DNA from: Dimorphilus gyrociliatus | Taxonomy: Eukaryota > Animalia > Annelida | Length of the DNA stretch: 64,000 nucleotides | Direction of reading: 5' to 3' | Assembly: GCA_904063045.1 (NCBI GenBank) | Contig: CAJFCJ010000051.1 | Span: 1-64,000 of the forward strand | Shown: piece by piece, positions 1 to 64,000 of the stretch | Layout: the number at the start of each line of letters is the position of its first letter | How positions within the stretch are numbered: the stretch's first letter is position 1 | Notes under the pieces: model-generated | The model's input: the letters and a program-made list of their open reading frames with translations, nothing else | The model's database searches: none | What the model was told of the DNA's origin: nothing | Program-made: the position numbers and the translations under genes

Positions 1-2502
1 TTTATCTTTCCGAGGGCTACGTCCGAGACTAGCAAAAGTCTGCTCCCTTTCACTTTACTGGCCTTTGAATACTTGATGCTCGTTCGAATATTATCTCCAA
101 AGTAGATTCCCGAACCGAGAAGGCCATCCTTTTCGGTAAGATCCACTCCGTAATCTTCCACAACTGTCTTGGGAGGTAAGAGTCCTCTGCAAGAATATTA
201 AACACAAACAAAATCAATACTATTATTATCGGTGGTTGTGATGTTTGTTTTTTTTTTGTTTGTAGCGAATTGTTTGTAATATGCTGTACCTCGACATTAT
301 TCCTAGAAAATTGTAAACAGACGACGAATGAAAAAGGCGTCGAACGTTGCCTATTTCGTGCTGGAATTGTCCTTCGTCCTGTCCCCGATAGAACGAATAG
401 ACATTATGCACAGTCAACTCAGGTACGCTGGCGGGAAAAAGTGATAATAATTTAATAAGAATATCCATTCAATTTGAATAATCGAGCAATTAGCCCATTA
501 ATTAGATTGTAGGCTAAAGCTTAGCCTCTTTCTAGCTTATTTACTTTTCGTAAAACTGCTTAATCTCCGATTGATGGGTGGGAATGTGTTGCAGATGGCA
601 ATTTAACGCCTTATACATGGCTAGAGACGAATTTCTCCTACTCCAGTTAGTAGCTTCGTTTACATTCAGCATATCCTTAATAAGCTGCAACAGAAGAATG
701 ATTGTCTAATATTAGCAAACGTTCCTTTGCCTTATTAGTCCTATTGTCTTACCTGACACAAATCAAAACATTTTGCCAGCTTTCTCTTGTTGGTCGCTAG
801 ATCTTGATATTCTCTATCGGCTAATGGTAGTGTATTGGAAAATTCATTAACGAGTTCTGCGACCAAGGATGACTTTGCAGAATCGGCCAAACTCTCTTTA
901 ATCTTGAGTAGAATGGCTTCGGCGGCTATAACCTTTTATTCGTTGGAAAACAATTGAATAGGATTTTCAAATAAAGAGAAAAGAGTGAAGAATTCGATAT
1001 GAAAGACAAAATACCTTTTCTAGCTTAATTGATTCGATGGGTTGAGAGAGGATTGTTTCGGCTCTTCCAGAAACTTCTTGCCATATATGCCGAACCAATT
1101 GGCTCACCTGCTCGTCAATCTCTTCTCCCTTACCCAACCATTCGATTTGTTGTTGGCGAAAGCGTTTACTGCCAATGTCAGGATGAACGAGCGTCTGTGT
1201 GGGCAGACACGAGTGCGGAGGATGCGAGAATTTGTCATACTCAATAGAGTAGACGAAAAGAGTTTCACCGCTGGTTCGACACTTGAAAAATCTCTTAGTG
1301 GAACTTGCAAGATTCTGCGTCAAGTAAAGAAAGTATCGATGAATGAAAAGAGATTATCGTCATGATATATTCGTAAATTCTCTGTTTCGTACGTACATTT
1401 AAATTTCCATGGTGTTCCGCCACTCCATATTTTCCACAGTCAACCTGAATTTCCAACACGCAAAACGACTTGGTCTGTTCGTTCTGGTAGAAGAGGGAGA
1501 GAGAGAGAGAGATGAGATAAGGGAATTGAAAAAGAGACTATTAGTCTAGTATTTAATATTTAAAAATGTAACATCGTGGAAAAATTGTAACTGAAACGAG
1601 GGATAGTAGAAGAGGGAAGAAGAGAAAGAAAAAGAGCAAAAGAGAGAAAGAAAACCTCTACTTACATAGAGTAGACAACCCTTGGCAATTTGAAAATTTT
1701 GACTAAATTCATTCAAACTGTCGCAATTTTCGTAGACTGGAATTTTACTCAAATCGTAAATCGGTGTCTTTTTATCCGACTTTTGAGCATTTTCCAATTC
1801 TTTGGTTGATACTCGTCCATTTGCCAATTTCTTTGATTTATTCTCGCCAATAAGTAAATAGTTTTCGACGCTTAGTAGACGCTCCTCTTCTATACAATTG
1901 TCGATAAAGTTCCTTCCAATAACTGGTATATCACACTTTTGTGCAGTTTTAGACTTGAACGATTGAACAGCTTGCTGTTGAGTTTGCGTTGATAGCAGAT
2001 AGTGGCACTGTGTCAGCGTTGCAGGTGGAAGAAAAAAACGCAATAGTCAGTATAGATAAGTAAAAATATTTAGCAGACGACAATTATATTGTTCAATTTC
2101 GGTGTTCGAACGTTTTTATTATCATTATCATTATAACGTAATGCGAAAAAGAAATGCAGATATACTAATCTAATACTAGTTGCTCTTATCTCTAACCTGT
2201 TTATTGATTACGTGCGAAACAATGCCGCCTTCTCCTATTATTAATCCCTTTAATTCTCTCTTTTCCTTAAAACTTGTGGCTGTTGAAAAGTCAACGGCAA
2301 ACTTTAACCCCTCAAAAATCGATCTTTTTCCGTTATCCCCCTGATTCTTAGGGGTAATTTGCATCTCTTCATCGTCAGTCCGGCTTTTCGGCTTTTGTTT
2401 ACGATTCTTTTCGAACGAGAATAGTTCTGCTCTGACTTTGTTGAGTTTAGAGGAAGGAGGAAGATGAAGAGTTTTTGGGTTGAGAATTTCTAGATTGGAC
2501 AT
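1..2502 (-). CDS. PARP4: Poly(ADP-ribose) polymerase 4 / vault PARP, 5' part (spliced; continues beyond left edge)
   Basis: ATG at 2502. GT-AG exons include 2502-2197, 2007-1666, 1483-1397, several more between ~1314 and ~283, and 186-1. The N-terminal BRCT (SIFEGLKFAVDF...GGIVSHVINKQ|CHYLL...FIDNCIEEERLLSVENY) is followed by the regulatory region (QVSQLVRHIWQEV...) and the catalytic domain (GNVRRLFHSS...GIMSRGLLPPK...LGSGIYF...TSIKYS...LLLVSDVALGK). Order and motifs match human PARP4 as I recall it. Confidence 0.9.
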
Positions 2503-3056
2503 GATACAATGAATTCAATAGTGTGTAGCTTCCGAGAAACAATTTGCTCAGTTTAAATCGACTATCGTCGATCGAATACTTTTGCCAACTAAAAAATAGA
2601 TGATACAACAACTATTTGTAAGAATTACACAACATTCTGGGATTTCCCAATGAATAATCGTTGGCGAAAACAGGAGACTGGCTACGAGCTGTATTCTCTG
2701 TAGAATTCGCTTTAGCAGTGGTAGTAGGTGACCAGTCTAGAGGATTTCCACAGATGGCGCGTTCCAAGTAACACAAGCGAAAAAGAGATAGATAGAGCGA
2801 GAGGGAGAGCGAGCGAGCGAGAGAGAGAGAGCGAGCCAGCGAGAGCGAGAGAGGAGAGATCCGCGTCGGTATAGCCGCAAATAAGACGTTGTCATCCGCC
2901 TAAAGTCGGTTAGTATCGTTGAATACTGACTGATGAATAGTTTATTGAAATTTTTCCCTTGATGTTAAATTATTTAATTAAAGAAGAAATAAAAATAGTA
3001 ATCCCTTTCAACCGACTGAGAGAGTAGACTAATTATAAATGTTAATTTTTACAGAA
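2503..3056. promoter_or_regulatory. Bidirectional promoter region between PARP4 (-) and the ASB gene (+), with a GA/GAGC repeat (~2795-2858)
   Basis: Head-to-head ATGs ~550 bp apart, a CAGATGGCGC motif near 2750, a purine GA-repeat tract, and a splice acceptor at 3053-3054 implying a 5' UTR exon. Confidence 0.55.
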
Positions 3057-5878
3057 ATGGCGTTTTGCGGTCGTTTAACTAACTCCGACGGTGATTTATC
3101 GGATTTTTGTCGATTTAAACGCGTAAGAGAGTTTTTTCACGAGCAACTACCGAAAAAATCGAGAAGAGTCAAGACTCCGCCAGGCGTTTCCAAATTAACA
3201 AGAAATAGCGCTCACAAAATATTTCACCTCCTCGAACACGAAACTTTAGATAAAAGACAACAGCACGAAATCAGAGCATTACTAGGACGATGCCCAAAAT
3301 CCGAAAACGTTCTAACACCCCTAGACGATCAGGTCAGTACTAGTTCTAATCATAGTAGCCTACCTAAATGCATATATACATACATTTACAATGTTTATAT
3401 AAAATTTATACTAATGTATACTGTATATAGGAGGCTGTATAGAAGCTGAACGCAGTCTAAACACTATCTACAGTATATATACTGCATAACTGTATACACA
3501 ATACTCTTATATTTTTATTATCCTGTTTACCTGTCTTATCCTTCGCTCTCTCTCTCTCTCTCTCTCTCTCTTTTTCTCTTTATCTCTCTCTTTCCATACA
3601 TACCAATCTAGCTACGTATACGTCATATAAACGCGTACTTTTCTCCCTTCCTTACCTCCCTCTCCTCTCTATTCCGCCTTCTTATCCAAGAAATCTCAAC
3701 AATAGTAACCAAAGAAAACTAATTCGTTTATTCAACAGTCGCAAATAATTTATTTAAATAAGTCTATTTGTATACGCAAATAGGAGGGAAGGAGAGCTGG
3801 ATAGCAGTGAGTGGGGTGGAGGGGGCAGGATAAAGAAAAGAGGAACCTATTCGAATAACCTAACTAGATTCGATAGACTAGATTTTTTAGCCAACTGCAA
3901 ATCCAATTTATAAATTTATACATCAATATACTGTACACAGTATATAATCCTGTGTATAAACTTTTATGTCCGTCTATATATATGCAATAGCGTATCGTCT
4001 TTATGTTTCACACTCTCTTTAGGTTCTTATTGTTTGATTCTAATTGATTAACTTTCTCTTCTCTTCTTCTTTACCTACCAAAAGGGCTGGAACTTGATGC
4101 AAAGGGCTGTATTGGGGCGTCATTCTGTCGTCGTAGAAATGCTACTGTCTCACGGATGCGATTTGAATAGCGGGGTCTGTAGTTTGCCATTACATTTAGC
4201 CTGCAAATTAGGATATTCGAATATCGTTCAATTGTTGTTGGACGCGGGGGCGAGACCCGATATTCCCAAGGGATTGTGCCACGGCGTTCCTCATTATATT
4301 AAAACATGCTCACCGGACAAACCGCCCAAATTTCTCTGTAATAGAATTAGAAATCCAGCAACGGCTCTTAGTTACGCCATTCTAAGCGATCAACCCGAAG
4401 TCGTTCAAGTTCTTTTGGATAATTCCGCCCACATGAACACCGAATTATTATTGCATGAAGCCTGCAGATTTCGAGCCAAGCCATGCGTGGAATTGCTCAT
4501 TAGTATGTTTCCAGAACAAGTCAATAGACGGGACAAGAAAGGCTTCGCTCCTCTACACTATGCACTAAGAGGACCCAAGGGACGAGACTGCGCAATAACC
4601 TTATTGGAAACTGTTAAGAATATTTCTCCGGATTCCTTCCTATGCGAGCAGGGTACCTTATTACACGAGCTCTACGTATCCGAAGATTCGACCAGCTTTC
4701 TCCGCCTAACCCAATTAATGCTCGCCAAAGGTCCCAAAGATCTAGCGTATAGGCCAACGCCGGTGGACGGCGATACACCTTTGCACAAGCTGCTTAAGTA
4801 CTTCGGAGGAAACCATCCACGTAACCGTCAGCAATACGTCGACGAAGTAATCGGCTGCGTGAGACTATTACTCAAGCATAATGCCAATCCGAACGCGCCC
4901 AACAATAGGGGAGAGAGCGCCCTACACGCTCTTTTAACTCACCATACGGGGAGACCTCTATTCCATTTGAGGGATAGATTCGGAGTTGGTCCAAAATACT
5001 TACGGACCGTTCTAGAGAACGTTGGCATTCTTATGCAAATTCTATTGGACGGAGGCGCATTGCCGAACCAAAAGCACGCACCGAATTTCGTTAGTCCCCT
5101 ATACTATCTAACCAGAATAATATGTTCCATGTCGCCGAATCTGTTGAAGAATACTGCCGATCAGGTAAAGAATTGCCTCAAGATCATCTGCAAGAGGGGA
5201 GCGGATGTAAACGTCATAAATGCCAACGAGGACAACGTGGTAACTTTATTGATGTCGTCGCTGTCGAGGTGGCTGCATCAGACTGCGGACGACGAACATA
5301 AGATGCACTTTCTCCTATCGATAACGCACGATATTCTAGAACTCTTACTCGAGCACGGACTCGACCCCGAAGTTGTTCTTCGTAAGAATCTCAAGCAATT
5401 CATTATAATATTCAACGTTACAGCTCTACACGAACACTTTATCACCTATTTAAACCGCCTACTTCGTTGCATTATACGTCTCGGTGGCAATCCGAATTTA
5501 ATCAAGTTCTGCGACAATTCCAGATCGTTGTCCTATTCGACCTCGTGTCTCCTCTACTATTTCGCCAGAGGTTTCTACATTCATTCCAGATACGACAATC
5601 GTTTCGCCTTTCACATTCTCGACGTCTTCGAGAATACTCTAACGCAACCTAATTTGTACGAATGCGTTAATGGGATTTGCGCCAATCTCGAACTCGAATT
5701 TACGTCGGCCTACGAAATTAAAAGAAAAATCATGGAAATTTGTTCCAGACCAAGAACACTGAAGCAGCTCGTCAGAATTTGTATTTATCAATCTCTCGGA
5801 TGGCAATTACAAAGAAAATGTCCTCAATTAAATTTGCCGCCTTATTTAACAGAATATTTGACATATGTACAATGCTGA
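3057..5878 (+). CDS. Ankyrin repeat and SOCS box-containing protein (ASB family)
   Basis: Exon 3057-3332 (AG|GT donor, phase 0) joins exon 4085-5878 in frame. Several ankyrin repeats (GWNLMQRAV...VVEMLLSHGCD; LPLHLACKLGYSNIVQLLLDAGA; GFAPLHYA; GDTPLHKLL; GESALHALL) and a C-terminal SOCS box (PRTLKQLVRICIYQSL...LNLPPYLTEYL). Confidence 0.9.
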
Positions 5879-6379
5879 CAAACTCGACAAGAATTATGGA
5901 ATAACAAACACTATGCCCTACTCTTTTTCTTTATTTTTCCTTTACTCGGTTCTTTTTCTAAACCTGAAATTTTTCCTCTTGATCTATCTATATGTCTGTC
6001 TGTCTATCTATCTATCTATCTATCATCCATATATCTGTCTCGCTTTCTTTTGTCTTTCCTTCTGTTTCTTTTTCTTTCTCTCTTTCTCTCTCTCTGCCTC
6101 TCCTTTGAAGAGGAAAGAAAGAGCGAAGAGAAATGGAATGAAAGATGAAAGAAATCTCTCTCTCTCTCATATACTTACACACACACACACACAGACAAAC
6201 GCAACACTCAAGAATTTCTAAATCGTCAAAAATTAATGATTAGTTTTCCTCTTTTTCAACACCTTTTACGTCGCTTACAGACGCACAAAAAAAAACCAAT
6301 TATTTCTATACATATGTTAACCTATACATATATAAACATTTTCTCATCTCTTCTCTTTTGCAATCCTAATTATTTCTAT

Positions 6380-6440
6380 CTGTTCGTCTATCTATCTATC
6401 TATCTACATATCTATCTATCTATTGATCTATCTATCTAAC
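6380..6440. repeat. (TATC)n microsatellite
   Basis: Imperfect tandem tatc units visible directly; a similar tract lies near 5985-6025. Confidence 0.7.
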
Positions 6441-7137
6441 TATCCATTGCCGTCTCTAATCTTTAAAACGAGGATATTAGTTATGTGTATACCGAATTTC
6501 ACGAACGAATTAGTTATATCTTTTTTGTATATTTACTGTTATATATTGGGAAGAGAAGAACAAGTATATTAAAAACTGCATAACGATGGCGATGGGCGAC
6601 GACGACGACGACAGTGCACGATATTGTAGAACTCTAATTCGAGATGAAGATGAAAAATAATAGAAAGTCATTAATGTGATACGAATTGATTCTTTTTAAT
6701 AAAACAAGACTCTGTCGCTTATTTTCCTTCAACATTCATTTATAGAGAAATCTCTTGCTTTAATTAATTAAATCATTAATTAACAAATTAATCGGAAAGG
6801 AAAGTCAAAGAAAAGACAATTTCTTAAAATTTCAACTCTTGCTAGTCTTCATATTTCACCTTAATATTTTCTATTTATAGAGATTGAGCGAACGATGGAG
6901 AGAGGAGGGAGATACTTAAAGACAGGGCAAAGGAAGAGACAATATACTCTTATCTAATTACTAATTTTACATATTTACTCAAGTAGTCGTTCGGTTTTTC
7001 AACAAACAGCAAAAAAAGACACTCAAAATAACGAGAGCAATTCGCTCCATTCTCTTTTGTATTATCATCTCTTTATTTAAACATAGATGCAAATTTTTTC
7101 TCTCTTTTTCTCGTCTTAGCTTTTGTTCTTTGTCTAA

Positions 7138-8159
<1,022 letters not shown>

Positions 8160-8375
8160 TGCTATTTCGTTAGCCACTGGCGTCTGTCTATCTGTGCTTT
8201 TTGAACTCGACCAAAGCTACTCTACTCAACCGTTAGATAATCAATAGATAGTTGCAATTCAATTTATACGCGCAATGCAACCTATTTATATATACAGTAT
8301 ATATATGTACTGTATATATATCCAGTCTTATGAACGTGTTTTAATCTTTTTTCTCTCTATCCGTTTCCTTTCTGA

Positions 8376-8392
8376 CGCATGCGCAGCCGGAA
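8376..8392. promoter_or_regulatory. NRF1-like (CGCATGCGCA) plus ETS (CCGGAA) motifs in the SDR/GOPC bidirectional promoter
   Basis: Motifs read directly at 8376-8385 and 8387-8392, between head-to-head ATGs at 8159 (-) and 8910 (+). Confidence 0.5.
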
Positions 8393-8909
8393 ACCTACTT
8401 TCGAAATGCTTTCCGACTATTTCTCAATAATTCTACTATTGAGAAAAAAGGATTTATGATGTGTTGTAATGCATATATATGTGTTTATATACATAAAGGT
8501 TAATAACCCTTATATAATATATATATGTATATATATTTACACACTATAGACTGACGGAAAAAGCATTGCCCATACCGGCATCTATACCCTTCTACTTTCT
8601 TTAATGTTTTCTTTTTAATAAAAGACGCTTAGAATAAAATAGTATGGAATAAAAAAATGTTCTCTACTATATATTATGCAATTGGAACGTTGATCTTTAG
8701 TATTCTATTCTATTTTTAAACATTTATATATCTCTTTCCACTCAACATCAGCATTGTAAACAAGAAATTTTCAATATTGACCTTGACATTGGCTATTTCG
8801 ATTTTTCTGCAATACTTTTTTTTTCGCAACTAACATCGAGTAGAGAATGTTATGAAACACTAGACAAAAAAACGTTAAACTTGGACAACTGACAACATCG
8901 ACTTTCAAA

Positions 8910-11900
8910 ATGGCGGCGTCCACAAATGCTACTCTATCTTTTAGATGGTTGGAATTACTGGAAAAAGAATTCGACAAGGCATTTGTCGATTTGGATTTGC
9001 TATTGGGAGAAATAGATCCAGATCAATGCGATATAACTCTGGAAGGTCGAGAAAAAATGACGGCGCTAAGCGCCGCTTTTGCCCAACTTTGCCACAAAGC
9101 GCAAACGATTTTTCAAGCCAATGCCAAACTTGAAGTTAGTTTTGTTTTAGCATTATTTTATGAAAAAGCTGTCGAAACATAGATGATGAATCATTTATTT
9201 TCGAAATTATACATTTGCAATAATTTTTTATATGCGTATTTCGAATGGAAACTATCTTCCTCAAGCGCCTAGTTTTGCTTCGTATTTAATATATAAGTAA
9301 CACATTTAAATATATATATATACTAATATATACACATGTATATTTATATGTTCAGATACATAAACATGTACTTATATATAAATACAAATTATAGCGGCAT
9401 ATTGTTCTACTCTTTGACTCTTTTATAATTGATATTGATGACGGTGCTATCGTCAGAGATCAGCATCAAGACATTCCATTTAAATGGAAAGAAAATTTGT
9501 CTTTCTATTCATTTTTATATAATTTTCATTTTCTTAGAAAAGAGAAATTTACATAAAAATATTAAACATGTCTGCTGAAATGTAAATTGGCTTTTGTTTA
9601 CTTCTCTTTACTCAACTATGTTACGCCTATTACGTAGATAAATACTTTGTTTTATTCCTTCAGGCACAATTAGTCGACATGAGATCCGATATTCACGAAG
9701 TACGCGGAACAAAGAGTATCCTCGAGAAAGAAGTTCATAATACTCTGTTAGCTCTCCACAAAAGCCAGGTGGAGATGCAGGAGAAATTAGGCGTACACGT
9801 AACGGACGTAGAATCCGAAACAATTAAAAAGAAATTGGTTCGTAAATATTCTCCGCCTTTTATTCTCTCTTATAATAATGTTTCTATGATTTTTGCAGGA
9901 GGAAGAAATACAGGCTCGAAAGAAAGTCGCTCTACCTGAGAAAAAGCTTGATGCCGAAGTAAAAGAACTTCGCCGCGAAAATTCAGAGCTTCGACAATTT
10001 ATTCTGGCTTTACAAAGTGAAGTATACGGAGCACGTTTAGCTGCAAAATACTTGGACAAAGAATTGGCCGGAAGGTTAGCTTTCCTTTTATGACAACATT
10101 TCTTTATTTTCTCTTTTATCACTATTTACCATCTAGAATAAATATAATTTATCTAACCCTGTTTCTCTCCCTCTCTGCCTCCCTTCCCCCTCCCTGCCCC
10201 GTCCTCCCTCTTCCCCTTCACATATGAACATATGTATATATAGCCGCTATTGCCCCTATCATTCCCATACTTTATTCTACAATCGTTGTAGTACAACAGT
10301 TGGCTTAATTTCTTTTCTTCTCTTTTTAGAATCCAACAAATTCAACTAATTAATAGAGATATTAAGGGACCCGAACACGACAAAGTTTGGAATCAGTTAG
10401 AAGCCGAAATTCATTTACATCGTCACAAAACAGTCATTAGGGCTTGTAGAGGTCGGAATGCTAAAAACAAAAAGTTACCCTCTCCCCCCGAACACGATTT
10501 TCAAACTCTTAAAAAGCAGCAAGGAGTAGGAGAGGTTGGAATATTTTTCTAATATATTCTCTATTACTTTGCTTTTTTTTTTACCATTTTATCAAGAAAT
10601 ATTATTTATTATTTTAATATCATTACGGTTTATTAAGGAGAGAAACATAAAGAACAGTAATGCCTTTTTATATTCTGGTTATAAATAGCGGGAAAAAGAA
10701 AAAAACAATTACTTTTTAACCCTGTCAGAGTAAAAATGCTTGTTACAGTTCTGCACCTGTAATGTTCTTTTACTTTTTAAGCTTCATAATCTGCATTATC
10801 TCGTGTCTTTCATGCTATTTTCATACTTTCTCATTAATATAACAGTCACTCTTTAAATTAGGTACGGACAGTAAGTTTGTACAAAGGACCGGACGAGGGG
10901 TTAGGAATAAGTATAACTGGTGGAAAAGAACACGGAGTACCGATTCTCATCTCTGAAATACACGAAGGTCAACCTGCGGAAAAATGCTCAGCTCTTTACG
11001 TCGGAGACGCTATCCTCGCTGTCAACGGTATAGATCTTCGAGGGGCAAAGCATACAGAAGCAGTTAATGTTTTATCTCGGCAGGTTAGCTACGTATTTAA
11101 TGTGTGTATATAAAGTAGCAAACACGCAACGTATGCTACATAGAGCTCGCACAAAGTTGTACATATCCAGTATATAAAAGTATATTAAAGTTAAAAAGAA
11201 AATTAAGACGTAACGACGCCCTCTGCTGTATTATTTTGGCAAAAAAAGAAAAGTTGATTTTGCAGAGGAAGTAAGCAATTATAGGAAGTAGTTAATTAAT
11301 TTGAACTTTTTTGTATGGATTTTATGGGATTGAAGCAGATATTTCCGAAAAAGAAAAAACAAACAATAAATAGGAGAATATTAAAAAATAAATGCTAATA
11401 AAACTAATTGTAAAATTCTAGTATAATGAAAACGTTTAAAAATATTTACGGTAATGAAAAAATTTGCTTTTAATTCGATTGGATAGAAATGTTTTATTGA
11501 TTTTTAGAATAATTACGGAAGCAATTAAATACCTTTCCAACAATTAGAAAAAAGTATTAATTATTGTTTTAAAATTCCTAGTACCTTATCGTTCTCTATT
11601 GAAAAGAAGGCAAAGAGTTAATGCAGCTAAAAAAAGTGTAGTTTTACACTGCGACTAATCCGAGTTGTTTTTTTAGTAGTTAATTAATTTTACTTAGCCG
11701 TCCTGAGACTGCTGTAAAGACTATATATATAAATATATATATACTGTATATAAATGTATATATATATGATGTATGTACAGCATACATCATAGCTTTGAAG
11801 AGAGTCAGACTTATTTCCAATCCTTTCTTCTCTTCTATGTTAATATACATGCAGACAAAATAGGAAGCACAAGTATATATCGAAAATAAATACTTATGAA

Positions 11901-13176
11901 TAGGATTTTATTTATTGTTAGATTAGTAATTTTCGTCCTCTTTCTATTGCTATATACTAACATATTTCTATATTTAAATAGCAAGGTGATATCGAAATGA
12001 AGGTAGTTTTCGTCGCTCCCGACGACGAAAGTGACGATGATCAGACTGACGTGGAGGACGCCTATGGATTTCGGTAATATATAAATTTATATTCAGTATA
12101 TATACAGTCTATATATATATATATATGTATATATACCGTATATACTATATGTTTACAGTATATAACAATTTTATTAAAATCAATATACTTATTCCTTTTT
12201 TAGCTTGCATCTATCTCTTCGCTTTAAAATTAAACAATTATATCAAGTTTTTAATATACAGTACCGATACCCTATTTTTGGCCACCATTTTTTTTTTTGA
12301 AAATTAAATTTTTTTTCAACTTTGGCCTAAGCAAGATGTTTTTACCAGAAATTAAAATGAAGACAAATTATCTATCCTTACTTGAGAATTATAAAAGCTG
12401 TATTTAATACAAACTTGATAAGAAAAATATATCTTTTCATCAATGAGGTGTTAAAATCGATTTTTCTATATTTTTTAAAATAAGAATAATGAAGTTGCGA
12501 ATGGTAAAAATGAAAGTCATTTTGTAACAGTATTAGATAATTTGTGAAAATTATTCTTGAATATTTATCACTTACTACTTTTACTTAATTAACCAATTTA
12601 GTCAATGTTTGCATAAATCAATAATTTTCTTATTTCTATTGTGATAAACAAAGATTTTATAAATCTCACTTAAAGATAGATGAGTTGTCCTTATTTTAAC
12701 TTCTCTTTAAAACATCTTGTTTAGGCCAAAAAAAAGAAAAATTCATTTTTGGAAAAAAAAAAAAACAAGTGGCTAAAAATAGGGTACCTGTACTGTATTT
12801 ATATTTATATGTATTTATTTATTCAGATATAGAATATTCGATGAAGTTGTTTGCGATTCTCCCATTAACAATACTGTTAATGGGGCTGTTGATAATGGTC
12901 CAGTTGCTAGTAGGGGAGCAAGCGTTGAAAGGATGTCTGGCGATGAGCCTGTAAGTATAGAATATGGCAGACACTAAAAGATATCCCAACTATAACCGAT
13001 CTATAATTGACTACATTTTTAAAATACTTTAATAGGCTCCAAGCGCAAGTTCCAGCGTTCAAAATTCACCTGACAAAAAGCCTTTGCTACAGACTAACAG
13101 TCCAAGGTAAATAGTGATTATTTAATAGTTTGACTAAATACTAAAAGTGATATATTTGATATTTAGTGAAGAGTAG
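8910..13176 (+). CDS. GOPC: Golgi-associated PDZ and coiled-coil motif-containing protein (PIST/CAL)
   Basis: Exons 8910-9134, 9664-9837, 9899-10074, 10330-10534, 10862-11083, 11982-12073, 12827-12950, 13036-13106 and 13167-13176 join in frame. Signature [51 protein letters not shown], and a PDZ domain ([22 protein letters not shown]). A possible alternative last exon lies at 13937-14012. Confidence 0.95.
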
Positions 13177-13569
13177 ACATTTTTACATTCTAACACTAAT
13201 ATATTTTTACTAGTAGTAGAATTTAATTTGTAAAAAGATACGAAAATTAAGACTTAAAAGAGACTTTTATTATCAATGTATGAACACGATATAAAAAACC
13301 TTTTACGCACACATTTCGATTAGCATCTAGTTTGCACTTGATTATTTGTAAAATCGTATTATTTTTATTTGACAATAAAACTTGTAAACGTCAGAAGCTG
13401 TTAACAACCTTTGGAGCAAAGGTAAATTTTAAACTAAAGGTTTTAAAGCATGCTATTTAAGGGATATTTATCTATGATGGCATGATATTATTTCATTATA
13501 TAGTTTTATGGCTTAAACTTTATTTTCCTTTTTTTTTTTATATTTTTTATTACGGTAAACGAGCATTTA

Positions 13570-13602
13570 TATATACATATATATATATAAATATATATAC
13601 AT

Positions 13603-13634
<32 letters not shown>

Positions 13635-13761
13635 GTAATTAAAAAGCGTATTTCTGCATCTTATGGATTAAATATCCTATTGTCGCTCCCAATTGGTTTA
13701 TGATTATTTTGAATATTTCAGTTTTTCTTTTCTGTTCGTTTACATATATTACATAATACAT

Positions 13762-13800
<39 letters not shown>
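13570..13800. repeat. (TA)n microsatellites
   Basis: Two long TA tracts (~13570-13635 and ~13765-13800); another at ~14270-14315. Confidence 0.85.
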
Positions 13801-13803
<3 letters not shown>

Positions 13804-14260
13804 TATTCATTTATTTATTTATTACATATACAAGCATTAAGCGTATTGGTTTCATTTCTTTGACGATTGAGACAAAATATGCTCTTTGAGCAGTAGAAAT
13901 ATTTTTACTAACTTTATGTTTTTAACCTTCGAACAGCAATCAGAAAATTAACAATGAAGAAAATTGCACTACAGAAACGAACGAACAAACTGACACCATC
14001 AAAGAAGAGTAAGAAATATTAATAAATATTTATATATAGTTGAAATATATAAATAAAACGGGCAAATTTTTCAATTGCTTAGTTAATTTTTCGAATCTCA
14101 TATCATTGCTTCGTTTTTTGTTAACATTTATAATTAACATATAAAGTATATCTAGTTGAAAATTTGTATCGAGTGCTAGTCTGTTGTGAATAATTAAAAA
14201 ATGGAAATAAGGTGTTGGTCGCCTAGGTAACAAAAAATTACCGTCACAATAATGCATAAA

Positions 14261-14297
<37 letters not shown>

Positions 14298-15279
14298 CTG
14301 TATATATATATATATATTTTCCTATTTAGTTGTTTAATTATCTATATTTATTTTATTTATTTTATAATGATAAAAGGAAAAACTTTGAAAAATCTCTGAA
14401 TTTTTGAATAAAGACTTCCGCTAATATATTGAACGAATTGAAAATTGCAGTTTTGATGCTTTTGTAACTGTTGATAATCGGTTAGTTTTTGTTGATTTTG
14501 CATAAAAATATGTTGATAAATTTCCTGGAAAAGAATAATGCTATATATAATTTTTCGCAAAGTTAGCGAAAAGAATCATTCAAGTCTTATGTGAAAGTAG
14601 AGAAAAGAAGAAGAAAAGAGGTGGAAAAATTGCACTTGTAAAACTAAAAATAACAAAAGGAAAGATTTTGTTGCACATATTTTTTTTTGCCTCTCCAATT
14701 CATTTGTCTATTGTCTTAATAAATGGAATAGGGAGAGGGCATAGATAGGCATTTATGGCGTTTAATTGATAATCTATGAATGAAATTAACACATATATGA
14801 TTGCGTTTATATTTATGGATATATAAACCTAATATCGCTTATATAACTATATACAGTATTTATACAATATACTGTATACGTACTGTATACGTTCACCTTG
14901 ACACTTATCCAATTACTTAATTCATTATTTACTTAGTTAATAATTATTTTTTTAAATTAGGAATACTCTTCAACGTATTCGTTAACCGAACTACCTTTTG
15001 GCGCCTTTCTTCTTATCCCTCCCTCCCGCACTCTTTTGCCTTTCATTCCACTCCTTTCTCTCGCCTTCTTCCCTTTTCCTAACCTCAACTCTGATCCTCC
15101 CTTCCGCTATGAAAATATAAGAGTAAATTCAACATTTTCTGCTTTCTGACCCTTCTACTACTATTCTCTTCCATTTCCGCTTTCCCATCCTTCGACGTCT
15201 TTTGAACTATTCAATTTAATTTTGAATAGTAATTCATTTAAACTTTTCCTTTCTTTTCAATAATTGACAAGGGTACCTT

Positions 15280-15540
15280 GTGACGTCACTAGTAACCATA
15301 ATCTTATTCAAATAGATCAATATCGATAAAACCGTTTCATCTTTCCAGGATCCGTCTAATTATAGCATTTTTGTTACTTACTTAAACCAAATATAATTCG
15401 TGTGACGTCACTATTAGATCTATTTGCATCAGGTGAGACGGAGCTCCCTTCTTTTTTTCCGTTTACAATTATTCTTCTTTACCTTTAATGTTACCTGGGT
15501 AACAAAGCACGTGACAGCCTGAAAGACCCTTATTGGTTGG
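15280..15540 (+). promoter_or_regulatory. Putative HUNK promoter with two perfect CRE palindromes, an E-box and a reverse CCAAT box
   Basis: GTGACGTCAC at 15280-15289 and 15402-15411, CACGTGAC at 15508-15515 and ATTGG at 15532-15536, about 1 kb upstream of the first coding exon. Confidence 0.55.
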
Positions 15541-16454
15541 CGCCCTCGGCGCAAAGAGATGCCGTATAACGATTTATGAGTGCAGAAAGCAAACTCGTTA
15601 CCCAAGGTTTGTTACTTTTCTATTCTTGTTTACTCGTTTTCTAGATTATGTATAGTGGACTCATTTACATCCTTCAGTAATTTTTACCTTCAACATATCT
15701 TAATCGTTTAACCATTTCACCTTCAAAGAGTTGAAGAAGAATTTTTTCAAATCTTGACATGATCTTCTTTACTTTTTTTGTTATCATCTACCACAGAAGA
15801 CTTTTGCTAGCAATATATCATCTTTCCTCCTCTGTTTCCTTTTCAGTCTATCTAGCTGTCATTTGGCTGGTCAGCCAATTTTGCCTCTTGCTTTGTCGCC
15901 TTCTTCAATTCTCCACTCCCCCTTTCTCTCTCTCTGTCTCTCCCACCCATCCACGGGGACTTGACTGTTTATTCACCTGTTCATTCATTCATTCATTCGT
16001 TCATTCATTCGTTCGTCCGCTTACGCGAGTGATACTCATTCACATACCCATTCTACTCACAGCCAAATGATCTGTTCATACAAAATATACAAGGATCTAA
16101 TCTTTCAATCCTTCAGTCTTTCCGTATTCCATGTAATTATCCGAAAATCGCATTTATTTTCTCTTTATACCGAATGTACTTTTGTTGTGTTTATATATAA
16201 AAACCAATATAATGTATACTTTATATATATTAGTATAATAATATCAGTTATATATAAATATATATATTTACATATACAGTATATATCTTCTTTCTCAAAT
16301 GTTTGCTCTTAAATTGCGTATCAATAGGCCTATAATTGGCCTATCCTCGATAACATTTTTTCTTATCTTTTTTGGCTTGTTGCATATAGGAAATTTACCT
16401 TGAATATCAAACCGAAAAAAGTGCACCGGATTAACATGGAATGGAAGATATAGA

Positions 16455-19232
16455 ATGAAACTAAATGAATCGGGCAGTCTTTCCCTAATTACCTCTCTAC
16501 CAGGAGATATGGATGAAGAATACCTTCCACCTGAAGTAGTCGATGTATCGAGAGAAAACCTAAGAGCATTTCATCATACAAAAAGAGTTGGACAGTATCT
16601 GCTCGGACGAACCCTAGGACAAGGTTCTTTTGCCAAAGTGAAAGAAGCCATTCATATCTTAACAGGAGAAAAGGTTTGTATTTATTTTACAATTTCTACT
16701 ATTCGTCTACATATCTCTCGACTAGAGAACTTTCAATCGTAATCTTTACACTTTCTCCATCCGTCTCTCTCCGTTTCGTTATCCATCCTCTCCCTTCCCC
16801 CTCCCCTCCATTCTGCCCAACCATAAACGACAAATAGTACTCTTAGATTGGAGGGGTCAATCTGTAGATATTTTCGTTTAAAAAACAGTTTAGCTGCCAT
16901 TTTGAAAGTGTTAAAAAAAAAAGAGAAACTATTTGCCGATATCTATACATTCTCTTTACATATTTTTGATTGAACTCGCAAGCAGTGCCGATTAGCACGA
17001 GAGAAACGTAACTGTTTATACAAATAGAAATGAAAACAAAAAATAAGCGCCAACACCAGACTGAAGAGAAAAGACACCAATAAACGAACGAACCAACGAA
17101 CGATAGAAACAAAACAAACAGGAAAAGGCCTATACTAAGAGTCGTAGCGTTTGTCTTTACCAAAATACTTGAATAGTGTTTACTAAACACTTGAAGATAT
17201 TGAAGAAAAAAAGAAGCAAAATCTAACGAATTAGCATTTTTATTGAGTTGAATAATAGAAAAATGTTGATTGTATCAAAATATTTGTAAAAAAAAGAAAA
17301 ACAAACATGCAATCTATTCAAAATCTTCAATCGCTATTTAATTACACAAGAAATCATAGGCAAGTAGGAGGAGGCGGAGGAGGAAAGAAGATGAATAAAA
17401 GCAAGAAAAAGAAGAAAACGAAGAAGAAGAGAACAAGAAGAGAAGACGAAGAGAAAGACGAGAGAAAGAGAAGAGAAAAGAGAAACAAAGAGAACAAGAT
17501 AGAATAAAGATTAAGAAGAAGAAAATCTTAAGGTCAGGCAAAGAGAATGAGAACTGAGTACAAGCGAAAGAAAAGAGATTGTGTAACCATTTCGAAGATT
17601 GAATTTTGGAGAAAATGTCTATTAATATCTTTATATAAACGTCTTATTGTTTACTTAAAACTTCTTAAACAAACATAAATCATTTTTTGTGGCCTTCTCC
17701 AACCGATATTGAAAAATTTATTACCTTTTAAATAAGCAAATCGCCGTCTTCCATTACGATCTCTTTTCTTTATTTTTCACTTTTCTCTCTCTCTCTCTCT
17801 CTCTCTTTCTCCCTTCCGCGCTCACGTGCCCCTTTCTTTCTTCAGCCAATTAGGTTGTCCTATTCGTCGGAAATGACGTTTCTTTTGGTCTCGATCTTAG
17901 TTCAATGCCATCATACATCCCAACTACATTATGCTCTATTTGCAAACCAAGATTGCATCTTTTAACATTTATGCACACACCTTTTATAGTTGAAAGACAG
18001 TAAAGGTTGAAGTAGGCGGCGTCCAATCAATGGAACTAGCCAGTTGTCCATCTTCTTTTCTAAAAATACCTTTCAAAGCATGACTTTGACAGGTAGAGGG
18101 AAAAATTAGACAGCAATATTCTATATTTTTCTTGCTTCTACACCGTGTGCGACTTTTCGGTTGGTTGAGTTGTTTGTCTAAAGAAATTGACTAAAAGCGT
18201 CAATAAAATATGTATGACATTTACGATATTTTAGATCTAACAAGGCCGCTATTTGAACTTTTAATAGGCAATGACAGGTAAATAGGTAGGTAGCGAGGGA
18301 AGGCGAAGGAGAGAGAGAAAGAGAGAAGGAAAGAAAGAAAGGTAGGAGAGATAGACAGGTAGGAAGATGGGCAAATGTACGGATAGGTAAATTCCTAGGT
18401 AAGAGGGATTTGTGGAAAGAAATGAGGAAGGGAGAAAGGGAGAGAGAACGATAGATACACTGTATAAAGAAATAAGTAGTATTTTGACAAGTAGATGGAT
18501 TTAGACAGAAAGAAATTTAAGGATTAAACGAGAGCGAGAGAGAGAGAGAGAAAGAAGGAAAGAGAACAAATGTAGAGTTAGTTTATCGGCTTTATATTTA
18601 TTTGAAAAAGCAAGAGTCCATAAAATAGAGAAAAATAAAAAGATAAACGTCGTAGAAATAAAATTGACAAATGACCATAAAAAAAATTAATAATTCTCTT
18701 GTTCGAACAGTTGATTGAACCTTAAACTATTGTTTCAGGTTGCCGTCAAGGTCATCGATAAAAAAGCTGCAAGGTCGGATGCTTATGTCAGAAAAAACTT
18801 GAGAAGGGAAGGTAAACTTTTGCAGTTGGTTTGTCACCGTCACGTTGTACGTTTATACGAGATTATGGAAACCGAAAACTCGTACTATCTCGTTACGGAA
18901 CTATGCAGCGGTGGAGATTTAATGGATTATATTTGCGTAAAGAGAAAACTACCAGAGGAGGAAACTAGAAAATTTATTAGACAAATTCTATCAGCCGTTC
19001 ACTATTTACATAGAAGTGGCATTTTGCACAGAGACTTGAAAATTGAAAACTTGCTTTTGGACGAAAATCGAGATATTAAAATTATTGGTTAGTGCTCTTA
19101 TTTTTCCCCATTCATTTATCCGTCTCTGTTAATTCTTTTCTCCTCCCACCCTTCCTTGCGTTAATCGTTTCATAAGGTCTGATTCTACAAGAGAAATGCC
19201 TATACTCTCAATCCATTTGAACTTTCTTCCAT

Positions 19233-19270
<38 letters not shown>

Positions 19271-22200
19271 TCTCTCTCTCTAGGTCATTGTACAATCGAA
19301 CGTTGTACTCTTGAAAAATTTCAAGCCGAGACTAATCTTGTAATACTCCGATATCATAGAATTGTAATTATTGATAGTAGTAGCTTAGTCCTATGGCATT
19401 TAATTTGAAATAATCTATGCGTATGGACAAAATCAACGCAAATTGGCTCTTTTTTCTTTATATTTAATCTTGTTGAAGAGGCTACTTTAAGATCTTTGTT
19501 GAACAGATGAAGAAGAGAGATAGAGAGAGGTAACAAGATAGTCGTATTCTTAGTGTTTTTCTTTTAATGAAAAGGAGTCTGTCTTTTCAACTCTCTCTCT
19601 CTCTCGCTGTTTTCTCAACTTTCTCCCGCCAATCTTAATCCTTCTCAACTTTTGATGTATCAATCTCTACTCTATTCGCAGAATCATTCAATAGAAGGGA
19701 AAGAGAGAGAAAAGTGGACAGTACTCGAAATAAAGTAATTTTATTTATTTTTCCTATTCAGATTTTGGATTAAGTAATTCTATTAAAGTGAAAACTGAAG
19801 GAAACGTTGTTCTACCCCAGGAACTTTGTGTCACACAATGCGGAAGTCCAGCCTATGCGGCTCCAGAACTATTAGGAAATGATAAATACGGACCGCAAGT
19901 TGACGTTTGGAGCATGTAAGTGATAGCTAAGCGTCCTATTGCCCATGGTTTTCTTTTTATTTAATCGTTTAGGCTGGTGAAAATCATTCAGAGGTTTCCT
20001 TTTTTTTTAGCGTTTTTTAATATAAAATAAGGTTTGTTAAGAATGTCTGAATGGTTTTTGGGTTTGGGGTTACAGGAAGGGAAAACGAAAGAGAAAGAAA
20101 GGGTGAGTGAGTGAGAGAAAGAGAGAGAGACGGAGAGTGATTGAGAAAAAAAAACAGGTGCCTCTACCTAAAATCAATAAGAACATAGCAAGCCGATATT
20201 GATTAGTTTAATTAAATTTCCCCCTTTTTTTAATTGACCTAAATCTAAAACATATTGTTTCCTTCCAAATTTCTTTCATCACCTTAAAAATTTATACAAT
20301 TAATTAAGAATATTTCATGTTTTTTCTTTCTCAGAGGCGTCAATATGTACGCTATGCTTACTGGAACTTTGCCGTTTACTGTCGATCCTTTCAATATCAA
20401 GACCTTGCACGCTAAAATGCTCAAAGGATCGATCAATAAGATTCCGGATAATCTTAGTGAAGGTACGTATTTATTCATCTATTATCGTTGCATTTTTCAA
20501 GTACTACAAGTAAATATGCAGTCCATAAAGTTGACACTTTTTATTATAAAACATTCTCCGTATCCAGGCGAGGGGGCTTTGCCTCTCATTTCCCTTCCTT
20601 CCTCCCTCTTTCTTTAGTTTTTTATCCACTGTTTCCCTCCTGTGTCCCTACTCTTTTCGTCATACTCTCCTCTCCTCTCAAGGAGTTTCTTTCTCTTTAT
20701 CTATTCTTCCTTCCTGCTTGTCTCCATTACCAGTCTACAAAAGATTAATGACATAACTACAAGTAAATCCGCTGACACTTAAATAGTATATTTCAGCTAA
20801 TTAAAGTATATCCTGTACTCCATGTAGGAAACATACACACATATATTATGATTGAGTAATTAGTATTAGCAATTCTGTATATCTATACAACACACCTTTT
20901 TATAAGGAAAATTTTTTACATATACATCATATATTAGTTTAATCTACAGAGTAATCTCTCTCTCTCCCTCCTGATTGAATTATACCTCTTCTACAGTATT
21001 CTTCCTTTCCAACCCCCTGAATTAGTAAGGTGAAAACTAACAAACCATTTCCGTTTTTCTCTCGTCTAGGTAGCGTGATAAAAATGAGTTTGATAGGCGA
21101 AATTAATTCCGACTTTCTCCTCTTTTCCTCGAGCTGTTTGATGATGGCATTGATTTCACTTGGTCGTGACTGTTAAACACAACTAAGCCTATACTTGCAC
21201 GGAAAAATCATAGGTAGCATTCCCCTTCTATTAAAAATCTATTTTTAATAGACGGAGACTGAGAATGAATTAGAACATACTTTCCCCTTTTAACCCTTTT
21301 AAGCGCACAGTTTTGTAGAAGGGAGAGCTGGAAAATTTTCCGAATCTATTGAAAAAGGTACACTGATAGCTTTCTTTATCTCTCTCTTCAGTTTCTCCCT
21401 TGAGAATAATTTCAGAAATGTGCAAAACATCGCTATTAAAAACCATTAAAACAACCAACTGACTAAGTAATTAAACTCGATTGCCCCCGTTTCTAATTAT
21501 ACTGAAAATGCCATTTTCCTAACCTTTTCTCTTCCCCTATCTACAGGACAAGATCATGAAAAGAGTGTCAATCTTATTCCTTGGCTTTTTATTTTTTTCT
21601 CTTTTTAACCCTAACCCAGTCAATCCTTTTACCTTATTAATTCTAAAATTTTCATTATATCTCTTTTTCACCCTCTCCTCACAGATTGCAAGCAGTTAAT
21701 TCATCAGTTTTTGATTGCCGATCCGAACAAGAGGATCACTATTGAAGGAGCCTTGAAGCACGATTGGATTACGAAACGTAAGCAATGCTTATGAATATTT
21801 AATATGTTCTATTCCTTTTTACGTACTTGTGTAAAAGATAAAAGAGTACTTAGTGAGGCCTAGTTGAAAAACAAACGCAATATATAAAGGATAGCGGAAA
21901 GGAGAATGTTTCTTGTAAGGCTTTACTGACAATTTGTAATATGAATTATACAGTAATTTTAATTAAAATCTATTTAAAGAGCTTTCTACAAGTCGTAGTA
22001 TGTCAACTTGGCTTGATAAATAATCCATAGACCGATGTAGGTTGATAATTACCTAAAGGTGTAATATTTATAGAAAGTCTATCAATTATGAACAAATATC
22101 TCTCAAAAGATGCATTTACTAGACGATCCAGGATGAACTGTATTGATAAATTCTCTTCTTTAGTTCTTTTTTTATTTGCCTTCTTTCTTCCTCTCCATCT

Positions 22201-23420
22201 TTTATTCATTTATCTATCTATCTATCCGTTTATGCATGCATACGTACATTTCCTTATTTGCCCGTTTCATGGCAAAGAGAGCAGAGATGCGATACATTCA
22301 TTATTGATCCCATACTTTATGTTCCATATAAGCAAAATGTTTTCCTAATCAAAAGATAGAAGCTATTAAGGATAATCCTGACTTAACTCTATATAATTTA
22401 TGTCTATTTAAGATGCTATACTACCTCTGTCTCGTGTTTGTTGTTGTTGTTATTGTTGCTATAATTTAGCCGCCGCGGCTTGTTGCAAATAATTAAGTTT
22501 ATCCCTCGCTCTCTCGCTCTCTCTCTCTCTCTTTCTCTTTCCCTCTCATTCGTAATTTAGAATCGGTTTCATAATTGTTTACGTTCGCTCATTTATTCAG
22601 TCACATATAATCACGTGGGTAGACGAGTACGTACGTAGGCAGGCATTCTCTTTTTACCTCAATACCTGTTCTTCAATGTATTAACTAATACAACGCTTTT
22701 CTTTATTTAGAATCGACGGACCCTCTTGAAACTGCTCCCTTTCCCAATAAACTTCGATCTGACGATCTGGACATGACCATCATCAAACACATGACTTATA
22801 AAATGAGTTTTCGTCTAAGTGACGTTATCAGATTGGTCAGTAATAATATACCAAACACTAGTAGTGCCACCTATCATCTGTTGGTTCGTCGCCTCGAAAA
22901 GTTCAACAATAGAGAGAAATTGGCGGCGACTGTTTTGAGCGCTGGAGATATTTTAGAATTTGGAAATTCGAATAATAGAAAGGACGAGAATAAAAACGTT
23001 GAAAGAGAGGAAGTCAAACCGCCAAAGAGGCTGACTAGTATTAAGAATGCGGAGAGAAAACTTCAAAAGCGGCGTGTCATGAAGGCCAATCACGTTCTGG
23101 GAAAACGAACAGAATCAAACAACTCCGACCACAACAACAATCCTCCACCGAATCCGTCCAAGTCAACAGAACCAAAAATTCTTCCAATACTTCCCAATAG
23201 GAAGTCAAGTATAACCAGGGCTAGTACGGGCCTATCAACCGATATAGTCAAGTCACCAAAAACTCTTGACGAAAGACGAATTGGCACTGCGAAAATTTTC
23301 CCTTCAATGACGTCACCGAGAACTTCTTCAACTTCAAGATATAGTTCGGCCCTTTTGCCTAGAAGACGTACGTCTACAAATTCCTATTTGCCTTCCATAT
23401 CCTCTGAATTAAACGACTAG
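16455..23420 (+). CDS. HUNK: Hormonally up-regulated Neu-associated kinase-like (AMPK-related Ser/Thr kinase)
   Basis: Exons 16455-16673, 18739-19087, 19762-19915, 20335-20462, 21685-21777 and 22711-23420 join in frame. RENLRAFHHTKRVGQYLLG, GQGSFAKV, VAVKVIDKK...YVRKNLRREG, HRDLKIENLLLD, DFGLSN, TQCGSPAYAAPE and GVNMYAMLTGTLPFTV are HUNK-type signatures. Confidence 0.9.
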
Positions 23421-24356
23421 TCAATCAAGGAAACAAAGACGCGAAAAGAGGGAAGAAATGCTTCGTTGTTAATCCTCTTTCAAGTTTCTTTGTTCAAACT
23501 GATCAAATCTTATATGAATAGATTTTTTATATCTATATTTATATAACTATTATATAAATATTGTATGAAAACCCTAATTTTTATCCCATCGTTTTTTGCC
23601 CCCTCATCAATTCTGTTTTAAACTGCAAAACAACATTACGAACAGAAGATGAACAAACAATTAAATAAACAAACAGACAGACTAACAGAATATTCAGCTT
23701 ATAAATAGGTTGTTGTACCACGTCTCTCTATCTTTTCCTACTTCGGTCTCCCTCAGTCTGCCTGACGCCCGTGACAAACAACCTCCATCTACTTTGTAAT
23801 ATTTTTCTTACAAGTCCACCGTAAGAAAGAATATCTTCCTTATCCTGATTCTCTGTCAAACCGCTTATGTTTGCTACTGACAAAAGGAACTTTATGTCCT
23901 GGCTCTTCACCTGCATCTTTCGTAAAGAGAGCATTTAGACGACGAACGAAGAAAGGAAGAAAGAGTAGAAAAAAACGACAAGAAAATAATAATCATAATT
24001 TTACTACCTGGACGAGTATCGTATCGAATGAAATTTCTCCCATTAGCGTATAGTTGTAGAAATGGCAAAAAGACACGGCAGTTATGACTCTTTTTGAAAT
24101 CATCCAACTGTTGCGAAGAGAGAAAACGCTAGAAGAATTTTTATAGTCTTCTAATTTGTCGAATGTGGCGTCGGCTGTTAGAAAATTGCTGTACATTTCC
24201 CTCACAAAAGCTGAACCTATTAGAGAAATACGAGGGATAATAACAATACACAACAGTCGACGCTAGTCAAATCTATATTGTACTTACTACTTTCTAAACG
24301 ACTCCTATTAATAGCTTTCAGTTTTTCATTTCTGAAAAGAAACGTTCTTGATATCA

Positions 24357-27300
24357 CTAATTGTGAATAGATAAGGAAAATCGAATATAGTTATCGATGA
24401 CCGACAGCGTCCTCTTCGCTCTTTTCCTATTGTTCTTGTAGTACTTTTTCACGTCGTTGAACGTATACAAGAAAGGATTTATAACAGAGTTGATGGGCAG
24501 AATCACTGTTAGCAATGTAGTATAGATTTCTTTTGAAATGACCAATTTAAAAAACACTGAATAGATTCCTTTAGAAAGCAGGTTAACAGAGCGAGAATCA
24601 GAGGCGGCAGGTTAATCGTTCATAGTTTACCTACCTAAAAATGATATTGGAAACCAGCACAGGACATTCGTTATAGCAATCATAAACACTCTCAATTTGA
24701 TCTTTCCCTGCTGTTGCTTGAATAATGATTCGCCAACTAAACTCTTCGATTGTAGTGTTCTCTTCCATATTTTAAAGTAGATAATACAGATGAACAAACA
24801 GATTAAACTAATCGCGCAGCTAAACAAAACAAACGAGTAGAACCATCCTTCCTTCTTCTCGCTCGAAATATGCAATGAAAAGCACATGGAAGTCTTCGAA
24901 TAGTAGTCCTACAAAGCGATAAATATCCGTTATCTTTCGATAATTATACAGTATTACTATTGTTATTGTTACGTCATAAACGAAATAGGGTAGGATGGAA
25001 AGGATCAACGAGGAGGAAGAGATGATTATCGTAACAATCCATAAAACTTTTGATTGGAAAATATTAAACGTGGGATACATGATAGCTTGTTGTCTTTCTA
25101 TTGTTAGAAATAATAGACTAAAAGTTGATAATAGAATTGAGAAACTGCATAACATTCCCATCAATGAACACTTTAAACTATTCCTCCATTCGTAATCATT
25201 TTCAATATACTTTCCTCTAAGAGTTAAATCCGTCACTCCAATCGATAGGAAATAGATTGAAGTCGCCAAATCGCCAAACGATAAACTCAAATTGAAATGG
25301 CTACGCTTTAATTTCGAAAATCCAATCCTAAATATCAAAGATCCCATATTCTCAATTAACCCTATCACATTCATTATCCACAAAATTGATCTTAGTAGCT
25401 TCGACGCCATTAGATCGGCGCACGAATTGAATAACGATCTCATGGGTTGGCAATTCTTCATTCTCCCTAAATACTTGCCAGCAAGACAACACAGCTCAAA
25501 GTATTCGCTAATCAGATTTTCCAGATTTTTCAAATGGTCAACGCGAATCCTATTGGTCGACATGCGGAGAATTGTGGATTTTCTCAATAGAAGATCTTTC
25601 AACGACAACAGATCGGAAAACGATTCCCGATCAATATCCCGAAAACGACACAAACTCAAGTTCAACTGTTCAAGTTTGTTCAATTGTTTGAAAAGTAAAG
25701 CAGTCAACTTTGTTAAATTAGTCATTGATAAATCGAGCTTTTTAAGATTTTTAAATATGCCAAAAGAAAAGAGAGAAGGTACCATCAGTGGAGTTTTTCG
25801 GAAAATTATTATCTGTACTTTGGCCATACTATAATCGTCTAAACCGTACAAAGATATCATTCTATTGTTCGACATATTTGCTATCAACAAATTTGGGAAT
25901 TTCCTCGCAATTACACCCATTTTTTCAACACTTTTTCTAATTGTTAAATAGGTTAGGCTTACGTACGTTTCTTCAATTAAAAATGCGTTCAAATTAGACT
26001 TTGCATTCGAAATGACCAACTTCTTCCAATAATAATGAATGGGTATTGTTCTTGACGAATTTTTGGTCGTCATCATTGAAGGAGACGCCTCAAAATTACA
26101 ACTGACAGAGTAGAATGAGTCGCATGCGCATGAGGTCGGGCAAGAATTCGAACTGTTGCAGTATAATTCGTCGCTTCCCTTTAGGCACTCTACTATTCCA
26201 TTGCAAACGTCCGAAAGGAGAATGTAGAATCTTTCCTCTCTGCACTTGAAGTATCCTTTCGGTTTGAAGTTGTCTATTTGATTTTAATAACGGAAAAAGA
26301 GGAAAACGCTAACGAAAAGAAGAGAAACAGTAAGCGAAATTTGAAGGCAACAAACCGCAATTGACTTCGTCATCGTACTCATTACAGTGAACAATTCCGT
26401 CGCAAATTTGTTTGATTGATATACAATAACCGCCATTTCGACATAAATATTCGCCAACATTACACTTTTGAATATTGCAACCGTCCAGAGCCAGGTAGGG
26501 AAAATGGACTTTTGTTAAAAGATTCCCCATAGAATCGTACTCTACACGGCAATTTCTTTTAAATCTTCTATAAGTCCTCTTTATCCAAAAGCAAATGTTC
26601 TTTCCATTATTTAATTTATACCTCTTCTGACAAGACTGGGCTGTTTCGTCGGATATGTCCAGGCAATCCTTATGAAAGTCGCACGTGTCATTTATAGGTA
26701 TACATTTACTGTCGCAATGATAATAGTCCTCATTGTTACTGCAATCTTTAAATAAGACGTTAATAGTGTTGACTCGACCGTCTAGTTGGTTGATAAGCGT
26801 AAATAATTTCTACTTATGTTCTCAAAATAGCCATCGTTTAATCCGTATTCGAGAGGTGATGAGCAAATTTCATCACTTCCGTCAAGGCAATTTATCTCGC
26901 TATTACAAAATTGTTTCTCTTCAATACATTCCTTATTGGAACAGCTTAAAAAAAGAATTTACTAATTAACAGAGTGTTTAGGGAAGTTAGGTTTAGGGTT
27001 AAAAGTTTTAGTCTTCTGTATATTTGCATTTGAAACCAATCAAAGAAACAAACACTCAACCTTTTCTTGGCTAAACATTCCTTAACAGCTTTATTAAGTA
27101 AAAATGGAGCAAGTTGGAAAAAGGGATAAAAAAAATAAGTCTGTTTTTATCGTTTGTTATCATCGCTCTTAATTTGGATCCTACCACAGTTTTTTTCATC
27201 TTTTCCATTAGAACAATCGTCTATATGGTCGCATACTTGCTTAAAATCTACTTCGTACGTATCGTTACAAGAAAATCCATCAACAAATACGCAATCGTCC

Positions 27301-30300
27301 TGCTCGTCTTCCCCCGAAAAGCAATCCCTCTTTCCATCGCATTGATAAATGGCGTTGATAAAAATCGCATCGTCTGAACAGTAGAACAATTGCAAAGAGG
27401 AGCGTAATATTGTTGTGATATTTAATAATGTATTTTCAACGGCTTTACTCAAAAATGACACTTTGTCGACTTTTCCCTCGTTTACAAAAACTAGTGGAGG
27501 AAAAAGAAAAGCAACCATCTCACCCACCTTTCTTCCATTAAACATGTTCATTACCTGGTTCCATGCAGGATAACACCGATATTAGCTTTTCCCGACAATC
27601 TACAGGCTTTATATTATACGACTTTTTGTCGAACGGTAATTTCAAATAGGTGGAGAGCTTTTTGTATTTGACGACCGTTTTATAAAAGAAACAGGATGAT
27701 AGTTTTGAACTGGTTTGCGTTTCAACTCCTTCAGTCGTGTATTTTGTACAAAGATCTTTCAAGCTGAAAAATAATAGGCAATTGATTTTTTGCTTTCTTT
27801 CCTTCTTCTCCTAATAATAGTAAATAACTATCTGTAATTTTCCTCGAATGACGTAAAATCGTATGGTTTCTTATCCAAATGTACAACTGTTGAGAAATTC
27901 CTTCTATCTTTCACCACTGTCATTTCTTGACCGTTCAAATGCAGATGGAAAGAAAGCAAGGAAACAAAAGTTTACTCGGAGAATTTTGAATAGAAAAAGG
28001 AAATATTATTTTGTCGTCAAGCATACTTCCTGCCAATTTAAAATCGTCGAGAAGTTGAAAACTCTTCAAGTTCTTTTCAGTTTGAGTTGATAAAATTTTC
28101 AATTTGAGGAGAAAAACTATAAATTTAAAGCTGTCGAAAGATAGAAAGGCCAGAGTGCCATTTCTCCCCTTACAGAATCTTTCATTCTCCAGAACTGATA
28201 TTCTTCTTGGAGGTTCGGCAATCGTATGGCATACACTTCGGAACAAGAAGGCCTTTTCATGCCTGCATCCTATTGCTAAAATAAGAAAATTAAATACTAT
28301 TAAATAGAGCGTGCTCTTTGTTTTTGCATACTTTGTAGGCTATTTTCACATTTCACGGCTAATGAAAGTTTGAGGGATCTCTGGACGATTTCCTCCGTTG
28401 AGAATGACGGAAATGTTAATGGAATGTTTTTAACTTTAAATGAACAAAACGTTCTGTTGTCGTTTTTTTCCCGACATTTCATTGTTGCGGAGAAATAAGC
28501 GAAAATTGATTCGTCATCTCTTATATCGCTTATCATTCCGTAATTGAACGAGAACGATTTACATAGATATGCTAATTGGTCGACTTGGTAGGTCTCGAAA
28601 GTTGGTTGGTACCACATACTCTTATGATAGACTTGTAAATTTCCTGTAAATTCGGTAAAGTTGTGGACATCTCCCACATTCAATATATTATTTGAAGCAT
28701 TGAAAAGTCGGTAATGAAAGTCTACAAGAAATAAAACAACAATTTCCCTACAGTTCACACTTCAATTCATCGTAATCCATAACAGACTTGTATAGTTTTT
28801 GTCCTCTTCGCATGCCATAGATAATAAATACGGATTATAGGGTTTTCCTTGCAAGAAGCAACTACTAAAGTCGTCGTTTTTAGACAAATCGCAATCAATC
28901 AAACTTGGATGTGAACCCCTCTCTAAATAGTAATTAATCGTTTGACAACCCGAACGATAGATCATCTGTTCGTATAATTAATGAATTAGTTAATAATTAC
29001 GCAATCAATCAGACGGAATAAAGTAAACATATTCATCTAATAACATAAATTTTATATCTATAAACTTTGTAGCGAGGTGGCATGATTTTGGATTGGCGTC
29101 TGCACAAAGATAAGGCATATCTAACAATGTCATTTAGCGGTTCAAATGCGAATGGAATGTTTCCCAATGTCTTTGAATTAATCATATATGTTGCCCCATT
29201 TGGGAAAATCTTTGCAAACATTATATTGTGGAAAAACTCCGGCATTCTAACAATTTCGAAATCTTGAAGAGAAAAGGAAACAGTCTTGATAATAACATCA
29301 ATGACTGTAGACAAGGAAAATCAATTACCTTTTAATTGTCTGTACTCGCAAATTAACTCTTCTACATAATTGGAATGAGAACTTGTTCTATTCGAATGGG
29401 ATATTTGCTGAAAAGAGGCTCCTCTTTTCTCAACAGCCGTACCAATGAAATATTTACTTTTTTCAACAGTTTGACGCGATTTTTTATAAAATTCACTATT
29501 TGCGCATAAATTTTCATTTGTGCCATTTCGTTTGAAGAATAAATTGAACGTTTTCCCTTTATATCTCACATGTAGTTTATACTTTCTCTTCGATACCTTC
29601 ACCGCAAACATAACTGTTTCATATCAACAAAAAAGAAACCGAGAATAAGAAAATATTTTTAGCAAAACAAACAAACAATCAATCAATCGCTCACTTGGCT
29701 TTTGCAATTTGAAACATTTCAGACAGAATGAGCCTTCTTTACCATTTGTCTCTGAAAATTTTCACATCTGCCAAAAGTAGATTGTTTATATAATAAAATT
29801 TCTGAACACTTTTTTCTTTTTCATGTTTGCGAATATTCAATATACCTATAAACTTACTCTTTAGATTTTTTTTTAACTTTTACAGTTATTCTTTGCAGTT
29901 TTACAGTGTTTTGCAGGTGTTTTTAAAAACAATTTGTATTCAATAAAGAAATGTATTATTATTATTTACCACTGGGAATGTTGCAAACTTGTAGAATAAA
30001 GTGTATTGGATCGTAGCCCATGATAGAACAAATATTTTCTACATCTGCTATAGGAATTTTTGATTTAAAACCAAGCGTTTTTGTCTGATTAGTCGATAGC
30101 TTTCTTAATCGTAATTGTCCATAAATGTAGAATTCATTCTCTACCAAAGCGTTTAGAGAATATTTAACATTGACATTTTTCAGACTGTCCTCATGACGTT
30201 TCTTTTCGATGAAACAATTTTTTGAAACAACTTGCATCAACCTGTTAGCAGAGAAGAAGAAAATGTTTAATTTGACAATAAAGAATAGCATTAGTGGAAA

Positions 30301-30520
30301 ATTTTCTATTGAATTCCTTTCAGCAACTACATGTTCTCTTAATGACAAAGTTGATGTAAATTTTTACATTAATTGGCTGTCCTAAAAAACAATGTAATCG
30401 AATGCGAAAGTTCATTTTTATTTGTTATAAAATACCTTAGTAATTCGTTTCTTGCTTTCCGTTACATCTATCTTGCAATTAGTAAAAAAGCAAACACAGA
30501 TATGTAAATGAAATATCACC
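24357..30520 (-). CDS. GRL101/RXFP-type leucine-rich-repeat GPCR with SRCR-like and C-type-lectin-like modules and six LDLa repeats (5' end unresolved)
   Basis: Many exons. The 7TM region has ERQ at the DRY position, WFPI and NSVINPFLY. The hinge reads YFELCCL...CQP...SCADLM. LRRNT (CPTSCAC) and LRRs lie in exon 26273-24973. Six LDLa repeats (e.g. CRNGGYCISIKQICDGIVHCNEYDDEVNC) lie at 26150-27390. SRCR-like exons lie at 28300-30241 and a CTLD-like segment (FCKGRNGTLAFL) at 27935-28246. The start codon was not found. Confidence 0.8.
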
Positions 30521-30584
30521 TGTATTATTCTTACTCTCAACATAAAAGCATCTACATAATTTGTAAAGAAATAGTAAACATAAA

Positions 30585-30680
30585 CAGGGTTTGTAAAGGG
30601 TTTTTTTTTATTAAATCAAAAAAGAGAAACAGAATTCTCACATTTCAAGAGTCCCAATTGATTTTGGGGGGAAGCAGTCA
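30585..30680 (-). mobile_element. Very short 3'-terminal fragment of telomeric retroelement family I; marks the euchromatin/subtelomere boundary
   Basis: gggtttgtaaagggtttttt...aaatcaaaaaagagaaacagaattctcaca...gggaagcagtcaa aligns with the termini at 31202, 32116, 32783 and 34838. Confidence 0.75.
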
Positions 30681-30993
30681 AACCTACTAAATTTCGTCCT
30701 ACTTATAATAATAATGTACTAATCTATAAATGCAAAATCTGTCTTTCCATGAAAAGACTAGGACTAGTCTATTCAGAAAAAAACAAAACTAGGCGGTTTG
30801 TGAAAATAACTTTGAAAGCAAATGTAACAATACAAACATAACAAACATTGATTGGCTTAATAAATAAGTTTAAAGATACATATTTAATTAATTGTTTATA
30901 ATTCTTCAAACACTGACTCAAGCCAAACATCCTAAATTCATTAATTTATTATTAGATCAGTGCAAATAAAAAGGGATAGAAAAAATTTTATAG

Positions 30994-31194
30994 CAATTCA
31001 AAATCAATAAGTTCCCAATCATAAATAAAGATGATTTGAGAGAGACAAAGAGTCAATTTGAAGAAAAGTTAAAAAATTGCAAGAAGACAAAGACTGTTCT
31101 TGGAAAAGAAGAATATGGAAAAATGATAAATGAAGTTTTGAAATTAAAAAAGAACACTACGAGTAGTAGAGACTACAGACCGACAAGCAGATAG
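30994..31194 (+). pseudogene. Truncated N-terminal fragment of a KRBA2/Ginger2-like integrase
   Basis: The open frame QFKINKFPIINKDDLRETKSQFEEKLKNCKKTKTVLGKEEYGKMINEVLKLKKNTTSSRDYR resembles, from memory, the KRBA2-like N-terminus (FYEKL...L.KE.Y..LI.EV...K...RDYRRLKRY). It breaks off just before the retroelement junction at ~31202. Confidence 0.4.
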
Positions 31195-31201
31195 AACAAT
31201 C

Positions 31202-32115
31202 AGGGTTTGCAAAAGGTTTTTTTTGACTAAATCAAAAAAGAGAAACACAATTCTCACACTTCAAGAGTCCCAATTGTTTTTGGGAAGCAGTCAAAGAAAA
31301 AATACACCAAAATTGACATTTAAAACAATTTCCAAAAGAAAAGATTTTTTCAAAAAATTTTCAAAAAATTTTTTTCTGAAATTTTTTATTATTTCCTACC
31401 TACTCGACCTACCATGGTTTTGTCCCCCTCTCTATTAAATTTGTATATCTGGGACTCTTCAGGGTCTAATATAAAGGAATGAATGAGAGGTTTGATAATC
31501 TTAATAAAAAGCTTCTCTCCAGATTTTGATTTATTTGTTTGTTGATAAAGATTCTTGTGGGGTAAAAATTATAGATAAAAAAATAAAAAATACAAAATAC
31601 CTAATAGTTTAAAGCTTTTAAAATAACAAGGTATATAGAAGGAAGAATATATAGGCTTGAATAAAATGTAAGATTAAAAGAATAGTAAGTTGAGGGCATA
31701 TCTCTCCTACCCATTGGAAATACAGAAAGAAACAAAAATTGAAGACCTAAAAAATGTGGGAAAAAATAAGTTGGGTAAATAAATAGCAACCAGGATTTGA
31801 ATAACAATAAAAGTTGAAATAAAGATTAAACAATAAAAAATAGAAAATTAAAAAATTAAAAAATTAAACAATAAAAAATATAAATTAAAATTAAATAAAA
31901 GTATGCATTATATTACTGTTTATGGCTAGTAGATGAATTGAGTATGTATACAGGAATTGGTTAAATTATTGAAAATATATAAAATAAGTGAGTGTAAATG
32001 AATGAAGTGTGCTACATATGTTGTATTATGTAGAAAGTATGGTTAATTTAATTTTATGGCTAAAGATTAGAGGATTGTTAATTTGAAAATTATTAAATAA
32101 TATTGTTTGAAGACT
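31202..32115 (-). mobile_element. 5'-truncated family I telomeric retroelement 3' end (~0.9 kb)
   Basis: Aligns along its length with 32783-33672, starts at GGGTTTGCAAAAGG, contains a hammerhead, and ends abruptly at GAAGACT followed by GGGTTAGGG. Confidence 0.85.
31406..31466 (-). ncRNA. Minimal type I hammerhead ribozyme, probably inactive (G12A)
   Basis: Minus strand: GACC CUGAAGA GUCCC-loop-GGGAC AAA ACCAUGGU A^GGUC. The core GAA is changed to AAA. Confidence 0.75.
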
Positions 32116-32291
32116 GGGTTAGGGTTTGCAAAAGGTTTTTTTTGACTAAATCAAAAAAGAGAAACAGAATTCTCACACTTCAAGAGTCCCAGTTGATTTT
32201 GGGAAGCAGTCAGAGAAAAAATACACCAAAATCGACATTTAAAACAATTTCCAACAGAAGGGTTAGGGTTTGGTAAGGGTTATGGGTTAGG
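32116..32291 (-). mobile_element. ~140-nt family I 3' fragment flanked on both sides by telomeric repeats
   Basis: GGGTTAGGG, then the family I terminus truncated at ~32258, then agggttagggtttggtaagggttatgggttagg. Confidence 0.8.
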
Positions 32292-32431
32292 CCACTCACA
32301 CAACTCTGGTAATGTTTTTGGGAACTGGTTAGCTAGTGTTCCAGTGTAATACCTAACTTTTAATCAATGTTAGGTAGGGGTTCTCCTTGGTCAGGATTAT
32401 AGATTTGGGCTCCGGGTTAGGGTTAGGGTTT

Positions 32432-32752
32432 GCAAAGGTTTTAATAAGAGTTGAACTTGACACTATGATCTAAGTCCTGGTAAAAGTTGAGTAGCTTCCA
32501 CCAATTTTCATGAGTTCCAAATGGAATGCAAGAGTGTGGACCTCCTGCACAGGTTTGACAGAGAAAACAATATCCTGGTTCATGATGTAAAAAATTTTTT
32601 GAAAAATATTTTTTGAGTAACTGACCTACCATGGTTTCATCTTCCCCTTTAGCAAAGACTCATCAGGGTCATTTCTGAGTATAGCTTCTCTTACTGCTAT
32701 CTGGAAGGGGAGGCTAGGATCAATTCTATAACTGGATCCCACCTTGCATTTA
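32432..32752 (-). mobile_element. Diverged family II telomeric retroelement 3' end
   Basis: Follows GGGTTAGGGTTAGGG at 32414-32428, aligns with 52452-52775, contains a hammerhead, and is capped by (TTAGGG)4. Confidence 0.8.
32622..32671 (-). ncRNA. Minimal type I hammerhead ribozyme
   Basis: UGACC CUGAUGA GUCUU-UGCUAAAGGGG-AAGAU GAA ACCAUGGU A^GGUCA: intact core, GUA triplet and palindromic stem III. Confidence 0.85.
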
Positions 32753-32754
32753 AT

Positions 32755-32782
32755 TTAGGGTTAGGGTTAGGGTTAGGGTTAG
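32755..32782 (+). repeat. Interstitial telomeric repeat (TTAGGG)4TTAG
   Basis: Read directly; joined to the next family I terminus. Confidence 0.95.
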
Positions 32783-32978
32783 CAAAAGGTTTTTTTTGAC
32801 TAAATCAAAAAAGAGAAACAGAATTCTCACACTTCAAGAGTCCCAATTGTTTTTGGGAAGCAGTCAAAGAAAAAATACACCAAAATTGACATTTAAAACA
32901 ATTTCCAAAAGAAAAGATTTTTTCAAAAAATTTTCAAAAAATTTTTTTCTGAAATTTTTTATTATTTCCTACCTACAC

Positions 32979-33039
32979 GACCTACCGTGGTTTCGTCCCC
33001 CTCTCTCTTAAATTTGTATATCAGGGACTCTTCAGGGTC
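32979..33039 (-). ncRNA. Minimal type I hammerhead ribozyme
   Basis: GACC CUGAAGA GUCCC-loop-GGGAC GAA ACCACGGU A^GGUC: intact CUGANGA/GAA core. Confidence 0.82.
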
Positions 33040-33695
33040 TAATATAAAGGAATGAGTGAGAGGTTTGAGAATCTTAATAAAAAGCTTCTCTCCAGATTTT
33101 TGATTTATTTGTTTGTTGATAAAGATTCTTGTGGGGTAAAATTATAGATAAAAAATAAAAAATACAAAATACCTAATAGTTTAAAGCTTTTAAAATAACA
33201 AGGTATATAGAAGGAAGAATATATGGGCTTAGATAAAATGTGAGATTAAAAGAATAGTAAGTTGAGGGGATATATATCTCCTACCAGTTGGAAATACAGA
33301 AAAAATAAAAAATTGAAGACATAAAAAATGTGGGAAAAAATAAGTTGGGTAAATAAATAGCAACCAGGATTTGAATAACAATAAAAGTTGAAATAAAGGG
33401 TAAACAATAAAAATTGAAAATTCAAAAATTAGAAAATCAAAATTATAAATTAAAATTATGCATTATATTATTGTTTATGGCTAGTAGATGAATTGAGTAT
33501 GTGTACAGGAATTGGTTAATTAATTGAAAATATATAAAAAATAAGTGAGTGTAAATGAATGAAGTGTGCTATGTATGTTGTATTATGTAGAAAGTATGGT
33601 TAATTTAATTTTATGGCTAAAGATTAGAGGATTGTTAATTTGAAAATTATTAAATAATATTGTTTGAAGACTAACCTTTTTTTCTTGTATTGTAT

Positions 33696-34170
33696 TTTCC
33701 AACATTCATTTACTTTGCCAAGTGATAGGTTGTTCTGGCTAATGAATGGATTGGAAAGGAAATTGGATAATTGCTATTTATCTACCTATATATTGTTTGT
33801 AATGAATAATATAAGTATTAGGGAAGATGTTAGGATTCCTCATTCTTTTTTGAGTTTTGATTTTGATTTGTTTGTTGTAAGAATGGAAGGAATCTATATT
33901 TGTTAAATCTTTTACCAACATTCATTTGGTTGATACCTGAAAGTTGGCTTTTAGTTAATGAATGGGTTGGAAGCTGTATAAGTATGGATTATAATGATTT
34001 TGTTAAGGGAACCCTGAACCAATAAGATATATTTTAATAAGTATAAATAAGACAAAGGAAAATATTTGATAAAGTGAATTGCAAATTTGTACCTTAAAAC
34101 TTATTCTCCAACATTCATTTTGTTAGTCCAAGTATGTGCAGTTGATTTTGGCTAATGAATGGATTGGAAA
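33696..34170. repeat. Three spaced hairpin repeats (TTCCAACATTCATT...AATGAATGGATTGGAA)
   Basis: Copies at ~33696-33757, ~33914-33970 and ~34108-34169, with conserved complementary arms and variable ~30-nt loops. Confidence 0.7.
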
Positions 34171-34359
34171 AAATATCTATTAGTTGGGTTAAGTGAGTTC
34201 CTGTATGTAAGTTGGTGCAAAAAAGAGTGTGTATATTGAGCTTAAGATAAATAAAAAATAAAAAATAAAATGCTACCTACATGGCTTGGATTTAAAATAT
34301 GCAAGAAATTCAACAAATTACAGAATTTACAAAAGTCCCCAAAAATATGATAAAAACCT

Positions 34360-34520
34360 CATGAAATCTAACAAAGTCTACAAAGTCTAAAAAATCCACA
34401 AAATCAACAAAAGCCAAAAAATCTACAAAATGCTTAAAATCTGCTTTAAAATGCTTAAAATATGCTTTAAAATGCTTAAAATCTGCTAAAAATCTGCTTA
34501 AAATCTGCTTAAAATCTACC
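34360..34520. repeat. Minisatellite of 9-11 and 21-nt units (AAAATCTGCTT / AAAATCTAC)
   Basis: Tandem units read directly. Confidence 0.8.
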
Positions 34521-34837
34521 ATCAGAAATCCTAAATCATCATAATTGAATGTATAATGATTCTTAAGAAAATAGTACAGAATTTCATCATTTGGCTTTAA
34601 CAATAAAACATTATCAACACAACAAACTCCAACAATTTACCAAAAAAGATAGATTAGTTCACTGTCACATGTATAAGAATCTTTATCTTTTTTAAAAAGA
34701 AAGAAAAAGTTTTGAATCTTTTGCTCAAATATTCTAATTTTGAATTGAAAAAAGTCAATCTCATGGAAAAAGTTTTGTTTTAGTCATTGGTTATGGCTTA
34801 TGTATTAGTTCCTGTCATCCCACATTCTCTTTACTGG

Positions 34838-35100
34838 TTGGGGTTTGCAAAAGGTTTTTTTTGACTAAATCAAAAAAGAGAAACAGAATTCTCACACTTC
34901 AAGAGTCCCAATTGTTTTTGGGAAGCAGTCAAAGAAAAAATACACCAAAATTGACATTTAAAACAATTTCCAAAAGAAAAGATTTTTTCAAAAAATTTTC
35001 AAAAAATTTTTTTCTGAAATTTTTTATTATTTCCTACCTACACGACCTACCACGGTTTCGTCCTCCTCTCTATATTCATTACCAAGGACTCATCAGGGTC
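34838..35100 (-). mobile_element. Family I 3' terminus of a probably long element extending rightwards through the repeat array and ORFs
   Basis: GGGGTTTGCAAAAGG terminus near-identical to 32783-32980 up to the hammerhead, after which it diverges. Confidence 0.8.
35044..35100 (-). ncRNA. Minimal type I hammerhead ribozyme
   Basis: GACC CUGAUGA GUCCU-loop-AGGAC GAA ACCGUGGU A^GGUC: intact core. Confidence 0.85.
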
Positions 35101-38029
35101 TAGTAACCTACACCTACAGAGAGGTTGAAGATTTCCAATAGGGAATTCTCTTCTTCAGGTTTTTTCAATATATATCATATCAAAAGTGCTATTTACAATG
35201 ATACTGTTTAATGAAATATATACATACCATTCTTTCATTGAAAGATGTATATTTTGAAAGGAATTGGAGAAGTGGTACATTTAACTATCTTCTTTTAATG
35301 TGGTGTTGACTCCTTAATCTTCAAACTACAAATGAATCCAGTGAAAAAATGCCTACATTGTATATATAATATATGGAGAAGCCTGTGGGAACATGCCACA
35401 AACATATCAACTATAGATAAAATTATATAATGCCAATGTGAGAACATAAAGTTAGTAAAGTTTAAAAGCACAAATAATCAAATTAAACCTATGTGTGTGA
35501 GAAAGTTCTACAAACATGCTAAAGAGAGATAAGAGTTTGTAGTAATTTGATATTTACATTATGGTATTAGTCTATATACTGAATCTAAAATCTCTATCTT
35601 AATTAACAACAGAGTTAGTGCTACCCTGACAAATATGTTAAAAAAGGCTTTTATGAAAGAAAGAACATGTAAATTTTAATGGTGCCAAAACTCTGGAACC
35701 TTAAGAGATGATTGAACTTTGTAAAAAGATTTATGATAGGCGTAGTGATGTTAATCTATGTACAGAATTACAAATATACATCTTAATTAACAACAGAGTT
35801 AGTGCAGCCATGACAAATATTTTGTATAGGTTTATATATGAGAAATAATTTGATGGAGCCATAACTCTGGAACCATAAGAGATAACTCAATTCTGTAAAA
35901 AGAATTGGAATTGGTATAATAATATTAAATTATGTACAAAATTTTAGAGCTCTATCTTAACTATTAACAAATTTAATTTTTTTCTGACGAATATTTTTTT
36001 ATATACACTAATAACCCTGTTTAAATACAACATTCAAAGAAAATCATATCTTAGCAACTACTGCACCAATTTTTGATTAAATTTGAAATAAAATTATTGT
36101 CACAAAAAATATGGACAATTCGAAAGACATTTGGTACATTTATTAAGTATTTCTCATTTAAAAAATATTAATTATGATCATTATTTATATAAGGAAACTG
36201 CATTAAACTTTAAGTCAACGTAGCTCCCAAACTTTAAGAGATAATTGAATTCTGTAAAAAGATTTGAGATTAGGATGCCAATATTAGTAAATATACAAAA
36301 TTTCAAAGCTCTATCATAATTAATAACAAATCTAGGTTTTTTTTGACAAATATTTTATTGTTATGGCATACAACTGAGATTAAACATATTGTTCATAAGA
36401 TTCCATATCTCAGAAACTACTTGGCTGATTTGGATCAAATTTGAACCAAAATTAATGGCAAAAAGAAATCCAGAAAAACAGAAACATATTTGTAATGTTA
36501 ATTTAATATTTCCCATTTAAAATATATCAATTTTTATAATGACTTAATTAAGAAAAATGCATTAAATTTTAGTTCACCACAACTCAAAAACTATAAGAGA
36601 TAATTAAATTCTGTAAAAAGATTTGAGATTAGGATACTAATATTAGTATAAGTACAAAATTTCAAAACTCTATCATAATTAATAACAAATTTAGTTTTTG
36701 GATGACAAATATTTTAATTGTCAAAACAGAGTTTATATATAACATTCATAGGAATCCATATCTCAGCAACTACTGCACCGTTTTTGATCAAATTTGAAGC
36801 AAAATTATTGATAGAATGAGCCTATATTAAATTCCAATGAATCAAAATTATAAAATTAATTGAATGCAAAGTAATTTTTGTTTTAAAAAGTTGCTTTAAA
36901 AAAGATAAAGTTATTGTTTGTGTAATTGTTTCAAAAATTGCTTCATTAATTTCAATAGGTAAGTTTGCTCTTTTTTATATTGTATGAATAAATAAATAAA
37001 AATAAATAGAATTTAAAGGAAAGTAATTGAATAAAGTGATGAAAAAGCAACAGACAACATTCTACATATTTTAATAGATTAAAATTGAACAAAAACTAAT
37101 TATAAAAACTGATGTTAATTAGGATAATTTAACAATTTTACTGACATTTTGCTGTGTACTGGTGTAGTCTTTTTTCAAAAACTTTAACGCAACATAGCTC
37201 CCAAACTATAAAAGATAATTGAATTCTGTAAAAAGATTTAATATCGGTATAATAAAATCAATCTATGTACAAAATTCCAGAGCTCTAACTTTAATATTAA
37301 CAAATTTAGTTTTTTTGAACATCAAATATTTTTGTTTATATAGGCTTTTAATAGTGTTTATATATAATGTTTCTTAGAATCCATATCTCAGCAACTACTT
37401 GACCGATTTTGATCAAATTTGAAGTAAAATTATTGGCAGAAGAAGACATGGATAATTAGAAATATATTAGTTACACAAAAACAATATTTCCATTTTAAAA
37501 AATAAAATTCTTTTAATGAATTATGTAAGGAAGATGCACTAATCATCAAGGCAACGTAGCTTGGAAACCATAAGAGATAATTGAATTCTGTAAAAAGATT
37601 TGAGATTGGCGTACCAATATTAGTTTATGTACTTAATTTCAAAGCTCTATCTTAAATTTTAAGAAAAAGAGTCTTTTTCTGACGAATATTTCTTTAAATA
37701 TATTAACCTGTAACAGTGTTAAAGTACAATGTTCAAAAGAATCCATATCTCAGCAACTAGTGGGCCGATTTTGATGAAATTTGAAGCAAAATTATTGTCA
37801 GAAGATGTTTATAAACTTTATAAAAGAATAAATAAGAAAATATGTAAGACAGTTGTTTAAAATTGAAAACTAAAATTTATTAGAAAAAGGTAGAAAAAAC
37901 TACAAAAGTTGAAATACACAAAGATATATATATATATATATATAGAAAAAAAGTACAAGAAAAAGAGAAAACTGAATATAAAAGTTAAAAACATATATAC
38001 AAATAAAAATGAAATAGAAAATATTGTTT

Positions 38030-38455
38030 CTAAACCAATTTCTTTTCCAAAAAAACATATTTTATAAATTTAAGAAACATTGTCTGCTCTTTTTTATATT
38101 TGTTTGGGTCGAAATCAATTAAATGAAAGCCACTCCAACCCAAATTATTTTCTATCCTACTTGGAAAATATTTTTTTAAAAAGTAGATATCCTTTGGCAT
38201 ATTAGGTTTTAACTTTAAAAAGTCAACAATTTCAAATTTCAGTTTCTTTGGATATTCTTTCAAAATCACAATAATTTTTTTATCCTTTAAAGGCCACTCA
38301 ACCAGCAAATATGGAAAAGTATTGAATGATAACTTTTTGAATAATAATAATTGAACATTCTTAATATTATTTTTTTGAAAAATTTTTTTAAAATCTGGAA
38401 CTTTAATGTCAGTAAAATAGTCTGATATAATTACAGTTTCTGTACAAAAATCCAT
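38030..38455 (-). CDS. SGNH/GDSL-like (degenerate) module ORF, 'B-'
   Basis: ETVIISDYF...VQLLLFKKLSF...LLVEWPLKDKKIIVIL shares its pattern with four other ORFs in the window. It is in frame with the upstream ORF across one TAA. Confidence 0.55.
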   Translation of the reverse strand: MDFCTETVIISDYFTDIKVPDFKKIFQKNNIKNVQLLLFKKLSFNTFPYLLVEWPLKDKKIIVILKEYPKKLKFEIVDFLKLKPNMPKDIYFLKKYFPSRIENNLGWSGFHLIDFDPNKYKKEQTMFLKFIKYVFLEKKLV

Positions 38456-38518
38456 TGTGGGGCAAAATGTTTTTAAAATTTTTCTTTGTTTCCTTTTTGG
38501 AAAAAATCTTTCAATTTC

Positions 38519-39226
38519 TTACAGAAAATTGAAAGACCTAATTGCTAAATGATTGTTGTTTTCCAAATTAAAATACCTTTCATTAGCATCTTTAATTTTT
38601 TTACAATTTTCATTATCATTTTCATTTTCATTTGATATTGGTATTGGTGATGAAGTTGATGTGGGTGCAAAATGGCTTGTTTCATTCTGGTTTTGATTAT
38701 CAATTATCAATGTTGAATTGAGTTGTTCATTTACTTCTGGTTCAACAAGTTGATCAAAATACATTTCTTTGATTTCAGCAATTACATCATTAAATATTTC
38801 AGCACCCTCCATACAATTGGGTTTAGTCTTTAGTACTTGATAAATGACATATGGTAAGGAATTCTCCACTTGTCCCCAACTTGCAGGAGTTTTAAGAAGA
38901 GGTTTTAAATAAAAAAATTGATTTAAGTCAATTTGTTCTTTGCAATAATTCTTGATCTCAGTATAGACATTCTCTTGAAATTCCTCAAAGTGAAGTTTGA
39001 TTCTGTTATATAGCTTTTTGTGTTCATAAATTTTTAAATTTCCAAGTAATGGATAACTCAAAATATGACTATTGAAAAGAGTCTCAAAAGATTTTCCAAA
39101 ATTATTGTTCATTGAATTAAAAACAATTAATAGAATATGCTTGATTTGTATCAAGAGACTATTATAAGTAAAACTTGTAAATGTTGGGTTAATTTTTTCT
39201 GGATGGGGATATCTTTGAAAAGTCAT
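38519..39226 (-). CDS. Retroelement accessory ORF 'A-' (unknown function)
   Basis: Likely ATG at 39226 (MTFQRYPHPEK) after the acceptor tttcctttcctcag. IKHILLIVF...FETLFNSHILSYPLLG matches LKHQLNYIF...LENLLTTHVNQYRLLG in ORF 45305. Confidence 0.6.
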   Translation of the reverse strand: MTFQRYPHPEKINPTFTSFTYNSLLIQIKHILLIVFNSMNNNFGKSFETLFNSHILSYPLLGNLKIYEHKKLYNRIKLHFEEFQENVYTEIKNYCKEQIDLNQFFYLKPLLKTPASWGQVENSLPYVIYQVLKTKPNCMEGAEIFNDVIAEIKEMYFDQLVEPEVNEQLNSTLIIDNQNQNETSHFAPTSTSSPIPISNENENDNENCKKIKDANERYFNLENNNHLAIRSFNFL

Positions 39227-41860
39227 ATTCAGTAGCTGAGGAAAGGAAAAAACACTCTCAACATATTGAACAAAAAGCAACAAAAAATAAGCATTTTTAA
39301 ACAATAAATATATAATGAAATTTTGTAAATAGATTTGTTTTTGGCGTATGGAAATTAATCTATGTACAAACTTTCTAAATAAATTAGTTTTTAACATGAC
39401 GAATGTTATTATATACAGCCTATGTTGAGTAGATTGGCAAAAAATTTTACGTTGCCATAACTTTGGAACCATAGCAGATAATTGAATTCTGTAAAAAGAT
39501 TTAGAATCGGCATACCCATATTACTATAGATACCAAATTTCAGAGCTCTATCTTACTTAACACCAGAGTTAAGTTGTACATGACGAATATTTAAAATAGG
39601 CCTATAAAAATTTTTTTATCAAAAGTGAACGTTCCATAACTTTTGAACAATAAGAGATAATTGAATTCTGTAAAAAGATTTAAAATCAGTGTCATAATAT
39701 TAGTGTATATACCGAATTTCAAATCTCTATCTTAATTATTAAGGGAATTAAAATTTTTGTGACAAAAATAAAATATAGGCTGATATATGATATACTGTCC
39801 AAAAGTAACTTATCACTCTTGATAGAAATTATCAATAATTGAAAGGGAAATAATTGTTAAGAATTATTAAAAAGCAATAGACAATAATCTATATATTTTT
39901 ATAGATACAAACTTACAAAAATTAATTACAAACAATGAAATTAAATGGGGTAAATTAACAAATTTACTTACATTTTGTTGTGTTCTATAGCAGACAGAGT
40001 GACCAAATAACATTGAGTTCGTAAGATTTTAACTACTTAACAGACACCTCAGCAGTACATTTTTTTTTAATATATTGCTCAAAAAAGGGTTCATACTAAA
40101 CTTTGACACACTGTCGCTCAGAAATGGTGAGAGATAATTGATTTCTGTAAACAGATTTGGAATCGGCATACCCAAATTACTATATATACTGAATTTCAAA
40201 GCTCTAACTTGAATATTAAGAAAAAAAGTTTTTTTCTGACGAATATTTATGTTATATATAAGGTTATACAGTGTTTATATATAGCATTCATAGAAAACAC
40301 TAGATCTCAGCAACTACTGGGCCGATTTTGATCAAATTTGAACCAAAATCATTGTCAGAAAAAGTTATTGGCTGTTGGCAATACATTCGTTATATCAAAA
40401 ACATATTTCCAACTGAAAAAATAATATTATTGGTAATGAATTGTATAAAGAAAATGTAATAAAGTCCATCACAAAAACTGTGAAAGATAATTGATTTCTG
40501 TAAAAAAAATTTATGATTGGCATAATAATATCAGGTTAAGTACAATTAAAAAGATATAATTAATTATTTCCTGTTGAAAAAATATTTGTAAATATTATTG
40601 AAAATTCTGTAAGTGTTTGGAGAAAACTATGCAGTACATGGTATAAGTTTAAATATAGGATTGGTTGTTGTACACTATCTAATCACATAAAGATATATAT
40701 ATCTTCAACCATAAGATATATATATATATATATAAATTATTACAGACTGAAGGGATTATGTATTTATATTAAATAAATAATTTACAATAAACAAAACAAA
40801 TATATAGCCTCCTTGAAAATATCATTTATACAGTGTATATTGCCTTATATTGAGTATGTAGAACAGACTTTCAATGTTGCCATAACTTCTAAACCATTGG
40901 ACATAATTAAAATCTGTAAAAAGATTTGAGATCATTATATCAATGTTAATGTATGTACCAAATTTCAGCCGTCCATATCAATTAATAGCAAATTTAGTTT
41001 TCACTTGCCGAATGTTAAATATATTGGCTTGGATAATTTTTTTTAACGTTGCCATAACTCTTCAACCATAAGAGATAATTGAATTCTGTAAAAAGATTTG
41101 AGATCTGTATAATGGTATTATTCTATATTCCAAATTTCAAAGCTCTGTGTATACTGAAAGCAAAGGTAATTGTTAAAAGAAAAATACAATTTATGGTTAA
41201 ACATTAAAAGATAAAAACAGTTGGATAAAATATGAAGAAAATAAGTGTGATATATTACCAAACTTTATATATGTATGCATATTATTTATATACTAAAATG
41301 TAAAGAATAATAATACAACTGTTTTTACTTTTACTTTTTAAAATATTTATAAAATGCAGGTCCATATTAGTAGTTCATAATTCAATTTTGTAAAGAGATT
41401 TAGTATCAGCAAAAAGACATAAAACTATGTGATAAATAACAAAATTGTGCTTAAAATAATAAGAATATTAAACATTTTATGACGAATGTTTGTAATGGAA
41501 CTGTTAAAAAATAGAGTTCATTGAAAATCAGATCTCAGCAACTACTTGGCCGATTTTAATGAAATTTGAAGCAAAATTATTGTCAAGATGATTACAAATC
41601 AGATAAAAGTCAAACAAATTTGTAAAGTGATTATTACAATGCAAAAAATTAATTTTTATCAATATATCAAGTACTTTTTCAGAGTTATGCCCTAGGTATA
41701 TTGTATTGTATTTTTTATGCATATGTTTTAAATATGTTATATGAAACAAAAAGTAATAAATGATTATTTCAATTAATAATACTTTGAGATTATTTCATTT
41801 AAGATGATCAAAGCATTTAGAAAATTGAAAAGTGAAAGTTAATTTATATATCACCAACAA

Positions 41861-44800
41861 GAATACGACAGAAGTCGCCCAGGGCAGAAGTCGCCCAGGA
41901 CAGAAGTCGCCCAGACATTGATAGAAGTCACCCAGAGCTGTGACAGAAGTCGCCCAGAAGTGTGATAGAAGTCACCCAGGACTATGACAGAAGTCGCCCA
42001 GAAGTGTACTAGAAGTTTACAGTATGCTTAATAAAATGCAAAATATATGAAAATAATTTATGAAGTAGTTTGTATTTATTATTTGTAATCTCTGAGTGAT
42101 AATGAAAGAAATTGTTTTACCAGTTTTTTTTGTAGAGTAATGTTTTACCACTTGATTTGTTGTGAAAATTGAATTGTTAGCTATTCGAATTAAGTGATTT
42201 TCTGCATTGTAATCCTTCAAAAGTAACAATTGTTTTGATAAAAATATTAGTCTCTTTAAAATCATGTATATATCTTACAATTTTTTTTTAATTCTCATGA
42301 TCTTTGACATAACAGGTATTTGAAAGAAATTTATCAACATGGCAAAATTCTGCTTTGAATGTAGAAAAAAAATTAATAAACTAAAACAAGGAACATGTTC
42401 TCATTGTTCTCACAAACTTCATTGGACATGCTTATCAGGTTAGATTTTTCATATTTAAATCTTAATGTTTATGTTTAATTTTGTTAGATGGATTATGCTC
42501 CATTTGCTCATCTATTCAAATCAGAAGTTTGAAAATTGTTTTGAGAAGGTGTGATAATAGTTGTACAATCAAAGATGCAACTAAAGAATCTACTATTGAG
42601 GGAAATATTAAAGAGCCAATAAAAAATGCTGTAGAGAAAGATAAGACATTAGCAAACATTACGGTTACTTCTATGGATGTTGATCATGAACAAGTTGTTT
42701 CTCATTTCTCAGCAGATGCTATTGAAGCAAATGAGCTACCTTTAAAAGACATGAACACAGATGAAATCAACTGTGCTGCATCAACTATGGAGGCAACTTT
42801 GGATGATGAGAGAATACCAACTGTTGAAGATGTTGAGGATTCCTTTGAAAGTTTACCAGAGGAGATTGATGAGGCAGATGGTCATTTCAAAGTATTTGAA
42901 AATGGAAGTCAAAGAGAAAAAAAGTTGCTTGTACACAATAATAATTCTTTTACTATAAAAGGACAGTACAAAAGTAGTACTATTTGGATATGTAGTGTCA
43001 GGAACAAGAAAATCAGATGCCCTGCCAGTATAATTCAAAGAGGTAGCAATTTTCACTTAGGTTCTAAATCACACATTCATCCACCTAAAAAAAACTTAGA
43101 GCAAAACATTGAAATTAAACTGACAGCAAAACAAAGTGGAAAATGTAATATTAATGTAAGTGGAAAAAGATTAGCTGAAAATGCTATACTCCCATATGCA
43201 AATATGGGCAATATCTTGAAGGTAGATACTTGTAAAGAAATGATTAATTACCATAGAAGAAAAACTCAGCCTACTGAACCTATTGGAAGAAATTTTCTTT
43301 TAAATAATACTTTCATACCAGATGATTTTTTAAGAAAAGATATTTTTGAAAATGGTGAAAGAATCATTATTTTCTCCACATTGAAGCAACTCAATCTGCT
43401 TTCAGTTTCAAAAATTTGGTATGTGGATGGAACTTTTAGCATTGTAAAACAACCTTTCAAACAGCTGTTTTCTATTCATTCATTTTTGAAGAAAGAGGGA
43501 GCATTAAAACAAGTTCCTCTACTCTTTGCTTTTATGACATCAAAGAAGAAAAAAGCATACAATATTTTGTTTAGGGTAAGGGTATTTATAAAAATACAAT
43601 TTTTTCAAAGTAAATAACATTTTATTAACAGACACTAAATGAACTTTTGGAATACAAAACACCAAAGAAAATTGTTCTGGACTATGAAAGAGCAGTATGG
43701 AAAGCTGCATTAGACAATTGGGAAAGTGTTACACTAACAGGCTGTTTATTCCATTGGAATCAAGCTGTTTACAGAAAAATTCAGGTGAAAATGAGGCTAT
43801 TTTTATATAAGATGATTTACTCTACATTTTTTGTTTTAATAGGAACTTGGATATTCATCAGACTTTAAAAAAAAAAGAGGACAGTGGTTTGAAATGAGGC
43901 AGCTTATGGCATTACCATTTCTTCCATTTCACATAATTCCAATAGAATTTGGAAGAATTAAGGATTACCTTCAATCAGTAAAAAAACTAGGTGATCTAAT
44001 AAAGTACTTTGAAAGGAATTGGATGATGGATAGAATTTGGTCACCAAAGCAATGGTCAATTTATAAAAATGCTATTAGAACTAATAATGATGTGGAGGGG
44101 TTCCATAATCGGCTAAATGGCAATTTAAGAGCAAATTCTTCATTCTATTTGGTAGTAGATGAATTAAAACGAGAGGCAGATCTTATCCCAGCATATCAAA
44201 GAATGCTATCAGAGAGAAAGATATTAAGATATCAAAGAAGACAATATAAAAATATGCAGAATGAAATATTTAAAATTTGGGAGAAATTTGAAGCTCATCA
44301 GATGACTTCATCACAAGTTTTGGAAAAATGTTGTCAACTCTACTCAGAAATGAAATGAAATGCATAAGATTTGTAGTTTAAAACTCATTACTGTACTTTG
44401 TAGTGTTGTTGTCAACATGTTTGGTTATGTAATATCTTATCTTTTGCCTATAAAAGGGCTTGATTCTGGTAGTTCGGTACCATCTACCCTAGAGGCAACA
44501 TCTACTCTACTACTTCTAGCATCATGTGGTGGGTACCATTAATATCATATCTACAATTTTTTTATTGTCATGATCTTTGACATAAGAGGTATTTGAAAGA
44601 AATTGATGAACATGGCAAAATTCTGCTTTGAATGTAGAAACAAATTTAATAAATTAAATGAAATGCATAAGATTTTTAGTTTAAAACTCAATACTGTACT
44701 TTGTATTGTGATTGTGGGAATTTTCTGCTGTACTGATCCAAATAGAACCTCAAGTTTGTGCACAAGTTTAAGCAAATAAATGATATTTATGTGAAACCTT

Positions 44801-45074
44801 CAACAGAATGCCAGTATTTTATTATTTAATTCATTCACTATTTAGTTATTATTAAATGATGCATTCTATATTTATTAATACTTATTATATATTTCAATTG
44901 TCAGAAATCAATAGAAACAAAGAACAAACACATTATGTCTTCTACAGTTCTAGGCGACTTCTGTCATAGTCCTGGGCGACTTCTATCACAGTTCTGGGCG
45001 ACTTCTGTCACAGCTCTGGGCGACTTCTATCAATTTCTGGGCGACTTCTGCCCTGGGCGACTTCTGTTGTTCCC
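41861..45074 (+). mobile_element. Complete Mutator-like (MULE) DNA transposon 1
   Basis: 9-bp TSD CACCAACAA (41852-41860 and 45075-45083); ~140-bp TIRs built from tandem GACAGAAGTCGCCCAG units; internal transposase. Confidence 0.93.
42339..44358 (+). CDS. MULE transposase with N-terminal PHD-like finger and FLYWCH domain (4 exons, intact)
   Basis: Exons 42339-42438, 42488-43575, 43632-43784 and 43843-44358 join in frame. C-x2-C..C-x2-C..H-x2-C..C-x2-C finger, FLYWCH-like LLVHNNNSF...WIC...C...H.H, and catalytic motifs WYVDGTF, LDYE, GCLFHWNQA and RTNNDVEGFHNRL. Confidence 0.92.
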
Positions 45075-45304
45075 CACCAACAAGCACAATAGGACACATG
45101 AACCTATTATTGTTTTCTTCTGATGGCAAGCACTGTACATCAAACAATAACATATTACATAAGAGAAATACCTTGAGAAGTCCCCCATTCACTATTCATA
45201 ATTGAATTAATCAAACACTAAACATAAAAACAAATGTAAACAAAAACCTTTCAGTTTAAACTTGGACTTTGTCAAAGATTGACATTAATTCTTAAAAGAA
45301 TATT

Positions 45305-45730
45305 ATGGATAATCAATGGGTTATACCCTCTTCAAAATACCACAAAGATGTAGAATATAATATTGCAAATTTAAAACATCAGTTAAATTATATATTTTCA
45401 ACTGACTACAATATAAAATATTCAAAATCCCATATAAACTTGGAAAATCTTTTAACAACACATGTCAACCAATACAGATTGCTTGGTGGCACAACAATTA
45501 AAAAAATGAATGAAGATGAAGAAGGTTTTGAGGATTTGAAAAATGGTATTTCAAAATTAATCAAAATTTCAAAGAAAAGCATGAAAAAATACATTCAAAG
45601 TAATATGGATTTTTCAAAATATGTTCATTTACCAAAATTAATGGAAGTAATTAAGGAAGAAAAAGAATTTAAAGAAATTTTGGACTTGTGTGAAAAAAAT
45701 ATTTATAGAAAAAATAAAAAGTGTCTTTAA
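45305..45730 (+). CDS. Retroelement accessory ORF 'A+' (paralog of 38519-39226)
   Basis: Shares the KHxL..(I/V)F..(L/F)ExL...H...YxLLG motif; PSSKYHKDV resembles PSQYEKDV in ORF 54169. Confidence 0.6.
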   Translation: MDNQWVIPSSKYHKDVEYNIANLKHQLNYIFSTDYNIKYSKSHINLENLLTTHVNQYRLLGGTTIKKMNEDEEGFEDLKNGISKLIKISKKSMKKYIQSNMDFSKYVHLPKLMEVIKEEKEFKEILDLCEKNIYRKNKKCL

Positions 45731-45766
45731 AAATATGGTGAAAAAAAAGAAAAAATTTGCTTAAGT

Positions 45767-46816
45767 GTGAAAAAAGAATTATTAACATTTTATAGAAAAG
45801 TACATAAATTGGAAGAAGAGATTATACCACAACAAGAAAACAATACTACAACAGAAAGAGAAATTGATCAATCAACAAGACCAGTTCCAATAATAGCAAC
45901 AGAAGAAATTCCACAAACATCAACTATTGCAGACAACACTATTGCTACAACACTAAGAAAACAAACTGCAATAACTACAACAAGTGATGAAGAAATTATT
46001 GAAGCTGCAGCCAGAGCAGAAGCAGCAACAACAGCATCAGCAGACACTGGAACAACTCTTCAAATAAGTGATTGTAATGCAGTCAATTATACACAAATGG
46101 ATATTGGTTTATTAGAAGAATTGGGTATTAATTTAGAAATTGGCCAAGAAATTGAGATGGAAGAGATAAATGAAGAAGAAGAAGAAGAAGAAGAAGAAAT
46201 AGTAGATAAATTCTACATTGATTTACAAAAAAAAAATGAAAGAAAAATAGAGGTAGGTAATATGTTGATTGTTCAAAGAACTAATAATATTATTGTAGAC
46301 ACTGGTTCTTTAAATATAATTGATAAAACACAAAAAATATTTCTCAGAAAGGTAAAACCACAATTTACAAATGTTACTGATTATACCATTCTTACAGATC
46401 AATTTATTAAGTTAGGTGATAAAAAATGGGAAAAGGTACAATCTATGATTAAAACAGAAAAAAAAATACAAATATTTTGTATTGAAGATTTAAAAATGGA
46501 TGATTCACTTCCAATTATAACTGGTTGGAAATTAATCACCAGTAATCTTTTTATATATTTAAAGAATATTCCAAAAGACATAGACATAAAAAAAATTGTT
46601 AAGCAGTTACCTTTTTCCAAAAATAATTTGTGTTTTACAAAAAAAACTTTTGACAAAGAAATTTGTCAAAATTTGAAAGTCATGGGATGTAAGTTATTAA
46701 ATCATCCCAATGAAATATTCAAAAAAGAGGAAACTCTTGTTATTAGATTGCTTAAAGAATTAATGTCTGCTGTTAAATGTTATTATGTTGTTCAAAAATA
46801 TTTGCTTTGTTTTTAG
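45767..46816 (+). CDS. Thr-rich/acidic linker plus SGNH-like module ORF 'B+'
   Basis: In frame with ORF A+ across a single TAA (45728-45730); no ATG at the track start (GTG). DYTILTDQF...IQIFCIEDLKMDDSLPIITGWKL...LFIYL; an AATAAA-like signal lies near 46920. Confidence 0.6.
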   Translation: MKKELLTFYRKVHKLEEEIIPQQENNTTTEREIDQSTRPVPIIATEEIPQTSTIADNTIATTLRKQTAITTTSDEEIIEAAARAEAATTASADTGTTLQISDCNAVNYTQMDIGLLEELGINLEIGQEIEMEEINEEEEEEEEEIVDKFYIDLQKKNERKIEVGNMLIVQRTNNIIVDTGSLNIIDKTQKIFLRKVKPQFTNVTDYTILTDQFIKLGDKKWEKVQSMIKTEKKIQIFCIEDLKMDDSLPIITGWKLITSNLFIYLKNIPKDIDIKKIVKQLPFSKNNLCFTKKTFDKEICQNLKVMGCKLLNHPNEIFKKEETLVIRLLKELMSAVKCYYVVQKYLLCF

Positions 46817-47336
46817 GCATTTGTATTAGTTATATATAAATTTATATCTATATTGTAATCTGTTTCATTTTATCTGTTTCATTTTTTAAATGTATATATT
46901 TTGGTTTGTTTGAAAATAATAAAAAAACTTTAAAATACAAAAGATAGTAATTATTCAATTTTATTATTTATCAATATTTTTTTCGTCAGGCTTTTACTTT
47001 CACTAAAAAAATTTCACTTTCACTGAAAAATTTTTTACAGGTTAATGTTTTTCTTTTCATGTGGGAAAATATTTCCAATTAGAATTTATAATAGTATTAT
47101 AATGACTTAAGACTGTTTTAAATTTTGTAAATATATATATATATATATATATCTTTAGATAATATCATTAGTATCCTGTATAATGTTAATTAACATGTGT
47201 ATATTTATGCATTTTCTTGATAGTTAAATGAATCAACTGAAATGGTATATATTGTGTTTGGTATCTAAATTATTGTTTTTATTTATATAATAATTATATA
47301 TTGATTCAATGTTACAAATACTGTATATATTAAAAT

Positions 47337-47440
47337 GGGTTCAGGGACAGTTCGCCCCTGGACAGTTCACCCCATTTTAGAGACAGTTCGCCCCATTTTA
47401 AGGGACAGTTCGCCCTATTTTAGGTGACAGTTCGCCCCAT
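47337..47440 (+). mobile_element. Solo TIR of a third MULE-like element
   Basis: Five tandem GACAGTTCRCCC units after a GGG terminus, similar to the MULE1 TIR unit. No inverted partner seen in the window. Confidence 0.55.
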
Positions 47441-47644
47441 ATGTTAAAGGATAGCTGACATACTTTTTTGCTCTTCTTTATAACTTTTGAAGATAAGATA
47501 TGAGATATAAATGATAAATGAATGATATTTAGTAATTCTATTTGTATTATCAAGATGGAAATAACTAAGAAAACAAGTACATGATGTAAAATGTAAAATG
47601 AAATGTTATGCAATATTCAACTGAACTAAATGATTCAAAAGATC

Positions 47645-47672
47645 AGGGTTAGGTCTTGGGGTTAGGGATTAG
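47645..47672 (+). repeat. Degenerate telomeric repeat tract
   Basis: agggttaggtcttggggttagggattag. Confidence 0.65.
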
Positions 47673-48059
47673 CACAATCAGTACAGACTGGTAATCCCAA
47701 AAGTGCACACACACTTATAACCAAGCTTTGGGTAAGGGTTGGTGTAGCTATTGAGGAGTTGCTATCTTGAGTAGCAATTCCCCAGCCTAAGCTGTAACTG
47801 TATCTCCAACAAAACCACGTACAAATTCTCCACAAGGGTGAAGAGAACCTGTATTTCGCAACTAAAACAATTCACCAATTAAAAAATCCTCACAATATTT
47901 CGGAGGTATTCCTCCTTTATCAAGTGAGAGGGGAAAAGTGGCTGGTTAGATTGCCACCAGACTGATCTCTGAGAGGCTTACTATACCTTAGGATAGGTAC
48001 TGGGTCAATCCCACACTTTATCTCGCAACAAATCACCTATTTGGTGGTCAGTAAAGCAA

Positions 48060-48249
48060 GTCGACCACTGACGAAAGTTGAAATTTCAACTTGCTCCGAT
48101 CGTTATGAAATTTTACACAGTGCTAGATCTAATTGAACTGAGCAACTGTGCAAAATTTGAACGAAATCGGCCCAGCGGTTGCGGAGCTATGGAGCTTTGA
48201 AGTTAACGGTGGTAGGTGAGGATGGCTGACTGGCAGCCTTAGACTCTAT
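48060..48249. mobile_element. CpG-retaining non-autonomous element, left part (interrupted by MULE2; right part ~51177-51960)
   Basis: Contains the B-module motif in both orientations (CCGATCGTTATGAAATTTT...AAAATTTGAACGAAATCGG). CpG is locally frequent on both sides of MULE2. Confidence 0.45.
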
Positions 48250-51176
48250 GGGGGTCATGGAAAACGTCCACAATGGAAAACGTCCACAATGGAAAACGTC
48301 CACAAATTTATGGAAAACGTCCACAGACAATATGGAAAATGTCCACACAAATATGGAAAATGTCCACAGATTAAATGGAAAACGTCCACAAGTAAAATGG
48401 AAAACGTCCACAGCTGAAATAGCAAATGTGCACAACTTTAATAGAAAGAATTTTCTTAACATAAAACCAAAAAAAATATTTACAACAAAGAACTTGAAAA
48501 TTAATTGATAAAGGATTAGTGAGATATCTTAAAAGTATAAGAAAAATATTCATTTTATACCAGTTTTCTTTTCTAGTTATATCTACTTCCTGTTTTTTTA
48601 AGCTGTTTACTTTTGAGGAAAATTCATTGAAACTGCTTTAAAACTGGTGTTATATATGTGTAATAATTGTAAGTATTATTTTTCTTTATTTATCATAATG
48701 TATTATTATTAATTGGCAGGTAAAAAGTAGCGAATTTTGAATTAAATGAATGTTTTAAATGTAGCATTACATCAGGATTCAAAATGGCAGCATGCAAAAG
48801 TTGTAACAAACACTTTTGTGGAAAGGAAAAGCAAATGAAATGTGTACTATGCAAATACATATTCCATGTCAAATGTATTGAAGGTCAGACTCTGTGAATA
48901 ATTTCAGTTTCACATTTTAAATATTACTTTTTAAATAGGAAAATATTGCACTCAATGCAAAGAAATAAACAATAAAGAAGTTATTATACAACTGAATAGA
49001 TGCAAATTCAAAAAAACTCAGCAGAATGAATTGAATGAAAGTAGTGCTATGCAAATGATAATGCCACCATCACAAATTGCACCTCAAGAGGAAGACATTA
49101 ATGACAAATTTACTTCTCCAAAACCATCTGATATTAATTTTTCCTTTCATTTTGGAGTTTATCAAGAGCACAGGATAGCAGATGAAATGGTTAATGATGA
49201 AGAACATATTGCAGATTTTTCTAGTGAATATGCAGTGTCAACAGAAATTCCAGAAACAGTACCTGACTTTTGCAATGAAGTGGAAATTTCAACTGAAAAT
49301 GATCAAGTATTTGAAAAAAGCATGTGTGATGAAATTGAGCCATTCAAAATTCTTGAAAAGGCAAGTGCTAAAGGGAAAAATGTGTTGATACATAATGGAT
49401 ATTGGTATACATTAAAGTGTAATCGTGGTGAAACAACATACTGGACTTGTGGTGTAAGAACAAAGAAGCAAAAGTGCAAAGCTGCAATTACTGAATTGAA
49501 TTACTCCTATACATTATCTAAAGCTGAGCACTTTCACAGTCCTGTTAAAGACATTGAAAATAAACTTATTTTGAAAAAGAATGTCAGGGAGAAAGGCAAA
49601 GTTAATGTTCATCAAAATGGGAGAAGCATTGCAGAGGAAACTCTAATTGAATTCAACAAAAATGAATCTTTACCATCAATAAAATCTTGCATTGAAGTTG
49701 TTAACTATCACAAAAGAAAAAATAGACCAAAAGAGCCTACTGGTTTAAGATTTATTATAAAGCAAATGTTCTTACCAGAAAACTTCTTGAAAGTGGATAT
49801 TTTTGAAAAGCAAACAAGAGTAGTAATATTTGCAACAGACCATCAACTTAATCTTTTACAATCAACAAATATTTGGTTCCTTGATGGAACATTCAAACCT
49901 GCAAATGATCCATTCAAGCAATTATACTCCATTCATGGATTTCTAAAAAAAGATTCAGAATTGAAACAAGTCCCTCTCTTATTTGCATTCTGCTCATCCA
50001 AGAAAAAATCAGCTTATAAAATTATATTCAAGGTAAATAAGATAAATTCAAAATGTATTTCTTTAAATACTGTTAATATTTTATAGGCTGTTTTTAAACT
50101 GACTAATGGATTTCAACCAAAAACTGCCATGCTAGATTTTGAAGAGAGTGCATGGAGAGCTATGAGTGAATTAGCACCTGATGTTAACATAATTGGATGT
50201 CTTTTTCACTGGTGTCAAGCAATTTACAGAAAGATTGGGGTAATGTATAAATAAAAAGTTTTTTATAACTTTTTAATAGTTTTTATTCAATCATTTATTA
50301 ATAATAGGAGCTTGGACATCAATCACAATATAAAAATCGCACAGGAGAATGGTTTGCAATGAGACTACTCCTCTCTCTACCATTTCTACCATCAGATCAC
50401 ATCAAACATCAATTTGAAAGTATAAAAGATTATCTGCAAGAATGTAATGAGTTATCTCAACTGATTTCTTACATTCAAAATACATGGATTGATAGTACAA
50501 TTTGGCCTCCATCAGCTTGGTCATGTTTCAAAAGAGCAATTCGCACAAACAATGATCTGGAAGGCTTCCATCAAAAATTTAACTCATCTTTTGGGAATAG
50601 AACATCATTTTACACAATTGTTCAAAAGTTGAAACATGAAGCAGATCTAATCAATGTGTTTGAAAAGCTTCTATCTGAAAAGAAAATCTGCAGAAATCAG
50701 AGAAAAACTTATAAGCATCTACAAAAAAAAATCTTTGAAGCTTGGGAAAGTTTTGAAAGATCTGAAATGAATGTTTCTCAACTACTGCAACTTTGTTGTT
50801 CAATTTATCATCCATAATGTGTGATTTTTGAAGTTTAAAATGTTAGTTTCTAGCACTGTTTACTTTACTTTTCTTGTAATGTAACATTTTACAATTAGTT
50901 GCTAAATACATTTTCATAAGTTTGATAAGTTCTGGTGTACATAAAAATTTATCAATAACTTTATTTAAATATTCATTTATAATATACATTTACCTAAGAA
51001 TTACACTTTTTCTCTTTTAAAGATATTTGTAGTGGTTGTGGACGTTTTCCATATATTTGTGGACATTTTCCATATTTCTGTGGACGTTTTCCATATTGTC
51101 TGTGGACGTTTTCCATAAATTTGTGGACGTTTTTCATTGTGGACGTTTTCCATTGTGGACGTTTTCCATGACATCC
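48250..51176 (+). mobile_element. Complete Mutator-like (MULE) DNA transposon 2
   Basis: 9-bp TSD AGACTCTAT (48241-48249 and 51177-51185); TIRs of tandem ATGGAAAACGTCCACA units; internal transposase. Confidence 0.93.
48784..50817 (+). CDS. MULE transposase with N-terminal PHD-like finger and FLYWCH domain (4 exons, intact)
   Basis: Exons 48784-48883, 48939-50032, 50087-50239 and 50308-50817 join in frame. CKSC..CVLC..HVKC..CTQC finger, LIHNGYWY...YWTC...C...HFH, and WFLDGTF, LDFE, GCLFHWCQA, RTNNDLEGFH. Confidence 0.92.
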
Positions 51177-52416
51177 AGACTCTATTACCAGTATCTCGAC
51201 CCTACGTTCTATAGTAATTAGAGGGTAACCTTTCAAAAATCGCAGGTATAACAATCAGGTAAGTCACTTTTCATAAAATGTAACAGAAGAAGACCTAGAT
51301 TCAATTCTATGTTCCTTCCTCTGTACATATATGGCCAATCCTATTTGCATGGGGCGGTCCAGAGCCCTATTCATTACCGCACCATGAAATATAACTGAAT
51401 CTAAGATAAGGGGTGATTTCACCTCCAATTTGGACTTAGAATATTTTTGAAAAATTTATTGACTTTTTTCAGTCGAAATTTTTCTAAGTCCAAAACCTAA
51501 CACTGTGTTAGGCTGGACTTAGAATATTTTCGGAAAATATTTTTTCCAAAATCTTTCTAAGTACCCAGGCGAATGTAACGTTTTTACAGGTAATTAACAT
51601 GACAATGAACTTAGAAAATTAATGATTTTCGCGAAATCTTTACAAGTCCAGAGCCTCAGTGAAGGCCAATTTTTCAAAATCGTCGGATTGCTTTCAAACT
51701 TGAATCCAAGCTTGCCCCTACGTTGGAAAGATAGAAAAAAATATTTTTATTTTTCTACCCGAACTCGGAAAATTTTCGATTTTCGAAGCTCAGCCACTCC
51801 TGAACTGTAAGAGCTACATGGTCGTGTAGCATATCAGTGAAAAGCTCTTTTCGAGCTCTATCACCTCCAACAAAATTGAAACGTCTAGGATGACGCATAA
51901 CGAAACTCCTAAACGGCCCAGATTTGGGACATTTTTGTCACATCACTGATTTTTTTGGATCAAAACTAACTCTTTGATATATATATCCTTAGGGTACTAT
52001 GTAGCATAAGGTCTGTAGACCCATGTTAAACTTTCAACCCCTTATATATATCAGACACACTTGTTCCTGTATGTAAGGAATACACTGAGAGATGGTTGAA
52101 GGTAGAGGTTATGGTTACATTAGACTGCTCATGTATGATTGTCAATGGGTTGTCTTTGTGTTGATTGGGAAACCAGAAGGGACCTTTTGTTGGGGAACTT
52201 TTGTTCACTGCCAACTGTCAACCATCTGTTCTCTCATAGAGAGGTGTCTCCCCACAAATTACCCCATTCTTTATTATTTAACAATTGTTCAGAACAGGTC
52301 CCATGTCTGTCCAGTCTGTACCTTCTTCTCTGCTGAGTTAAGTGTTGGTTCCATTATCTTAGGTTAGGGTTAGTTGTAAAGTTTCACTAATTTGTATCTT
52401 TTTAGGGGGCTATAGC

Positions 52417-52450
52417 TTAGGGTTAGGATAGGTTAGGGTTAGGGTTAGGG
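52417..52450 (+). repeat. Interstitial telomeric repeat tract (with more TTAGGG at 52359-52373)
   Basis: ttagggttaggataggttagggttagggttaggg, read directly. Confidence 0.93.
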
Positions 52451-52646
52451 TTTTTGTAATGTTGAACTAGATACTAAGATCTAAGTTCTGATGAAAGTTG
52501 AATAACTTCCACCAAAGTTTCAAGAGATTCCACAATGGTATGGAATGCAAGAGTAAGAACACTCTGTACAAGTAAGACTATCTACAACTGATTGATGAAA
52601 AATGTTCAGTTTATGTTTTAATTTTTTGATGGTTACTAAGAATAGT

Positions 52647-52696
52647 TGACCTACCATGGTTTCGTCTTCCCCTTTTGCAAAGACTCATCAGGGTCA
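52647..52696 (-). ncRNA. Minimal type I hammerhead ribozyme
   Basis: UGACC CUGAUGA GUCUU-UGCAAAAGGGG-AAGAC GAA ACCAUGGU A^GGUCA: perfect core and stems. Confidence 0.92.
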
Positions 52697-53255
52697 TTTC
52701 AGAAGATAGCTTCACTTACACTACCTTGAAGGGGAGGTCAGGACCAATTCTGCAATTGTATCCTGCCTTGCATTCCATTTTTGTCATAAGATTGATGAAT
52801 GTGTATATATTGAATGGAAGAGGGAATGTTTTGTAACTGTATGTCTAATGATGTTTGTGTGTGTTTTTTGTAATGTCAACTTGTGGAAGTTGAATTTTGT
52901 AATCAATGTATGTTTGTTTGCATGAATGAACATATGAGTATTTTTGTGTTTTGTAATAATTTTTGTTTTAATTTTTTTGTAAGCTGGATGATCAGACATA
53001 GAATCCAACTTGTACTGTTCTTCAAACCCCTTGACTCTCCTTACTTCTGATTAGGTTTTTGTAATGTTGAACTAGATACTAAGATCTAAGTTCTGATGAA
53101 AGTTGAATAACTTCCACCAAAGTTTCAAGAGATTCCACAATGGTATGGAATGCAAGAGTAAGAACACTCTGTACAAGCAAGACTATCTACAACTGATTGA
53201 TGAAAAATGTGTGTTCAGTTTTTGTTCTAATTTTTTGATGGTTACTAAGAATAGT

Positions 53256-53305
53256 TGACCTACCATGGTTTCGTCTTCCCCTTTTGCAAAGACTCATCAG
53301 GGTCA
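53256..53305 (-). ncRNA. Minimal type I hammerhead ribozyme (identical to 52647-52696)
   Basis: Same sequence as the copy at 52647-52696. Confidence 0.92.
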
Positions 53306-53672
53306 TTTCAGAAGATAGCTTCACTTACACTACCTTGAAGGGGAGGTCAGGACCAATTCTGCAATTGTATCCTGCCTTGCATTCTATTTTAGTTGGATGA
53401 TTGTGTTTTAGAGGATACATGTTTGTAATTTTAATTTTGGAACAGATTTTTTTCTTTGTACAATGTTTGAGTTATGTAGACTGTATAAAGTAAATTCATA
53501 TTTGTCTGATAAGTCTTATTTCAACAAGGAAGAAATGGCTTTGTTTAATGAATTAATTTTGAATGGATATGGTTTTTACTTGACAAAGAAACAAAAATTA
53601 CTTCAAAGAAACAATATTGTACTTTTCTTTGAACAGATAAATTATAGAAATGTATAACTCACCCTGGTTTTC

Positions 53673-53885
53673 TTACACGTTGTGTTCTGAAAATTTCTTC
53701 CTAATGCAGCCTGTAGAAGGTTTTTGGGTTATTTTTGTCTTTGTTTTGTTGTTTCTTGAGGCTGATTTCTTTTTATGATGGTATTTTTTTTCAACTGATG
53801 ATATGTGGCTTGTTGTTACCCTTTTATAGGTGGTGGTTATGCAATTGACATATATCAAGATATTGCATTTTTTCTTGAAGGGCAT
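53673..53885 (-). CDS. Small basic ORF (70 aa), possible accessory peptide
   Basis: ATG preceded by the acceptor-like cttacacag; Lys-rich; no recognised homology. Confidence 0.25.
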   Translation of the reverse strand: MPFKKKCNILIYVNCITTTYKRVTTSHISSVEKKYHHKKKSASRNNKTKTKITQKPSTGCIRKKFSEHNV

Positions 53886-54168
53886 GTTTTACTGTGTAAG
53901 TCCTTCCTGGGATATGTCTGTTGACCATCTGTTGCTTCTATATGGTAAAGTAAATACAAGGGATTTATGATGGACCTACAAATTTAATGAACTACAATAA
54001 ATGTATTTTTTTTGGTCTAAACAAACACAACATCAAAATGGACTAATATAATGTATGTTTTCTAAAATTGCTTTTTTCTTCTTAGGCTTGATAAAATTAT
54101 TCATTTGAAATATAAACATGCAAAGAATTAATAATTTTTATGGTTGAAAGTAACACTTCTGATTAATT

Positions 54169-55230
54169 TTACTGTTGATTTGAAGCTTGGAGAATTGGTC
54201 TGTTTAATTTCTTTTTTCTTCCAGTTCTACTTTGTTGTTGTTGAAAGACTTCTTTACACTTGACCATAATTTCATTGGTAATCAAGTGTTGAACAATATT
54301 TCTCAAAGAAGACATCTTTCCAGGCAGAACAATACCATGAAAAGGATCTCCTCTTATGATGGTATTAATATCAATAATTTTTGTAAACATGTTGTTCAAG
54401 TTTTCAGATTGTGAGGCTGGTTGTTGATGCAGATCACTTTTTTTGATGTTATATTGCATAAATAATAAGCATTCATTAGTAACTCCAGTGCTTTTATACA
54501 AAGCTTTAAAATTATCATCAGCATCATTAATGGTGTTAAAGGGAATGTGAAGTGCTGTTATATGACTTTTTATTTTCCATTTGGATATAATTTCTTTACA
54601 ATTTTGAAAGGTTAAGCCAGAAATGTTTATAATGAGAACAGTTCCAAAAAAGCTGATGTTTCTTTTAACATCTTCTACCTGAATTAAATCTAAGTCACCC
54701 AAACTTTCATCACTTAAAAGAAGTAAATTAATTTTGTTGGGAAATCCTACAGCTGGTTGTTGTATTTTCATAAGATTGGTAATTTCTTCCTTTCCAAGAT
54801 TCACTCCAATTTCTGTAAAAGATCTTACCATTTCATTAATATTTGAATTGTGTTTTCTATTAATTTTCATGGTATTGTTATATTTTAGAATATCATCAGT
54901 TTCATTAAGTTGTTGTAAAATCAATTCTACCAATTGTTCCTTGTTGATACTATTTGATATGCCTTCTTCATTAAGCCACAATTTTTCATTGCAAAATTTT
55001 TTAAACTTTAACATTTTTTCTACAACATCTTTCTCATATTGACTTGGATCAAAAGTTGGTGGGTGAATTTTATTGTCTCTTTTAAACCTTTGAAGATGAT
55101 TATAAAAAGTTCCAAAATTGAAAAATTGTTCAAAAGAACATTGCAGGAAATGTTCCATTTCAATTGTTTCATTGATGATTATTTGGTCATTTTCTACTCT
55201 TTGAACTTGATTTGGTTGCATGTTTGCCAT
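54169..55230 (-). CDS. Accessory ORF1-like protein: A-like N-terminus fused to a degenerate SGNH/GDSL-like domain
   Basis: 353 aa. QRFKRDNKIHPPTFDPSQYEKDV resembles the A ORFs. LLLLSDESL...VLIINISGLTF...IISKWKI...LHIPFN...GDPFH matches the SGNH block pattern. Confidence 0.7.
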   Translation of the reverse strand: MANMQPNQVQRVENDQIIINETIEMEHFLQCSFEQFFNFGTFYNHLQRFKRDNKIHPPTFDPSQYEKDVVEKMLKFKKFCNEKLWLNEEGISNSINKEQLVELILQQLNETDDILKYNNTMKINRKHNSNINEMVRSFTEIGVNLGKEEITNLMKIQQPAVGFPNKINLLLLSDESLGDLDLIQVEDVKRNISFFGTVLIINISGLTFQNCKEIISKWKIKSHITALHIPFNTINDADDNFKALYKSTGVTNECLLFMQYNIKKSDLHQQPASQSENLNNMFTKIIDINTIIRGDPFHGIVLPGKMSSLRNIVQHLITNEIMVKCKEVFQQQQSRTGRKKKLNRPILQASNQQ

Positions 55231-55397
55231 TTTGGAAGATCTAAATACAAGAAATTTTTATTGTAAAAGTTTTTGCAATTTTGTAACATAATACAAAAAA
55301 TAATTTTAAATGAAGAAAGATAGACTACATGAACATAGGCTACACTGAACAGAATTAATCATTCTAAACTAAATCCTTCTAAAAATGTATTCAAAGC

Positions 55398-58300
55398 TTA
55401 AATTTTCTTCTTAATCCTACGTCCAGTTCTAATTATTTTCTCCACAGCAGTTGTTGGTTGTAAATCATCTGTTTTATCATCCATCTTTCTTTTTGTGGCA
55501 AACTTTCTTGTTATTGTATCAAATTTAGGTCTTTTCTCTGGTAGAGAAGAAGGAGTAGTAGAGTTAGATGTATTATCAGACACATTTTTTCTTTTGTAAA
55601 AATGTTTGATTGTAGGTGGTACAGCTTTATTCATTGAATCTTGGTATTTTTGTGGTGTTTCCTTATCTGATGAACTCTTTTTATCAAATAAAGATGATAT
55701 ATTGTGTTTTTCCTGTTTAAAGTAAACATTGTTATTAATTAATTTGAAATAACTACTGACATTGTTTGTAAAAGCAAATATCAGGGGAATATTTTTATAT
55801 ACCAAATAATTTTTTCCAAAATTTCTATAAGTTATTGCTATTTTTTTTAATAAGGGTCCAATATCATTTCTATATGGAATAACAAATGGTACTCTTGTAA
55901 AAACTTGACAACTGGTGTATCTGGCTAAACCAAAGGGATAATAAAGAATATGTTTCATATTCAAGTGATAAACATATCTATTAATTTCAACAGTTGATAT
56001 ATCTTTTTCAATTTGTTCATAGGGAAATATTGTTATGTTTAATTGATTTTCTGCAAAATGTTGATGTTGTATAAAGTTTTCAACAAGCTCATCATTTTTT
56101 AATTCTAAATATTTTCTTAATAGAAGGTGTCTTAGTGTTTGGAATATGTTGACTTTGGTATATTGTTCTTGTAAGTGGAAATACATCAATTGTGCACATT
56201 CTTTACATTGTAGAAGAAATATTTTTGAATTTTTTGTTATCAAGTCTATTGAATTTTTCCTATAGAAGAAATTTAATCTAAGAGGGCAGAATATCTTTTC
56301 TCTGGTGTTAAAATATATGTTTAAGTCTTCAGGAATGCAAAGATTCTTATTTCTATTTTCTTCTAAATTGTATTGGTATTTTTCTTTCTTGTATTTTTCT
56401 TCAAGCACTGTATTTATTGCCTTCCGAATTTCTTTTGATGTGTAGCCTTGGTATAAAAGAGGTTTCATTACAGTTTGACAAGTTTGAAAAAAAAGAAATT
56501 GTGAGGAGCTATTGTTAAGAAATCTTTGAAATTGAGATTTTAGCAGTCCTTTAAAAACATGCTTGGGATGAAGAGAACTCTTGTGAAGTTGATGAAAAGT
56601 ATCACATTCTTTAAAGAAAGTCATATAATCAAGTTGATTGTTTGAAAGAAATCTTGTTCCCTTAAAGAGAGTTAAATCTAAGAAATTGATGCAATTATAG
56701 CTGACAGTTTCTTCAAACTTTAAATTTTTCAATATATTATTTGCTTTCTGAAGATACTTGTGAAATTCAGGCACTCCACTTGTCCAAATTAAGAAAATAT
56801 CATCCAAATATCTCTTGTAAAATAGAGGCTTAGGCTTAATATTAAAGAGGTATAATTCTTCAATCCAAGCCATCCATATATTTGCATAGGCTGGAGCATA
56901 ACTTTGACCCATTGCACAACCACTTTTTTGCAAGTAAATATTGTCTATAAATTTAAAGTGATTCTTATGTAAGTTGAATTTGAGAAGTTCAATGAGAAAC
57001 ATGTCAGGCCTCTCCTGGGAAGGATATTTTTCTAAGAAATATTTTATAGCTTTTAGTCCAGTGTAAGTATCAATATTGGTATACATACTTTTAATATCAA
57101 ATGTCACAAGGAGAGAATCATCTGGAATTTTTATTCTATCCAGTTCATCTAAAAGGTGTTGAGAATTGCCAATATATGAAGAATGCAGCATGCTAATTGG
57201 CTTGAGGTAATGAGCTAAATATCTTGATATTTCATAGGATTCTGTTCTTAAATTACTAACAACAGGTCTGCCTTTAGGAATTTTTCCTTTTATTAGCCAT
57301 TGATCTGGTTCTTTATGAATTTTCGGCAAGCCATAAAATATTCTATTTTCAAAAGAATGCTTCCTTGTAGATACAGAATTTAACAAATGTTTATATTCTT
57401 CTTCACATAAACAAACTTTAAATGTTTCAATTAGGTCTTTATAATACTTCACAGATTTTTGTAAAAACTGGTCACCACAAATATTAATATTTGAACTTGT
57501 TGATAATTGACAATATTGTTTATTATTAGAGAGTAATTGATTGCACATGTAGACATAATCTTCGGTGTTTTGTATTACAATACAAGATCCTTTATCTGAT
57601 GGTTTAATTACAATGTTTAAGGATAAAAACTTTGTTAATGACCTGAAGAATTCCTTGTCAAATTTTCTATATTTATTGAAATTGTCTTTAAAAATATTAT
57701 TCTGTATTGCTTTTTTACAACATTTAAAAAATTGCATCATATTATCACAGTCATCATCACTCTCTTCTGTATCATCTTGTTCATCTATGTAAGATATCAC
57801 TTTTTCACATTCCTTTGGTTTCCATTTATTTTTAATAAATCTAAGATTTCCCACTCTTGTTTGACTATTTTGTTTTTTAATAATTGATAGCTTTTTAAAA
57901 AATTTCTCTAAATTGAATAGTGTATATTGTTTCCATTTTGTTGGTTTAACATGTTCATACACAAACTTTAAACCCAATTTTAAAAAATTATTAATATCAT
58001 TAGGAATCTGATATTTGCTTAAATTAACAATGTACTGAGTATTTAATTGTCTATAGAAAGTTAAAAATGCTACCTTGTTGATTGTTGCATCCATTTCACA
58101 GTTTCTCTCATTGGGATGTTTGCTAATTTTGTGTAAAGTTTTCATTACCAAGTCAATAGAAAACTCTTGAGCTTTCTTGGTTAAATGCTTGGATTTGGAG
58201 TTTCCAGTTGGATTTTCCAAATATCCCAATTTTCTCATGTCTGTCAAATCAATAAGAGAGGCTTGATTATTTATAGCCTTTTGAATATCTTTACAGGAAG

Positions 58301-60020
58301 ACAGCAGTTTGGTTCCAAAAGGAATGGCTAGAATTACGTTCTTGCAAGTTCCAAACTTATCTTTTAGTAATGTAGCTACTCCAAGGGTTTGTTTAGAAGA
58401 ATTCAAATTAGCATGTATGAATATATATTGATATTGAATATTCCAATTTGTTAAAATTGGTAAAATATCATCATAATTTAATTGACTGATGTTAATTATT
58501 ATTCCAGTTTTAACACTGTTATATTTTGAAGCTGATAGTGAAATATTCTTTACTGCAACATCCCTAAATGAACTGTCAGAAATCATTAGAAATTCTGCTT
58601 TCATTGGTACATTTGGTGGTAGTAATTTTGAATAATGCTTTGCTTCTTTGTCTGATAAAAAATTCTTTCCACATTCTGCATAGAGATGAATCAATTTTTT
58701 ATCTTTCCTATAATTATTTCTCAGTATCATTCTCCAACCTTTATATTTTCTGATGTGATCTGTTATGCTCAAGACTAGTGAATTTATGCCATCAATAGTA
58801 GTATTAATATTATTTTGGATATTTTCATTAACTTGATCTTCAGATCTCTTCTGTTCCAAAGCTAACCAAAGGTCATCATCAAATAGGTCAAGTTCACTAG
58901 AATCAATTAAGATGTTTGTATTAGTATCTATGGGTGAATATGTTTTTAGAGGTGATTGTAATAGAAGAGATTCATTTCTTTTTTCATCCATAGGTGCTAT
59001 TAAATGATTGCTTTCTTTTTCAACAAATCCAGCTGTTTCCAAATGATCAATGTCAATAAAGTTCATCTTTTCAATTACTGATTGATCATCTTTTGCTTCT
59101 TGAGCCTTCTTACAGATTGAGGTTTCACATTCTGATTCATTAATAATAGATAAAACATCTTCTATGACTTTGCCTTCTAATTTGGTTGATTTTTCTTGGT
59201 GTTCTTTGAGACTTTTCTTGTTATTCCTGATTTGGTCATTAATTATAATATGATTTTTCACAATTACTGGAGTTTCTTGAACAGTCTTGAAATTTTCTTC
59301 TTTCTGGATTATCAGTGTTTCTTCAATTTCTCTATTTGTTTCTTCTTTCTCAATCATTTGTAGATCTTGGATTTCTTTATCACATATCATTTTCTCAGAG
59401 ACTAATTCTTTGTCCAGTTTCTTAATACTTGTGGTAATCTTATTTTTGGTGTCTTGATTTTTCTTATTATTTCCATTGTACTCTCCTTCAGGCATTTCTT
59501 CAGTTTGACCCTTTTTCTTACGGTTGACATTGTTTTTACATCTCATACAGAATGTAAATAATATATCCTTTGTTTTCTGAACAAATTCTTTATCCAATTT
59601 TAAAGATTTTTCTAAGAAGATCTTGGAAATCCATTTCTTGATATCAATCCCATCAAACTGTTTACATAGAATACCAAAAGTAGAACAATAGTTTTCCAAT
59701 ATGAGAAACTCTTCCAGATTTTCCATGTATTTCTTTTCAATTAAATCTTTGAAATTGTTGTAATCTTCCTTCATGGATTCTTGGAAAGGCTTTGTTATAG
59801 CAAACCTATTTGTAAAGTATAAAGAGTCTGATAAACTGCAGATTTTTTTAAAAGGAACTCTGGTATGTTTTTCAATATGTTTGTCAATGACAAATTTAAG
59901 TTGTTTATACATATCATATTTTGCTGTATTTAAATTGAGTTTGAAACATTCCTTTTCCTCAAAGATGTCTGGGTAAAACCATGGATAGAGTTGTTGCTTT
60001 GCTTTCTTTTTTTTTTCCAT
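55398..60020 (-). CDS. Penelope-like element reverse transcriptase with N-terminal SGNH-like domain and degenerate C-terminal GIY-YIG
   Basis: Uninterrupted ORF (ATG at 60020). PLE motifs: IVNLS..LKLGLKF, IKPSDKG, FYGLPKIHK, RPVVS, TFDIKSMYTNI, GCAMGQSYAPAYANIWM, YKRYLDDIFLIW, INFLDL and LHKSSLHP..SQFQR. EN remnant: KIFLLQCKECAQLMYFH...YPFGL. Confidence 0.93.
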   Translation of the reverse strand: MEKKKKAKQQLYPWFYPDIFEEKECFKLNLNTAKYDMYKQLKFVIDKHIEKHTRVPFKKICSLSDSLYFTNRFAITKPFQESMKEDYNNFKDLIEKKYMENLEEFLILENYCSTFGILCKQFDGIDIKKWISKIFLEKSLKLDKEFVQKTKDILFTFCMRCKNNVNRKKKGQTEEMPEGEYNGNNKKNQDTKNKITTSIKKLDKELVSEKMICDKEIQDLQMIEKEETNREIEETLIIQKEENFKTVQETPVIVKNHIIINDQIRNNKKSLKEHQEKSTKLEGKVIEDVLSIINESECETSICKKAQEAKDDQSVIEKMNFIDIDHLETAGFVEKESNHLIAPMDEKRNESLLLQSPLKTYSPIDTNTNILIDSSELDLFDDDLWLALEQKRSEDQVNENIQNNINTTIDGINSLVLSITDHIRKYKGWRMILRNNYRKDKKLIHLYAECGKNFLSDKEAKHYSKLLPPNVPMKAEFLMISDSSFRDVAVKNISLSASKYNSVKTGIIINISQLNYDDILPILTNWNIQYQYIFIHANLNSSKQTLGVATLLKDKFGTCKNVILAIPFGTKLLSSCKDIQKAINNQASLIDLTDMRKLGYLENPTGNSKSKHLTKKAQEFSIDLVMKTLHKISKHPNERNCEMDATINKVAFLTFYRQLNTQYIVNLSKYQIPNDINNFLKLGLKFVYEHVKPTKWKQYTLFNLEKFFKKLSIIKKQNSQTRVGNLRFIKNKWKPKECEKVISYIDEQDDTEESDDDCDNMMQFFKCCKKAIQNNIFKDNFNKYRKFDKEFFRSLTKFLSLNIVIKPSDKGSCIVIQNTEDYVYMCNQLLSNNKQYCQLSTSSNINICGDQFLQKSVKYYKDLIETFKVCLCEEEYKHLLNSVSTRKHSFENRIFYGLPKIHKEPDQWLIKGKIPKGRPVVSNLRTESYEISRYLAHYLKPISMLHSSYIGNSQHLLDELDRIKIPDDSLLVTFDIKSMYTNIDTYTGLKAIKYFLEKYPSQERPDMFLIELLKFNLHKNHFKFIDNIYLQKSGCAMGQSYAPAYANIWMAWIEELYLFNIKPKPLFYKRYLDDIFLIWTSGVPEFHKYLQKANNILKNLKFEETVSYNCINFLDLTLFKGTRFLSNNQLDYMTFFKECDTFHQLHKSSLHPKHVFKGLLKSQFQRFLNNSSSQFLFFQTCQTVMKPLLYQGYTSKEIRKAINTVLEEKYKKEKYQYNLEENRNKNLCIPEDLNIYFNTREKIFCPLRLNFFYRKNSIDLITKNSKIFLLQCKECAQLMYFHLQEQYTKVNIFQTLRHLLLRKYLELKNDELVENFIQHQHFAENQLNITIFPYEQIEKDISTVEINRYVYHLNMKHILYYPFGLARYTSCQVFTRVPFVIPYRNDIGPLLKKIAITYRNFGKNYLVYKNIPLIFAFTNNVSSYFKLINNNVYFKQEKHNISSLFDKKSSSDKETPQKYQDSMNKAVPPTIKHFYKRKNVSDNTSNSTTPSSLPEKRPKFDTITRKFATKRKMDDKTDDLQPTTAVEKIIRTGRRIKKKI

Positions 60021-63000
60021 CACAACTTGTTATTCTTTCTTAAACAAATAACAAAAAAGAAACAAAACGTAAACTTTTATTTAATTAGCCTGTTACAAGT
60101 GTGACACATCCATTTGAGATACTTTTCTGAATAAATAAATTTCAGATTATCCTACTATTTATAAACAGAGTGACGTTCTAATTAAAAACACACTGGTCAT
60201 TTATTAAAAGGCACTCCTTCAAAAGATGAACTGTAGGGAAATTGATAACCTTAATGGTGAACTTTTTTCCTTACAATCTAACGTTGAAATAAAAAAAGAA
60301 AAATATTTGTATTTTACATTAATATAGAATGCCTGAAAAGGGCTCCAGAAAAATATCTCATTGCATTTATTACAAAGAATCAATTAAAACTGATAAAATT
60401 CATAGCCTAATGGCTGTCAATTTTATCTAGAAACAGAAAACTCTTCTAAACAATTTATAAAGTACTTACAATACTTCTGGAATATTCTTTTAGATGTATA
60501 GTTGATGGTAGAATTATTTGAGCAGCAAATACAATACTTCTGATGAGATCCTATTTAGATTTTTTAATATTGAGTTTTTTTACAAAAAAATTATCTTTTT
60601 TACTAATATTCTATTTACCTTTCTTTTAAGTAGATTGATTCTTCAAATGCACTTTTGATGAAAATATGCTGAAAAAATGGTAAGTTTAAAAAGAATTTTG
60701 TTTAAAGGGAAAGGTAGACAATAAATCAAGTAGAAAATCCTTGAAAAAAATTGATACATACATCAGAGTGTAGTCAAGAGACAATCCTTCCTCTATGGTG
60801 ACGAATGGTAGAATGCCTATAACATAGGTTTATATACTCTTTGGAGAAAAGACCCCCATGTCAGAAAAGACCCTTGATAAACTGTTATCAAAACATATCA
60901 CTTTCCAACACAATTTCACATTACATAACAGGAGATAAAGATTTTCTTATCAAAAACTGACAGGGAACCTGAAAAACCCTGATGGCTATATACAAATGCT
61001 AATACTTTATTTACAAAAGAAAAAGAAAGAAGTTATGTAAAAAAAATTGTTAATTTTGACCTGAATTTAGTAAAATATTTCTGACAGACAACTTTGATAA
61101 TTATCATAAAACTAAAAATTATGTGTATTGCACTTTCTAATTGTTTAATTAGTTTTAATTAGAAACTAAAGAATTTCCACAATTTGTTTTTGACATTTGA
61201 TTGAAAAGCTATATCTCTTGACAGTTAAATCTCAAAATGTTAAAAATATTTAAATTTATATGAAATATAATAATGTATACACAACTTTACCTAAATTTTT
61301 ACTTTCATAGTTGAAATTCTTGTAATAAATAGTACTATATCAAATTCTTAAGATATAACTTTCAAGTCAAATAGGTTTTCTCTAATTCTTTTGCATTTAA
61401 ACTGTCAATATGTGTAAAATTTATTAAAATCTATGATAGCAAAAAGGACTTTGTTACCATTATCTAGTCATAAACATTACATATAAGGCTACCCTAAGCT
61501 AACGTTTTCAACCTTGAGAACAATAATTTTTAATAGAAGTAAATTTTGGAAAAAAACGGAGGTAAGGTAAAGTTCAGAATGGAACAGCTGGGAATTGAAG
61601 TCAATTGGAAACAACAAAACCATAGACCATCTGGCCAACTTATAGCATCTGGATGAGAAATTGGAGGAGCAAAGAAAAAGCCAAGAGAAAAAACATATTG
61701 TAAACATTAAGGCTGCCCAAGAAATCTTTCCCATCTATGTTAAAACCCTAGATTTTATCTATGACACTATTAATTTTAATGATTATTGGAATTTATTCTA
61801 TTTTTCTATTTCATTTTCAGCCTTTGATCTGTACTGGTAGGAATAGCTATAAGACTGCCTTTTCAAGCTGAACTAGAACAACCTGGAGCAGTCATACAGA
61901 GAGATCAACTATATAACAGTTGTTTCTGTGCACTAATAATTTTCTTCCTTGTTATACTCTTTAAAATTGAAGGCTTTGGTAACTGAATATTACCTAAAAT
62001 ATTTGGAGCACCTGATGTATATTGGATCCAGTAATTTTGTACCAAAATTTGTAATAACCAACTTTGATGAAGAGAGGCAGACTAAAAATTTTTTACATTT
62101 TACTTTGTTGTTGTTTTATTTGTTTTGAACAAAATTTAAAGAATTTAAATTGTTTTCTTTACTTAACTTCTTGAATTGCTCTTTTTCTTGTAAGTTAAAT
62201 TTTTCAATGATAATAATGTGCAAATTTTTTTTAATTATAATAATGTTTATTCAAATTTTTGTAACTTATCAATTTCATAATTAAAATTCTTTTAATAAAC
62301 TGAAATATATCTGATTTTTAAGATTTAACTTACAAGAGAAATATGTTAATTTTAATTATTTTACATTTAGCTGAAAAATGAGCACAAACTTTTGTATAAA
62401 CTATTAACTCAATCTGAACTGCACTTGCCAAAAAAATGAGAAGAGTTGTTCTTTGGATAAAACATATTATTATATTCCTATAGTATTGTCAATTGAAAGA
62501 AAGGATAGATTATTGTCACTATAGATGATCTAGGCAAACCTACAACAATAACACCAACCAATTTTATAAGATTGTCTAAGATACCAATTAGTGATAGGAA
62601 ATACAACTAGTAAATCTCTTTCTTTTCCAGATGTTGGTGTAATTGCCAATTGTGACTAAACTTGAGAGTTTAGCACTGTCATTTTATTTTTATGTTAATT
62701 CTGCTGTTCCTGAAGTTGGAATTGTTAAAAATTTGAACTTTACTTCTTTTTGTCATCTTTCAATTCTTTCGTTTTATATTATTTAAAATTATTGTCAAGA
62801 AAATTGAAAAATTATATATGCTAATAATCTAATAATAACTTTTAATAGTTTTGAGTAGAAGTACAGGTTTTAACGAACCCTTTGAAGCTTAAAGCCTAGG
62901 GTAATATATTTGAAGTTAAGTGTAATGTCTGTGTTATTTTTTTTGGGAAGCCATTACATTGGCACCTGACACACATAGCAAGTAGAATAATATACAAAGA

Positions 63001-63107
63001 TTGAAAAAGATATAAAAGGGTTTTAAATATAGATTGTAATGTTGGATTAGTAACACTGCATAATTATAATCAAGAACTGTTAATGCAAAAAAATTAGAAT
63101 GACAAAT

Positions 63108-64000
63108 CTATATTTCACTAAAAAAGTGTCTAAGTAGGTGATTTTGTTGTTGTTTTTCAGGAAGTTCATTAAATCCACCGTTTTTGGTTAGCAACTTATT
63201 TTGTAGTTGCTCAGGAATTGTAATAAAGTTTAATCCAGCTTTTTTCATATTTCTTTCAGTGTATGTTGTAAAATAATGGCTAGGAAAAACCATTTTCTCT
63301 AATTTTATAGGCTGAGTAATAATTTTACTGGAGGATGTTAAGGCCTTGCTTTTGGTGTAAAAGAAAATTCTTTTGAATGATAACTTCCATTTTAAACATA
63401 TCTCAATAATATCCATAAACTTTAATTCTTTAATCTTAATGAATAGTACATTTGGTGCATTTCCAACTGTTTTATCCTTTATCTGGAATATTTCATTTCC
63501 TGAAACCTTATCAAAAGAATTATCAGTTATTAGTATATAATCAAAATCTTCTTTCCTAAATTCTTTCTTAAATGCTTGGTCAATTTTGACATTTGTCCTC
63601 TTTAGGTAAGTAAAGCTGTTTAGCCGTAAAACATTCTCAGTCTTCTTTTCTTTGTTCATTCTTTGCTCTTGTACCTTCTCTTTCTCTTTCAATTCTGATT
63701 TTTGATGATGCGTTATACTTTGTGCGTTTCCTGTGTTTAAGTGTTGATCTTGTTGATGCTCCTGTGGTTCAGTTCTTCTCTCAATAACTGGTGCCTTTTT
63801 TCCTCCATTTAGCTCTTGCTGATTTGCCATTTCTGGTTTTTCTTTGGACTCTTGATGGCATGTTCTTTTTTCCAGTCTAGCTTTCTTTCTCTTTGGTTCT
63901 TCTAATTCATTTGTTAAGTCATATGCAATAACTTTATCCTTCATGGCTGCCTTTTCTCTTTTTTTCGATATTCTTGGAATAATTGTTTGAGTACATTCAT
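63108..64000 (-). CDS. Accessory ORF with charged linker and degenerate SGNH-like module (open at the window edge)
   Basis: The frame stays open upstream of the ATG at 63944 to the window end. DYILITDNSF...VLFIKIKELKFMDIIEICLKWKL..RIFFY. Confidence 0.65.
   Translation of the reverse strand, partial: ECTQTIIPRISKKREKAAMKDKVIAYDLTNELEEPKRKKARLEKRTCHQESKEKPEMANQQELNGGKKAPVIERRTEPQEHQQDQHLNTGNAQSITHHQKSELKEKEKVQEQRMNKEKKTENVLRLNSFTYLKRTNVKIDQAFKKEFRKEDFDYILITDNSFDKVSGNEIFQIKDKTVGNAPNVLFIKIKELKFMDIIEICLKWKLSFKRIFFYTKSKALTSSSKIITQPIKLEKMVFPSHYFTTYTERNMKKAGLNFITIPEQLQNKLLTKNGGFNELPEKQQQNHLLRHFFSEI

Follow-up and report, generated by a model that had tools for sequence, protein, structure and literature searches.

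A probable subtelomeric chain of endonuclease-deficient Penelope-like elements with minimal hammerhead ribozymes near their telomere-complementary ends in the annelid Dimorphilus gyrociliatus

Athena elements and Terminons of bdelloid rotifers are Penelope-like elements (PLEs) deficient in endonuclease (EN) (Gladyshev & Arkhipova 2007; Arkhipova et al. 2017, summarised in PMC6431247, PMC8557442). They attach to G-overhangs via reverse-complement telomeric repeats located next to a hammerhead ribozyme (HHR). Another EN-deficient group, Coprina, is known from fungi, protists, plants and a shrimp (PMC13159263, PMC4209133). [quoted passage not shown]

We analysed a 64-kb stretch of the D. gyrociliatus genome, referred to below as the window. 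From about 30585 to its right end, this DNA is probably a subtelomeric chain of EN-deficient PLEs, accompanied by some non-autonomous passengers, which were added 3'-end-first at a putative right-hand chromosome end. The chain is made of at least 10 units arranged head-to-tail, most of them 5'-truncated and at different points. Every unit lies on the minus strand and is separated from the next by 0-4 CCCTAA repeats, with junctions at 52450-52400, 34843-34838, 32778-32755, 32428-32411, ~32262 and ~32115 (Table 1). The plus-strand TTAGGG points towards higher coordinates, and host genes, an Ank-SOCS gene and an LRR-GPCR, lie on the left side of the chain. The 17.5 kb from 52400 to 34840 contain satellite DNA and DNA-transposon insertions and are not a clean retro-unit. 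At the right, the 5' end of unit A is beyond the window, and this unit exceeds 10.9 kb. Its 3' module recurs in unit B as a direct repeat at a distance of 609 nt, with unrelated sequence and a CCTAA junction between the two; a partial tandem of the form pLTR-ORF-pLTR could not be made out within the window.

Table 1. Features of the chain, from the right end of the window to the left
Feature	Position	Strand	Description	Basis
ORF278	63108-63944	-	upstream in unit A; further SGNH-like domain paralogue	
RT ORF	55398-60023	-	intact 1541-aa ORF of unit A, Penelope-like RT	homology, motifs
ORF353	54169-55230	-	downstream of the RT ORF; SGNH-like domain paralogue	
Family I 3' module, upstream part	53306-53403	-	conserved, ~97 nt; A/B/E homology starts at AATGCAAGG	repeat families, alignment
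Hammerhead A	53256-53305	-	family Ia; predicted cut 53261/53260	descriptor, own covariance model (74.3 bits), dimer fold
Tail A	53051-53260	-	205 nt to last A; ends ...CAAAAACC-TAA at unit B junction	
Hammerhead B	52647-52696	-	family Ia, identical to A; predicted cut 52652/52651	descriptor, own covariance model
Tail B	52451-52651	-	201 nt	fold z -2.6
Telomeric junction	52400-52450	-	(CCCTAA)n, three perfect repeats, then degenerate	
Unit J	down to about 52355	-	~60-nt terminal fragment of another family, after the (CCCTAA)n junction	
Hammerhead C	35043-35101	-	family II; stem III ACCGUGGU; predicted cut 35048/35047	Rfam (sub-threshold), descriptor, own covariance model
Tail C	34841-35047	-	204 nt; ends ...UUUUGCAAACCC, then CAACC	
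Hammerhead D	32978-33040	-	family II; stem III ACCACGGU; predicted cut 32983/32982	descriptor, own covariance model, dimer fold
Tail D	32755-32982	-	204 nt, plus four CCCTAA repeats (32778-32755)	
Hammerhead E	32622-32671	-	family Ib; predicted cut 32627/32626	descriptor, own covariance model
Unit E	32411-32754	-	module-only, ~345 nt; mosaic 198-nt tail	alignment
Unit F	32262-32410	-	149-nt terminal fragment of a further family; ends ...CCAAACCCTAACCC; no hammerhead	
Unit G	32115-32261	-	family II tail only, 146 nt, 5'-truncated in the tail; flanked by CCCTAACCC	repeat family, alignment
Hammerhead H	31405-31467	-	family II, G12A (GACAAAACC); cut would be 31410/31409	relaxed descriptor, own covariance model
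Tail H	31202-31409	-	204 nt; ends ...GCAAACCCTG	
Unit I, 3' end	30585-30725	-	old family II-like copy; ends ...CAAACCCTG	repeat family (65%)

The main protein of unit A is composed of an acidic/coiled N-terminus, an SGNH/GDSL-like domain (aa ~417-640), the RT and a degenerate GIY-YIG remnant. Among 1.84 billion representatives, we found just two further proteins of this architecture. Searching with the RT returned 424 matches at E values up to 1e-3, mostly PLE proteins. The best was a D. gyrociliatus protein (5.7e-171, 43% identity, 902-aa fragment; 41% over 1001 aa against the full ORF), and about 118 further matches were EN-bearing (EN+) PLEs. In the D. gyrociliatus relative, an assembly gap is found just 3' of the RT gene. 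The PLE-type motifs SDKGS (DKG motif), FDIKSMYTNID, AMGQSYAP and YLDD are present, and judged on its sequence the RT belongs to the PLE/TERT-related clade. The presence of a Penelope-like RT gene upstream of copy A bears out the link with Penelope made by an earlier, sequence-only reading of this DNA.

In an hhalign comparison, the remnant aligned colinearly with GIY-YIG (probability 90.9%, E 1e-6); Pfam gave no GIY-YIG match at E values up to 10. Ten EN+ relatives have invariant Tyr, Tyr-x-Gly, Arg, Glu and Asn residues, and at these positions the window protein and its two closest relatives carry replacements; the linker cysteines of the window protein are also replaced. From these residues the remnant reads as catalytically dead, leaving no functional endonuclease. 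In the N-terminal part of the protein, the AF2 model of the domain (aa 417-640, pLDDT 77) matched SGNH hydrolases, among them PAF-AH alpha, TesA and sialate O-acetylesterase, with E values of 2e-5 to 1e-3 and TM scores of 0.44-0.52. By its predicted structure, this domain is SGNH/GDSL-like.

Hammerheads were located with a descriptor of the minimal type-I form (in this order: stem I, minimum 4 bp; CUGANGA; stem II, minimum 3 bp; GAAA; 2-13 nt; UH; stem I), which was run over both strands of the 64 kb. Exactly five matches were obtained, all on the minus strand, with CUGANGA starts at 53300, 52691, 35096, 33035 and 32666. Loosening GAAA to AAAA added a single match (CUGANGA start 31462), which is the G12A copy H. 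Over 300 dinucleotide-preserving shuffles, the descriptor matched 0.09 times on average and at most twice, confirming the six minus-strand hammerhead motifs, one of them a G12A mutant, announced by the sequence-only reading. The full core CUGANGA...GAAA and the GUA cleavage triplet are found in 5 of the 6 copies, copy H carrying GACAAAACC. Cleavage is predicted after GUA; the first nucleotide past the cut is 53260, 52651, 35047, 32982 and 32626 in the five canonical copies, the very positions proposed before, and 31409 in copy H. The search with hammerhead models suggested at that time gave no match at gathering score when the window was run against Rfam. The best score was that of copy C alone, with Hammerhead_3 (27.9 bits, E 0.033, for a gathering score of 48.5). 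Sub-threshold scores are expected for a stem III of only 2 bp, such minimal HHRs being poorly covered by these models. A minimal type-I hammerhead with a 2-bp palindromic stem III is the kind described for PLEs (PMC4209133), as had been recognized. Beyond the range of the six copies, unit I holds one more at ~30700-30585, a decayed copy that is family II-like. An internal deletion has brought its distal tail next to the 3' hammerhead half (GGACGAAA...GUAGGU).

The ribozymes have an open-ended stem I of 4-5 bp, a stem II hairpin of 5-6 bp and a stem III of 2 bp with a palindromic loop, and paired cells amount to 95% over the six aligned copies. Four copies have ACCAUGGU as stem III; C has ACCGUGGU, and D its exact complement, ACCACGGU. 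The two families do not differ in stem I or in the cut-site block GACGAAACCNNGGUAGGUC, and two pairs of stem II show compensatory U-A to C-G changes between them. The hammerheads might be inert relics or selfish passengers without a role in the cycle of the element: Naiad and Chlamys PLEs thrive without HHRs, which, in a suggestion by the authors of that study, may simply parasitise PLEs (PMC8557442), and 2 of the 6 copies are altered in or close to the core (G12A for H; C11.1 to U for E, where it gives a G-U pair). We consider this highly improbable, since core, stem I and cut site are kept identical across families with unalignable flanks while stem II covaries, and since the altered copies E and H are dead 5'-truncated inserts in which decay after insertion is expected.

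Cofolding with ViennaRNA yielded a double-hammerhead dimer at -37.4 kcal/mol, compared to 2 x -12.9 kcal/mol for the monomers. The predicted dimers have an 8-bp stem III, the best one being the C+D heterodimer (-41.2 kcal/mol), and the two families are also predicted to pair with each other. The dimer-acting type put forward by the earlier reading is therefore matched, at the level of prediction, by a classic double hammerhead. We propose that the hammerhead is the ancestral PLE ribozyme and that, with its 2-bp stem III, a single copy would not cleave: cutting would require the pairing of two copies, be it within read-through multi-unit transcripts or between molecules.

As hammerheads A and B are identical and only 609 nt apart on the same strand, an intramolecular double hammerhead is plausible. 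This geometry and the head-to-tail chain would also suit a 5'-end processing comparable to that of pLTRs or HeT-A, in which the 3' module of the distal, upstream unit would drive transcription into the next unit, paired hammerheads would trim read-through multimers to unit length, and tail and repeats would become the 5' leader of the next unit. PLE pLTRs do hold a promoter and an HHR, and trimming of tandem precursors is a standing hypothesis (PMC4209133, PMC8557442, PMC11167929). Such processing nevertheless seems unlikely here: a cut at its own 3' hammerhead would cost the element its telomere-pairing tip, and the downstream units are mostly dead 5'-truncated fragments.

With the cut as one limit and the last A ahead of the terminal CCC as the other, the tails of the six copies are 198-205 nt long, which agrees with the spacing of ~200 nt claimed previously. 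All six termini are AC-rich and run into CCCTAA repeats; these repeats at the element ends substantiate the telomere complementarity that had been assigned to them. Tails are 98% identical between A and B and 99-100% identical among C, D and H, whereas those of families Ia and II are unalignable (z about 2). The tail of copy E is a mosaic, with a 3' half that is Ia-like (z 22) and a 5' half that is weakly family II-like (z 4); its last ~20 nt match the family II terminus by eye, and its breakpoints are also found away from the ribozyme, at ~+93 and ~20 nt before the end. The division into two unalignable families thus holds for Ia versus II but not for copy E, which recombines both. As the copies are not independent and E is a mosaic, they represent two, at most three, independent lineages behind the 200-nt coincidence.

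Comparison of whole units revealed where the shared sequence begins. Units A and B have in common a 345-nt module (96-99% identity) and unrelated sequence upstream, and C has hammerhead and tail in common with D and H, on unrelated bodies. Identity between C and D is 58-64% (random) upstream of the ribozyme and 100% in the tail; that between A and E is 80-95% upstream and 55% (random) right after the cut. Apart from the ribozyme core, the two families have no sequence in common. These sharp identity steps at the ribozyme indicate that the tails act as exchangeable modules whose junctions lie inside the ribozyme.

According to the sequence-only reading, cleavage would free the tail as an RNA of ~200 nt with a 5'-OH and a 3' end ...ACCC(UAA). 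This RNA could dock on the G-overhang and prime. In an extended form of this model, the RT would copy the tail, jump end-to-end to the 3' end of the cut body RNA and so rebuild the ribozyme in the cDNA. The coincidence of the identity steps with the ribozyme in both pairs and the maintained tail length are in favour of this model, and the identical stem I and cut-site block would make tails interchangeable. We regard it as quite unlikely, however. Not one of the ~10 units has the cut as its starting point: in G, F and J, which consist of tail sequence only, truncation lies within the tail. The genomic copies, moreover, keep both ribozyme halves. The additional breakpoints of E argue for recombination that is not tied to the cut; with the core as sole common sequence, homology-driven copy-choice or DNA recombination would place junctions there without cleavage, which is also dispensable for a canonical PLE in vitro (PMC11167929). 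A broader proposal, which we likewise hold to be unlikely, is that of a third, independently evolved telomere-attaching PLE lineage, in annelids, derived from an EN-bearing (Neptune-like) ancestor by GIY-YIG inactivation. The hammerhead would be the joint between the body and an exchangeable ~200-nt docking tail, either cut off and rejoined or reached by end-to-end template jumping. If true, the tail would somewhat resemble a detachable telomerase-RNA-like template and anchor, which any RNA with a matching ribozyme half could borrow.

In the chain of EN-deficient PLEs that we favour, each element ends in a 3' cis-module composed of the minimal type-I hammerhead, the ~200-nt tail and an AC-rich tip ...AAACCC(UAA)n. 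The tip would pair with the TTAGGG overhang and prime reverse transcription by the RT of the element; such priming needs no DNA cut and hence fits the dead GIY-YIG domain. Hammerhead and tail would be the RNA part recognised by the RT, which would explain the same module on unrelated bodies. The productive template would be an RNA with an intact ribozyme, uncut or rejoined: both ribozyme halves are contiguous with the tail in 6 of 6 genomic copies, so the reverse-transcribed templates were probably uncleaved or rejoined. Compared to shuffles, the fold of module Ia had a z of -4.0 (copy B, 52445-52800), that of Ib -1.6 and that of II +0.1. In these predictions, no module other than Ia clearly exceeds the shuffles in structure, and an RT-binding fold common to the modules is hypothetical.

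The short units could suggest another mode of spread. The start of unit E abuts telomeric repeats and lies only a few nt from the family I module boundary; the neighbouring unit F has no other match within the window. In size, this module-only unit E falls within the range of animal non-LTR retrozymes, which have recently been argued to derive from PLE pLTRs (bioRxiv 10.64898/2026.07.22.740005; PMC7229834). In that case, two hammerheads would cut out module-only or short non-autonomous units, which would be closed into circles and serve as templates for the PLE RT, with the internal CCCUAA stretch as starting point. This appears very unlikely, since neighbours differ in family and truncation point, unlike the products of rolling-circle copying, and no array of identical tandem monomers was found in the window. 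The likeness to animal non-LTR retrozymes is that of short non-coding units with a type-I hammerhead and a weak stem III, thought to depend on PLEs (PMC7229834; bioRxiv 10.64898/2026.07.22.740005). Retrozymes form tandem arrays of 170-400-nt monomers with one type-I HHR each and circular RNAs, whereas the chain described here is a mixture of single units that have telomeric repeats as caps.

The canonical EN+ PLEs (Neptune, Penelope/Poseidon, e.g. PAc of Anolis) are the kind to which the closest among the RT relatives found here belong (30-40% identity). The minimal type-I hammerhead is shared with them. An AC-rich 3' terminus downstream of the hammerhead cut is shared with PAc, where reverse transcription starts there, at ~90 nt, and where the RT-binding RNA is also downstream of the HHR (PMC11167929). 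Many EN+ RT relatives carry a CX4CXXC linker and GIY-YIG, whereas here the linker has lost its cysteines and the EN its catalytic residues; canonical EN+ PLEs insert at AT-rich internal sites, the units of the chain at telomeric repeats. Coprina elements resemble the chain in being located at the telomere, flanked by telomeric repeats, with hammerheads in the flanking repeats and no active EN (PMC13159263, PMC4209133). They differ by hammerheads that, in fungi and protists, are stable as monomers, in contrast to the minimal dimer type of metazoan PLEs found here, and by a DKN instead of a DKG motif upstream of the RT; the elements of the chain are further set apart by their dead EN remnant and SGNH-like domains.

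The HeT-A, TART and TAHRE elements of Drosophila are a functional analogue only. They too are added 3'-end-first at chromosome ends, in head-to-tail arrays oriented towards the centromere, but they are non-LTR elements of the jockey clade with poly(A) ends, without a ribozyme or a telomere-complementary tip, and they stand in for telomerase instead of coexisting with it.

The resemblance to Athena and Terminons extends to a PLE-type RT without a working endonuclease, to 5'-truncated head-to-tail chains of uniform polarity at chromosome ends, here a putative one, with short telomeric repeats between units, and to a hammerhead near the 3' end followed by a reverse-complement telomeric tip. Like Terminons, unit A is large and has several ORFs, and its domain that is SGNH-like by predicted structure may correspond to their accessory esterase domain of GDSL/SGNH type. 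Telomeric repeats immediately follow the hammerhead in Athena (PMC6431247), whereas a tail of 198-205 nt intervenes here in 6 of 6 copies; the EN domain is entirely absent from Athena, whereas a colinear dead GIY-YIG remnant is kept here; and, unlike in Athena and Terminons, the RT carries the SGNH-like domain as an N-terminal fusion. The hosts also differ, a rotifer with tips of the ACACCC/TCACCC type for Athena and an annelid with TTAGGG repeats in our case. The elements of this chain are probably of a known kind of telomere-attaching element, unusual for their dead EN remnant and for a ribozyme placed ~200 nt from the telomere-pairing tip.

A structural descriptor (in order: stem I, CUGANGA, stem II, GAAA, short stem III, UH, stem I) was applied to both strands of the window and found exactly five hammerhead sites, with a sixth if G12 may be A. 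The chance level, determined on dinucleotide-preserving shuffles, is 0.09 sites per window. All six sites are on the minus strand, and their predicted cuts (first nucleotide after) are at 53260, 52651, 35047, 32982, 32626 and 31409, the first five being the positions proposed in an earlier sequence-only reading. The six hammerheads of that reading are borne out, five by the descriptor and one with G12A, and it had correctly named them as Penelope-like: the flanking repeats of metazoan Penelope-like elements (PLEs) carry minimal hammerheads of this dimer type (PMC4209133). The copies in units A and B of the chain described here form family Ia, that in E family Ib and those in C, D and H family II. 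In the six-copy alignment, standard pairs occupy 95% of the pair cells, and two pairs of stem II are changed on both sides between families, from U-A to C-G.

Rfam gave zero matches over the window at gathering thresholds. Its E-value mode returned a single sub-threshold hammerhead (Hammerhead_3, 35050-35122, minus strand, 27.9 bits for a threshold of 48.5) and miRNA and snoRNA matches that we rejected as chance. Pattern search and reading of the sequence showed that stem III of these type-I hammerheads is made of A-U and C-G only, around a palindromic loop; curated Rfam models score them poorly because this stem is so short and palindromic-looped. A decayed seventh copy, II-like and with an internal deletion, is located at ~30700-30585. 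Searching the window and L001, the D. gyrociliatus locus of a related reverse transcriptase (RT), with a covariance model derived from the six revealed no additional copy. Of two metagenome DNA scans with the hammerhead pattern, the first gave 0 matches and the second 10, all bacterial or phage, with a long stem III, coding sequence downstream and no telomeric repeats.

Cofolding with ViennaRNA predicted a textbook double hammerhead, in which each strand folds its own stem II, stem I pairs in trans and stem III is an intermolecular helix of 8 bp. The predicted energy of the A homodimer is -37.4 kcal/mol, compared to -25.8 kcal/mol for two monomers. The stem III loops of C (CGUG, 35043-35101) and D (CACG, 32978-33040) are exact complements, and the C+D heterodimer, with a perfect 8-bp stem III, is the most stable predicted dimer (-41.2 kcal/mol). 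The hammerhead is not formed in the predicted fold of the D homodimer. Dimers between families are likewise predicted to form.

Read from high to low coordinates, the minus strand is a chain of units with AC-rich tips and 0-4 CCCTAA repeats at the joints. The annelid telomere repeat is TTAGGG. On the plus strand, TTAGGG read 5' to 3' points to higher coordinates, and the chromosome end was therefore on the right; every unit of the chain is added 3' end first. Ordinary animal genes lie to the left of the chain, namely an ankyrin-SOCS-box gene, whose protein has its best named orthologues in annelids (Paralvinella 53%, Capitella 51%), and an LRR-rhodopsin-type receptor. The D. gyrociliatus genome paper mentions neither Penelope elements nor telomeres.

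Units of the chain, from high to low coordinates, with the features located inside them
Feature	Position	Strand	Content
Unit A	beyond 64000 to 53051	minus	coding unit with Ia module
ORF278 (in A)	63944-63108		paralogue of RT ORF residues ~417-640
Interval (in A)	60024-63107		3 kb between ORF278 and RT ORF, without ORF of at least 90 aa
RT ORF (in A)	60023-55398	minus	intact, 1541 aa
ORF353 (in A)	55230-54169		paralogue of RT ORF residues ~417-640
Unit B	53050-52451	minus	Ia module + 250 nt of unrelated sequence
Telomeric repeats	52450-52400	minus	followed by ~60-nt fragment of another family (unit J, about 52355-52400)
Unit C	52400-34840	minus	composite block, II module at end
FLYWCH-domain ORFs (in C)	48257-51169; 41867-45050; also about 45300-47440	plus	
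Satellite-like repeats (in C)	35560-41700		periods about 180 and 359 bp
Unannotated ORFs (in C)	38519-39472; 38030-38455	minus	amid satellite repeats
Unit D	34837-32779	minus	non-coding, II module
Microsatellite (in D)	34431-34517		11 bp
Hairpin repeats (in D)	33700-34190	minus	three ~65-nt copies
Telomeric repeats, four	32778-32755	minus	between units D and E
Unit E	32754-32411	minus	module only
Unit F	32410-32262	minus	other family
Unit G	32261-32115	minus	II tail only
Unit H	32114-31202	minus	II module, G12A
Unit I	31201-30585	minus	decayed II-like copy

Units F and J are short terminal fragments of further families and end in ...CCAAACCC and ...CAACTAACCC; this chromosome end thus received 3' ends of at least four kinds. 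The two oldest units (ends at 31201-31205 and 30585-30590) both have the tip ...CAAACCCTG and abut non-telomeric sequence directly, which suggests that the end to which they were added had hardly any telomeric tract or none, as in the healing of a broken end through microhomology. The non-coding body of unit D contains three copies of a hairpin-forming repeat (CCAAYCCATTCATT ... AAATGAATGTTGG), near which the microsatellite is found. We considered the composite block as a single giant Terminon-like unit and rejected this: it holds the 180/359-bp satellite and at least two DNA-transposon-like inserts, flanked by inverted arrays of a 22-bp repeat. The satellite-like repeats (60-80% identity) make up a large share of the block on the upstream side of hammerhead C. 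The FLYWCH-domain ORFs, which share 40% identity and contain a VDGTF motif, have a neighbouring ORF with a weak ZSWIM1-3_helical match; the inserts look like MULE-type DNA transposons within the retroelement chain.

The tail, measured from the ribozyme cut to the final A preceding the terminal CCC, is 205 nt long in A, 201 in B, 198 in E and 204 in C, D and H. The ~200-nt spacing noticed earlier thus holds in all six copies, at 198-205 nt. These are however not six independent data points, since the tails are 98% identical between A and B and 99% between C, D and H. The tails of Ia and II align no better than chance (z about 2), as expected from the two unalignable families of the sequence-only reading, but E does not fit this division, being a mosaic of both. 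Its hammerhead and the sequence upstream of it belong to family I. In its tail, the proximal ~92 nt show no relation to Ia and a weak resemblance to II (z 4), the distal part resembles Ia (z 22), and by eye the final ~20 nt (…CCUUUGCAAACCC) agree with the II terminus. Given this mosaicism and the near-identity within A/B and C/D/H, only two to three lineages stand behind the length coincidence. Its rough probability by chance is a few percent if lengths could vary freely from 50 to 400 nt, so that the shared tail length is suggestive of a constraint. Folding did not find a secondary structure shared by the tails of the two families; fold z-scores were -2.6, -2.1 and -1.3 for tails and -4.0 (Ia), -1.6 and +0.1 for whole modules. 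In the Ia module (52445-52800, minus strand), a tail segment located ~100 nt beyond the cut (CUUGCAUUCC) is perfectly complementary to the 10 nt with which the module opens (GGAAUGCAAG), and both segments are kept in copy E, without covariation.

Upstream part, hammerhead and tail together form a module. A and B have a stretch of about 345 nt in common (96-99% identity), made of 97 nt of upstream sequence, the hammerhead and the tail, and are unrelated upstream of it; unit E starts within a few nucleotides of this family I module boundary, directly after telomeric repeats. C has only the hammerhead and the tail in common with D and H. We compared identities block by block from the cut site, the random level being 59 ± 4%. 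C and D are 58-64% identical upstream, 75-85% across the ribozyme and 100% along the whole tail, while A and E are 80-95% identical upstream and through the ribozyme and 55% immediately past the cut. These sharp steps show that bodies and tails reassort, with junctions inside GACGAAACCNNGGUAGGUC, a block common to both families. This pattern would be the outcome of any of three mechanisms: cleavage by the ribozyme with subsequent re-ligation; template jumping, end to end, from a cut tail to a cut body; or copy-choice or recombination driven by homology at the sole conserved sequence. The additional breakpoints of E lie outside the ribozyme and speak for a tail that is recombinogenic in general. 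The idea, from the sequence-only reading, that cleavage frees a 200-nt docking RNA agrees with the location of the identity steps at the ribozyme, as expected of a released or separable tail; against it, every copy retains an intact ribozyme and no unit begins at the cut.

In the intact ORF of unit A, neither an RT nor a GIY-YIG domain was found by Pfam, even at E up to 10, and a sequence search of the PDB gave nothing relevant; the RT homology comes from large protein searches, which gave 424 matches. The best match is a D. gyrociliatus protein, P0001 (5.7e-171 and 43% identity with a 902-aa fragment as query; 41% identity across 1001 residues with the full ORF). The other top match is P0002, from a Logan assembly, and next come about 118 Penelope-like proteins of 30-40% identity; a CX4CXXC linker and a GIY-YIG endonuclease (EN) are present in many of them. 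The ORF carries the PLE signatures SDKGS, FDIKSMYTNID, AMGQSYAP and YLDD. Along its C-terminal region, the ORF is colinear with the relatives' GIY-YIG endonuclease (hhalign probability 90.9%, E 1e-6). The window protein, P0001 and P0002 have other residues at positions that do not vary among ten EN+ relatives, namely the GIY Tyr, the Tyr-x-Gly, two Arg, one Glu, one Asn and the linker cysteines. Judged by these replacements, the region is a conserved, putatively catalytically dead remnant, and not an absence of the domain. It is kept in three proteins of only 26-43% mutual identity.

Residues ~417-640 of the ORF form a domain with paralogues in ORF353 and ORF278. Its AlphaFold model (pLDDT 77, pTM 0.78) has as best PDB matches the SGNH/GDSL hydrolases PAF-acetylhydrolase alpha, TesA and sialate O-acetylesterase (E 2e-5 to 1e-3, TM 0.44-0.52), and the domain is thus predicted to be SGNH-like. 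In an exhaustive phmmer search of 1.84 billion representatives, only P0001 and P0002 matched SGNH, RT and dead EN together, the remaining matches covering the RT alone or the RT and EN region. Exact look-ups of the RT ORF and ORF353 gave no matching record. The 3-kb interval upstream of the RT ORF may represent introns, a decayed ORF1 or an untranslated leader. The assembled part of L001 (CAJFCJ010000101.1), which encodes P0001, contains neither hammerhead nor telomeric repeat. A run of N starts there at about 13960, about 180 nt past the RT gene, leaving the 3' end unassembled; the public assembly therefore lacks the 3' module of that family. This suggests that such 3' ends are hard to assemble.

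Penelope-like RTs are the nearest relatives of telomerase RT, and EN-free telomere-attaching PLEs serve in arguments on the origin of telomerase. In the literature cited here, telomere-attaching PLEs are only Athena, from rotifers, and Coprina, mostly from fungi, protists and plants, both entirely devoid of an endonuclease domain. A dead but recognisable GIY-YIG domain combined with use of telomeric overhangs, if true, would show a PLE midway between "cut and paste anywhere" and "add to chromosome ends", and would mean that this switch occurred more than once. The main interest thus lies in the retained dead endonuclease, and the second in the testable ribozyme-to-tip spacing, both points being based on one 64-kb window. 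The fixed ~200-nt gap and the tail reassortment at the ribozyme offer a testable handle on the unexplained role of hammerheads in PLEs and on which RNA the RT recognises, in a miniature annelid host that is compact, culturable and genome-sequenced.

The best reading of the locus, which we consider fairly probable, is the 3' cis-module of a telomere-attaching, endonuclease-dead PLE. In PAc of Anolis, an EN+ PLE, reverse transcription starts in an AC-rich stem-loop 85-92 nt past the hammerhead cut and requires RNA to about 146 nt beyond it; cleavage is dispensable, the ribozyme is protein-assisted and the main template is uncleaved RNA (PMC11167929). This AC-rich start downstream of the cut parallels the ribozyme-tip spacing observed here, and by analogy the ~200-nt tail and its AC-rich tip would most simply be the counterpart of the PAc region past the cut. 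In the giant Athena-based Terminons, GDSL esterases are encoded alongside other ORFs, and the elements are arranged in chains of 5'-truncated copies with telomeric repeats between (PMC8557442, PMC6431247). The present locus fits this description in most respects. However, PMC6431247 places the repeats "immediately downstream" of the hammerhead, whereas ~200 nt lie between them here. The locus further differs from Terminons and Athena by its annelid host, by the SGNH-like domain fused to the RT and by the conserved dead EN remnant. Because this dead endonuclease has been retained, the comparison points to a separate origin of telomere attachment.

Follow-up and report, generated by a model that had tools for sequence, protein, structure and literature searches.

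The reverse transcriptases (RTs) of Penelope-like elements (PLEs) are the sister group of telomerase RTs. PLEs of the Neptune/Nematis type carry an endonuclease (EN) and combine an RT that has DKG and YLDD motifs with a C-terminal GIY-YIG domain, two Cys residues between GIY and YIG, and hammerhead motifs in the terminal repeats (Arkhipova 2006; PMC8557442). Canonical EN+ PLEs share an internal CCHH finger with a Cys pair (Craig et al. 2021, PMC8557442). The element described here lies in a 64-kb window (the whole stretch of DNA analysed, 64,000 nucleotides from the annelid Dimorphilus gyrociliatus), and it has the same RT motifs, a C-terminal domain derived from GIY-YIG with its two Cys residues and hammerhead motifs in terminal repeats. 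Unlike the Neptune/Nematis type, it has its catalytic residues replaced and lacks the CX2-5CxxC linker; in its CCHH finger Asn takes the place of the first His, and a new His precedes the second one by two residues. An N-terminal extension of about 660 aa that includes an SGNH-like domain precedes the RT region. In addition, no pseudo-LTR (pLTR) pair was found around the open reading frame (ORF), direct repeats occurring only downstream (52449-53403) with no copy in 60024-64000, and the 3′ end carries the telomere complement.

Athena elements and Terminons are EN-deficient, telomere-associated PLEs of bdelloid rotifers (Arkhipova et al. 2017, in PMC6431247). They are described as having a 3′ hammerhead module followed by reverse-complement telomeric repeats and as forming co-oriented stacked units with short telomeric tracts between them, and the window shows both arrangements. 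Terminons also carry accessory GDSL/SGNH-like ORFs, of which some have no catalytic residues (PMC5408684), as does the window, and the likeness extends to the multi-ORF unit, here possibly longer than 11 kb. The EN domain, however, is wholly missing from Athena, whereas the window element keeps a conserved EN-derived domain that is predicted to be dead. Its RT groups with live-EN PLEs in a tree of retrieved PLEs built without named Athena reference sequences, its repeat is TTAGGG, unlike the bdelloid repeat, and its closest relative is from an annelid, whereas Athena and Terminons have rotifer hosts. The telomere complement also lies about 205 nt past the ribozyme, and not directly downstream as PMC6431247 reports for Terminons. 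Secondary EN loss within EN+ clades, as seen here, is represented by MjPLE01 (Neptune-like, from kuruma shrimp) and Chlamys PLE-X; PMC8557442 postulates another 3′-OH source for them, as we do here, and describes them as having no EN, whereas the window element keeps a conserved domain minus its active site. We conclude that the window element represents a lineage that arose from live-EN PLEs, has an inactivated EN and bears a Terminon-like 3′ end (Table 1).

Table 1. Features of the PLE locus and of the ribozyme modules, in window positions.
Feature	Position	Strand	Basis or remark
Intact PLE ORF, 1541 codons; order: N-terminal domain (aa 1-170), E/K-rich stretch (171-415), SGNH-like domain, PLE N-terminal DKG region, RT, thumb, predicted dead GIY-YIG, tail, basic C-terminus	55398..60023	-	open frame
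SGNH/GDSL-hydrolase-like domain, aa ~440-660, fused upstream of RT	58044..58706	-	AF2 + Foldseek
PLE N-terminal (DKG) region, RT core with YLDD and thumb, aa 661-1215	56379..58043	-	
GIY-YIG/CCHH module, predicted catalytically dead, aa 1253-1371	55911..56267	-	hhalign, alignment, AF2
Post-EN tail ('VPFVIPY...')	55704..55910	-	homologous to C-terminal tail of closest live-EN PLEs
Lys/Arg/Ser-rich C-terminal extension, aa 1441-1541	55401..55703	-	window copy only
Downstream co-oriented ORF, 353 aa, paralogous SGNH-like domain without the Ser/Asn/His positions	54169..55230	-	
Upstream co-oriented ORF, 278 aa, paralogous SGNH-like domain	63108..63944	-	
Internal ~345-bp 3′ module, hammerhead core 53268-53300, CCTAA remnant at end	53054..53403	-	
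Terminal ~345-bp 3′ module, hammerhead core 52659-52691, runs straight into telomeric tract	52449..52794	-	
(TTAGGG)~6, equal to (CCCTAA)n at 3′ end of minus-strand element	52417..52452	+	
Solo module 32436-32758, hammerhead core 32634-32666, telomeric repeats on either side	within 32417..33100	-	
Second-family terminal module, hammerhead core 32990-33035, ends in (CCCTAA)4 at 32755-32778	within 32417..33100	-	
Second-family internal module, hammerhead core 35055-35096, degenerate telomere-like unit at end	34830..35100	-	

A preliminary description of this DNA had reported an RT with YLDD intact over about 1540 codons. This is borne out by the open frame and the preserved RT motifs, and the peptides that it quoted are all present in the ORF translation. 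The ORF had 41 PLE RT homologues (best E 5e-137), PLE RTs being its closest relatives, and the DKG, PKIHK, motif A Asp, motif B and YLDD motifs were invariant across three family members. Neither the whole ORF nor four pieces of it gave an RVT_1, GIY-YIG or esterase match when scanned with a Pfam set without PF26215 and PF28514, both of which are precomputed for relatives, and a PDB sequence search with the ORF gave no match. The 5′ end of the RT unit extends past the window edge.

A search of 1.84 billion representative proteins yielded only two close relatives, P0001 and P0002; one comes from Dimorphilus gyrociliatus and the other from a Logan run. When the retrieved PLEs were placed in a tree, the three members formed a 100% clade with a long stem inside the live-EN group, and both RT tree and profile point to nearest relatives that have the CX2-5CxxC linker and a live GIY-YIG domain. 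The dead-EN state appears to derive from live-EN PLEs in which the RT is followed by Zn-linker, GIY-YIG and tail. In metagenome scans, the dead-domain profile retrieved no member of the family, and the full alignment retrieved nothing closer than distant PLE RTs (≤39% identity). In the Dimorphilus relative the 3′ end of the element falls in a 3.2-kb assembly gap of record CAJFCJ010000101.1, and its readable flanks contained no ribozyme and no telomeric repeat. Telomere priming was considered from one RT-bearing copy.

The GIY-YIG-derived domain that had been placed at 55900-56300 coincides with the module delimited here. Comparison of the family with the 22 nearest live-EN PLEs by hhalign gave a probability of 98% (E 2.5e-13, 164 colinear columns), as opposed to only 18% with more distant live ENs. 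An AF2 model of the domain (pLDDT 71.8, from an input alignment made up mostly of live ENs) had the GIY-YIG secondary-structure order, beta-beta-alpha-alpha-beta-alpha, and its top Foldseek matches in the PDB, weak ones (E 0.38), were 1mk0 and 1ln0, the catalytic domain of I-TevI, the GIY-YIG prototype. The order of strands and helices is the same in both, whereas a sequence-level match to I-TevI is lacking, the catalytic Tyr, Arg, Glu and Asn are missing from the window domain, and a Cys pair absent from I-TevI is inserted. Neither the dead-domain profile against PDB sequences nor a word search limited to aa 1245-1440 found a match. A live-EN profile, which finds I-TevI at E 1e-6, gave no match at E≤10 when run against all frames of the window, and we therefore rejected an N-terminal GIY-YIG of the Naiad/Chlamys type in the ORF.

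To follow the active site we aligned the three members with the 22 live-EN relatives, and residue states are given in the order window copy/P0001/P0002. Residues found in 22/22 live relatives were altered as follows: the GIY Tyr to F1269/F/C, the YIG Tyr to M1280/M/M, the catalytic Arg to N/D/P, a His to T/H/I, the His of 'HF' to N/N/N, the Glu to I/I/L and the Asn of GLN to A/A/A. The YIG Gly reads F/A/G by fixed CxxC spacing and H/A/G in the alignment, where MAFFT placed a gap in the window copy. Across the three members, only two residues escape the replacement of the live-clade invariants (Y, Y, G, T, R, H, H, E and N): P0001 retains the His at column 89, and P0002 retains the YIG Gly. For the catalytic Glu, hhalign found no counterpart. 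The GIY Tyr, YIG Tyr, Arg, Glu and Asn of an active enzyme are therefore absent from every member. The preliminary description had read the GIY and YIG motifs as replaced and had seen no clear catalytic Arg or Glu; the proper alignment by which it said it could be refuted restored none of these residues. Judged from sequence, the module probably has no nicking activity.

Loss of the active site was not accompanied by erosion of the domain. The window copy keeps C1273, C1276, H1320, H1322, F1333-P1334 and P1363-x-G1365-L1366, and the CxxC, HxH, FP and PxGL are invariant in all three members, including the terminal PxGL that had been recognised before. Within the CCHH finger the CxxC is invariant, the first His is Asn in all three members and an invariant HxH follows at +4 and +6. 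We reject the earlier reading of the CxxC as a Neptune-type linker: it is the internal pair of the CCHH finger, and the true CX2-5CxxC linker, upstream of GIY in live relatives, is missing in the window copy, P0001 and P0002. The Cys2-His2 set may bind zinc. Since dS was saturated (at least 1.7), the dN/dS ratio was unusable and we took per-domain identity and dN instead. Identity in the domain was 41%, equal to that of the PLE N-terminal domain and above the linker (22%) and the tail (25%), and dN was 0.55. The substitutions are common to three deeply diverged members, so the term fossilising does not apply, and by these measures the domain is a stable pseudo-nuclease maintained by selection, not a decaying relic. 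The accompanying suggestion that it is retained for structure or nucleic-acid binding fits the conservation and the invariant Cys/His set.

The SGNH-like domain was modeled from only five sequences (pLDDT 74, pTM 0.75), and the predicted model has the SGNH (flavodoxin-like) fold. Foldseek matched it in the PDB to TesA, PAF-AH, OatA and GDSL lipases, with probabilities of 0.97-1.0 and target-normalised TM-scores of 0.5-0.67; Pfam gave no match for the domain, nor did a word search with its alignment. Ser, Asn and His occupy the expected SGNH places in the window copy and P0001 and are missing in P0002 and the two stand-alone ORFs, and the Asp three residues before the His is missing. The 278-aa ORF may belong to the unit of the RT gene.

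Both hammerhead cores downstream of the RT gene consist of CUGAUGAG, helix II and CGAAAC, with helix I formed by UGACC/GGUCA and helix III by the palindrome CCAUGG; they are type I hammerheads with a short palindromic helix III, in terminal repeats. The exact core was observed three times against 0 expected, each time on the minus strand, and a looser pattern added two more cores. In the named hammerhead structure 97.6% of cells pair, as against 29-62% in slid controls, with one compensatory pair. The hammerheads were detected by sequence reading and pattern search and were not called by Rfam, either at the gathering threshold in the whole window or at E≤1 in 50-64 kb. MFE z-scores of the ribozyme segments were not significant, which is to be expected if, as is believed, this minimal motif functions as a dimer. 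At three independent junctions a hammerhead core is followed by ~205-212 nt and then by (CCCTAA)n. Telomeric 12-mers (≤1 mismatch) matched ten times against 0.1 expected, and all telomeric tracts are on the plus strand, all modules on the minus strand.

The preliminary description had proposed a shift from nicking-based insertion to telomere-end priming. The telomeric link is independently backed by the downstream hammerhead modules ending in (CCCTAA)n, whose orientation fits priming on a TTAGGG overhang. The conserved dead EN together with the downstream ribozyme and telomere repeats suggests priming on chromosome ends and not DNA cutting. We hold it somewhat probable that this is a Penelope-like lineage of live-EN ancestry with a dead, retained GIY-YIG domain and a ribozyme 3′ end that primes on telomeric ends. 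The GIY-YIG domain would have lost its catalytic residues and upstream Zn-linker and kept its beta-beta-alpha-alpha-beta-alpha scaffold and Cys2-His2 set, and the retained non-catalytic module may bind nucleic acid or position the primer. The 3′-OH for reverse transcription would most likely come from G-rich telomeric ends or from breaks healed with telomeric repeats. The element RNA would end in the hammerhead module and then (CCCUAA)n, pairing with the (TTAGGG)n 3′ overhang, a pairing model that follows the one for Athena elements and Terminons in PMC6431247. A more far-reaching version, which we offer tentatively and think rather unlikely, is an independent, non-rotifer origin of Terminon-like giant PLEs from a nicking live-EN ancestor, in which the EN was repurposed: stripped of its active site but with the Zn-binding scaffold kept, it would now keep either the telomeric G-overhang or the 3′ RNA module in place on the RT.

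Chromosome-end priming by this element supposes that the RT ORF and the 3′ modules belong together, which is probably the case. They could be separate elements because 2.0 kb lie between the end of the ORF and the first module downstream, and the ~345-bp module could be an independent non-autonomous element because a complete solo copy lies between telomeric tracts. We consider it unlikely that the modules are independent, retrozyme-like non-autonomous elements that lie beside the RT ORF by chance, and that this ORF is a gene that is immobile or domesticated. In favor of this reading, the module is a discrete unit with fixed ends and also occurs as a solo copy, and no homology links the spacer between the two ~345-bp modules to the sequence that precedes the internal one; the protein search found only three family members, and the long stem branch fits a change of selective regime. 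On the other hand, PLE ribozymes normally sit in the element's own terminal repeats (PMC4209133), and here a single strand carries the RT ORF, the SGNH-like ORF on either side of it and every one of the five ribozyme cores. The layout is moreover repeated by a second, unrelated module family downstream of an SGNH-like ORF at 38030-38455.

Another possibility is that the EN-defective element inserts by nicking at interstitial telomeric repeats, using a nuclease in trans, for example from live-EN PLEs elsewhere in the genome, or an uncharacterised activity of its own. The N-terminal 170 aa of the ORF have no assigned function. Telomere-repeat-specific non-LTR elements do target telomeric repeats. 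The junctions all have short tracts of 2-6 units inside the 64-kb window, with no terminal array, and live-EN PLEs show a microsatellite target bias (PMC8557442). However, the window encodes no live GIY-YIG, and the uniform orientation and head-to-tail stacking are what end-addition predicts. Internal module copies already carry 1-2 templated telomere-complement units at their 3′ ends, and base-pairing is therefore favored over site-specific cleavage. We regard insertion by nicking as quite unlikely. That the domain is still a nuclease through non-canonical residues is very improbable: the fold and Cys/His ligands are kept, and the window copy alone has Tyr1281 (one residue off the YIG register), Arg1298 and Glu1346 close to catalytic positions, from one to a few residues away, but these are out of register and not conserved in P0001 or P0002, and in 3/3 members a hydrophobic residue stands at the Glu position and Ala at that of Asn.

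To our knowledge, the telomere-associated PLEs described so far lack the endonuclease altogether, and EN loss within EN+ clades has been mentioned only in passing. The lineage described here shows an EN domain long outliving its own active site, beside a 3′ structure of ribozyme and telomere complement, and bears on the open question of how retroelements switch between cleavage of internal DNA and priming at chromosome ends. The dead domain is a concrete protein with which binding of G-rich ends, zinc and ribozyme RNA can be tested. Terminon-like organisation would extend to an animal with TTAGGG-type repeats and, if the repurposing of the EN is true, the family would be a living lineage whose conserved architecture is transitional between EN+ retrotransposons and telomerase-like end-priming.

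The main open reading frame (ORF) of the Penelope-like element (PLE) runs for 1541 codons without interruption in surrounding DNA of ~28% G+C. When residues 850-1400 served as the query in a word-index search, all 41 proteins matched were PLE reverse transcriptases (RTs), many with a Pfam GIY-YIG domain. Two of them share the full architecture of the window protein, including its N-terminal extension and unusual C-terminal module: P0001 from Dimorphilus gyrociliatus (DgyrCDS14925; 46% identity) and P0002 from Logan run ERR14224706 (41% identity). When a profile of residues 1130-1440 was run with HMMER exhaustively over 1.84 billion representative proteins, these two alone scored below 1e-30, and the next tier (~85 bits, whole profile matched) held PLEs ordered RT, CX2-5CxxC linker, live GIY-YIG, ~70-aa tail. 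A quick-search tree of 84 PLE RTs, rooted only at the midpoint, joined the three family members with 100% support on a long stem, nested among elements with a live endonuclease (EN). The RT is intact, as the preliminary description had it: DKG, PKIHK, the motif A Asp, motif B and YLDD are invariant in all three.

Residues 1-170 are also conserved in all three members and matched no family or structure. The deposited DgyrCDS14925 model (1212 aa) stops early; the genomic ORF runs on in frame (13484-13960 of its locus L001, record CAJFCJ010000101.1) and encodes a homologue of the PLE post-EN tail before it reaches 3.2 kb of N. Among live-EN PLEs, a ~70-aa module ('IPxxxxY ... RNKNL..LV.SK') follows the GIY-YIG in some and precedes the Zn-linker and EN in others, with both orders inside one RT clade (P0042-P0047 and P0004 versus P0007, P0012 and P0005). 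This is a domain-order permutation, of which we found no mention in the PLE literature consulted.

Every peptide quoted in the preliminary description was found in the translation, and the region it marked corresponds to residues 1253-1371. Comparison of the family by hhalign with distant canonical PLE ENs gave a colinear match at a probability of just 18% (E 0.0013), and comparison with the 22 closest live-EN relatives gave 98% (E 2.5e-13) over 164 colinear columns spanning the EN core and tail. The canonical PLE EN profile reaches I-TevI at E 1e-6; the window-family profile matched no solved structure. An AlphaFold2 model (pLDDT 71.8), built on an alignment dominated by live ENs, has the order strand-strand-helix-helix-strand-helix, and the I-TevI catalytic domain accounts for its best two PDB matches, at weak scores (E 0.38, target-normalised TM-score 0.48). 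Together, the hhalign matches, profile searches, model and PDB matches make descent from a GIY-YIG EN well supported.

The R, H, E and N of the EN have been named as catalytic (Craig et al. 2021, PMC8557442). We aligned 25 sequences, the 22 live-EN relatives and the three family members, and found that every catalysis-linked position that does not vary among the live relatives is replaced in the family, with two exceptions: P0001 retains the His at column 89, and P0002 retains the YIG Gly. The earlier reading that the GIY and YIG motifs and the catalytic Arg and Glu are missing holds, as the alignment restores no Tyr, Arg or Glu in register; the Glu also has no counterpart in the hhalign alignment. 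Judged from these residues, the domain probably lacks nuclease activity.

Residues of the family at positions conserved in live-EN relatives
Live relatives	Window copy	P0001	P0002
GIY Tyr	F1269	F	C
YIG Tyr	M1280	M	M
YIG Gly (placed by spacing from CxxC)	F1282	A	G
Arg	N	D	P
His following Arg	T	H	I
His of 'HF'	N	N	N
Glu	I	I	L
Asn of GLN	A	A	A

Invariant in the family are C1273, C1276, H1320, H1322, F-P and P-x-G-L. The CxxC and PxGL reported earlier are therefore present, but the label of a Neptune-type linker was wrong: the two Cys form the internal half of the CCHH finger characteristic of canonical EN+ PLEs, and the upstream CX2-5CxxC linker (Neptune/Nematis-type) of the live relatives is absent from the family. 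All three members have Asn in place of the first canonical His, and a new His lies two residues ahead of the second, which could be a ligand swap keeping a Cys2His2 site; on sequence grounds the domain may bind zinc.

The dN/dS check proposed for this domain was run by comparing codons between the window copy and the Dimorphilus locus, and synonymous sites are saturated (dN 0.55, dS at least 1.7 for the dead EN), so the ratio is not meaningful. Amino acid identity between the two is 57% in both RT core and thumb, 42% in the PLE N-terminal (DKG) region, 41% in the dead EN, 35% in the SGNH-like domain, 25% in the tail and 22% in the linker. The domain had been called fossilising; it is not decaying, and its substitutions are common to all three members. 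Because this clade also lies inside the live-EN group, we conclude that inactivation is old and derived and that the domain has been kept ever since. The term pseudo-nuclease fits better.

Residues ~440-660 had no match in Pfam. Their AlphaFold2 model (pLDDT 74, pTM 0.75), built from just five sequences, matched SGNH/GDSL hydrolases in the PDB (TesA, PAF-AH, OatA and GDSL lipases; probability 0.97-1.0, target-normalised TM-score 0.5-0.67). Stand-alone SGNH-like paralogues lie on the same strand on either side of the main ORF, with two weaker relatives farther off, and the domain family is abundant within a 30-kb block of the window. Read from the alignment, Ser, Asn and His at the expected SGNH blocks are kept in the window copy and P0001, and not in P0002 or the stand-alone ORFs. 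Athena elements and Terminons are known to carry GDSL-type ORFs, some of which lack catalytic residues, and esterases are known from fish and mollusc Neptune-like PLEs (PMC5408684).

Features of the window
Feature	Position	Strand	Remarks
Ank-SOCS gene	4094-5878		host-like
LRR-GPCR gene	24820-26076		host-like
Degenerate telomeric tracts	~26.98, 47.65, 52.37 kb
Composition shift	~30000		G+C 32-43% left, 23-34% right
(CCCTAA)n junction ends	52452, 32428, 32778
Solo module, complete	32436-32758		between two telomeric tracts
Second module family	32779-39472	-
Its terminal core	32990-33035		module ends in (CCCTAA)4
Its internal core	35055-35096		~2.07 kb upstream
ORF	38030-38455	-	SGNH-like, weaker
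ORF	38519-39472		no match
FLYWCH gene, first copy	42481-44358	+
ORF	45305-45730		precedes next ORF
349-aa ORF	45767-46816	+	SGNH-like, weaker; blastp E 5e-4 to aa 446-537
FLYWCH gene, second copy with flanking arrays	48257-51169
Inverted 16/22-bp repeat arrays	48257-48434, 51036-51169		flank second copy
(CCCTAA)~6, i.e. (TTAGGG)n	52417-52452	+	after modules
Two ~345-bp modules	53054-53403, 52449-52794	-	260 bp apart
Non-coding DNA	between modules and next ORF	-	765 bp
353-aa ORF	54169-55230	-	SGNH-like; first feature downstream of main ORF
Main ORF	55398-60023	-
Dead EN	55911-56267	-	aa 1253-1371
Residues 1-170	59514-60023	-
~340-bp direct repeat	61064-61399, 62033-62369		70% identity, ~970 bp apart
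SGNH-like ORF	63108-63944	-	upstream of main ORF

Each module 3' of the main ORF carries a hammerhead core (CUGAUGAG, helix II, CGAAAC) with helix I UGACC/GGUCA, a short palindromic helix III (CCAUGG) and the cleavage triplet GUA. A search of the window for the exact core pattern gave three matches where 0 were expected, each on the minus strand, and a looser pattern added two cores. In the named structure 97.6% of cells pair, versus 29-62% with slid partners, and helix II has one compensatory change; Rfam models did not match. These hammerheads resemble the type I ribozymes with short palindromic helix III of metazoan PLEs, which are thought to work as dimers (PMC4209133).

Alignment of five modules resolved two families with one layout. 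At three junctions (CCCTAA)n follows the ribozyme core by ~205-212 nt, and two internal copies end in just 1-2 telomere-like units, indicating that the template itself includes a short telomere complement. All ten telomeric 12-mers (up to one mismatch) are on the plus strand, against 0.1 expected. The G-rich plus strand reads telomeric repeat, antisense element 3' end, element body and next telomeric repeat, as expected of reverse transcription with a G-rich overhang as primer.

The second module family is unrelated to the main one and has its layout, with nearly identical internal and terminal modules. No RT was found in its stretch, perhaps a Terminon-like unit that is truncated or non-autonomous. 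The window is animal DNA by its ankyrin-SOCS-box, LRR-GPCR and FLYWCH ORFs, with no sign of a human origin. Right of the composition shift lies a transposon-rich block with telomeric tracts, and the change fits a subtelomeric or internalised-telomere boundary. The direct repeat, which sits in 3 kb of non-coding DNA upstream of the main ORF, does not resemble the ribozyme modules. The FLYWCH-containing gene, which we take to resemble a MULE-type transposase, has two diverged copies (40-49% aa identity, two ORFs each), and the second looks like a DNA transposon inserted in a retroelement array.

We lean towards a model in which the family arose from live-EN PLEs and would have abandoned nicking. 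The (CCCUAA)n tail of the element RNA would meet a telomeric or telomere-healed 3' end, from which the RT would prime, and the dead EN would stay, its Cys/His scaffold included, as a binding or positioning module. The RT ORF and modules probably form one unit, as judged from one RT-bearing copy; the readable flanks of the Dimorphilus copy hold no ribozyme or telomeric repeat, and its 3' end falls in an assembly gap. That the modules are independent non-autonomous elements beside an immobile or domesticated RT gene appears unlikely to us, and a nuclease acting in trans, aimed at interstitial telomeric repeats, slightly less likely still. Activity of the dead EN through a non-canonical site is very improbable, because Tyr1281, one residue off register in the window copy, and the Arg and Glu close by are conserved in neither P0001 nor P0002.

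A hammerhead ahead of a short reverse-complement telomeric stretch, and head-to-tail arrays of copies with short telomeric tracts in between, have been reported for Athena elements and Terminons (PMC6431247); the window modules are arranged alike. Unlike the EN-minus PLEs Athena and Coprina, which have no EN domain at all, the window element retains a dead one. It belongs neither to the active GIY-YIG nucleases nor to the Neptune-type linker group, nor to Athena as defined by EN absence: it would work like the EN-minus Athena type and descends from EN+ PLEs. What is new is that a conserved GIY-YIG/CCHH module is retained although catalytically dead, that it occurs together with an SGNH-like fusion and a Terminon-like 3' end, and that there are relatives in an annelid with TTAGGG-type repeats.
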